From positions 1,146,892 to 1,194,144 of the forward strand of contig KV454014.1 of the NCBI GenBank assembly GCA_001661245.1: a stretch of 47,253 nt of DNA, read 5' to 3'. The stretch is from Pachysolen tannophilus NRRL Y-2460 (lineage: Eukaryota). A program made the position numbers and the translations under genes. The notes below the pieces were generated by a model. It worked only from the letters and a program-made list of their open reading frames with translations. It was not told the DNA's origin and made no database searches. Shown piece by piece: positions 1 through 47,253 of this stretch (within the stretch, counting starts at the first letter, position 1; each line of letters opens with the position of its first letter).

Positions 1-1
1 T

Positions 2-498
2 TCTCAAATAAATGGGAACAAAAGTAATAGTTTTGTTTCTTACAAGTCAACTCCGCCACTTCGAAGTGGTGATGCCGACAATATAGGTAACATTTCCAGT
101 GATGAACATATTCGACAGGAAGAGAAACAAGACGGGGAGAATAAGAATAAAAATAAGAATGAGGATGAGGATGAGGATGAGGACAAGGATGAAGACAAGG
201 ACAAGGACAAGGATGAGGATGAGGATGAGGATGAGGATGAGGACGAGGACGAGGGAGGTTCAAAGGAAGAGGACGAATCATTTTCATTACCCATTCCAAC
301 GAGTGCTAATTTAGATCAAGATTCTTACCATAGTAGCGTGAAAAAAAAAGAAATCAAAAACAGGACGAGGAGGATCAAGAAGATAACCAGAATAATCAAA
401 ATAATTTTGAAGGGATAAATGTTCTTGGTAGGGATAACGATAATAGTAATAATAATAATGATAAGAATAATAATAATAATAATAATGAAATATGGTAG
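2..498 (+). CDS. 3' end of an unidentified gene with a low-complexity acidic/Asn-rich C-terminus (5' part lies outside the window; possible frameshift at A9 341-349)
   Basis: Frame 2 is open from base 2 (SQINGNKSNSFVSYKSTPPLRSGDADNIG...EDEDEDEDKDED...) to TAA 416-418. Frame 1 from about 349 continues with the same composition (QDEEDQEDNQNNQNNFEGINVLGRDNDNSNNNN...EIW) to TAG 496-498. Not in the ORF track because it has no start in the window. Confidence 0.65.
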
Positions 499-1984
499 TA
501 AGATGATTTAATTTAATTTTTTTTTTTTTTCTTTCTTTTTGAATTGTACACGTTATGTATATTATAGTACCTTTATATTAGTCCCGCCTCTTTTTTTATT
601 TTTTCAGTCTTTTTTGATGCTTCGGGCTTTGGGCCGTCAAGTTTATGCGATTGTTGGTTCCTAAATTATTTATGATCCTCAGTATTTAACTTATATTATA
701 TGTAAATTCCTGTTTCATAGTATAACGGTTTTAGTTCGACCTGGTGTGAGGAAGTAAATTACAGATCAGGATCTACTGATTTATTATTAATCTAAAAAGA
801 ATTAATTTTTTTTTTATTTTTTTTTTGTTACAAAAACAACCTAAAATTAAAACTTTTGAGTGATTCTATTTCTAGGCTATCGTATAATTGAACGATCTAC
901 AACTATTCTTTCAGATAATGCTTAAACTAGTTTCATGATATATCATTTAATTCGAGATGATCAGTTGAATCATTTTTATATGGGAAGCGACACTAAAATC
1001 TCCAGACTAGTTGAAAAACACTTATCATCTGAGGGAAAACAAAAAAAAAAAAAACACTGCTTTAATCTTGGGTTTTTATTATATACCTAATATATTTTTG
1101 CCAAAAAAAAAAAAAAAAAAATAAAACTACTTGAGTCTGGGATAGATCTAAATCTAATGGGGTATTCCTTTTGGACACCATGTAATTTACTAACTTCAGC
1201 TAGTTTGTATTATGTTTCTAATAAGTGTCAGCAATTAAGCGCATTCTGAAATGTGAATCAAAACCGTTGATCTGTTCCGAAATTCCGAAAACGAAAAGTC
1301 TTCTTTAAAACTATAATTTGCAGGCGTTTCCCTCATAATAAGATCCATGTAGGCGCCTAGATGTGCACGAACCCCTTTTAGTCACTGAAACGAAAACATG
1401 TCAAGTAATGACCTGTTGGCTATGACTTATAAGCTATAGTTCATATAAAGAGTTTTCCATCACAAATCAGTTCAAAATATTTTTTATTTTTATTTTAATA
1501 ATTTCGTGAAGTAAATGCAACTAATAACAGATGTAGTTTTTAATTTTTTTTTTTTTCACTTTCCTTTCAAATCGGTTTCAACCTTTAACTTTTTCTTTTC
1601 TTTTTTCAGATCAATGTTGAGACACTAGTCGATTTTTGTTTCACACCTTTGAATCTTGATTCCTATGCAAGCACTTAGCATGAAAAAAATTAAATTTAAA
1701 AAAATAAGATGAAAAAAAAAAAAAAAAAAAAGAAAATTGTTTACATCTTAGTCCTGCAGATCGACCTAGTGAATTGACAGTGGTCACTAGCATTAATATA
1801 TTACACTACAGTAGTAATTTTTAGTTCTATACTGTGCGGAAAATACCAACTTTGCCTCGATCAGCAGCCTTGGATGTGCCGACGGCAGGCGTAAATATTC
1901 GACGTGCATATATTAGGCAGGCGGTCTTAATAGAAGATTTTCCCTAAAAGTACCAAGTTTATTTGCCATCATGACTTGAACATG

Positions 1985-2020
<36 letters not shown>

Positions 2021-3531
2021 ATCTATTTACTAGTGGATAATACCTGTTGTAAACCGTAAAAAAAATTTTTTTATTATTACAACTAATTTTATCAATATCG
2101 TATGAAAATTTTTCCAAAAATAATATTGTCATGGCTTCACAACTCCCTGAATAGTTTTGTACTAAAAAATTCCAGATATTTTCTGTAGTTTTATTCAGTA
2201 AGCGAACGAAAAAAAAATAAAATTTTTTTTAAAGTAGTAAGTAAGTAGTAGTAGTAGTAGTAGTAGTAAAATTAGGGTACTATTTAAAATAAATAGATAG
2301 AGATGGGTTGCTTCTTGGACATATCGTATGTATCGTGTAGGCTTTACAAAGGAAATAAAAACAAATCAATAAGGTCATACAAAAATATAAATGAAACAAA
2401 TTTTTTCAACTTCCGAGTTAAATCTTACTCGCTTCTAAATTATACTGATATACGTTACTTGATAATATGTACCTCCAGGTACGGTAAAAAGTTTTTTTTT
2501 CCATCTTATTATTATATTCAAGGAGTTAAACAGCCATAAAAAAATAAAGCTGTAGCCTCAAGTGTCCTCTTTAAACATATTTGTCTCTTAAGAGCAAGAC
2601 AGGCTTACGTAACTTCTTCCACATTTAATGCAAGTATTTATTCTTAAATTTTTTTCAAACTAGTGCAATAATATACACAATATTAAAGACGTTAAACTGG
2701 TTTACTACTGAATAGCAAAAGGATATTAGAAATAAGAAAGCACGTATAAAAAAAATTTTTTTTTAAGTAATATTCCTGTTAATCAAATCAGAGATGAGAA
2801 GAGGCCCAAAAAAAAAAAAAAAAAAAACTTTAGGTTAAACCTCAAACGAATCAATCGTCAATCATTTGTAAGAAATAAGTAATAATAATAAAATTTTTTT
2901 TTTTTAAATTCTTTCTAAATTAAAAACAAGGGAGCAAGTAGCCACATACAAACATAAATTGATAAAGATTGAATCTAGTCCTAGTTCTAGTTCTTGTTCT
3001 AGTTCTAGTTCAGTATTTTGTCTTCTCATATCTTGTCTATTGAAATTGATATATCAAGGTGTATTTTAGTCCAAACACCGAATATCGTTTTCAGAACAGC
3101 ACTATTATGCATCATGCACAACTCAAAAATATAACTAAACTTTAAAATTTTCCATAGAGCATAATTTTGAACTAAGCTTATTCTTGTAATGTGTCGAGTT
3201 ACCAGTTTTTTTTCTGCTTCATCTCTTTTTATTTATATAGTTAGTTAAATGGATGAATTCCATTTATTTTTTTTTAAAATTTTTTATAGCTTGCTTTTTT
3301 TTTTTGTATTTTAATTTATTTAATTTTATTTTGTTTCTTTCCTTTGTATCTCTCCTTTTTCTTCCTTTTTTTATCTTTTTTAATTTTTTTAATTTTTTCA
3401 ATTTTTCAAATATAAAAAGTTTTGTTTTCCTTTGCAAGTGATTTATTTCATTTTAATTTGATTTAGCAATATTCAATAATACTACCGAAACAGGGAAAAA
3501 GGAAAATATTTTAAATTTTTTTTTTGTGAGA

Positions 3532-4882
3532 ATGTCTAATAGTGAAAGCATTAATTTGTCGTTAACCCCCAGGCCATCTAAAAGAAATGCAAATAGTATA
3601 AGTAGTTCACAAGAAACTGGGGATAAAAATCAAGATATTCCTCTGTGTGAGATGAAAAAAATGAAACTTAACGAAGAGGATCTGTCCGAAGATAAACATG
3701 GAGGCTCAGCAGTTAACAGGGCAGCATATACTTTGACTTGCCTTTTAAATCCTCAAAATGATATTTCCAAGAGAATCAGTGTATCGACACCACCAATACA
3801 GACACAGGCACAGGCACAGGCAGAGTCGCAGACACAGGTTCAATCACTGTCAAAAATAAAGCCAGAGCAAGAACAACAATTATCCAGTTCGAATAATAGT
3901 ACCCCTAAAAGAGATCTGAGTAATGGATCGTCACCTTATGGAGTTGCTATTCTCAAGACCCCAAAAAATGAGATTTTCTCACAAACACAAGATAAATATG
4001 ATGATGATAGTGATAGCAATTCATTTAGAAGTGCAACAGAAGAACATGATGATGATAATAATAATATTAATAATAATAATGGGAAAACTACTTCCAGGCA
4101 ATATAAGAAACATTCTAAATCAAGAAGACCAAGAAAGAGATTTGAAGATGTGGAAAGATTATATTTTTGTGATTTTGCAAATTGTAACAAAGGGTATGGA
4201 TCACTAACACATTTAAATGAACATCGTGTTATTCAAAGACATGGGCCTAGAAAGAAGGCTGAAGATTTTAAAAATGTTCGTTTAGTCTTGGAACAAAGAA
4301 AATTAGCAAAAAGATTAATAAATGCACAACAGAAAATTGAAAGAGTACAAGCTTCTGCTACATCAACAACTTCTTCATCACCAAATGCAACAATGGCCAC
4401 TGCAGCGATTTTGAATACAAATGCTTCGCCTTTGAACACACCGAAGCATCTCGGCATAGGACATCCTCCTCCTCCTCCTCCTCCTGCTGCTCATAGTCAT
4501 GGTCATGCTTCTCATGCTTCTCACGTTTCTCACGCTTCTCGCGCCGTTCATTCCGCAATAATGTCAGCAGGTCCTCCTCCATCACGCCATAATCATAATG
4601 GTGTTCATGATCAACAGCAGCATCAGAAAAACCAAACATCTTTACCTCCAATCAACAACTCAATGTTTACAAACCAGCAAATGATACCAGCAAATGCAGT
4701 TTTACCTCCACCTCCACCGCCGCCACCTCCAGCACCACAGTCACAACCACAACCACAGCAGTCCCAAATGATGATTTCGCATTTCCCTCCATTTCAGCAA
4801 ATGAATCTTCGTCATCACCCTGGCCCAGGCCTGCCACCACAACAACCTGTATTTATGATGCCAGGACAACAGCAGCAACAGC

Positions 4883-4913
<31 letters not shown>

Positions 4914-5229
4914 GCACCAAACTTCACCACCACCCTTTTTCGTTCCTCAACAGAGTTACTACTACATAGAAACCCCACACTCACATCCATCTGCAGCTTC
5001 CAATGGTAACTACCAAGGTCAACATTATATTTATCCGCAACAATATCCACCTCAAGAATCTCAAGCATACATCCCAGCTCCTTCAAATTATTATCCAATG
5101 ATGACACAGTCTCCGCAACCACAATCGGTACTTAACCCAATTTCACTCAACAATTTGCCTCATAAAGAGACATTCAGAAATGGAACACTAGAAAACTACG
5201 CAAAAGACAGAAGACAAGGTGAAAATTAG
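3532..5229 (+). CDS. Con7-like single C2H2 zinc-finger transcription factor with Pro/Gln-rich C-terminal region
   Basis: RRPRKRFEDVERLYFCDFANCNKGYGSLTHLNEHRVIQRHGPRKKAEDFK has C-x4-C-x12-H-x5-H spacing and resembles the fungal Con7 domain as recalled (KRPRRRYEEIERMYKCGWNGCEKAYGTLNHLNAHV). First ATG is 3532; the track's 3526 start is GTG. Confidence 0.75.
4867..4914 (+). repeat. CAA/CAG tract encoding Q16 in the Con7-like protein
   Basis: 16 consecutive CAA/CAG codons read directly. Confidence 0.9.
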
Positions 5230-5265
5230 ATAATTTAGCTTAACTTAACATTACTTAACTTAACG

Positions 5266-5306
5266 TACATACATACATACATACCTACATACCTACATAC
5301 ATACAT
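5266..5306. repeat. Imperfect (TACA)n microsatellite downstream of the Con7-like gene
   Basis: tacatacatacatacatacctacatacctacatacatacat seen directly. Confidence 0.85.
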
Positions 5307-5921
5307 AAATTTCGTCTGATATATATATTTCATTTTAGAATATATATTGCAGACTCATAAATAAACGGGACACTTTATTTCCGGGATATGGAATGGCCAG
5401 ATCAACTTTTAAATTCAACTAAACTTATTATTATCACATAAACTTTGGTCCGCAATTCTGAATTCAAAAGGCATCCGCTGAAAAATTTAAGCAGCGTGTA
5501 AACTGCACGCCTTTAGAGTGCGCATTTAGCTCTTCGAAATGCGCAATTGTTTATCGCAAAAAATTTTTTTTAATTTATTTAATTTTAAACTAAACAAAAA
5601 CCAAAAATCATCTCTTAATATTTAGCAAAACGATTAATCAGAAATTTTTTTTCATTTTATTTTTAAATCAATTTATTTTGTGAGTTATAGATGTATTATT
5701 AGTTCTTGAAGAAAAAGCAAAAGAAGAAGAAGGAGAAGAAGAAAGAGAGTGTTTTTTATTTTATTTTTTTATTTTTTTATAATAAGTTATATTAGTTAAC
5801 TTATATAAGTGTGATTTTTTCTTGTATTCAAAGAGAGATTGATAGAATTGTTAGGTATCTATATGTATAAGAGGTAGCGGCATTGAAAAGAAAAAAAAAG
5901 TTTGTTATTATTATTGTTAGA

Positions 5922-8522
5922 ATGACTGAATCAAATAATAATGGGGAAAGCTGTATTTTTGGGAATTCAAATAATAGATTTTCATCTTTCTCTCCACTTA
6001 CAACTTTAGAGAGCGCTAAAAATGATATTGAAAATAATAGATCATCTAATAGAGAACAGGTGTATCCTTATTTATCAATGTCTCCCGCAGGCGGTAAGCT
6101 TCTAAGAGGTCCAACGTTTAGCTCCTCTATATTGTCTTCCAATGCAGTTATTTCTAATGCATCTACAGGTTTGAATAGAGATTGCTGGTCCCCACTATTT
6201 GTTGATGGTTTAGAAAAAGATTTACCTCCATATAGAACTCAAGAGGATTTAATCAATGAAATTGATTATGATGAATTTCAAAATAGAAGAAATGAAATTG
6301 AACCTCAAGAATTGTATCATTATTTTAATAATGAAAATAATAAAAATTCAAAAAAATTATTTGGAACAAGAGAAAGAATATTTAATAATGACACTATTAG
6401 TAATGGGAATTATAAAGTGAATGATTCACTTTCTCAATTTCAAGATGATTTCAATTCAAGAAATTTTAGTACAAGTACTTCAAAAGTATCAAATAATCAT
6501 GGACTTGTTCCAATTTTCTTGGGAGAAGAAAATAATAATTCAAGTAATACGGTATTTAAAAAGGGAAATGGTTTAATTTCAAATCACGAAGTTTCAAAAC
6601 CAATTGTTTTGAGTAACAGAAATGACAAGACTAATAAAAAATCTCAAATAGAAAACAATTCAAATTATATTCCAAAACCTTCGAAACCAAGGTTTTTAAG
6701 CAAAAATCTTAATAGATCAAAAGATGAAGAACAGGATAAAATAATTGAAAGATTTCAAAATGAATCAACCGAATATTTAAAATACATTGCAGTAATTATT
6801 TTCCAATTTTTAGTAATCATTTTAACACTTTTTTATTATATCTTGAAATTTGCAAAAGATAAAATTGTCTCAACGATTAATAACCATCAAAGTGAAAGTC
6901 AGCACACACAAACAGAGGAATATGCTGAACAGGAAATGAAAAGAGAAAATAATATAGCTGGATTGATATCAAACTCCAGATTACTTTCTCCTTTTCCAAT
7001 TGACACAAAATCATCTTCGCCGTCTTCAAATTCTTTGAAAAGAAGACTTTTATTGAAAAAACCTAAATTTGATTTATTAGAAGCCTCACCTATTGATTCA
7101 ACACCGATGAGCATCGATACGCCTTTAAATAACAAACGGAAAACTAATTTACTGTTTATGCAAAATAGGAATTCATTCATATCCCATTCAAATGATGATC
7201 TGGAAGAAAGTTTTATTGTTAACCCTCTACGATGGAACAATGATGGTGATTACAATGATGGAGATGATAATGGAAAAGTGAAAAATCTAAACCCAAATAC
7301 TTTGAAAGAAGATGATTATGGAACACATTTCTATTTCGATGAAGTTAGAAAAGAAGATAAAAATTCTACTCCAAATATAGAATCAGATCACTACAGAAAA
7401 GTTTTCAACAAAGACGATAAGTTCAAAATACGAATTCAAGAAACAGATCAAAACCTAGTGAAAAACCAAAATGATTACAATGATAGGAACAATGAAAAAA
7501 GAACTTCCAGTATAAGTGATTTGTTTGCGCTGACGGATAGATTCAGAAAAGCTTTTAACAATGGAGTTGAACCACAGATAATAAATGAAAAACGTTATTC
7601 TCAGGAATACCTGTTTGGATATCTTTCTTCAAAATATTCAAGTCCCACAACATTAATGGGAGAGCATTTATTGGGGGATGAAGAATTTTTAACTTACAAA
7701 TCTATCATTCAAGAGAAGAGAAGAAGACAAGAATTGATCAAGGAACAAAGATTAAAAGATCAGGCAAAAGTCAAGCCTTTATCACATGATGAACAACTGG
7801 TTGTTATAAATTACTTAAAATCAACAGACTTGAATAGAATTGTGAAAGACGATTTATTTGGAGTCAGTATCAGAGTGAGGGATTTGAAAACTCTAGAAAA
7901 TGGTAGATGGTTGAACGATAATATCATTGATTGCTATTTATCATTGATTTCCGAAAGGTCAAAGAATAACCTCAAACTCCCAAAAGTTTTCTCCTTTACT
8001 ACACATTTCTACACCACGTTATCCGAAAAAGGTTATCAATCAGTTCTGAGATGGGCAAAACGTAAGAAGGTTGAAGTTACTAAATTAGATTATATTTTTG
8101 TTCCGATAAATACTATGAACTCTCATTGGTCATTGGCAGTCATCAATAATAAAGAGAAAAAATTTCAGTATTACAATTCGTTAAGTTATTTCGGATCAGA
8201 AGATGATAGTGACGAGGTTCAGAAGCTGTATCAATATTCAGGAGGTTTGAAAATCTTAGAAAAATTGAGTAGTTACATGTCTAATGAGCATAAAAGGTTA
8301 AATAACGGTTATTCCGATGTCGATTATGCAAAAGATTATACATTTTATCCTTTGATCAAATGCCCACAACAACAAAATGGTTCCGATTGTGGTGTATTTA
8401 CTTGTACCTTTGTGGAGTATTTGTCAAGAGATATGGGTTTGAATTTTTCTCAAAGTGATATGCCTAATTTGAGGAGAAGAATGTGCTATGAAATTTTAAG
8501 TGAAGCTTTGATTAATCATTGA
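5922..8522 (+). CDS. ULP1: SUMO-specific protease, peptidase C48/Ulp1 family
   Basis: C-terminal C48 motifs WLNDNIIDCY, FTTHFY, FVPIN..SHWSL and CPQQQNGSDCGVFTC, after a long low-complexity N-terminus. First ATG is 5922; the track's 5883 start is TTG. Confidence 0.88.
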   Translation: MTESNNNGESCIFGNSNNRFSSFSPLTTLESAKNDIENNRSSNREQVYPYLSMSPAGGKLLRGPTFSSSILSSNAVISNASTGLNRDCWSPLFVDGLEKDLPPYRTQEDLINEIDYDEFQNRRNEIEPQELYHYFNNENNKNSKKLFGTRERIFNNDTISNGNYKVNDSLSQFQDDFNSRNFSTSTSKVSNNHGLVPIFLGEENNNSSNTVFKKGNGLISNHEVSKPIVLSNRNDKTNKKSQIENNSNYIPKPSKPRFLSKNLNRSKDEEQDKIIERFQNESTEYLKYIAVIIFQFLVIILTLFYYILKFAKDKIVSTINNHQSESQHTQTEEYAEQEMKRENNIAGLISNSRLLSPFPIDTKSSSPSSNSLKRRLLLKKPKFDLLEASPIDSTPMSIDTPLNNKRKTNLLFMQNRNSFISHSNDDLEESFIVNPLRWNNDGDYNDGDDNGKVKNLNPNTLKEDDYGTHFYFDEVRKEDKNSTPNIESDHYRKVFNKDDKFKIRIQETDQNLVKNQNDYNDRNNEKRTSSISDLFALTDRFRKAFNNGVEPQIINEKRYSQEYLFGYLSSKYSSPTTLMGEHLLGDEEFLTYKSIIQEKRRRQELIKEQRLKDQAKVKPLSHDEQLVVINYLKSTDLNRIVKDDLFGVSIRVRDLKTLENGRWLNDNIIDCYLSLISERSKNNLKLPKVFSFTTHFYTTLSEKGYQSVLRWAKRKKVEVTKLDYIFVPINTMNSHWSLAVINNKEKKFQYYNSLSYFGSEDDSDEVQKLYQYSGGLKILEKLSSYMSNEHKRLNNGYSDVDYAKDYTFYPLIKCPQQQNGSDCGVFTCTFVEYLSRDMGLNFSQSDMPNLRRRMCYEILSEALINH

Positions 8523-8967
8523 AAGAAGCTTCTAGGAGTTGAATTTTTATATAGGTTTATAAATTCTTCAATATATTTAATACGGTATTTTTTTATATTT
8601 AGTATTTAACTAGTTCTTTTCAATGAAAAATAGAGAGAAATAAAAAAAAAAAAAAAAAAAGAAAATAAAACTAACTGAAAAGCAAGATATAAAAACAAGA
8701 TCAATCAAAATCAAACAAACATTAACAATAAAAATACTCGATTGAAGAAACTAATAAAGTAATAAACAACAATTAGAGATAAATTGAAACAAAGGCAATA
8801 TTGGTTCAAAGTATAAAAACAAAGGTAAAAAAAAAAAAACCCTACTTTATATATGAAATAACAAATGAGATAAAAAAAATTAAATAAATGTGCGTGATAA
8901 GTGTTGACTTATGGAACTGAATCTTAATTATTTTTAGTTTAATAAGATTTAAAAATGACGAGCTGAC

Positions 8968-11016
8968 TCATATATTAGTAATGTCTTGACCTAACCATAA
9001 ATGTGAAATTCTTGAATATTCTTTAGCTTCGTCAGCTGTGTATTGAATGAACTTTCCTGTGGTTATATCTTTTGGGTCATTTGGTCCACCAACTTTATCG
9101 TAAGCATACCAGAAATACCCGTCGCAACCTTCTGTATATAATGGCATCCACCCCTTTGTGGGCTCATTGATTTTATTAGGGAAATCGTACATTCCATTAG
9201 GAGGAATTATAACAGCTTCAATCTCGATAGGAGAAAGATAAAAATTTTTCAAATCATCAACTGTTTTAAATTCTTCCTTAACCAGTTCCCAATCTTCTTC
9301 CCATGTATTTTTCTTACAATTTCTCACTCCTGAATTTGTCCACAATAGTGTATGATTATCAGGTGAGACATGAGCAGGTTGGATACCTTTGATTTGATTT
9401 GCAATCTTGTAAGTGTGAGTATCAGCTTTTCCTACATTACCACAAGGGTTAACGTTAAAAGTGTAATCTTCATCTCCTGCAATCGAAAATCCTAACCAGT
9501 ACAATTCTTTATCACCGTATGAAGGAGCAGCTGTTGGGAACCAAAATTGTAATGACATAGCAGTTAATAAACCTGTTAAATGTCTTTTCTTATTCATTAA
9601 AACAACACCACTTTCCATAACATGTCTTATATTTTCTTTAAAAAAAATATTTTTTTCTAGTGTATAATCTGTAACTTGATTTATTTTAAAAGATAAAGTT
9701 TCATAAATTGAAGGCATTAGTTTTAAATATAATGCAGTATCACCAGTATGAATTTTTTCAAAATTTTCTCTATCTCTGAAAAAATAAGCACCATTTTTTT
9801 TATAACCTTCTAATTCAAAGAAATCTGTTATTGGAACATAAGGAACAGCATCTGTATCCATTAAAACAACTTCTTCAAATGAATTAAATAATATAGCTAA
9901 CCATTTGTTAAAGTAAGTAATAAATTTATCTCTATAATTACCTGGGAAACATTCGATAGCATCAACGAACCAAATTTCTTGCGGGGAATGATCAATTTTG
10001 TAATTACCAATAATAATATCATTTCTTGCTGCATTGATTAAGCTTGCAACAACTTCATTTGATAAATCACCTTTATGTACAAATTGAATTGGTAATTGAT
10101 TTCTATGATATCTTAATACTCTCATTAAATTTAAAGCTTCTTCTAATAATTGATCTCCCATACTTATTGCAATTCCTTTACCATTCATTTTATTTTGATA
10201 ATTTTGTAAAAAACAAGATTTTTGAGCATTAAATTCAATATTTGGATCAATTGGTTGTTGTGTATCTATATATTGAGACATTATTGGAATATCATTAACA
10301 ATTTCTTCACCTGTCCAACGAGTAAAAGTTGGTAATTTTAAACTTAAAAATGGGAATAATCTTTCTTCCATATTTGTACATTTTTTAGTAGATAAATCAT
10401 TTTGTAAATAACATTTTCCAAAAATTCTTATTGAAGTTACCGAATCAGTTATTGTTTCTTCAATTTTTTTATTAGCACTATATTTTTCTTCTAAAATTTT
10501 ATTTATTTGACTTGGAGAAATAGTTTTAGGATCTTTACCATCTCTTTCATATTCTTCTTTTAATTGAGTTTTTATCTTTTCATAAAAAAAATTTGATTCT
10601 GTATGATATTGATCATTTGAATATTCTAAACCACCAAGATCATAATCTGTTTTCCAATCTGGATTAGTTAAATATAATTGATTAAAATATTCGTCACATT
10701 TCAAATTTAAAGGTTGTTCAAGAAAATTATTTGCATTAATATTTGCATATTCTTTATTATTATTAAATAAATTTTGAAAATTTAATGACATTGATTTAAC
10801 ATTTAAATTATTTAAATATTCCCATTTTTCTCGATCTATTAAAAATTTATTTGTTAAATTAACATAATATTCATGATTAGAATAAACATAATAAATTGTA
10901 ACTTGTATTAATATTATAACAATTAAAATTAAAACTCTTTTAAATGTTCTTGATAATCTTAAATAATTTGGTATTTTATTTTTATAGTTTCCAAGACTAA
11001 CCTGAGCCGAAGCCAT
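8968..11016 (-). CDS. Alpha-1,3-mannosyltransferase, MNN1/MNT (GT71) family, type II membrane protein, paralog A
   Basis: N-terminal TM segment (VLILIVIILIQVTIYYVY); GKGIAIS, LPIQFVHKGDL, PQEIWFVD, NKWLAILFNSFEEVVLMDTD (DxD), FFRDR, MESGVV, YGDKELYWLG. First ATG is 11016. Confidence 0.88.
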   Translation of the reverse strand: MASAQVSLGNYKNKIPNYLRLSRTFKRVLILIVIILIQVTIYYVYSNHEYYVNLTNKFLIDREKWEYLNNLNVKSMSLNFQNLFNNNKEYANINANNFLEQPLNLKCDEYFNQLYLTNPDWKTDYDLGGLEYSNDQYHTESNFFYEKIKTQLKEEYERDGKDPKTISPSQINKILEEKYSANKKIEETITDSVTSIRIFGKCYLQNDLSTKKCTNMEERLFPFLSLKLPTFTRWTGEEIVNDIPIMSQYIDTQQPIDPNIEFNAQKSCFLQNYQNKMNGKGIAISMGDQLLEEALNLMRVLRYHRNQLPIQFVHKGDLSNEVVASLINAARNDIIIGNYKIDHSPQEIWFVDAIECFPGNYRDKFITYFNKWLAILFNSFEEVVLMDTDAVPYVPITDFFELEGYKKNGAYFFRDRENFEKIHTGDTALYLKLMPSIYETLSFKINQVTDYTLEKNIFFKENIRHVMESGVVLMNKKRHLTGLLTAMSLQFWFPTAAPSYGDKELYWLGFSIAGDEDYTFNVNPCGNVGKADTHTYKIANQIKGIQPAHVSPDNHTLLWTNSGVRNCKKNTWEEDWELVKEEFKTVDDLKNFYLSPIEIEAVIIPPNGMYDFPNKINEPTKGWMPLYTEGCDGYFWYAYDKVGGPNDPKDITTGKFIQYTADEAKEYSRISHLWLGQDITNI

Positions 11017-11471
11017 AACTCTATTCACCTATTATTTCTAGAAAACTTTTACAAACAAAGTTTCCTTATTATTAACAAAACTAAAATCAGTAATCTATCA
11101 AATTGATCAATTTATCAAATGATAATAATAACAATAATAATAACTAAATGAAATTTCTATTTAGAAATTTCTTCTCTAGTATTTAAATTCTTTTCTTTTC
11201 TTTTTTTTCTTTTTTTTTTTTTTATTTTTTTTTTTCTTGTAAATATGATAATAATAATTAAAACAATTTGATTATCTTAACTATAATTTTTTATTTCTAA
11301 TCAATTATTATTATTAATACTTCATCCGATAAAAATATATATATATATAATTTAAATAATATTTGTAGCTTCAGATTTAAAATTACAACAAATTTCTATG
11401 GTAAAAATAACTACAATTTCTCTTTTTTTAAAATTTCACTTTATTTTTTTTTTTCAACAGGTCTTTTTTTG

Positions 11472-11477
11472 CACGTG
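11472..11477. promoter_or_regulatory. CACGTG E-box (Pho4/Cbf1-type) about 450 bp upstream of mannosyltransferase A
   Basis: tgcacgtgca palindrome seen; function is inferred. Confidence 0.3.
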
Positions 11478-11738
11478 CATATTTCAAGTTTCTTGTTAAA
11501 ATGTATACAGTTTATGCTGTAAATAACAGACAAAATTTAATTGAATTATGATAAAGAAAAAGAAAAGATGGTCTATAAATGTTTGAATAAAATGGAATCT
11601 GTAGTATTATATAGTTATAGTTCTAAAGAAGAAAAACAAGTGATGATTTTATTTCTAATTTTTTTTTTGATCTTTTTATAAAAAAGATTCTGCACACGAG
11701 TTAGTTCCACCTTTTTTTCAATTTTTTTTTTTTTTTTT

Positions 11739-14306
11739 CTAGAAAAGATCAACAAAACTAGAAACTTTTTGTAAGATCCATATATTGAAAGGATGGGTCA
11801 ATTCATGGAAATCGTCACCTGCAGTCATCAAGCCTAATACTGTACCATCAACTGGATCTTTATGGATAGCTTTTTTAAAACCTACAATGAAATTTACAAC
11901 GAGTGCAATAATTAGACCTGAACCAAAGACAATCGGTCCCAAGATACCATCTAGATATTTACCTGACCTTTGCTTGATAAGGCTAATTCTCTTATGCCAG
12001 ATTTAGTACCCCCAACATCCAACGAATATCGTTAACACTAGGTAGAAATATGATAAGTACCATGAAAGAGTTTGGAAATTTGAACTTTTTAAACTATTGG
12101 TTAATGCAATTGTTAAAAAAGCCATATATGTTACAACACGATCCCAACTCAATAAAGTTCTCTCATTGGCCAAATAAACTTTAGGTTCTATCTTCAATGG
12201 GCCTGATTGCCTAAGTAATTGTTTTGGCTTTGTAACACCAGGTGGTAAGATTGGTTCTGTTTCATCTTCTGATTCATCATAAGTGGTTGAATAAGTATTA
12301 TTATGGTCAATGAAAAATGGTATGGATAACTTTGGCTTGTTACCCTTTGATTTTTTATTGATATTTTTCGATTTTTGTTGATCAAAACCAGAAGCAGTAG
12401 TTGTTGCATTAGCATTAGCAGCATCTGCAGAACTCGACAGGTGGGCAGCCAGTTCTTGATCTTCCTCATCACTAGACTCATGATCTTCTAAATCTAAATC
12501 ACCATTATCTTGGGCATTAGGTTCATCATTCTTCTTGTTACTGTTTTCATCATTCTCCACCAATTCTTCAATATTACCCAAATATGTAGTTGAATTATTA
12601 TTACCAACTTTTTGTTTTTTCAAAATTTTTAAATTTGAATTTTCTTTCTTCATTTTTTCTATGCGCATAATAGAATCTCTATATGCTTCTTCAGGTTTTT
12701 TACGAATATCACGTTCCAAATCGGATAACCAAAATGGTAAAATATCCAAATTATCACTTTCTAAAAATAATGATGCAACACCTTGAATAAATTTACTAAA
12801 ATTTGGAACTTCTCTAACCAAATGTGAATTTGTCAATTCATTAATCCATTTAAAAGTTTTAGAATTTTTATTAGATAAAATTGAATTACTAACTTTAATC
12901 TCCATAACTGCATAAGGAAATTTTGAATATTCACCTTTGCGTAATAATGAATATGGTTCTTTTAAACCAGGTTGATCAATATCGGCACGATGCCATTGTT
13001 TTGGATCTCTTATTGGTCTATCCTTATCAAAAGAATCTTCCCTGATAAATAAAATATCACTATCAATGATAATTCTAATTTTATCATCTCCAGGAATTTG
13101 AAATGCAGTTCTTGTATAAATTGTTCTTAAAGTTGGTTGAAGATCATTATCCTTAATAAATCTTTGCAAATGTTTAAAATCACCTTCATATTTATTCAAA
13201 ATTTCTTGTGGTAAATTTCTCTTTGATAATTTTTTTGCATATCTTTCAAATGTAAATTTTTTATTTTTATTAGGTGAAGAAAAATTTAATTCATCATCAT
13301 CTTGAAATCCAGTATCTGTATTATCCAGAAAGATAAAATCATTAATATATTTCTCTTTGAGACTTAATTTAACATCATTTGATTCTCCAGTATCATAATT
13401 GAAATTTTTCTGTTCAAGAATCAATTCTTGATTATCCTGTAATTTACCAGTCCATCTGATTCGAAATGAAGGAGTATTATTCAAATTTTTCAATAATTTT
13501 GAATTATACAACTCAAATTCGTTACTATCGAAATATAACGAAGTAATGGTTGGATCATTAACAACCTCATCATAATCATCTTCAGAGTTGTTATAAATTA
13601 AAACTGGAAGATGTCTCAAGATTGTAGTCTTAATTTCCATCAAATTATCTGGATGAACCCAAAATTTTAATACTTTAAAAGTATTATTAGCAGAACTATC
13701 AATTGTTGGAGTTGAAGATAATTTCCCACTTGTCGATAATTTTGAAACAGAATTATTTAAACTTCTAGATAAAGATTCAGATTCAAAATTTTCTCTCAAA
13801 AATTGATAAAGAATACTTAATCTGTATAAATATGGACTATAATCTTCAGAATGGAAAGGTAAATCTTTCATTCTTACAGATAATAAAGCTTTAACCGAAT
13901 ATTTCTTGTGTAAACGATCATGTTTCTTAACAATTTTCAAAAATCCGGTAAAGTTTAACCTTGCAAAATGATCCAATTCTTGAGCATGAGCCAATAATTT
14001 TTCTAAATGTAATTGAAAATCTCTTAAATCAAATTTATAATTATTATTTGATAAATAATTTTCAGAATCTTTTTCTAATTTAGAAATTTCTTCATCAAGA
14101 ATCTTGTATTGTTCTTCTTGAAAATTAAATACTTTCTCCAATTCACTATCCAATTTTGCAACAAACGCACTCTCATCCTTATCTGACCATGGATTCATGC
14201 TCAAGACAACATTCTCCTTCAACAATTTTTTCAATTGCTCATAGTCAATATAATAATCTTTCCACGGCGGGTAGATTTCATTTTGAAGCTTAACGCCAAA
14301 TAACAT
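11739..14306 (-). CDS. VTC3: VTC polyphosphate polymerase complex subunit Vtc2/Vtc3 (SPX + VTC + three-TM domain), interrupted by an in-frame TAA at 12005-12003
   Basis: SPX N-terminus MLFGVKLQNEIYPPWKDYYIDY, KFWVHPDNLMEIKTTILRHLP, RTAFQIPGDDKIRI, KFPYAVMEIK, KIEPKVYLANERT. The frame continues past the TAA (IWHKRISLIKQRSGKYLDGILGPIVFGSGLIIALVVNFIVGF...) to TAG 11741-11739, giving 855 aa if read through. VTC2 and VTC3 cannot be distinguished. Confidence 0.88.
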
Positions 14307-14580
14307 TTTTTATAAAATTCTTAGAATTCTTTTATATGCATATACAAATACATATATATATATATATATCTGTCGGTACCTCTGATAAATACAACTATTC
14401 AAACCAACTCTTCTAGCTCTTCTAGCTCTTCTACCTGCTCTAACCGCCTTTATAGCTCTTCTACTTCTATTCCAATCTTAAGAAAAGAAGAAATAAAAGA
14501 GATGATGAAAACATTTCCAACCATATTAAATCGCTGCTACTAGTAAATGATTTAATGTAATTGAAGTTTGAAAAGTAGCA

Positions 14581-14586
14581 CACGTG
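14581..14586. promoter_or_regulatory. Putative Pho4 site (CACGTG) 275 bp upstream of VTC2/3
   Basis: cacgtgc seen; VTC genes are established PHO-regulon targets in yeasts. Confidence 0.6.
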
Positions 14587-14836
14587 CGCCCGGAGAAGAA
14601 TATCAAAAAAAAAATTAGAAAAATAGAAAAAACTTTTCCGCCTTGCATACAAAAAGTGGAGAAAGCTGTTCTCCAACAAGGAGAGGCAGGAAAAAAGCAA
14701 AATATTACGAATAAAATCATTTGCTTCCGCGGAGAAGAAAAAAAAAAAAGGTTATAAGTGTAACATCTCCGCAACGGAGAAGATATTTTATATCATATAC
14801 ATACATACATACATACATATTCACTATACAATTTTT

Positions 14837-17800
14837 CTAGTGCTTTTTTATATCATCAAAGATGTTATTTAGAAATGACAATTCTGAGTTATTGGCATGC
14901 AAGATTTTCTTTTGTAATTGTTGATTTTTCTGAAGTTTGAATAATAGGGAAAAATAAGATTTTTTGAACTCTCCGAAATCCTGGAATTTACTCTCTTTAT
15001 TTGTGGAAGTAGAAGTTGAATGTGCCTTATCTTTGGTTTGTGGGGTGTCTTCCTGAGGTTCTTGGGATTCTTGAGGTTGTTGAGGTTGCTGAGTTTCTTG
15101 AGGTTCTTGGTTTTTTTTTACTTCAGCAGTTTCTTCATTACTGGCCTTTCCTGTCTTGTACAGTTCTGATTCATCTTCAGTGACATCTTCAGAGATTAGT
15201 TCCTTATTCTTTGGGAATGTAGTAGTATTAGCAGATTCTGCCTTTACACTACTAACAGTCTCTGGAACAGTTACCAGCATAGTGGGTTTATTTTCTAATT
15301 TAATACTTGATACTTTTGCCAAGTCATTTTCAAAATTTTGGAAAAGTAATAAACTTTCAATAATCCCAACACAGTCCTTTGTAATAATATCATTTTCATG
15401 AATATCATGATTGAAAAAATATTTTGAATTTCCAAGCTTGGATCTTTTATTGTAATAATACTCTTGCTTCAACTTAATATAATCCTTGATGAAATTAGTC
15501 AAGACTTTATTCTTGATCTTATCCCGAACGGATTTTAATTGAGTCTTAGCATAAACAGTTTCCAATTCTTCAAAATAATCCAGATCATCGTTGTCGCTAC
15601 GGTTTGAATCTTCTTCATTGTTCTGATGTAAAATCAGAGGCGTCAGTTGTCTTGAAGTTTCACTTCTAGGTTTCTTGCCCGGTTTTTGCTTTATCCTTCC
15701 ATCCTTGGTCAATTTGATACCAGGCGGTAAGTTACTTCTATCAACAACTCTTCCTCTTTTATCCAATACAATATGTCCTGAATCCGTATTTGCGCTAGTT
15801 GAGGTATTAACATCAACCTCACCACCATCATCAGCTTCAACAATAACATCGGCATTGGTCTCAGTTTTAGTAGCCCTCGAACTCTTAGCACTCTTCGTAG
15901 CATTACCGTTACTATTAGCTTCACCATCAGCAACGGTTAACTCATCATTCAGCTCAGACTTAATACTACTATTGTTCTTGTTATTGGTGCCGTTTTCATT
16001 CAAAGGCATTCTCTTCTTTCTACCTTTCTTTGTAGCTTTCAGTTTTGCACTACTACTAGTGCCATTAACTCCAGTCCCATCATTGTTGTTAACAACGTTA
16101 GATTCCAGATCAGAAAAGTTATCAACAGCTTCTAAAAACAGCTTCCTCTTCAATTTCATTTGCTCTGCAAATGCAAGTTCTGTTTCTGTATCTCTATCAT
16201 ACACCTCATCATTTTCAATATATTCAACTGGAGGAATTTTGTTTTCTCCATCAATATTCTTATCACCAAATGGATTATTTGATAACTCCGTATCTTCTGT
16301 AAGATCAGTCTCAGAAAGCTTGAAAGCTAACCATAAAAATCTTTTAGCTTTATTTTCCGGTTTAACTTTATCATTTAAGAAAATTTCATTTGCTATGGAA
16401 AAAGTAATTTTCTTTTTCTTTAATTTCAGATCTTCCATTTCATCAGTTTTTTCTTTATTACCATCTAAAATGGAACGTCTATCGGGGAAAAATTGTTCAC
16501 TAATTGGATCTTCATAATTTGAAATTAAAAAAATTAAACTTATTAAATTAAATTTCAAACTTAAACCAATTGTATCAGCGTTTTTAGCATCATTTGAATC
16601 AGATAAATGAGACAGTAACAAATTCTGAAATTCTGTATTCGTTTTGATCAAGCTTTCAGTAAACTCTTTATAAGAGCCTGATGGAATTTCAGCATTGAGA
16701 TCATTAATTGATTTCAAAATTGTTTTCAATCTTGGGGTATCTTGTAGTTGTTTAACGGTGTTTGCAGTATAACCACTTCCTCCACCAAGATTTGATGGCA
16801 TTGGTGTACCAAATTCGGAGACTGCTACTTCAGAATCATGCTGAACGGTATCAGTTTCCACGTTACCAGCATTATAGGTCTTGGATAATTTTAAAATATT
16901 ATCATTGACTTGTAAAACAGGTATACAATGATAAGTTCTTAATTGTGATCTCATCTCATAATCAAAATTTATCGTTGTGTTTAATCTACCAAAATTTACT
17001 AATAAACATAATATAATAAATTTAAAAGCATAGTTTAAATCCAACAGTAATCTTTCTTTTAAGATTTTAGAAATTTTAGAAGATTTTAAAATTGATAATA
17101 GGTATAATTCGAAAAAAGTTAATTTTCCTGAATAACCTTTTGATTGTAATCCTGTGGAGTTATTAATATTATTATCATTATCATTATTTTCCGTTATTGG
17201 TACTTCTGGAGGAGAAAAATCTTTGTTAGGATCCAAACCTTTATTTAATTCATCCCAATAGATAATTTCTTCATCGATAGTGCCAAATGGGTTTGTGAAT
17301 ACTTTTTCATTGTTGCACAAGAGATTTTTAAAAAATTCAAATTGAATATCGCTTCTCCATAATGGCTCACTATCTTTCTTTTTTATGTGCCTTGTTCTAG
17401 AATTAACCAGAGGAGAACGCAGATTTTCATCTTTTGAAGGAGATGTTGAAGCGGTAATTGTTCCACCTGTGGTAGAAGAAACAGGTATAGATACAGATCC
17501 AGGCAGCAGTGGAAGCAGCAGCAGCAGCAGTGATGACAACAGTGACGACAGCAGCGACGACAGCACCTGCTCATCTTTTACTCCAACATCTTTTACTCCA
17601 ACATCATCTGACAGGGACGAGACGCTCTTTCGTTTTTTTTTCGAATGTTGTTGATTTTCTTTTGTTGAGTTTGGTTCTTTATGTTTTCTCTTATGAGATA
17701 ATAGCACTCTTTTACTAGGTGTGGATCCAATTTGATCTGCTGAAGGCACTGATCCATTTGTCGTATTAGCCGGTGTACTTGTATTACTATCATCTATAGG

Positions 17801-18355
17801 TGGATATTGATCTTGATTTTGATCTTGATGTACATCTGTATGAATTCCATATAACGGACGTGAAGGTGTATTAATATTTGATTCTGCTGGTAGTACTTGA
17901 GACTGTGACAGTAATTGTGATTCTTCATCTATTGTAGTATTATTGGTATTATTTATAATTGTTGTATTTGCAGTTATATTATTTAAAACTGTATCATCAT
18001 TATTTTGATTATTATTATTATTATTATTATTATCATCATTAGTTAATAAACTTGAAATTGAAAATTTATTACTATTACTATTATTACTATTATTATTCAC
18101 GACCGAGTTAATCGAGTTTGTATTGACATTTGAAATAATTGGCGGATGAACTTGAGATGAGAATTGATTATTGTGCGGCACAGTAGCTTTAATCTGTTGT
18201 TGTTGTTGTTGTTGTTGAAACTGTGATTCTTGCGGTTTAGAAACAGCGCTTAATGGTGTATTAATATTATTATTAATATTAACATTGTTATTATTATTAT
18301 TATTATTATTGGGATGATCGTTATCGTGAACCGGATCATAACGAAGTTGAGACAT
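14837..18355 (-). CDS. IES1: INO80 chromatin-remodelling complex subunit Ies1-like protein
   Basis: TRHIKKKDSEPLWRSDIQFEF, LTFFELY, LLVNFGRLNTTINF, EMRSQLRTYHCIP, KQLQDTPRLKTILK and KAKRFLWL match recalled Ies1 blocks; long N/Q-rich flanks. Confidence 0.78.
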   Translation of the reverse strand: MSQLRYDPVHDNDHPNNNNNNNNNVNINNNINTPLSAVSKPQESQFQQQQQQQQIKATVPHNNQFSSQVHPPIISNVNTNSINSVVNNNSNNSNSNKFSISSLLTNDDNNNNNNNNQNNDDTVLNNITANTTIINNTNNTTIDEESQLLSQSQVLPAESNINTPSRPLYGIHTDVHQDQNQDQYPPIDDSNTSTPANTTNGSVPSADQIGSTPSKRVLLSHKRKHKEPNSTKENQQHSKKKRKSVSSLSDDVGVKDVGVKDEQVLSSLLSSLLSSLLLLLLPLLPGSVSIPVSSTTGGTITASTSPSKDENLRSPLVNSRTRHIKKKDSEPLWRSDIQFEFFKNLLCNNEKVFTNPFGTIDEEIIYWDELNKGLDPNKDFSPPEVPITENNDNDNNINNSTGLQSKGYSGKLTFFELYLLSILKSSKISKILKERLLLDLNYAFKFIILCLLVNFGRLNTTINFDYEMRSQLRTYHCIPVLQVNDNILKLSKTYNAGNVETDTVQHDSEVAVSEFGTPMPSNLGGGSGYTANTVKQLQDTPRLKTILKSINDLNAEIPSGSYKEFTESLIKTNTEFQNLLLSHLSDSNDAKNADTIGLSLKFNLISLIFLISNYEDPISEQFFPDRRSILDGNKEKTDEMEDLKLKKKKITFSIANEIFLNDKVKPENKAKRFLWLAFKLSETDLTEDTELSNNPFGDKNIDGENKIPPVEYIENDEVYDRDTETELAFAEQMKLKRKLFLEAVDNFSDLESNVVNNNDGTGVNGTSSSAKLKATKKGRKKRMPLNENGTNNKNNSSIKSELNDELTVADGEANSNGNATKSAKSSRATKTETNADVIVEADDGGEVDVNTSTSANTDSGHIVLDKRGRVVDRSNLPPGIKLTKDGRIKQKPGKKPRSETSRQLTPLILHQNNEEDSNRSDNDDLDYFEELETVYAKTQLKSVRDKIKNKVLTNFIKDYIKLKQEYYYNKRSKLGNSKYFFNHDIHENDIITKDCVGIIESLLLFQNFENDLAKVSSIKLENKPTMLVTVPETVSSVKAESANTTTFPKNKELISEDVTEDESELYKTGKASNEETAEVKKNQEPQETQQPQQPQESQEPQEDTPQTKDKAHSTSTSTNKESKFQDFGEFKKSYFSLLFKLQKNQQLQKKILHANNSELSFLNNIFDDIKKH

Positions 18356-18492
18356 TGTTCAAAAAAAATTAAATTGATGATAATTTCTTTTTTAACTTTC
18401 CAATCTAATGTATTTAAAGATTTAATATACAAATACAAAATTGACCCTACTCAATTCAATTCTAAGTTCACAATTAAAATATACACCACCTG

Positions 18493-18499
<7 letters not shown>

Positions 18500-18549
<50 letters not shown>
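18500..18549. repeat. 50-nt poly(dT) tract upstream of IES1
   Basis: Uninterrupted T run seen directly. Confidence 0.9.
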
Positions 18550-18552
<3 letters not shown>

Positions 18553-18835
18553 TTTTTTCTTTTTCTCATATTTTTGCACTTTTAATTACTTTTATAGTAA
18601 TAAATAATAAGTTAAAAATTGAAAAAGTGTTGAAAAGAAAGAAAATAAAACAAAAGAATTTATTCTACTGACACGGGTAATAATTAGTTAAATAATAAAA
18701 GATTACTTACAAATTATTATAATGAGTTATTAGAAAGATGATATATTGTTATAATAAATAAATAAATAAATAAATAATAAATAAATAAATAAATAATAAG
18801 TAAATTATGATATGGCGCTTAATTTTGAATCTTGT

Positions 18836-19214
18836 TTATTTGCATAAACCTTTAATTGTATTTTCAATATCACTTATTGATAAACCTTCTAAATTTGTCT
18901 TTACTTCTCTGCCAAATTCATATCTTGTTGTTAAAGTTGGAGGAACTCCATAAGCTTCTCTTATCAAAATAGGTAATGCTGGATTTGCCTTTTTAATCAA
19001 TGGATACTTTGATATTAAAAATTGTCTAACAAAAAAAAATTGTTTTATATATATATATATATATAGTTAGCGTTAAATTATATTGAAATAGACAAAAAGA
19101 AAGAAAGAAAAAAAAAAAGGTTTATTCTTACCTTAATGGCACTGATGCTTCGCCAGTTTGCGATAGGAAAAACCTTAATTCCTTAACCGCCGTAGGAAAA
19201 ATAGATGCAGACAT
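18836..19214 (-). CDS. Mitochondrial complex I accessory subunit B8/NDUFA2 (NI8M); two exons, 19214-19132 and 19025-18836; 90 aa
   Basis: Spliced translation MSASIFPTAVKELRFFLSQTGEASVPLRQFLISKYPLIKKANPALPILIREAYGVPPTLTTRYEFGREVKTNLEGLSISDIENTIKGLCK* has the B8 signatures KELRF, NP.LPILIREA and RYEFG.E. Splice signals are canonical. Confidence 0.9.
19026..19131 (-). other. Spliceosomal intron (106 nt) in the B8/NDUFA2 gene
   Basis: 5' GTAAGA, branch CGCTAAC, T-rich tract, 3' TAG; removal restores the frame (AG|A = Arg). Confidence 0.88.
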
Positions 19215-19924
19215 TGAAAATAAAAAAATAAAATAATAATAATGGTTTCCAATTAAATATATATATATATATATATTTATATATAATTAACCGCTGTTAC
19301 AATTAATTTGTAATGTGGAGAGATTTGTTCTATAATAATAAAAAAAAAGAAAACGATAAAATATAATGGCAGCCAGTACACTACTATTACGTACCACTAA
19401 ACAATTATTTTACGCGCTCACCGCAGATGCGCTGCGCACTTTGGTATTTTTTTTTCTTCCTTTTAATTATAAAGTAAGGAAAAATGCGGTACGCGTAATG
19501 GGAAAAGTAATGCGCTCTAAACACGCACGCTAAAGCGCCCGCTTTTAGTTTCACACATAAGATTGCTTGCTCTTCTCTTTTTATAAAGTTGATATCAGAT
19601 CTTAATAGATGCAATAATAAGTTAAATATAATTAAAAGATCTTCCTTTCATCATTATTCAAAATTTATATGGTAATAAGAAAAATTTCAATCTTTTGAGT
19701 TATTTTAATCTTTTCTTTTCTTTTTTTTTCCCCTTTTGCTTTTTTGCTTTTTGGTGTTGGTTTAGAGAATTGAATTGACGTAATTTATTTCATAAAAGTT
19801 TTAATTACTAGTTTTCTTGTATGGTTTAAAGTAGTAGTGTCAAGTTGAATTATATTTATATATATATATAATTAATTAATTATTTGGTATTCTAGTTGGA
19901 CTTTTTTTTTTACTTTCTTTAAGG

Positions 19925-22510
19925 ATGAAGGTACTCAATGGATGTAGGGTGATGAAGGGAAGACCTTTAATTACAATGAAGAGATTTTCTTCAATTAATT
20001 TGGTGTTGCCCTCACGCAATTATTACATGTCTAAAAAATTAATAAATAAATCAATGATATTACAACAACAATTTATGATAAGACATCAATCAACAATTTC
20101 TTCTACAATTGGTAATATTAATGATAGTCAAACTCTGTCAGATGCTGCATTACAAGCAGATACGGATTTAGGGGATGATGATACTACAGAAAATACAGGT
20201 GTGATTAAAAAGGAAAAAGAAGAAACTTTATTATATTTTGATCATATTTTCCCATATATTTCAACAAAATGGGATTTAACTCAATATTTATTTTCATCAA
20301 TTTTTTTCAGTAAAAATGAAAATTATGTTAAAAATAGAATATTGGATTTATGTAAAACAGATTTAGATCCAATAAATTCTTTAAATATTACATCAATTCA
20401 ATTGATGAAAAGAGATGGTGGAGCTTTTGTAAAATTTCAAGTTCCAATTGGTGAAACAGTTCAAAATTTTAATAAAAAAATATTGAAAAATGTTTCTGAA
20501 AAACAAAGAAATTTTAATTTATTAAATTATTTTATTCAACCAAGATGTTTCCCAGTAAAAGGAATTCCTTGGATTGAAGATTTAAGACGTTTTCCAACAA
20601 ATAAAATTAAAATTTCATTTAGAGGTCCAGATTTAACTCAAGAAGAATTATATTTACTTTTTAGAAGATATGGATTGATTCATGATATAATTCCTCCAAA
20701 ACCAGATTCAAAAGATATTCCAAGATTTGCTTTTATAATTTTCCGTTCAGCAAGAGCTGCAATTGCTGCTAAAAATTGTATTAATGGTTTAAAATTAAAT
20801 GATACAATTTTACATATTCAATATGAAAAAATCTTTAGAGAAAATTTAATAAGAAATTTTTTATTTGAACATACTAGACTTGCAATTCCAGCAATTTTAG
20901 CCTTAACTGCTGCTTTAGCCTTTATAATTTTTGAACCAATTAGAGAATGGTGTGTTAAAGAAAAAATTTCTCAAAGATATTCTTTAAAAAATAGTACTTA
21001 TTATAAAAAACTGTTAGAAATAAGTAATTTTACAACTTCAAAATTTAAAGAAATTCTTTATTATGAAAAATCAACAAGTAATATTAAATCAGCAAGTTCA
21101 CTATGGCTGGAAAGGTATCAAAAGATTAAAGAGTTAAAATTATGGATTGAAGAAAATGTTAATACTTTTATCATAGTTCAAGGTCCTAGAGGTAGTGGTA
21201 AACATGAAATGGTTGTAGATCATACATTAAGAGGTAGAGAAAATGTATTGATTTTAGATTGTGATAGCCTTTTAAATGCAAGAAATGATACTAAATTAAT
21301 CCAAGCAACTTCTCAACAATTGGGTTATTTCCCAGTTTTCCCATGGTTAAATTCCATATCTACTTTTATCGATTTAGGTGTTCAAGGTTTAACTGGTCAA
21401 AAGTCAGGAATTAGTGAATCGAAGGAACAACTGGTTAAAAATATGTTAAATACTTCATTAATGGCAATAAGAGACTTGAGTTTAGAACATTATTCAAGTG
21501 AAGTTGTAGTAGACAATAGCGAAAAAATTGGAAGTGGTTCATCACAGGAAAAGACAACATATGTATTGAAAGAAGAAGATTATTTACAGCAGCATCCTGA
21601 ATGTAAACCTGTTGTTGTTATTGATAGATTTCAACCAACTAGAAAAGCATCTGAGAGAAATGCTTTTGTATATAAAGAAATTGCAGATTGGGCAGCAAAT
21701 TTAATTTCTATGAATGTTGCACATGTTATTTTTATAAGTGATGATATTGGTTCTCCTACTTTCTTGAGTGATTCACTTCCAAATCAAATTTTCAAAGTTT
21801 CTACCCTTTCAGATGCATCTGAGGAGAATGCAAAACAATATGTTTTAAGTCAACTTCACGATCAGATATCATCACCAGCTTTATTAAAGGAATTAGATAC
21901 TTCTATTAAGCCTCTAGGGGGTAGAATGTTAGATCTTCAGGCTTATATTAGACGTATTAAAAGTGGCGAATCTCCACAGGAAGCTCTCAGTGAAATGATC
22001 AACCAGACAGCAGAGCAATTAACTCAAATGTTCATTAACCGGAATTCCTCCGAATTCCAGCTTGCTCATGCTTGGATTATCATGAAAGCATTGGGTAGTA
22101 GAGATAGTATTAGTTTTGGTGAAATTGCTGTTCACCCATTGTTTAAAGGAAAGCCAAATGAAATATTATCTGTTTTGGAAAGGATGGAATTGATATTGTT
22201 GATTAAAGATAGAGGTTTAGTTAAAGAGATAAGAGCAGGAAAACCATTGTTCAAGGCTAGTTTCAATAACTTGATTTCAGATGAAAAGATCTTCAAAGAA
22301 ATTGAAATCAAGTATAACTTCCAGCTTATCGGTTTTGAAAACGACAGAATTAGTGGTTGGGTTGAAGAAATAAATAAATTTGGAGAATACGGTGATTTGA
22401 GTAACTCTAAGATATATAAACCAAGATTGGAATATCTAGCTGAAAAAATAAGGTTGAGTACAGAAGCAATTATTAATGCAGAAAAACAAATTTCTTATTT
22501 AAGTAAATAA
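19925..22510 (+). CDS. YME2: Mitochondrial escape protein 2 (inner membrane; RRM + TM + AAA-like domain)
   Basis: Basic presequence, RDGGAFVKF, VKGIPWIEDLRRFP, LTQEELYLLFRRYG, TM segment LAIPAILALTAALAFIIFEPIREW, QGPRGSGK, QLGYFPVF, LGGRMLDLQ. Confidence 0.92.
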   Translation: MKVLNGCRVMKGRPLITMKRFSSINLVLPSRNYYMSKKLINKSMILQQQFMIRHQSTISSTIGNINDSQTLSDAALQADTDLGDDDTTENTGVIKKEKEETLLYFDHIFPYISTKWDLTQYLFSSIFFSKNENYVKNRILDLCKTDLDPINSLNITSIQLMKRDGGAFVKFQVPIGETVQNFNKKILKNVSEKQRNFNLLNYFIQPRCFPVKGIPWIEDLRRFPTNKIKISFRGPDLTQEELYLLFRRYGLIHDIIPPKPDSKDIPRFAFIIFRSARAAIAAKNCINGLKLNDTILHIQYEKIFRENLIRNFLFEHTRLAIPAILALTAALAFIIFEPIREWCVKEKISQRYSLKNSTYYKKLLEISNFTTSKFKEILYYEKSTSNIKSASSLWLERYQKIKELKLWIEENVNTFIIVQGPRGSGKHEMVVDHTLRGRENVLILDCDSLLNARNDTKLIQATSQQLGYFPVFPWLNSISTFIDLGVQGLTGQKSGISESKEQLVKNMLNTSLMAIRDLSLEHYSSEVVVDNSEKIGSGSSQEKTTYVLKEEDYLQQHPECKPVVVIDRFQPTRKASERNAFVYKEIADWAANLISMNVAHVIFISDDIGSPTFLSDSLPNQIFKVSTLSDASEENAKQYVLSQLHDQISSPALLKELDTSIKPLGGRMLDLQAYIRRIKSGESPQEALSEMINQTAEQLTQMFINRNSSEFQLAHAWIIMKALGSRDSISFGEIAVHPLFKGKPNEILSVLERMELILLIKDRGLVKEIRAGKPLFKASFNNLISDEKIFKEIEIKYNFQLIGFENDRISGWVEEINKFGEYGDLSNSKIYKPRLEYLAEKIRLSTEAIINAEKQISYLSK

Positions 22511-22791
22511 AAATATTATATTTTCATTCCTTTATATTTAGTTTATTTGAAAATTTTTGTTTTAATTATTCATTAATCATTCACTTAACTATTATCGTTA
22601 CTATAAACATAGTTTTTTTTTTTGTTGTTCTTCATTATTATTGTCCTTTTATGTATGATTTTCAAACTATATAGCAGTTATTTTCAAAACAATTTTTTTG
22701 ATTTCTTCTTTAAAATTCATTACTAGAAGTAGAACTGAAAAATTTGGCAAGTAGCGAATAAAGTCACATCAATTTTCATTTTCTTTTATAT

Positions 22792-25700
22792 TCATTCACT
22801 TTCATCATCATCATTATCATCATCATTATCTGGATTTGCAATAAACAACTTCAATTTATTGTCATTACCAGGCATGTAGCTTACAACACTTTCTTTCCGC
22901 CTAATACCGGACGTGTTACTCTCAATCTCACTAGTACTAATAGCATCATCTAAATCATCAAAATTAGTAGGGTGATGACTTTGTAATTGGGTGACCAAGT
23001 CGTCATCGTAAAAAAGATCATTACCCTCATTATTAATATCGGCCGAAGACGTTTTATATTTCAATAACATTCCACTGTTATTCTGTTGGCTACTCGAAGA
23101 ATCCAGGGAGTTGGAATTAACTGAATTTAATTCGGAAGTGATTGCAGGGTTAACAAATCCCGATAACTGAGTATGAGCTAAAGCATTACCTCCGTTTCCA
23201 GCAGACATGGAAGCTTCTCCATTATCTGCTTCTTCGTCAATCTCACTTGATAACAATCTCGGTTTCAAATTCCCGTGCTTGATATCGCTACTAGTCATGA
23301 CACCCTTCTTGAATAAAGACATCGATCCTCCTACCGATTTATAGTATCTCGAAGATGGAGTATTTATTGATAGCGGTGAAAGTTTCTTCTTTTGAGATTC
23401 CGGCCTTATAGCAAGTGGTAAACCCCATTTTGACGATGGTGCATTACTGTAAGCAGTTCCGGCTTTTCTTCTAATGGCCATGATATAAGCAGACTTCTTA
23501 CCTTCTCCTGGATGAACTACCAGCTTTGGAACTACTTTGCGCGTATCTGATCTTCCAGCTTCAGCATTAGTATTAACTTTGTCAGAATTAGAAGCAATTG
23601 GATCGCAATGAGTGGGAGGAACGACCGAATTTATACTGAAATTGGTTGAAGTTTTTGGTGATAACACTGGTTGGGGCAATTCATCTTGCTGAATCGGCGC
23701 GTTGTCAACAAATATAGTTTGTTGTGGTTTACTTACCGATAATGACCTCCCTGTTCTTCCTGTGACTGGCACATCTGGAGGTTCTCTTCTGACTTTCCTT
23801 TTAGGAGTGGTCGACGTAATAGGCTGTTGAATAGAAGGTAATATTAGTTCCTGAGACAAGTCTCGATGCATCTCGTTATCATCCATTGTCGGATATGGTT
23901 CTACGTTTCCCAACATGGAACTCTTCAGATCTGAATAAGAAACTGGAGCCACTGTAACCTCTTCTCTTCTGTCATAGGCATCAGCAAATTGCTGCCCCTC
24001 ATTTGGAGTTATCACGGATGAACTCGATAGCTTTCTAGGTTGTTGATCTGATTTCGAAATAGCAGCAGGAACTTCTAAATTTTGGTGTTTCTCGTTAAAT
24101 TCGTCTATGTCAACAGTTCCAAAATATGAATTTCTTGCATCAGCAACATTTTGGTCCAATTTTTTTTTGTATTCATCAGAATCCTCATCATCAGTTATAT
24201 TATTGGTTATTATCATTCTTTTCGGTGTCGTATCATCAGGTTGTTCAAATGGAGAGTAAAAGGGCGATCTTGCAGTAAATCTTAACTCATCATTGGCAGA
24301 ATCTTCATCTTCCAAATAAGGATTGACGCCATCATTATAGTAATCATTTTTATTTTCGGGTTGTCTATTTATTTTATTCTCATCAATTTCTTCATTTGAA
24401 TTATTATTAAGGTGAGGTGGTTGTATCGACGAACTGTCTAATTCAGGTTTGGTAACTGCATAGTAATTACTATTTATGTCAGCATTCCAAGGTGGCAAAG
24501 GGTCTGGATCATAAGGTATTTGGTCGTCAAAATTCGAGGGACTACCAGACTCTCTGTCAAATGTTGGCGACAGAAGATGAATTTTCAGAGCACCGACCTT
24601 ATTATCAATTGGTTCCTGATCGTTATTGAAATTAACGTTAACACATATTGAGCCTTTGTCGCTGATTTCATTATCAGAAGTGCCTTCTTGATCATCTATG
24701 AAAACCATGGAACTTCTTTGTTTCAAAGATTGCGGTGAATTTTCATAATCAAAGTGCCGATCAACTGGTTCATTACTTTCTTCAACGTTACTAAAAGAGG
24801 TGTCAATAGTATCCATTATATAAGGAGAAACCTCAAATGCATCAATATCGACAACATTGATATCATCGTTATCAGTATTATTATTAGGATGATCTGAATC
24901 AATTTCCTTTCCATCTTTTTTATTCTGTTCCAAGCCATCATCAACATCAAAGTACTCATCATCAGAGACGGTATTGGAAAGACTAAGGTTATTAGTATTA
25001 GCTGTTGTAAAAGTGGTAGAATTTTGTTTGTCATCTCTCCCCTTGTCAGCTGTTTGCAAATCAGTTTTCAAAATTTTTAAATTGTGTTGGGGTTGAGCGC
25101 CAATTTTTTCGGTTTCATCATTTGAGTTCCCAACAATTGAATGTAAATCAATAAATGCCAAATCCTTTCTATTTATTGTAAATAAGTTTAAGTTGTCATT
25201 TTTTTGTTTATTACCATAATCTTCGTTGGTTTCTTCCCTTATGAGTTCAGTGGGTTGAAATTGTGAATCTTCTTCTAATTTATTAGTATTGAAATTAGAC
25301 TCTGTCACAAGTGACGAGTCTCTACTGTGAGATAAAAATTGGTCAACTTTTTTGTTCAAGCTTTGGTTTCTTTTCAATAAAGTACTTAATTTTTCAGTTT
25401 CTTCGTCTTCTTGTTTTACAGTTTCAGTATTGTATGCGAGTTTGCTACCATTAGCATTGCCATTACCATTAGCATTTATTTGGTCACTGCTACTATTATT
25501 ACTATCGATTTTCCTTTTTTCTGCATTTGATGTAGAGATTGGAGAATATACGCTTGATGTAAGTGTCACTGGAGTCGCTAAAGAGTGTACATTTGCAGAT
25601 GGCAGTGATGATTCATTATCTAGGGATGTCTTCAATTTGCTTAAATGTGGTTGTTGTTGTTTTTGTTGTAGTTGTTGTTGTTGCTTTTCTGCTGCTTCTG

Positions 25701-26319
25701 TTTCCGATGGAGGTGGAGGTGGTTTTCTTCTCAACGTTTTCCTTGTAACAATAGATCCATTAATTGTCGCTGGAGGTGCTACCACCAGTGAAGGAATACT
25801 CTTCAGCACTGCATCTGCGGCAAGACTTTGATCTTGTCGCTGAGGTTTCTGCTGTTGCAAAGAAGATAAAGACAGTGGTTCCTTTGGTTCCTTTGGTTCC
25901 TGTGGTTCTTGTGGTATTGGCGCTACTGACGCTACTGGCGCTACTGGCGCTATTGATGCTACTTGCAGAACCTGCGGTGAGTGTTGTTGAGATACTGGTT
26001 GCGGCGAGGGCGACGCCACTGGTGAACGCGCAGCCAGCTGCGATAACGTACTCATATCACTTCCCGGGAAACCCCCCAAGCTCGACTGTGGTAACGTAGG
26101 AATATTATTCAACAAACTTGCACTTGACAAATTACTCTTCAAATCCCTAGAACTCAATTTCTCTGATGAAACTCCAGCACCATCCTTGGGTATTACTATC
26201 GTCCTCTTATGATTGTTTCCCTGGTTATGTGAATGAGCCTCTTGTTTATGTGCATTATTAGACCCAAATCCAAAAGAATTGAGCATAGAGGCCCTTTTTC
26301 TATGTTCCTTATTTGTCAT
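22792..26319 (-). CDS. Large, mostly disordered protein of unknown function (1175 aa)
   Basis: Long ATG-initiated ORF rich in S/N/D/Q/P; RRKPPPPP motif; C-terminal LKLFIANPD. No family recognised. Confidence 0.8.
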   Translation of the reverse strand: MTNKEHRKRASMLNSFGFGSNNAHKQEAHSHNQGNNHKRTIVIPKDGAGVSSEKLSSRDLKSNLSSASLLNNIPTLPQSSLGGFPGSDMSTLSQLAARSPVASPSPQPVSQQHSPQVLQVASIAPVAPVASVAPIPQEPQEPKEPKEPLSLSSLQQQKPQRQDQSLAADAVLKSIPSLVVAPPATINGSIVTRKTLRRKPPPPPSETEAAEKQQQQLQQKQQQPHLSKLKTSLDNESSLPSANVHSLATPVTLTSSVYSPISTSNAEKRKIDSNNSSSDQINANGNGNANGSKLAYNTETVKQEDEETEKLSTLLKRNQSLNKKVDQFLSHSRDSSLVTESNFNTNKLEEDSQFQPTELIREETNEDYGNKQKNDNLNLFTINRKDLAFIDLHSIVGNSNDETEKIGAQPQHNLKILKTDLQTADKGRDDKQNSTTFTTANTNNLSLSNTVSDDEYFDVDDGLEQNKKDGKEIDSDHPNNNTDNDDINVVDIDAFEVSPYIMDTIDTSFSNVEESNEPVDRHFDYENSPQSLKQRSSMVFIDDQEGTSDNEISDKGSICVNVNFNNDQEPIDNKVGALKIHLLSPTFDRESGSPSNFDDQIPYDPDPLPPWNADINSNYYAVTKPELDSSSIQPPHLNNNSNEEIDENKINRQPENKNDYYNDGVNPYLEDEDSANDELRFTARSPFYSPFEQPDDTTPKRMIITNNITDDEDSDEYKKKLDQNVADARNSYFGTVDIDEFNEKHQNLEVPAAISKSDQQPRKLSSSSVITPNEGQQFADAYDRREEVTVAPVSYSDLKSSMLGNVEPYPTMDDNEMHRDLSQELILPSIQQPITSTTPKRKVRREPPDVPVTGRTGRSLSVSKPQQTIFVDNAPIQQDELPQPVLSPKTSTNFSINSVVPPTHCDPIASNSDKVNTNAEAGRSDTRKVVPKLVVHPGEGKKSAYIMAIRRKAGTAYSNAPSSKWGLPLAIRPESQKKKLSPLSINTPSSRYYKSVGGSMSLFKKGVMTSSDIKHGNLKPRLLSSEIDEEADNGEASMSAGNGGNALAHTQLSGFVNPAITSELNSVNSNSLDSSSSQQNNSGMLLKYKTSSADINNEGNDLFYDDDLVTQLQSHHPTNFDDLDDAISTSEIESNTSGIRRKESVVSYMPGNDNKLKLFIANPDNDDDNDDDESE

Positions 26320-27056
26320 AGCGCTAACTCAACTTAATGATGCGACAATGATAGAAAAAAAAAATAAAAAAAAAAATTAGAACAAGAAATTGATCTATAA
26401 CTGTTTAGTATCTATTCTCTATTATTTCCCACCACTAATAACTTAAGCGCCCTACTGATTAAATATTTATTTAAAAATATCGATTTAATTATAGTGATTA
26501 ACTATTTTCCTATATTTCTAAAATGTTAATAAATAACGGATTCACGCCCATATATATTTTGATTGATTGTTCTTGTCTTGTTAAATGAGCAATAGAAGAG
26601 TAGTGTGGGAGATTATCAAAAAAATATATATATAGATATATTTTGTATAAGAAAAAGTTAAAGGGCAAGAAGATGATGAGATAGCAGCTCTAGTTGATCT
26701 CTTGAATTAATAATATTAAAATACCAATTAGTCTACAATTATTGACTAGATGGTTTGGATTTATTATTTAGAGGCTGATATGATACTTTAAACAAGAAAG
26801 AGAATTTACAAAGAAGATTGATTTGATTTTAAAGCATTTATCTTTTTCTTTCTTTGTTATTGTTTTCTAACCGCTGTTAATAGGTTTCTAGCTGGTTTCT
26901 GGATTAATAGGGTAACTTTTCATTTATTAGGAAAAAAAAAAATTTTTTAAAATTTTTTTTTAGCTCACATATTAAAGCTAAATAGTAGTAGATATATACA
27001 TTTATATATTTATCTATCTATCTATATATATATATATACAAATTGAGAGAGAGGAA

Positions 27057-27521
27057 ATGGCAAAGAAAGAAAAGTCCTCAAAAGAGGAATCTGAAGTAGA
27101 TAATTATGAGAAAAGACTTCCAGCGGTTTTACCATTTGCAAGACCATTGGCTCCTAAAAAATTAAATAAGAAAGTTTTAAAAACTGTTAAGAAAGCATCA
27201 AAGGCTAAACATGTTAAGAGAGGTGTTAAAGAAGTGGTAAAAGCTTTAAGAAAAGGTGAAAAAGGTTTGGTTATAGTTGCAGGAGATATCTCGCCACCAG
27301 ATGTTATTTCTCATTTACCTGTTTTATGTGAAGATAATGGAGTTCCATATATTTTCTTACCTTCAAAAGAAGATTTAGGTTCTGCTGGAGCGACAAAGAG
27401 ACCAACTTCATGTGTCATGATTGTTCCAAATGGAGGAAAAAGTAAGAAAGCAGACTCCAAAACTGCAGAAGAGTATAGGGAAAACTTTGATGAGATAGTA
27501 AAGGAAATTCCAAGCTTATAA
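27057..27521 (+). CDS. NHP2: H/ACA snoRNP subunit Nhp2 (L7Ae family)
   Basis: VLPFARPLAPKKLNKKVLKTVKKASKAKHVKRGVKEVVKALRKGEKG, AGDISPPDVISHLPVLCED, DLGSAGATKRPTS. Confidence 0.96.
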   Translation: MAKKEKSSKEESEVDNYEKRLPAVLPFARPLAPKKLNKKVLKTVKKASKAKHVKRGVKEVVKALRKGEKGLVIVAGDISPPDVISHLPVLCEDNGVPYIFLPSKEDLGSAGATKRPTSCVMIVPNGGKSKKADSKTAEEYRENFDEIVKEIPSL

Positions 27522-27821
27522 AATTATAAAATGAAATTACTTGAGGCTTAATGAACAATGTCTTTTTTTTTTTGTTTCTTTTTTTCTTCTTTTCTCTGTT
27601 TTTATTTTCTGTTGTTGTCTTAGTTTTGGTTTTATGGTCATTCTTAGTTAGGTAAGGTTTCAGTTTCTATTGAATGCTGAATTAAAGAATAACTAACTGT
27701 TAATTGTAATTAGCTTCTTTCTATTTATAATTGTCCTCTATATATTAAAAACGTTTTTTTTTTTTTGTTTTTTTTTTAATACACCTACAAACAAATAAAT
27801 AGTTAATTTTTATTGAATCTT

Positions 27822-29903
27822 TTAGTTGGAAGTCCCTGCCAATTCAGCTTTAACCCATCCTTCTAATCCACCTTTAATGATAATGTCTTGTAAATTCGTA
27901 CCTAGTTCACCAACTTTTTGTTTCAATACAACTTCACCAGTTTCACCACTAGTAACAAATACTGTAGCCTTTTTAACATCATACTTCAAAAACCATCCTG
28001 TTCTTCTGGTTAATTCTTTTGGTTCCGATTTATATTTTTCTCTCAACATATCAATTAATTGAGGAATTTCTAAAGTTAATAATGCATTATTAATAGAATT
28101 TCTTGAAAAAATATTACCAAATGAACCAGCAACTACTAATTTCATATCTCTTGCTAATATTGCAGTGGCAGCTTGTTCTCTAGATGAGCCTGTTCCAAAA
28201 TTATAACCAGAAACAATAATATCGCCAGGTTTTGTCTTGCTTCCAAATTCTGAATCATAATTTTCCATACAAACTTCTGCCATCTTGGATCTTGGTACAT
28301 CATCCTGGTAAGTATATTTACCTGGGTAAATACCATCGGTATTAATATTATCAGCATCACACAAGATTAATTCACCTTCAATTGATTCTGGGAAACCTTC
28401 CAAGACTTCAACAGTTGAAGAACTTGAGTCTTCATCAGCACCAGATGGCTTCTCATGAATTATGACTTCTTTAACAATTTCTTTAACTTCTTTCAAAGGT
28501 TCTCCCAAGACTTCTTCAGGCGCTGCAATTTTACCCATTACAGCAGATGCTGCAACAATCTCTGGTGAAGCCAAAAATGCCAAAGCATCTTTACTTCCCA
28601 TTCTTCCCTTGAAATTTCTATTTGTTGCCGAAATACCAATTTCTCCCGGTTCTAATAAACCTGCACCTAAACCTATACAAGGTCCACAACCAGCAGGTAA
28701 AGGAATACCACCAGCATCAATTAAAGTCTGCCACGCACCAATGGATTCAGCATCTTTTTGAACTAAACTTGAAGCAGCGGCAACATAAAATTCCACTCCT
28801 GGTGCAACTTTCTTACCCTTAATAACATCTGCTGCTGCCTTTATATCACTCAATCTGGAATTTGTACAAGAGACTAAATAAGCCTTATTAATTTTCATGT
28901 TTTTCTTGGATAATTCAGCTAATGGGTTTGAAATCTTGACTGAGTTAGGTCCTGAGACATATGGTGATAATGATGATAAATCTATTTTCAAAGTTTTTGC
29001 ATAAAATGCATCAGAATCAGCAATTACTGGTGAATCGATTAATTTTTGTACTGTCTCCTTATTGATACGTGGATGATTTGGTCCAATTTTTTCTAATCTA
29101 TCACGATACCATTTAAAAACGGTATTATCAACTGGGAACAATCCAGATAAGGCACCCCATTCAGTAGTCATGTTGGCAATTGTTAATCTATAATCAATTG
29201 GAATTGATTCCAAATCATCTCCAACAAATTCAATTGCATGATTTAAAACTTCATCATTATTAAATATCCCACATAATGAAACAATAACATCTTTACCTGT
29301 AACTCCTTTCGGTAATTTACCAATTAATTCTACTCTTGCAATAGGAGGTATCTGCCACCAAGTTTGGCCTGTTGCCCATATTGAAGCAGCATCCGTTCTG
29401 ACTATAGGTGTACCTAATGAACCAATACCACCATAAGTATTAGAATGTGAATCAGAAGCAACCGTTAAATTTGAAGGAAAAGCATACCCTTCTTCGATCA
29501 TGATTTGATGGCCAATACCTCTACCAGCAGGATAAAAATCAACTCCTTGTTTTGTAGCAAAGTCTTGAATATTTTTATACTTTGTCAAATTTTTTTCTGT
29601 TTTATTTTGTACATCATGATCTAACGTATTCACAATTTGTCTATTATCCTTCACTTTCGAAGCACCAAGACCCATGAATTTCAACGCTATAGGCCACGAA
29701 TTATCATGAGACATCACATGTGCTGGCTTAATACTAACATAATCACCACTTTTAACTAGTTTGCCTTCAGGTAGTCCAACAGCATATTTTTGTACAATCT
29801 TTTCAGTCAAATTCTGTCCTGCAAATAACAACGGTGTCGAGGACAAATATCTCTTAATAGACCCTCTCGTAGCAAATGCCCTTCTGTTCTTAATGACAAA
29901 CAT
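27822..29903 (-). CDS. LYS4: Mitochondrial homoaconitase (lysine biosynthesis)
   Basis: [34 protein letters not shown], Fe-S ligand motifs VSCTNSR and [25 protein letters not shown]. First ATG is 29903. Confidence 0.95.
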
Positions 29904-30209
29904 CCTACTACCAAATATTCTTTTGAACAAGAAATAAATATATAAAATAAATAAATAAATAAATGAAAAAACTTTTAATACTATTCAATTATGATTCAGA
30001 CCCAAAATATATGGAGACATGATTATGTGAAAAAGTTTGTCAGGGCCGCTTACAGGACGCAAGTTATCAATTTTTTTTTTTTCGTCCTTCAGCGAATTAT
30101 AACTAACAATTTACTAATAGCCACAAACAGTAGTGCACATTAGTTTAAAAAAATCAAAAATCAAGTAGCATTAGCCTCAAGTATAAATTTGGATAAATGT
30201 GTGGCTAAT

Positions 30210-30242
30210 CTCATCTTCTGTGGCTAAGTTAAAAATTTTTCA
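30210..30242. promoter_or_regulatory. PAC core (CTCATC 30210-30215) and RRPE (AAAAATTTTTCA 30231-30242) upstream of RRS1
   Basis: Both motifs seen; they are the established ribosome-biogenesis regulon elements and RRS1 is a ribosome-biogenesis gene. Confidence 0.65.
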
Positions 30243-30358
30243 AATTTTTATCTAATAAAAAAAAAAATAAAAAAAAATTCTTATACTATTAGTTGGTATA
30301 TATATATATATATTTATAAATATTTATATATATATATTAGATATACCTCTATTGCAGA

Positions 30359-31057
30359 ATGTCCGAAGAAAACAACTTGTAAGTATTATTATTTTTTTTT
30401 ATTGTTAGATCATTTCATGAATATCAAAGTAAAGTATGCTAACGTTTTCCCATGCCACTTTTTTTCAGTAAACCTGTAACGGTAGAAAAACCAATACCTG
30501 TTTCATACGATTTGGGTAACTTGGCTGTATTCGATCCAAATCCATTAGATGGTACCAAGCTCACTGATGAAAAAGAATTGAATAAACATTTGGATGAAGT
30601 CACAAGGGATAATGCACAGTTATTAATCAATCAAATACTATCTTTACCTGTCAAGACAACAACTGAATCAAACTCATCTGATGGTGGTCAAAGTTCAACA
30701 ATAACATTGGTTCAACTTCCAGAACCATTAACCCCATTACCAAGAGAGAAATCTGTTCCAAAAGCAAAACTGCCGACCAAATGGGAGCAGTTTGCTGCCA
30801 AGAAAGGTATCAAAAAGAAGGGGAAAGAAGGGAAATTGGCTTATGATGAAGAAGTTGGTGAATGGACTCCTAAATGGGGGTATGGTGGCAAGAACAAAAA
30901 ACTTGATAATCAATGGTTAGTTGAAGTTGACGAAAAAGCTGAGGAAAAAGATGGTTTAATAGATCCTAGATCGTTGAACAGAGCTGAGAGAATGAAATTA
31001 ATTAAAAAAAATCAACTGCAACAGAAAAAAAATTTGAAAGCAGTTGAAAGGAAATAA
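30359..31057 (+). CDS. RRS1: Ribosome biogenesis regulator Rrs1; two exons, 30359-30378 and 30469-31057; 202 aa
   Basis: Spliced N-terminus MSEENNFKPVTVEKPIPVSYDLGNLAVFD; TRDNAQLLINQILSLP; LPREK..TKWEQFAAKKGI; WTPKWGY; QWLVEV. The track's start at 30452 lies inside the intron. Confidence 0.93.
30379..30468 (+). other. Spliceosomal intron (90 nt) in RRS1
   Basis: GTAAGT donor, TGCTAAC branch at 30437-30443, T-tract, CAG acceptor; the join TT|T is in frame. Confidence 0.88.
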
Positions 31058-31357
31058 TTCCAACCTTATATACTATTTGTACTTTTTTTTGCTAGCTTTT
31101 CACAAAGGTTTGTATAGTTCTAATATGAAAAAGTTTTACTTTACATATATAATATCCTTAAATATGTTTGTTTGTGTGTGTCCAAAAAAGTAGTGCGAAA
31201 ACGGCATACAACATTTTAAATGTTGTATTTGATTTAAGCGCTGATAGCAGAACTTGCTGATATCAGAACTTGTTAATTCTTAGTATAAATAGTTACAAGA
31301 TGGCAAGAAGTTTAGGTTTTATTCTTTCTTTATATGACTTTATTTTGTAATTGAATT

Positions 31358-33871
31358 ATGCTTAGTACGAGATCGGAAGCAATATCTAGGACATTAACTA
31401 GTAATTTTGATACCACTACGTTCAATTGTACTTCAAAGAGAACAGTTAATACTCAAGGTTCAATTTTAGGTAATAAGACGATATGTTCAGTTTTTATTTC
31501 TAAATCTGTGTCACCTGTTGTCGGTATTTGTTTTGTATTGGCTGATATTGGTGTTGTGCTATCAACAGAGATCAATGATTCGTTGACTTTGACAAGAACA
31601 GTAAATAAGATTCAAATATATAATCCAAACGAAATCTTGGTAGAAAGTTTATCCAACAAATTAGTCAATATAATTCAGTCAAATATTGATTGTAAAATAA
31701 CTCGTATCAATAAAAAATTCTTCAATAATGATTTAGAATTAATTAAAAAAAGTTCAATAAATCCAGAAAGGGATATTGAATTAAAAGATTATTACTTTGG
31801 TTTATGTGCTACAACAGGTGCAATTAATCATATGAAAGAAAAATATCCAAACTTTAATAAATTTAGAATTAAATATGAGCCTTGTGAAGCAACAATGTTT
31901 ATAGATAAAAAAACTATTAGAAGTTTGGAATTGGTGGAAAATCTAGTTGATCAAGGTCATGGAATCTCATTATTTAAATTTTTAAATTCAACAGTTACCA
32001 AGATGGGAGAACGTGTTCTTAGAAATAACATCTTACAACCTTTGACAGATGCAGAAAGTATCAAGTTAAGATTAGAGTCTGTTAAGGAATTAATATCAAA
32101 CACAAGTACGTTACTGGCACTAAGAGAATTAATGAAAAATTTTCAAGATACGGATAAGTTATTTAATTTATTGGTTTCAGTAAAGACTTCAACAAATAAT
32201 GATCAAAAAATCAATACTGTAATATTATTAAAGCAAGCTGTTGAAATTTCAATAAAGATTTCAAAGTTATTGGAAACTACAAGCTCTTCATTGCTTTTTG
32301 AAATAAAAAATATCTGTAAACATGGAGATATTTTAAAGATACAAGATTTGATAAACGAATATATTAATGAAGACTGTTCATGGGCTTTAACAACTTTAGA
32401 CTTGAGAAATCAAAAATGCTATGCTGTTAAAAGTGGTAGAAATGGATTATTAGATGTCAGTAGACAGCTATATCATAACATAATAGATGATATTATTCTG
32501 ATGGTTGATAGTTTGAGTGAAGAGTTCGAGTTAGATTTGGATTACAAATTTGATTCTACTAGAGGCTTTTATATGAGAATCAAATATTTCCAAGGTGATT
32601 TGAATGAATTACCGGAGGTTTTCATAAATAAAATCAGTAAAAAGGGAAAATTTATTGAATGTACCACATTAAATTTAATAAAAAGTAATTCAAGACTAAA
32701 TAGTACCTTACAAGAAATTATTTTAATGAGCGATCAGATAATTGAAGGTCTTTTGAATGAAGTCGGTAACTATATTTCAACCATGTTTATGCTATCTGAA
32801 GCAATTGCAATTTTGGACTTGTTGTGTTGTTTTGCATATAATGCTGATAATAGTTCAAATTATGTATGTCCTGAAATTGTTGATGAAGAAATGAAGATGG
32901 TTGTGAAACAAAGTAGACATCCTATCCTAGAAAAAAATTTAGTCACCAATAAGTTTATATCAAATGATATAATTTTATTATATGATACTTCAAGGTTGCA
33001 AATCTTAACAGGGGCTAATATGAGTGGTAAATCAGTTTATTTAAAACAGATAGCATTGTTATCGATAATGGCACAAATTGGTTCATTGGTGCCAGCTGAT
33101 TATGCGCTACTTCCTATTTTTGAAAATTTACATGCAAGGATCTGCAATGATAATTTTGAAGTAAACACTTCAACTTTTAGTGCAGAAATGGGTGAAATAT
33201 CTTACATTTTGAAAGAAATAAATTCTAAAAGTTTGTTAATAATCGACGAGTTGGGTAGAGGTTCCAGCTTAAGTGACGGGTTTTCTATTTCTTTGGCGAT
33301 TACAGAATCATTGATACCTGTTGGTTGCTCTTGTTTTATGTCAACTCATTTTACAGATATCCCTAAAATTTTACTGACAAGTCCAGGAGTTGTTCATTTG
33401 CATTTCAAAAGCGAATTAGATTATAATCAAAATGAACTAATTATGTATCACAAATTGATTTCTACAAATAATTTTGAAGTAAATACGTCAATAGCCGAAG
33501 GTTACGGTATATTGATGGTTCAAAAAATTTTACCATCAATAATAATTCAGGATGCAAAGATAATCTCTAAAAATTTGAAAAAAAGGAAAAATAATGATGA
33601 AGAAAGATTCAGAGAAAAATTAGTTGTACTTAAGAAGCAAAGAAGCATGTTAGATTTAGTACAGGTTTTGAAAATAAGTAAAGCTAAGAATCAGTTAGAT
33701 TTGAGTACTTTAAAATTAATTCAAGAACAATTTATTGAGAATTTTAAAAAATTGAATGAAGATAATTACCTGGAAGGTTTTTCATCCAGTCAAGTAGTAG
33801 AAGAAGTAGAAGAAGTAGTAGAAGAAGAAGATATTTACAATGATGAAAATGATGAATTAGAGAAATATTAA
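31358..33871 (+). CDS. MSH4: Meiotic MutS-gamma subunit Msh4
   Basis: TIRSLELVEN, TKMGERVLRNNILQP, NQKCYAVKSGRNGLLDVSR, Walker A TGANMSGKSVYLKQ, STFSAEM, Walker B IIDELGRGSS, STHF. No MutS mismatch-binding domain I is evident. Confidence 0.92.
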   Translation: MLSTRSEAISRTLTSNFDTTTFNCTSKRTVNTQGSILGNKTICSVFISKSVSPVVGICFVLADIGVVLSTEINDSLTLTRTVNKIQIYNPNEILVESLSNKLVNIIQSNIDCKITRINKKFFNNDLELIKKSSINPERDIELKDYYFGLCATTGAINHMKEKYPNFNKFRIKYEPCEATMFIDKKTIRSLELVENLVDQGHGISLFKFLNSTVTKMGERVLRNNILQPLTDAESIKLRLESVKELISNTSTLLALRELMKNFQDTDKLFNLLVSVKTSTNNDQKINTVILLKQAVEISIKISKLLETTSSSLLFEIKNICKHGDILKIQDLINEYINEDCSWALTTLDLRNQKCYAVKSGRNGLLDVSRQLYHNIIDDIILMVDSLSEEFELDLDYKFDSTRGFYMRIKYFQGDLNELPEVFINKISKKGKFIECTTLNLIKSNSRLNSTLQEIILMSDQIIEGLLNEVGNYISTMFMLSEAIAILDLLCCFAYNADNSSNYVCPEIVDEEMKMVVKQSRHPILEKNLVTNKFISNDIILLYDTSRLQILTGANMSGKSVYLKQIALLSIMAQIGSLVPADYALLPIFENLHARICNDNFEVNTSTFSAEMGEISYILKEINSKSLLIIDELGRGSSLSDGFSISLAITESLIPVGCSCFMSTHFTDIPKILLTSPGVVHLHFKSELDYNQNELIMYHKLISTNNFEVNTSIAEGYGILMVQKILPSIIIQDAKIISKNLKKRKNNDEERFREKLVVLKKQRSMLDLVQVLKISKAKNQLDLSTLKLIQEQFIENFKKLNEDNYLEGFSSSQVVEEVEEVVEEEDIYNDENDELEKY

Positions 33872-34007
33872 AAATTAAAAATTATTTAAATTATAAGATG
33901 ATTTGATAAAAATTAAGCAATTAGTCTATTAAATATAGTAAAGCAACAAAGCAAAAATTATGTTTTTTCTTTTTTTTTATTTTATTTTATTTCCACAATT
34001 ATAACGT

Positions 34008-35099
34008 TTAACCACCACAAACACCTTCAAATACTTTTCTAATTTGATGAATATCTAATTTATTATTTAAGCACAATTGTAATAATATTCTTGCCTTTTG
34101 AGGGTTTAAATAACCTGCGGATACAGCACCAGTAAATCCATCAATTTTTGGTAATGCAGCTTTTGGAACCAATCCATCTATGGATCTTTTAGAATAAATA
34201 ATTGGGATATTATAATTTTTCCACATTTCACTAGCTAATTCATTTGCTTCTTTAGCCATTGATCCTGCTCCACATCCTGCAAATACCAATCCTTTTGAAT
34301 TTAACTCACGTACTGCTAACATGATTAATTTTTTATTAAAGCCTTGATGTCCATATAAGATTGTGACTTCATCCAAAGAAGTATTTATATTTATATTCCA
34401 ATTATATAATCCTAATGGTTTCGTTGGTGGATAATAATAATATATTTCATTATTAACAAAATTCCCCAAATATCCTTGTCTCCCATTAAAAGTATCTAAA
34501 GAGTTTGCGTTTGCCTTTGTTATATAATAACCAGAAGATATTTGATCATTTAGAGAGACCAATACACCTCTTCCAATTGATTGTTTACATGCAGCTATTC
34601 TTATTGCTTGATATAAATTCATAGGACCATCAGCTGAAATTGAAGAAGAAGGTCTCATTGATCCCGATATAACAATTGGAATATCAGTTTCTGTTAAAGC
34701 ACATTGTAAGAAAAAAGAAGTTTCTTCCATTGTATCTGTACCATGTGTTATAACTATACCATCATAAATACCAGTACTAAGAGTTTTAACAATTGAATGA
34801 TATAATGTAAGAAAATGTTTTGAATCCATTTCACTTGAATCTATATTCATAATCTGTTCATACTGTAAATCACAAATTCCAGAAATATCTGGTACTGATT
34901 GGATCAATTCATCAATTGTTAGATCTACTTTATAACCAGCAGTTTGAGAAGCTGTAGTACCCTTTGATGCAATTGTTCCTCCTGTAGCAAGAATTTTTAT
35001 CTTTGGTAAATTCGATGAACATTGTGATCTAATACTGAATGCACTATGCTCCAAGTTCAAATCATCATTAATTATTTCCAAGTTATCGCCTTTGGTCAT
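34008..35099 (-). CDS. ASP1: L-asparaginase, cytosolic Asp1-like (no signal peptide)
   Basis: ATGGTIA, HGTDTMEET, GSMRP, SADGPMNLYQA, GRGVLVSLND, LNPQKARILLQLCL. Confidence 0.9.
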   Translation of the reverse strand: MTKGDNLEIINDDLNLEHSAFSIRSQCSSNLPKIKILATGGTIASKGTTASQTAGYKVDLTIDELIQSVPDISGICDLQYEQIMNIDSSEMDSKHFLTLYHSIVKTLSTGIYDGIVITHGTDTMEETSFFLQCALTETDIPIVISGSMRPSSSISADGPMNLYQAIRIAACKQSIGRGVLVSLNDQISSGYYITKANANSLDTFNGRQGYLGNFVNNEIYYYYPPTKPLGLYNWNININTSLDEVTILYGHQGFNKKLIMLAVRELNSKGLVFAGCGAGSMAKEANELASEMWKNYNIPIIYSKRSIDGLVPKAALPKIDGFTGAVSAGYLNPQKARILLQLCLNNKLDIHQIRKVFEGVCGG

Positions 35100-35203
35100 C
35101 TTGGAGATAAAACTTTTTAAAAAAATAAAAAATAAAAAATTAATAAAAAATTAATAAAATTTAAAAAATTTTTCATTTCTCAATTTTCAATTTTCAACTA
35201 TTT

Positions 35204-35212
35204 TTTTCGCGT
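35204..35212 (-). promoter_or_regulatory. ACGCGAAAA (MBF/SBF-type G1/S element) upstream of SLD5
   Basis: ttttcgcgt about 55 bp before the SLD5 ATG in an otherwise very AT-rich 166-bp divergent promoter. Confidence 0.55.
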
Positions 35213-35265
35213 TATTTATCAATTAATTAATACTATATTATTCATTATTAATTAAAATTTACAAA

Positions 35266-35952
35266 ATGGATATTGATGATATTTTAAAAGATTTTGAAAG
35301 ACAGGCTAACCAGTCAACTTCATCTAGTAATTTTGAAAATCAACTTCGACAAGAAGATTTACAAAAATTACAACAATCATGGATTTCAGAAAGATCATCA
35401 CCAGAAATATTACCATATGAAATTGAATTATTGGAAAGAATTTTATTAAGACTTAAAGAAAAAATTGAATTTATTGAATATAATTCAATAGAATTACAAA
35501 AAACTAAAGATATTAAATTAAAACTTATGATAATTGAAAGTGAAGTACAAAGAATAAATTTTTTAATTAGAAATTATTTAAGAACAAGATTATATAAAAT
35601 TGATAATTTTACAATTTATATACATAATACAGATGAAGAATTGAAAAAATTAGCTCCTACAGAATTAGAATATATGGAAAGACATTTTGAAATATTAGTT
35701 GAACTTTATAATAAACAATTTTTATTAAAACTTCCAGAAGCTTTACGCCCTTTAGATGATAATAGTGGAGGCATTAATATGGTTCCAGAACCAAATTTAT
35801 CCACTTCAGTTTTTTTCAAAGTTGCAAATGATATCAATGAAATTATAACTATAGGAGATGAACATATAGAATTAACAAATAATGGAATTTATTTAATGTC
35901 ATATAAGCTTATTAGACCTCTAGTAATGACAGGTAACGTTTTCCTAATATAA
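35266..35952 (+). CDS. SLD5: GINS complex subunit Sld5
   Basis: MDIDDIL, WISERSSPEILPY, IIESEVQRINFLIRNYLRTRLYKID, LKLPEALRPLDDNSGGINMVPEPNL..VF. Confidence 0.92.
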   Translation: MDIDDILKDFERQANQSTSSSNFENQLRQEDLQKLQQSWISERSSPEILPYEIELLERILLRLKEKIEFIEYNSIELQKTKDIKLKLMIIESEVQRINFLIRNYLRTRLYKIDNFTIYIHNTDEELKKLAPTELEYMERHFEILVELYNKQFLLKLPEALRPLDDNSGGINMVPEPNLSTSVFFKVANDINEIITIGDEHIELTNNGIYLMSYKLIRPLVMTGNVFLI

Positions 35953-36079
35953 CAAAGAAAAATTAAAAAAATAAAAAAAATTTTGTTTGAGAGGGGAATC
36001 GAATCCCTCAAAGGGGAATTCTCCCAAAGGGCCAAAGGGATGCCCCCTTGAAGATGCGGAAGCGCAGAAGGAGGACCCG

Positions 36080-36124
36080 GGGAATACTTCAAGGGAATAC
36101 TTCAAGGGAATACTTCAAGGGAAT
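36080..36124 (+). repeat. 13-bp tandem repeat (GGGAATACTTCAA)x3 plus partial copy
   Basis: Exact copies at 36080, 36093 and 36106, then GGGAAT at 36119. Confidence 0.92.
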
Positions 36125-36825
36125 TTCCGCTAAGGAAAACAGGTTTTTGTTTGAGGTTCAAATTCAAATTTCCCGCCGCTTAGAAACTGATTTAAAATTC
36201 AGGGTTTTTTGGCAGAAAAACGGAATTTACCGTGTTTTCTCAATTTTTCTCGTGTTTTTATTTTTTTTGTTTTGTTTTTTCTGTAACTGTTTTTATCTTG
36301 ACGTCATCCAACTTAAAAATTTCTATTGAAATTTTGCGCAGCAGAAATTTTTTTAATTTTTTTTTTTCTTTTTTTTATTTTTTTCACGTACCTTAAAAAC
36401 TTACCGCATTCGGAAACCGGATATCTCGATGTAATTTAAAACCAGCGTCTATGTAATGTATTGAAATGGATGAGTAAATGATTGACAGAGTTTATTTATT
36501 GAATTATAAAAGCAAATCATTAATTTTAATTTATTTATTGAATAAGTGAGTGAATTAATTTTCTTGTCTCTTTTTTTTAAAAATTTCCATTTTTTTTAAA
36601 TTGTGATTTTCACTTTGCCTTCTTTTATTCTTTTATTTATTATTATTAAATTTAATTTTTTTTTTTTTTAAAATATATACAACCTGCACGGTTTATTAGT
36701 TTTGTAGGAAGGTTTAAAGTATATTATATGAAAGTTGATGTTTTTATGTGTGGTGGCTTATTAGGTGTTTCAATAATTTAATCCAAATCAAATCATATAT
36801 ATATATATAAAGAAAGAGAGAAACA

Positions 36826-36826
<1 letters not shown>

Positions 36827-36864
<38 letters not shown>
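36827..36864. repeat. (GAAA)n microsatellite just upstream of mannosyltransferase B
   Basis: Run of gaaa units seen directly. Confidence 0.85.
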
Positions 36865-36865
<1 letters not shown>

Positions 36866-36890
36866 TAGAATTAACTTTGTTGTTATTATC

Positions 36891-38981
36891 ATGCTTTTTA
36901 CTACTTCGAAGCATAGGTTAAAATATTTATTTTTAATAATACTTTTAATTATACAATCAGGGTTTATTTATTGTGTATATACACTTCATTATACAGTTCA
37001 ATATAAAAATGGGAATCTGTTAACAGTTATTGATCAATCAAAATCTTCAAAGACTTATAAATTTTTATTAGAACAATTTTCAGTATCAAATTTAAAAAAT
37101 CTTCCATTAAAAGATAGATGTCATACATATTTTAATAAATTATATGAAATGGATAAAGATTGGTCAATAGGAGATTTTAATGGATTAGAATATTCATTAA
37201 ATTTAGAAAATGAAAAAAGATTTTATAATGAAAGATATGCTACTTTGAAAAAAGAATATACAAAAGAAAAAAAAAATATAGATGAAATTAAACCAGAACA
37301 AATTTTTGAAGAATTTAAAAGGAGAAAAGAAATGAATACAGAAATTGAAGAAAGATTAACAAATGCAGTTGGTCATTTAAGAATTTATGGAAGTTGTTAC
37401 TTGCAAAATAATATTAAAAATGATGAATCTCAATGTTTAGATATTGAACTGAGATTATTCCCATGGTTAACTTTTGAATCTCCAATTTTTGAAAGATGGA
37501 ATGGAACTATTATAAATGATTTCCCTAATATTGCAGATTATTATCAATATGATGATGGAACTGTTAAAAATTCTTATAAAACTGGAAGTTATAATAAAGG
37601 TGAAAACCCAGTTGACCAAAAAGGTAATAAAGTAGCAGCTGGATCTAATGCAGCATTATCCTTTTCATCATCATCATCATCATCATCTTCAAATCCATTT
37701 TTGAAAAATAATTTACCTCTTCCTGGAGAAAGTTGTTATTTTAATACTTTTAAAGAAAAATTAAATGGAAGAGGAATAGTGATAAGTATGGGAGATCAAT
37801 TTGCTAGAGAACTGATAAATTTATTAAAAATTTTAAGATATCATAAAAATGTCTTACCAATTCAATTTGTTCATAAAGGTGATTTAGCTCAAGAGACAAA
37901 ACAACGTTTAATACGTGCTGCTAGAGGTCCAATGAAATTAAAAGGTTATAGCTCAATTGAAATTAATGATTATCCTCAAGAAATTTGGTTTGTTGATACA
38001 AAAAGATGTTTTGCTGATTCTTATTATTACAAATTTAGTTTTTATGCAAATAAATGGTTGGCAGTTTTATTTAATTCTTTCCAAGAAATGATCTTAATGG
38101 ATGCTGATTCTGTTCCTTTTATTAAACCTGTTGATTTTTTGGATATTGAAGATTACAAAAAAACTGGTTGTCATTTTTTCAGAGATCGAGAAACTTTAGA
38201 ACAATTTCCAGATGTTTTTAAAAAAATTTTTTATAATTTATTTCCAAGAGATATTGAAACAGTTCTCTTTGGTATTCCTCAATTAACTCCTCATACTTTA
38301 GAAAATAAATTTTTTAAACATAATGCTAGACATTTTGTGGAATCAGGTATTGTCTTGATGGATAGGAAATCACATCTTTTAGGAATGTTAATGTCAATCC
38401 ATTTACAATTTTGGGGACCTTTAAACACTTTTCTTTATGGTGAAAAGGAAATATTTTGGTTAGGCCAATCAATAGCAGGAAATGAACAATACTCTTATAA
38501 CATTAACCCTGTTGGTGCTATAGGTCCAATAACAACAAGTGAGCATAAGATTGCAGATTCTGCAATTAGCGTACAACCAGCACATATAGGTTCAGACAAT
38601 CATACTTTATTATGGGTTAATAGTGGGTTAGAAACTTGTAAAAGACATTCTTGGACGCATGATTTCAAAAATAACAGGAAATTAAATAAAGAATTTGGCT
38701 CTGAAGATAACTTGAAAAATCATTATCTTTCACCTTTACAAATAGATGGCGTCATTATCCCACCTGATGCTACAAGATATTACGATAATAAAATCAATGA
38801 GCCTAAGAGAGGATGGGAACAAAGAAGTGATCTAGGTTGCGAAGGCTACTTATGGGCTGCTTATAGCAACGTAGGAGATGACAAAAACGGCGCTCGTGGT
38901 AAAGAAGTTAGGTTCAGCGAAGATGAGAAAAAATATTATAATAAAATCGCTTCAATCTGGACTAGTGAACTTGATGAATAG
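36891..38981 (+). CDS. Alpha-1,3-mannosyltransferase, MNN1/MNT (GT71) family, paralog B
   Basis: N-terminal TM segment (YLFLIILLIIQSGFIYCVY), GRGIVISMGD, LPIQFVHKGDL, PQEIWFVD, NKWLAVLFNSFQEMILMDAD, FFRDR, VESGIV, YGEKEIFWLG. Confidence 0.88.
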   Translation: MLFTTSKHRLKYLFLIILLIIQSGFIYCVYTLHYTVQYKNGNLLTVIDQSKSSKTYKFLLEQFSVSNLKNLPLKDRCHTYFNKLYEMDKDWSIGDFNGLEYSLNLENEKRFYNERYATLKKEYTKEKKNIDEIKPEQIFEEFKRRKEMNTEIEERLTNAVGHLRIYGSCYLQNNIKNDESQCLDIELRLFPWLTFESPIFERWNGTIINDFPNIADYYQYDDGTVKNSYKTGSYNKGENPVDQKGNKVAAGSNAALSFSSSSSSSSSNPFLKNNLPLPGESCYFNTFKEKLNGRGIVISMGDQFARELINLLKILRYHKNVLPIQFVHKGDLAQETKQRLIRAARGPMKLKGYSSIEINDYPQEIWFVDTKRCFADSYYYKFSFYANKWLAVLFNSFQEMILMDADSVPFIKPVDFLDIEDYKKTGCHFFRDRETLEQFPDVFKKIFYNLFPRDIETVLFGIPQLTPHTLENKFFKHNARHFVESGIVLMDRKSHLLGMLMSIHLQFWGPLNTFLYGEKEIFWLGQSIAGNEQYSYNINPVGAIGPITTSEHKIADSAISVQPAHIGSDNHTLLWVNSGLETCKRHSWTHDFKNNRKLNKEFGSEDNLKNHYLSPLQIDGVIIPPDATRYYDNKINEPKRGWEQRSDLGCEGYLWAAYSNVGDDKNGARGKEVRFSEDEKKYYNKIASIWTSELDE

Positions 38982-39593
38982 AATTTATATATATATATAC
39001 ATCGTTTGTTAAATCGTTTTTTTTTTTTTTTTTTTTATCTTTTATATTTCTTCATTTTAGTTTCTCATTTTGTATTTTATTACTTTTGCATATTTAGAAT
39101 AATAACATGGTTAGTTCTTATAAAGAGTTTTCAACTTCTGAAATTAGCAACAAAATATATTCCTTGTGGTTCTAGCAAAATCCATTTATACTGCAACCAC
39201 TTTTGCTCCATTTGTGTCTCCAGTAAGTAAGTTCAAGTTCAGTAAGTGCTACCCCAGTAAAAAAATACCGGGGACCAAGGCGGGATGCCCCAGTAAAGCA
39301 CCGGCCAATGATTCAAGCCCAACTTCTCTCCCGGAATTTTTTGACCTAATTTTCCGGCCTATTTTTCCCGCCTAGAGTAGCCGGAGCTTGGGCGGGTTTC
39401 TGCAGCCCCAAACGGCCGCCCTCAAATTTGGCGGAAGTTTTTTTTTTGGAGGAAGCCCCAGTGGTGCCAGATCGAATTAAAGAAAAGTAAACAAAGCAAA
39501 GAGGACAGAAGATAGAAGATTATTAAGTAAATCAAGTCTTTTATCTTTATTGAATGGATAAAGTAGATCTGACTTGTGGAAACGGTCGATAAG

Positions 39594-41345
39594 ATGAGTT
39601 TTAGGACAGATAGATTGACTGCTATAGAGCTGAAGAAAGCCAAGTTGGAAGAATTAAGGAGGCAGAGGGAATCAAAAAGATTGTTGGTAGCATCAGGTAA
39701 TGATAACTTGTCAGTGAGAAAAGGTATTGATGAATCTGTTGATAAGTTGGTGGAGCAACTTACTCAGACGGTATCATCTGAGGTTGGATCTAGTGATAAT
39801 GATATGGCTGCTGGGACAATTGGGATTACTGGAGCAACCGGAGCAACTGGGACTTTAGCGCTGTCATCTTCGTCTTCGTCGTCATTTGAGAAAAGTAATC
39901 AGGAAAACAAACTGAATTATGTTTCTGTATCGGTACAAGTTGACGATTTGAAACCAACTTCTAAGAAAAATGAAACTATAACGTATAATAAGGGAACACA
40001 AACAGTTGATTTGAATCCAGAAGTAGATGATCTTCTGGACAGTACTTGGGATAATCGAGCAAAGAAAACACAAGAAGAGCTTGAAAATGAGTTAAGAGAA
40101 AAATTATCTTTACAGATTAGAGAAGAATTATCAAGAGAACGTGGAAAAAAGGATAATCACGAGTCACTGAAGAATACTATACGGTCTTCGTTGTATACGA
40201 GACAGATAGATGAAGATAAGTTGATTCAATTTATTGGGAATTCGATGAGGGTTATAGATAGATCCTTATCACAAGATGATAGGACTCCAATGGATCTACA
40301 AGATGGCACACAATCAGGGCTTGAAGATGATTTCCTAGAAAACCAAAGTCTCAAGTTAAAAGCCAAATTGCACCATGAATTAATTACAAATAAATCTGTT
40401 ACTTCGATTGATTGGTCTCCATCAGGTTTATTAATAGCTGTTTCCTACTCAAAATTACCGCCTTCACAAGCAATTAGTTCCCATGAACCAAATAGAGGTA
40501 TCATAATAATATGGAATGCAAAGCTTTGTACCCCAGAATATATATTCACTGCATCAACCGAGATTTTAACCGTTAAATTTCTTGTAAACACTCCTACAAG
40601 AATAGTGGCTGGTGGATATAGCGGCAGAATTTTCCAATATGATATAAATTCAATTTCAAGATTACCCATTTTACAATCTTCCCTTTTTTCAAGAGGTCAT
40701 TCATATCCAGTATTCACAATTTTACAAGTAAACACTTCTTTAAACTCTAAAAATATTTTTGGTGGTGGTAATAATAATGGTGGAACATTAGTAACTATAT
40801 CAACAGATGGTAAAATTTGTCAATGGTCACCGTTTGTATTGGATAAACCAATAAACTCCAGCTTCAAGGTTACTGACACAGTTATTACTGCAATAAGGAT
40901 AAACAATGGAATTTTATTAGGTGGTGATTCTTTATCTTTGATAGATAATTTCCAAAGAAAAACAGCTAAACCATTTGGGGATTTGAGAAAATTTATAACT
41001 GGGTTATCGCATCGATACTCATCTGATATCAATAGTGAAAACTACGATAAGAGTAGGATATTATGCACCACGTTTGATTCTATTTACATTTATTCCGAAA
41101 ATGGAGTAAAAACTAATGAATTTAGAAGTAGTTCGGTGATCATGGATGGTGATTGGTTGTCTGACGATAAAGTTTTGCTGATTAGTGGTACCAATTTAGA
41201 GATTTTTGATACCACGCAGAAAATGGCGTATGCTTCTTTTTCATTAGATATAGAAGGAAAATATTTGAATAAGGTGAAAGTAAATAAAGATCTTGTAAGC
41301 GTTGGTACCGAGGATGGATATTTATATTTATATGAAGTCTTGTAG
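39594..41345 (+). CDS. PAC11: Cytoplasmic dynein intermediate chain (N-terminal helix, light-chain-binding TYNKGTQT, WD40 repeats)
   Basis: KKAKLEELRRQRE, ITYNKGTQT, VTSIDWSP, IIIWN..PEYIFTASTEIL, GGYSGRI, GHSYPV, ISTDGKICQW. First ATG is 39594. Confidence 0.8.
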   Translation: MSFRTDRLTAIELKKAKLEELRRQRESKRLLVASGNDNLSVRKGIDESVDKLVEQLTQTVSSEVGSSDNDMAAGTIGITGATGATGTLALSSSSSSSFEKSNQENKLNYVSVSVQVDDLKPTSKKNETITYNKGTQTVDLNPEVDDLLDSTWDNRAKKTQEELENELREKLSLQIREELSRERGKKDNHESLKNTIRSSLYTRQIDEDKLIQFIGNSMRVIDRSLSQDDRTPMDLQDGTQSGLEDDFLENQSLKLKAKLHHELITNKSVTSIDWSPSGLLIAVSYSKLPPSQAISSHEPNRGIIIIWNAKLCTPEYIFTASTEILTVKFLVNTPTRIVAGGYSGRIFQYDINSISRLPILQSSLFSRGHSYPVFTILQVNTSLNSKNIFGGGNNNGGTLVTISTDGKICQWSPFVLDKPINSSFKVTDTVITAIRINNGILLGGDSLSLIDNFQRKTAKPFGDLRKFITGLSHRYSSDINSENYDKSRILCTTFDSIYIYSENGVKTNEFRSSSVIMDGDWLSDDKVLLISGTNLEIFDTTQKMAYASFSLDIEGKYLNKVKVNKDLVSVGTEDGYLYLYEVL

Positions 41346-41460
41346 TTGTAAAAAATTATTATCAGAATTTATAGAAATGATTAATGAATCTACGAAGAAA
41401 AACACATAAAATAATAAAATCATAATTATTTAAACTATAAGCTATACTAGTTCTAGTATC

Positions 41461-44400
41461 TTAAAATTCACTAATAGCAACTGCAACCGCTTGAGCATCA
41501 TCATGTGAAATTGAAACTTTGATAGACTTAACACCTGCCTCAGAAGCAGCAACAGCAGCAGAACCAGATAGCAAAACTTTAGGAGCACCATTAGAATCGC
41601 GTAAAATTTCAATGTCTTTTAACGATGCACCACCACCCTGTGATTTAACGCCCAAAGCCTTGAAAACAGCTTCCTTTGCTGACCAAGTACCAGTGAAAGA
41701 CGACTGTGGAGAAGGAGCAGATGAGCAGTAAGAAATTTCAGCTTCTGTAAAATTTCTTTCAACAAAAGTTTCATTCGAAATATTGACAGCAGAAAGTAAT
41801 TCAACATCTACACCCACACCTTTTTGACCAGCCAAATTTTTAGTCATTGAACTTAAGTTGTCAGAAATCAGTTTCTTAGCTTCTACAGATTTCTTAGTGA
41901 ACTCTAATTTTTCTAATTCACCTTTAACAGTGTCAACTCTTGCTAATGGGTTCAAGTAAACAGGTTTTTCCAATTCATCAGAATATGGTGATTTGTCTTT
42001 AGCAACAAACAAACTATTATGAAGAACAGCATTGTGCATGTATTTGTAAGTCTTGTTGTAACGGACAGCAACTCTCTTAGCATATTCTTCATAGGTACCT
42101 TGATCCAAACTAGCATAAAGGTAATCTGGGTGAATAACAACAGCCTGTGCACCCTTTTGACCAAAACCAAATGAAGTAACAGAGACAGCTTTAATACCAT
42201 CAGTTTGAATAGATCTTGAAGGATACAAAATGTATTTGAATTGCTCCATAATTTTATCAATGTTATCAGCATTTCTGTTACCTGGAACAATACCAGAAAG
42301 TAAAATTTGGATGGCACCGTTCAACATCCAAGCACCAGCAGCACCCTTTGGATGACCTGTTAAGTACTTTTGGAAAACACCATAGATGGCATTACCTGGA
42401 GTACGACCTAAATGTGAAAGCATTGAGTTAATAGCATCGGATTCATTTTTATCATTGGCCTTAGTAGAAGTACCGTGGAATGAAGCTACACCCAAGTCAT
42501 CAATAGTCAAATTAAAGGTAGCTAAGGCACCTCTAAGTGGAGCAATCTTTGGATCATTCTTCCAAAATTCGTTACCTAATTCATGTTGAGCTTGTTTCAA
42601 TTGTTTAACAGCAGACTCGTTGACCTGTTCCAATAACTCTTGTAACAAAGCTTTATCATCACCCGCTTCTTCCCTGGCTATTTCAATTTCTGAATCAACA
42701 AACAACTTAATTTGTCTCTTTCTTTGTTCTAATAATCTCTTTCTGTATTTTATGTCTAATTTAGGATTCTTAGTTCCGTTACCTGGTACTTCTCTTGCAA
42801 CAGTCAAAATACCTTTACCTGGAGCAGGAACCGATCTTGAAATTTTGTCAGTTGCGGTATTTGTCAAGGCTACAATTGCATAAATTGGAACACCCATTTT
42901 GAGAGCAATATCAGCAGTCATAATGACCTGAATACCAGAACCTTGGGATTCCATGAAACCACTACGTGTTGTGGTGGCAGGTCTCGACATTTCCGATGGA
43001 GTTCTACCCTTTTTAGCTTCTTCTAATGAATTAGATGTGGCATTCATGTTAGCAAACTCATAAGAACCTTCTTCTTGGAAATCATCATAACCACCAACAA
43101 GACAAATTTTAGCCTTTCCGCTTAAGATTGTCTCAACACCGATATCAACAGATTCCACAGCAGTTGCACATGCACCAACTGGCGTTTTTATAGGACCAGA
43201 CGATGATAATAATAACATGTTAACCCAAGCCGACATTGTGTTAATAAATGACTCCTGCAAGATATCATTTTGGACTGGTTTATCTTGGTAACGATCTTTG
43301 AACATTCCACGCAAGGCAGAAACACCACCCATACCAGATCCAGAACAATTACCAACTTCTGAGACATGAACATATTTGTAAAATTCATATGGATCAGTAA
43401 TACCAGATGAAATCAAAGCTTCAGCAGTGGCAACCAAAACGTATAAAGTAACCGGATCAACTTGATCGATGATATCTTGAGAAACACCATAAGTAGCAGC
43501 GTTCCAACCGGTTGGAATTTGACCAGCAACTAAACGGTCAAACTTAAGAGCCTTTGGAACAAATAAGGTGGTACCTTTCATTAACTTAACATCATATTCA
43601 TCTGACCCCTCAATTTTGGAAATAAAACAAAGATCTTTATGTTCGAGTTTAAACATACGAGCAGTCTCTTCTGAAGATACAAAAGTCATTTCTTTTTCTA
43701 AAACAACTTCCTGAATGAACTTTTTATGATTAGGATTATAGTTATTAAATAATTCCGGTTCGATCATTCTAATACCACTGTGGGAAATAATTTCCTCTTC
43801 GTATTTCTTCTTAACATCTTTATCAGCAACAGGCTCATTGGTTTTAGCATCAACCCAGCCGCTATAAGGCTTACCTTTCAAATTACCACTGTGATGTTTG
43901 ATCTTACCCATAATCCAAGCCATTTCAATACAACCTTCTAAAGAAAAGTGACCATAAGCCTCCATTTCCCAACGAGTTCTAGCTGAACCCCAAGGACCAA
44001 CTTCAGCAAAACCTGTAACAACAATAACTTTTTCCAAGTCCAATAAACCTTCCAACTCATTTGATTTAATTGCAGAATATGGTTTCAAAGTTGGGAAAGC
44101 ATATTTATTATTAGAGTATTTAGTAATACTATGTTTCAAGTATGGAGTTTCACTATTCTCACCGTTAATGGTTCTAACATCAATTGAGTGATCTTTGTGA
44201 ACTGCTTGTTTGATTTCTGATTTAGAAACAATCTCTTGTCTAGCTTGAGCAGTAATTTCTTTCAAATTCAGGATATGTTGTAACCCACCATTTAAATCAG
44301 CTAATAATGGGGTTGTTTGAGCTAAATTACTGATCTTGTTGTCAATTAAGCCTAAAATGTTAAAAGACATTTCCATTTGTGAAAAAGTTTTAACTTTGTA

Positions 44401-47004
44401 ACTTTCGATTTTCTCAGCAATAATATTGTTAGCAGACATAAGACCTGTACCTCTAGTCCAACCAATAACAGCACCAGTAATACTAAGTTCATCTTTCCAA
44501 TTTTCTGAGTGAAATTTGTTGAAAAGAGTTTCTAAAGCAATTTTACTTTCAGAGTACAATCCATCACCACCAAAAGTTCCATGGTTTGGAGACAAAGGCA
44601 AGACAACTTGGCAAGGTCTTGTTTTGATTTTTCTAGAAGTCTTGTTTTTCTTAATACAACCTAAAAGTCTGAGAACATTTTGTAACATAATTCTTTGTGC
44701 TAATGTTGATTTAGAATCAATATTTTCTAATTCAATACCATTTTCTGGAATTGCAGCAAATGGGATGATAGCATCAAGATCCCATCCTAAACCTCCTTTC
44801 TTAGCATCATCATAAATATATGAAATCAAAGCTTCTACATCTTGTTTAGAACCTTGGTTGAAAGGAACAACAACTAAGCATGAACCTGAACCACCATATT
44901 TGGAATACATAGATTGATAATGTTCAGTGACTTTTTTAGAAAATCTAGAAGTAGTGACAACAACCTTAGCACCACCCATTAATAAACCTTTCAAGACTTC
45001 AGCACCAATAGATCCTAAACCTGCACCAGTAATTAAAACGGTTTTATCAGTGAATGATACACCATTGGTAGCTGCATTTTCCAAAGTTTCTAAATAAAGT
45101 TGAGTGATTTCCTTGTTATAAGCAAATTTTTCACCATCTTGTGTTTGAATATGTAAGAATGGGATAACATTTTCAGCAACTTCAACTTTTTTATCACTTT
45201 TGCTGGTTAAAGAAGCAATTTCATCATTTGAAATGGATGAAGTTGTTAAATCTGATCTAACCAAGATAGGGGCTTCATCAACCTCATGTTTAGCAAATTC
45301 AAAGATTTTCTTAAAAAGAGCATCAATTTCTTCTTTTGATTTAGTTGATGCATCTTTTGATAAAGATTTATAAACTTTTGCTAACTCTTCTTTAATACTT
45401 GGTTGTTTAACTTTAGTCAATTCTGAACCTTGAGCAACTTTATAAACATAATCTGATAATTTTCTAATCTTTGGATCAACAACTTCTTCATATTTGACAT
45501 TACCTCTTGAATCAACAGTAGTCTTTGGAGCAGTTGGGTATGATATATCTTTATAAACAGGTTTACTATTAATGACTTGTTTACAATTTTCAATTAATTG
45601 TTGACCCAATTTTTTAGCCAATTGATAAGTTTCACCTCTATCAGCAGGACATTCATCAATACGGTATTGCATAAATTGGATTAAAGTTGGGTTAGCTCTA
45701 TTCATAATATTGATACAACGAGCAACGGTTTCACGGTCAACTGTTGATAATTTATCATTAATAATTTCGAAAAACATTTCGATAGCATCTTGTCTAGCCC
45801 AATTCCATGAAGAATCATAAATTCTTGCCTTTAATGGTGAAAAAGAAGGTACAATACCTGACATGTAATAATCACCATGTTCAGCATTAAATAAATCCAA
45901 TTCTGCTTGTAAGATTTTTGTTGCTTCTTGTTCCTTAATAACTTTTCTTGCATCTGCAGATAAATCCATTTTTAAATATTTTGCAAGAACTTCCAATTGA
46001 TCTCTTGCCATAACTCTTTGATCTTTAGTCATTTCTTCAAACTGAGCTGAATCGATAACTGCACCTGCAGCAGCGCCTGCGCCGGCACCTGAAGAAGCTG
46101 CAGAAGACAGTAATGATACACCTGCAAACTTTTCATATGAACCAATAACTTTATCCAAGAATTCTCTAGCTTCTGGTTCTGATCCAAGACGTTTAGCTGG
46201 TTCCAAAGTTAAGGATAATAATAATGCAGCATCTTGTCTTCCAGGACCTAAACCTCTTGATTCTAAATATTTTCTAGCACTTGTTACTGAAAACCCACCA
46301 GGCATTTTACTTGACATTAATCTTGCAATTAATGAAGAAGTTTGTTTACCCAAAGATCCATTGAATGAATCTTGAAATTGTTCAGCCAATTCTTGTAAAG
46401 GAGTATCTTCTGGTTTTTCTGGAGTAGAACCAAATTCTTTACCCAAATCACCCAAGATTTCATTTTGTACAGTGGACTTACCACCAACCAAATCTTTTAT
46501 AGCTTTGGACATTGGAACTGCATCTAAAGGTTTCTTTAACTTGTGAGCGACTAAAACATGTAAGATCAAAGAAGCCGGGACTGGTTCATCTGGAATTTGT
46601 GCAACTGGGCCTGAAGGAGCAGGAGCAGCAGAAACAGCAGGAGCAGGAGCAGAAGAAGCAGCTGGGGCCAGTACAGAACTAGCCGCCGTTACAACAGGAG
46701 TTTCTTCAGGTACCAAATCAGCTGGATCTGGTTTATAATAAATCTCCTTTGTATCTTTCGAATAAGTTAAAACCTGTCTTTGTAAAGACAACGCCGCATC
46801 ATAACTTTCATATTTTGCTTTAATTGTTCTTGAAGCCATACCAGCCAATGTTGGTGATGGTCCAATCTCAACAACTCTTTCAGTATTATGATCTTTTAAA
46901 AAAACATCTTGAGTCTCAATCCATCTAACTGGAGAAGCAAATTGATAAGCCAATAACTCCGTTAACAACACATGAGATAACTCTTGTTCGATTTCTGGAC
47001 GCAT
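41461..47004 (-). CDS. FAS2: Fatty acid synthase alpha subunit (ACP, KR, KS, PPT domains)
   Basis: [36 protein letters not shown] motif [11 protein letters not shown] motifs [10 protein letters not shown] and [10 protein letters not shown] motifs [15 protein letters not shown] and TGHPKG, PPT motifs GVGVDVE and WSAKEAVFK. First ATG is 47004. Confidence 0.97.
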
Positions 47005-47253
47005 ATCCAATTACAAACAATAGTAATATAGTAATGATTAATATACAATCTATTAAATTTATATATATATATATACTAAAGATAAATAGTTAATTATCTA
47101 TATTGTGCTTTTAACCCTATATTTATCTTCACTACTTTTTTTGTTTTTTTTGTTTTGTTTTTTCTATTTTTTTACCGCCATTTCAGAAAGTTGGGTTTTT
47201 TCAAAAATTTTTTCATTTTTTTTTGGGTATTTTTTTTTTTTTTTTTTTTTTTT

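What the first reader, a model, noticed from the sequence alone, without database searches (positions are those of the whole stretch)
8046..39632. Non-standard genetic code: CTG appears to encode alanine
Seen within the window: CTG 37812-37814 in mannosyltransferase B (GDQFARE-x-INLLKILR) aligns with GCT/Ala in paralog A (GDQLLEE-A-LNLMRVLR). Against recalled homologues: ULP1 8046-8048 YQSV-x-RWAKRKK (other yeasts GYQGVARWAKRKK); RRS1 30770-30772 PKAK-x-PTKWE (S. cerevisiae PKAKAMTKWE); PAC11 39630-39632 IE-x-KKAKL (filamentous fungi ILAKKAKL); MSH4 PKIL-x-TSP (a small residue in S. cerevisiae). CTG also falls in Ala-rich linkers (FAS2 SSV-x-APAASS; VTC QE-x-AAH-x-SSSADAA). Established: CUG-Ala is known in Pachysolen, Nakazawaea and Peterozyma. 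Inference: this genome belongs to that clade, and Ala fits better than Ser or Leu. One site (RRS1 KNQ-x-QQ) is ambiguous.
Basis: partly seen in the sequence, partly recalled or inferred. Interest (0 to 1): 0.8.

Follow-up and report, generated by a model that had tools for sequence, protein, structure and literature searches.

The report
Known yeast code: CTG read as alanine
This stretch of budding-yeast DNA reads the codon CTG as alanine instead of leucine, a real but already published change of the genetic code that public records of these same genes already apply.

Summary
The window is nuclear budding-yeast DNA with 30.6% G+C. It has 16 long ORFs and 77 CTG codons, spread over 12 of the 16 ORFs.

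I ran a Codetta-like test on five ORFs, where 11 of the 19 CTG codons lie in alignable columns.
- **Controls:** 0 of 51 control codons were mis-decoded.
- **Leu:** rejected (0 of 4,000-5,000 resamples).
- **Ser:** disfavoured (P 0-0.003).
- **Ala:** ranks first or second among all residues. The CTG columns are nevertheless less Ala-like than ordinary GCN columns (P 0.013-0.055).

CTG never sits at a strongly conserved Leu, Ala or Ser column.

Public NCBI/UniRef records of seven of the window's own proteins carry Ala at 57 of 57 CTG sites. A single-gene YME2 tree puts the window as sister to Pichiales, where the CUG-Ala clade (Alaninales) lies.

CUG=Ala has been in print since 2016, with LC-MS/MS and a tRNA-Ala(CAG) (PMC4937558). 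It is now a diagnostic character of the order Alaninales (PMC11182611).

The tRNA could not be examined: the window holds no tRNA gene and no genome is held for it.

The parts
5922..8522 (+). ULP1-like SUMO protease ORF (866 aa), 7 CTG codons. Codon 709 (8046-8048) lies in a column with Ala 44, Arg 33, Lys 10, Ser 4, Leu 0 of 97. Codon 626 (7797-7799) has Ala 18, Glu 15, Asp 11.
   Evidence: (Peptidase_C48, E 1e-34)
8968..11016 (-). Mannosyltransferase paralogue A (682 aa), 1 CTG (codon 578, 9283-9285; variable column, Lys 21, Tyr 16). GCT/Ala at 10135-10137 lies opposite the CTG of paralogue B. The public record P0123 has Ala at codon 578.
12003..14306 (-). VTC3/VTC2-like ORF (767 aa up to an in-frame TAA), 3 CTG. 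Codon 327 (13326-13328) aligns with Lys in S. cerevisiae Vtc3. Codons 619 and 623 (12450-12452, 12438-12440) lie in an unalignable Ala/Ser-rich linker.
14837..18355 (-). ORF of 1172 aa with no Pfam family, 27 CTG codons. Thirteen of them fall in codons 265-284 (17504-17563), a CTG/TCN-rich low-complexity run. The exact CTG=Ala translation is in NCBI/UniRef.
19925..22510 (+). YME2 (RNA12 + RRM) ORF, 4 CTG. Codon 363 has Ile 29, Leu 22, Phe 13, Val 13. Codon 395 has Glu 38, Ser 25, Gly 12. Codon 503 (21431-21433) has Gln in 116 of 119. The public record P0368 has Ala at all 4.
22792..26319 (-). ORF of 1175 aa with no Pfam family, 11 CTG codons, several in Ala/Ser/Pro-rich stretches. The exact CTG=Ala translation is in NCBI/UniRef.
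30452..31057 (+). RRS1 ORF (201 aa), 2 CTG. Codon 107 (30770-30772) aligns with Ala in S. cerevisiae and Pro in a second fungal chain, 7ozs_D. Codon 189 (31016-31018) aligns with Lys in both.
31358..33871 (+). MSH4 ORF (837 aa), 4 CTG. Codon 253 has Phe 48, Asp 17. Codon 381 has Gln 42, Glu 22. Codon 673 (33374-33376) has Ala 29, Ser 26, Lys 22, Gly 13 of 119. Codon 805 is unaligned. The public record P0001 has Ala at all 4.
36891..38981 (+). Mannosyltransferase paralogue B (696 aa), 3 CTG. Codon 308 (37812-37814) has Leu 49, Thr 28, Ala 25, Val 19 of 149. Codon 187 has Ser 22, Lys 21. Codon 43 is unaligned.
39594..41345 (+). Dynein intermediate chain (PAC11-like) ORF (583 aa), 6 CTG. No CTG column could be read reliably: codon 13 (39630-39632) is outside every PDB match and the others lie in poorly aligned stretches. 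The exact CTG=Ala translation is in NCBI/UniRef.
41461..47004 (-). FAS2 ORF (1847 aa), 4 CTG. Codons 112 and 299 lie in Ala/Ser-rich linkers. Codon 912 aligns with Glu/Pro/Pro and codon 1712 with Ser/Asn/Ser in solved fungal FAS2 chains. The exact CTG=Ala translation is in NCBI/UniRef.
3532..5229 (+). ORF of 565 aa, low complexity with a zinc-finger-like stretch and no Pfam family, 5 CTG codons. No homologue columns were examined.

Best explanation
The window is nuclear DNA of a budding yeast of the CUG-Ala clade (order Alaninales: Pachysolen, Nakazawaea, Peterozyma). Its CTG codons are translated as alanine (NCBI table 26).

The mechanism is taken from the literature and was not shown here. 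The ancestral tRNA-Leu(CAG) was lost, and an anticodon-mutated tRNA-Ala(CAG) captured the codon. That tRNA keeps the alanine identity elements G3:U70 and A73, so alanyl-tRNA synthetase charges it with Ala.

CTG cannot be reached from GCN by a single base change. My inference is that present-day CTG codons arose mostly by point mutation from Leu, Gln, Pro, Arg or Val codons at tolerant sites. That would explain why they lie mainly in weakly conserved columns and low-complexity linkers.
For: (1) Column test on MSH4, two mannosyltransferases, ULP1 and YME2. Homologues came, and the window's own records were dropped. Of the 19 CTG codons, 11 lie in usable columns.
- All 51 control codons with at least 5 columns decode to their standard residue.
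- For CTG, log-odds are Ala -0.7, Ser -4.7, Leu -16.2 unweighted.
- With sequence weights they are Ala +1.0, Ser -5.5, Leu -15.1.
- In all 10 parameter settings Ala beats Ser by 4-9 nats and Leu by 14-19 nats.
- Resampling true Leu columns never reaches the observed Ala-Leu margin (0 of 5,000; 0 of 4,000 in each of 10 settings).
- Resampling true Ser columns gives P 0.0014 and 0-0.003.

(2) CTG occupies 0 of 92 strongly conserved Leu columns that hold a Leu-box codon. P is 0.007 if CTG were an ordinary Leu codon.

(3) Public records of the window's own proteins carry Ala at every CTG site examined.
- P0001, P0123 and P0368 have Ala at 9 of 9 sites.
- Exact table-26 translations of FAS2, PAC11 and the 1172-aa and 1175-aa ORFs are in NCBI/UniRef, covering 48 sites.
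- In total that is 57 of 57 sites.

(4) In the YME2 tree, the window plus one unnamed relative (support 100) is sister (SH-aLRT 91) to Komagataella, Kuraishia, Ogataea, Brettanomyces, C. boidinii and C. arabinofermentans. The published tree places the Ala clade there (PMC5951914, passages).

(5) Literature.
- Pachysolen: 97.2% of 907 fully supported CUG positions read as Ala by LC-MS/MS, and tRNA(CAG) has G3:U70 and A73 (PMC4937558, passages).
- CUG=Ala is diagnostic of Alaninales (PMC11182611, passages).
- 12 of 16 ORFs here hold a CTG, against 80% of genes in that paper.
Against: The window-internal signal for Ala is modest.
- Unweighted, Gln scores marginally above Ala. This is driven by YME2 codon 503, where 116 of 119 homologues have Gln.
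- The CTG columns are less Ala-like than ordinary GCN columns (lower-tail P 0.013-0.055).
- CTG occupies 0 of 27 strongly conserved Ala columns (P 0.016 if it were used like GCN).
- Single columns point elsewhere: mannosyltransferase B 308 (Leu 49 of 149), YME2 363 (Ile/Leu/Phe/Val), YME2 395 and mannosyltransferase B 187 (Ser frequent), FAS2 1712 (Ser/Asn/Ser).
- A neighbour-composition test ranks Ser first for the surroundings of CTG, though that test is unreliable.

No tRNA gene and no peptide data could be examined. The public records show what annotators assumed, so they are not an independent measurement. No named Alaninales protein was available for the tree.
Confidence: 0.93

Rival explanations
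1. CTG is read as serine, as in the CUG-Ser1 (Candida, table 12) or CUG-Ser2 (Ascoidea/Saccharomycopsis) yeasts.
For: Ser is frequent in several CTG columns:
- mannosyltransferase B 187 (Ser 22 of 149);
- YME2 395 (Ser 25 of 119);
- MSH4 673 (Ser 26 of 119, and Ser in two Saccharomyces species);
- FAS2 1712 (Ser/Asn/Ser).

Many CTG codons sit in Ser-rich low-complexity runs, and the neighbour-composition score ranks Ser first. The best named MSH4 hit is Ascoidea rubescens, at 49% identity.
Against: Ser trails Ala by 4-9 nats in all 10 settings. Resampled true Ser columns reach the observed margin with P 0-0.003. ULP1 709 has Ala 44 against Ser 4 of 97. The YME2 tree places the window beside Pichiales, away from the six Serinales rows and from Saccharomycopsis. 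Public records carry Ala at 57 of 57 sites.
Confidence: 0.03
2. CTG keeps its standard meaning, leucine. The Ala-like alignments are chance at variable sites.
For: Two of the 11 usable columns are hydrophobic: mannosyltransferase B 308 (Leu 49, Val 19, Ile 12 of 149) and YME2 363 (Ile 29, Leu 22).
Against: - Leu log-odds are -13 to -19, against about 0 for Ala.
- 0 of 4,000-5,000 resamples of true Leu columns reach the observed margin.
- CTG occupies 0 of 92 conserved Leu columns held by Leu-box codons (P 0.007).
- Leu occurs in 0 of 97 homologues at ULP1 709.
Confidence: 0.01
3. CTG is decoded ambiguously (Ala plus another residue), as Ascoidea asiatica decodes CUG stochastically as Ser and Leu. 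Selection therefore keeps it out of constrained sites.
For: CTG avoids strongly conserved columns of all three kinds: 0 of 104 Leu, 0 of 36 Ala and 0 of 25 Ser. Its columns are atypically variable for an Ala codon (P 0.013-0.055). Dual decoding is known in a yeast (PMC6041473; I saw only the title and the start of the abstract in the search listing).
Against: In Pachysolen, LC-MS/MS found Ala at 97.2% of fully supported CUG positions and only 8 ambiguous positions (PMC4937558). The avoidance is explained more simply by mutational isolation, since CTG is two substitutions away from every GCN codon. Nothing in the window bears directly on this rival.
Confidence: 0.03

Closest known systems
Pachysolen tannophilus nuclear code (NCBI table 26), CUG-Ala clade / order Alaninales (Pachysolen, Nakazawaea, Peterozyma)
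   Same: - CTG columns fit Ala best among Ala, Ser and Leu.
- CTG is present in 12 of 16 ORFs, against 80% of genes in the published genome.
- The phylogenetic position beside Pichiales matches.
- Public records of these genes are translated with CTG=Ala.
   Different: Nothing in kind. In this window CTG lies mostly at weakly conserved sites and never at strongly conserved Ala columns. The 2016 paper describes CUG as mainly at conserved alanine positions in cytoskeletal and motor proteins. The species was not established here.
CUG-Ser1 code (NCBI table 12; Candida and other Serinales)
   Same: The same codon, CTG, is reassigned away from Leu in a budding yeast. It is likewise depleted at conserved Leu positions.
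   Different: There the residue is Ser, carried by a tRNA-Ser(CAG). Here Ser is disfavoured (P 0-0.003) and the window does not group with Serinales in the YME2 tree.
CUG-Ser2 clade (Ascoidea, Saccharomycopsis), including stochastic Ser/Leu decoding in Ascoidea asiatica
   Same: An A+T-rich yeast with reassigned CTG. Ascoidea rubescens is the best named MSH4 hit (49% identity).
   Different: The window is not sister to Saccharomycopsis in the YME2 tree. There is no evidence here for competing tRNAs, and Ala rather than Ser is favoured.

Membership tests
CUG-Ala nuclear code (table 26, Alaninales) | CTG codons align with Ala better than with Leu or Ser in orthologue columns | tested here: met
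   There are 11 usable columns among the 19 CTG codons of 5 ORFs. Ala beats Ser by 4-9 nats and Leu by 14-19 nats in 10 of 10 settings. Controls: 0 of 51 codons mis-decoded. The signal is modest, and Gln ties with Ala when sequences are unweighted.
CUG-Ala nuclear code (table 26, Alaninales) | A tRNA with anticodon CAG of alanine type (G3:U70, A73, no long variable arm) | not testable with these tools
   The window holds no tRNA gene (ARAGORN; Rfam). No whole genome is held for it.
CUG-Ala nuclear code (table 26, Alaninales) | Peptides with Ala at CUG positions | not testable with these tools
   This needs LC-MS/MS. It is published for Pachysolen only (PMC4937558).
CUG-Ala nuclear code (table 26, Alaninales) | Phylogenetic position in the clade sister to Pichiales | tested here: inconclusive
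   In the quick IQ-TREE of YME2 (27 rows), the window plus unnamed P0369 is sister to 8 Pichiales rows (SH-aLRT 91). The position fits. However, it is one gene, the careful search did not finish, and no named Alaninales row was available.
CUG-Ala nuclear code (table 26, Alaninales) | Public annotation of the same genes uses CTG=Ala | tested here: met
   57 of 57 CTG sites in 7 public proteins carry Ala. Four of 8 exact table-26 look-ups were found. The four not found are RRS1, mannosyltransferase B, ULP1 and the 565-aa ORF, probably because the gene models differ.
CUG-Ser codes (table 12; Serinales, Ascoideales) | CTG codons align with Ser | tested here: not met
   Ser log-odds are -3.7 to -6.9 against -2.1 to +2.1 for Ala. 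Resampled Ser columns give P 0-0.003.
CUG-Ser codes (table 12; Serinales, Ascoideales) | Phylogenetic position within Serinales or Ascoideales | tested here: not met
   In the YME2 tree the window is separate from the 6 Serinales rows (their clade has support 100) and from Saccharomycopsis.
Standard code (CUG-Leu) | CTG used at conserved Leu positions like other Leu codons | tested here: not met
   CTG occupies 0 of 92 conserved Leu columns held by Leu-box codons (P 0.007). 0 of 4,000-5,000 resamples reach the observed margin.

The most novel reading that the evidence does not exclude
CTG in this yeast may not be a fully equivalent alanine codon. It is excluded from strongly conserved Ala columns (0 of 27, P 0.016), and its columns are more variable than GCN columns (P 0.013-0.055). 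This could reflect residual ambiguous or inefficient decoding that selection keeps out of constrained sites, rather than only the two-step mutational distance between CTG and GCN.
Probability: 0.05. Interest if true: 0.5.

Novelty: already known. Interest (0 to 1): 0.12.

Why it matters
Reassignment of a sense codon in a nuclear genome is rare, and reading CTG as Leu would put the wrong residue at 77 sites in this window alone. This case, however, has been in print since 2016, has its own NCBI table (26) and is a diagnostic character of the order Alaninales. The public protein records of these genes already apply it.

The practical value is limited to two points. The window should be translated with table 26. 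Standard-code gene calls of relatives in metagenome-style collections probably carry false Leu at such sites.

Tried and rejected
- **tRNA search:** ARAGORN and Rfam at gathering thresholds found nothing in the window. No whole genome is held, so the tRNA(CAG) test could not be done.
- **Earlier notes of this scan:** none for this genome.
- **Sequencing runs:** 5 runs from 2 studies hold the YME2 stretch. No RNA holder was listed, and organism names are coded.
- **PAC11 N-terminus against PDB:** 0 matches even at E 10.
- **Neighbour-composition classifier (±4 codons, all 77 CTG):** it ranks Ser first, with Ala 3.7 nats behind when the 1172-aa ORF is left out and outside the top six (more than 10.5 nats behind) when it is included. 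I rejected it as a discriminator. It is trained on its own test positions, yet still misassigns 8 of 52 codons, all of them rare ones such as CTA, AGC, GAC and TCG.
- **MAFFT --auto on 150 mannosyltransferases:** I replaced it with query-anchored phmmer alignments.
- **Liu et al. 2012 genome note:** not held.
- **Exact look-ups of RRS1 under tables 26, 1 and 12:** all absent from the collection, so they say nothing either way.

Full report
**What is in the window.** The window is 47,253 bases with 30.6% G+C. It holds 16 ATG-started ORFs of at least 150 codons, 11,706 codons in all with stops included.
- ULP1 (Peptidase_C48);
- two Mannosyl_trans3 paralogues on opposite strands;
- a VTC2/3-like protein;
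- YME2 (RNA12 + RRM);
- an L7Ae-family protein;
- homoaconitase (aconitase family);
- RRS1;
- MSH4 (MutS III and V);
- asparaginase;
- SLD5;
- FAS2.

The PAC11-like ORF matches dynein intermediate chains in the PDB. Three ORFs have no Pfam family.

There are 77 in-frame CTG codons, in 12 of the 16 ORFs. Twenty-seven of them are in the 1172-aa ORF at 14837-18355. The residue in paralogue A opposite CTG 37812-37814 is GCT at 10135-10137.

**Homologue columns.** To avoid bias I translated CTG as X in all searches. I spent the three word-index searches on MSH4, the ULP1 catalytic half and YME2. The one exhaustive search went on mannosyltransferase B, and its 150 hits also served for paralogue A. 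Alignments were query-anchored with phmmer. Rows more than 80% identical to the query were dropped. That removed P0001, P0122, P0123 (from the paralogue A set) and P0368, which are the window's own records. The window's paralogue A remains as one of the 149 rows of the paralogue B set.

Of the 19 CTG codons in these five ORFs, 11 lie in columns filled in at least half of the rows. The other 8 lie in unalignable N-termini, insertions or tails. The 11 usable columns read as follows:

| ORF, codon | Most frequent residues in homologues |
|---|---|
| ULP1 709 | Ala 44, Arg 33, Lys 10, Ser 4, Leu 0 (of 97) |
| ULP1 626 | Ala 18, Glu 15, Asp 11, Leu 6 |
| MSH4 673 | Ala 29, Ser 26, Lys 22, Gly 13 (of 119) |
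| MSH4 253 | Phe 48, Asp 17 |
| MSH4 381 | Gln 42, Glu 22 |
| mannosyltransferase B 308 | Leu 49, Thr 28, Ala 25, Val 19 (of 149) |
| mannosyltransferase B 187 | Ser 22, Lys 21 |
| mannosyltransferase A 578 | Lys 21, Tyr 16 |
| YME2 363 | Ile 29, Leu 22, Phe 13, Val 13 |
| YME2 395 | Glu 38, Ser 25, Gly 12 |
| YME2 503 | Gln 116 (of 119) |

Five more columns could be read only from PDB alignments by eye:
- RRS1 107: Ala in S. cerevisiae, Pro in the chain 7ozs_D.
- RRS1 189: Lys in both.
- FAS2 912: Glu/Pro/Pro.
- FAS2 1712: Ser/Asn/Ser.
- VTC 327: Lys.

The paralogue example is weaker than it looked, and the PAC11 example could not be tested.

**Statistics.** I used a Codetta-like score: for each residue, the sum over columns of the log of column frequency over background.
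- It decodes every one of the 51 control codons with at least 5 columns to its standard residue.
- CTG is the only codon that departs from the standard.
- Unweighted, CTG scores Gln +0.8, Ala -0.7, Ser -4.7, Leu -16.2.
- With Henikoff weights it scores Ala +1.0, Gln -0.7, Ser -5.5, Leu -15.1.
- Across 10 settings of pseudocount, occupancy and weighting, Ala leads Ser by 4-9 nats and Leu by 14-19 nats.

I then resampled sets of the same size from columns of true Leu, Ser or Ala codons.
- The observed Ala-minus-Leu margin is never reached by Leu columns (0 of 5,000; 0 of 4,000 in each of the 10 settings).
- The Ala-minus-Ser margin is reached by Ser columns with P 0.0014 and 0-0.003.
- For true Ala columns the observed margin lies in the lower tail (P 0.025; 0.013-0.055).

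At columns where at least 70% of homologues agree, CTG occupies none of 104 Leu, 36 Ala or 25 Ser columns. Given its share among the respective codon sets, the probabilities of seeing none are as follows:

| Codon set | Conserved columns held by that set | P(no CTG) |
|---|---|---|
| Leu | 92 | 0.007 |
| Ala | 27 | 0.016 |
| Ser | 22 | 0.28 |

The window by itself therefore rejects Leu firmly, prefers Ala to Ser moderately, and shows that CTG sits at weakly constrained sites. My inference is that the last point follows from CTG being two substitutions away from every GCN codon. New CTG codons would then arise from Leu, Gln, Pro, Arg or Val codons at tolerant positions. That fits the Gln, Pro, Arg and Leu/Val-rich columns listed above.

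**Evidence against, told in full.**
- Gln ties with or slightly beats Ala when sequences are unweighted, because of one invariant-Gln column.
- Two columns are hydrophobic, and three or four are Ser-rich.
- A neighbour-composition classifier over all 77 CTG codons ranks Ser first. This reflects Ser-rich low-complexity runs such as codons 265-284 of the 1172-aa ORF. I do not trust that classifier: it sees its own test positions in training and still misassigns 8 of 52 codons.

**Public records.** The collection holds the window's own MSH4, mannosyltransferase A and YME2 proteins with Ala at 9 of 9 CTG sites. Exact look-ups found 4 of 8 table-26 translations in NCBI/UniRef/nr: FAS2, PAC11, the 1172-aa ORF and the 1175-aa ORF, covering 48 CTG sites. 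RRS1, mannosyltransferase B, ULP1 and the 565-aa ORF were not found, probably because the gene models differ. RRS1 under tables 1 and 12 was not found either. Thus 57 of 57 CTG sites checked are already Ala in public annotation. This shows that the code of this genome is already recognised. It is not an independent measurement of decoding.

**Phylogenetic position.** The nearest named relatives are Kuraishia, Ogataea, Candida boidinii, C. arabinofermentans, Komagataella and Babjeviella, at about 45-55% identity. I built a quick IQ-TREE of YME2 with 27 rows and 844 columns; the careful search did not finish. It joins the window to one unnamed Logan-derived protein, P0369 (support 100). That pair is sister (SH-aLRT 91) to eight Pichiales rows (support 96), and it is apart from six Serinales rows and from Saccharomycopsis. 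Published whole-genome trees put the Ala clade in this position (PMC5951914, passages). No named Alaninales protein appeared in any hit list, so clade membership is inferred from position and from the annotation. I did not establish the species.

**Comparison with what is known.** I read passages of these papers, not the whole texts.
- Mühlhausen et al. 2016 (PMC4937558) showed by LC-MS/MS that Pachysolen reads CUG as Ala at 97.2% of 907 fully supported positions. [quoted passage not shown] In that genome, 80% of genes hold a CUG.
- Krassowski et al. 2018 (PMC5951914) extended the Ala clade to Nakazawaea and Peterozyma.
- Groenewald et al. 2023 (PMC11182611) made CUG=Ala a diagnostic character of the order Alaninales.

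The finding is therefore a correct recognition of a known code and not a new one.

**What was not possible.** The tRNA(CAG) could not be examined. The window holds no tRNA gene and no genome is held for it. No RNA run was listed.

**Verdict.** Confidence that CTG means Ala here is about 0.93. Novelty: already known. Interest is low.

Noticed in passing
window 12003-12005 (- strand), with 11741-12002 downstream: The VTC3-like ORF ends at an in-frame TAA that aligns with an Arg of S. cerevisiae Vtc3. Homology then continues in the same frame for about 50 more codons, through the last transmembrane helix (E 1e-20 when the stop is read as X). There is no gap that would suggest an intron. This is either a real nonsense or read-through site, or an assembly error.
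   Followed up: partly
window 21431-21433 (+), YME2 codon 503: This CTG stands in a column where 116 of 119 homologues have Gln, including the closest relative. CTG is one base away from CAG. Whatever CTG encodes, this is a radical change at a nearly invariant site, unless it is a base-call error.
   Followed up: no
window 17504-17563 (- strand), codons 265-284 of the 1172-aa ORF: This is a CTG/TCN-rich low-complexity run with 13 CTG in 20 codons, including five in a row. It reads as poly-Ala/Ser under table 26. It holds a sixth of all CTG codons in the window and dominates any context statistic.
   Followed up: partly
protein P0369 (unnamed, Logan-derived; YME2 relative, about 61% identical): It is sister to the window in the YME2 tree (support 100). 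It has Leu at 2 of 17 strongly conserved Ala columns, the highest count among 119 rows. It also has Leu at 5 of 41 of the window's Ala positions and at the window's CTG column 395. It may be a CUG-Ala relative whose genes were called with the standard code.
   Followed up: partly
proteins P0475 and P0464 (unnamed YME2 homologues); P0170 (mannosyltransferase): These rows show Leu at 4 of 11 (P0475, P0464) or 3 of 3 (P0170) strongly conserved Ser columns. That is the signature expected of CUG-Ser yeasts translated with the standard code. It serves as an unplanned positive control for the column approach.
   Followed up: no
window 8968-11016 (-) and 36891-38981 (+): Two Mannosyl_trans3 (MNN1-family) paralogues lie 26 kb apart on opposite strands, about 46% identical.
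   Followed up: no
window 19925-22510 (+): The public YME2 record (P0368) is 811 aa and the longest ATG ORF is 861 aa, so the annotated start lies 50 codons downstream. Four of 8 exact look-ups failed, probably for similar gene-model reasons.
   Followed up: no
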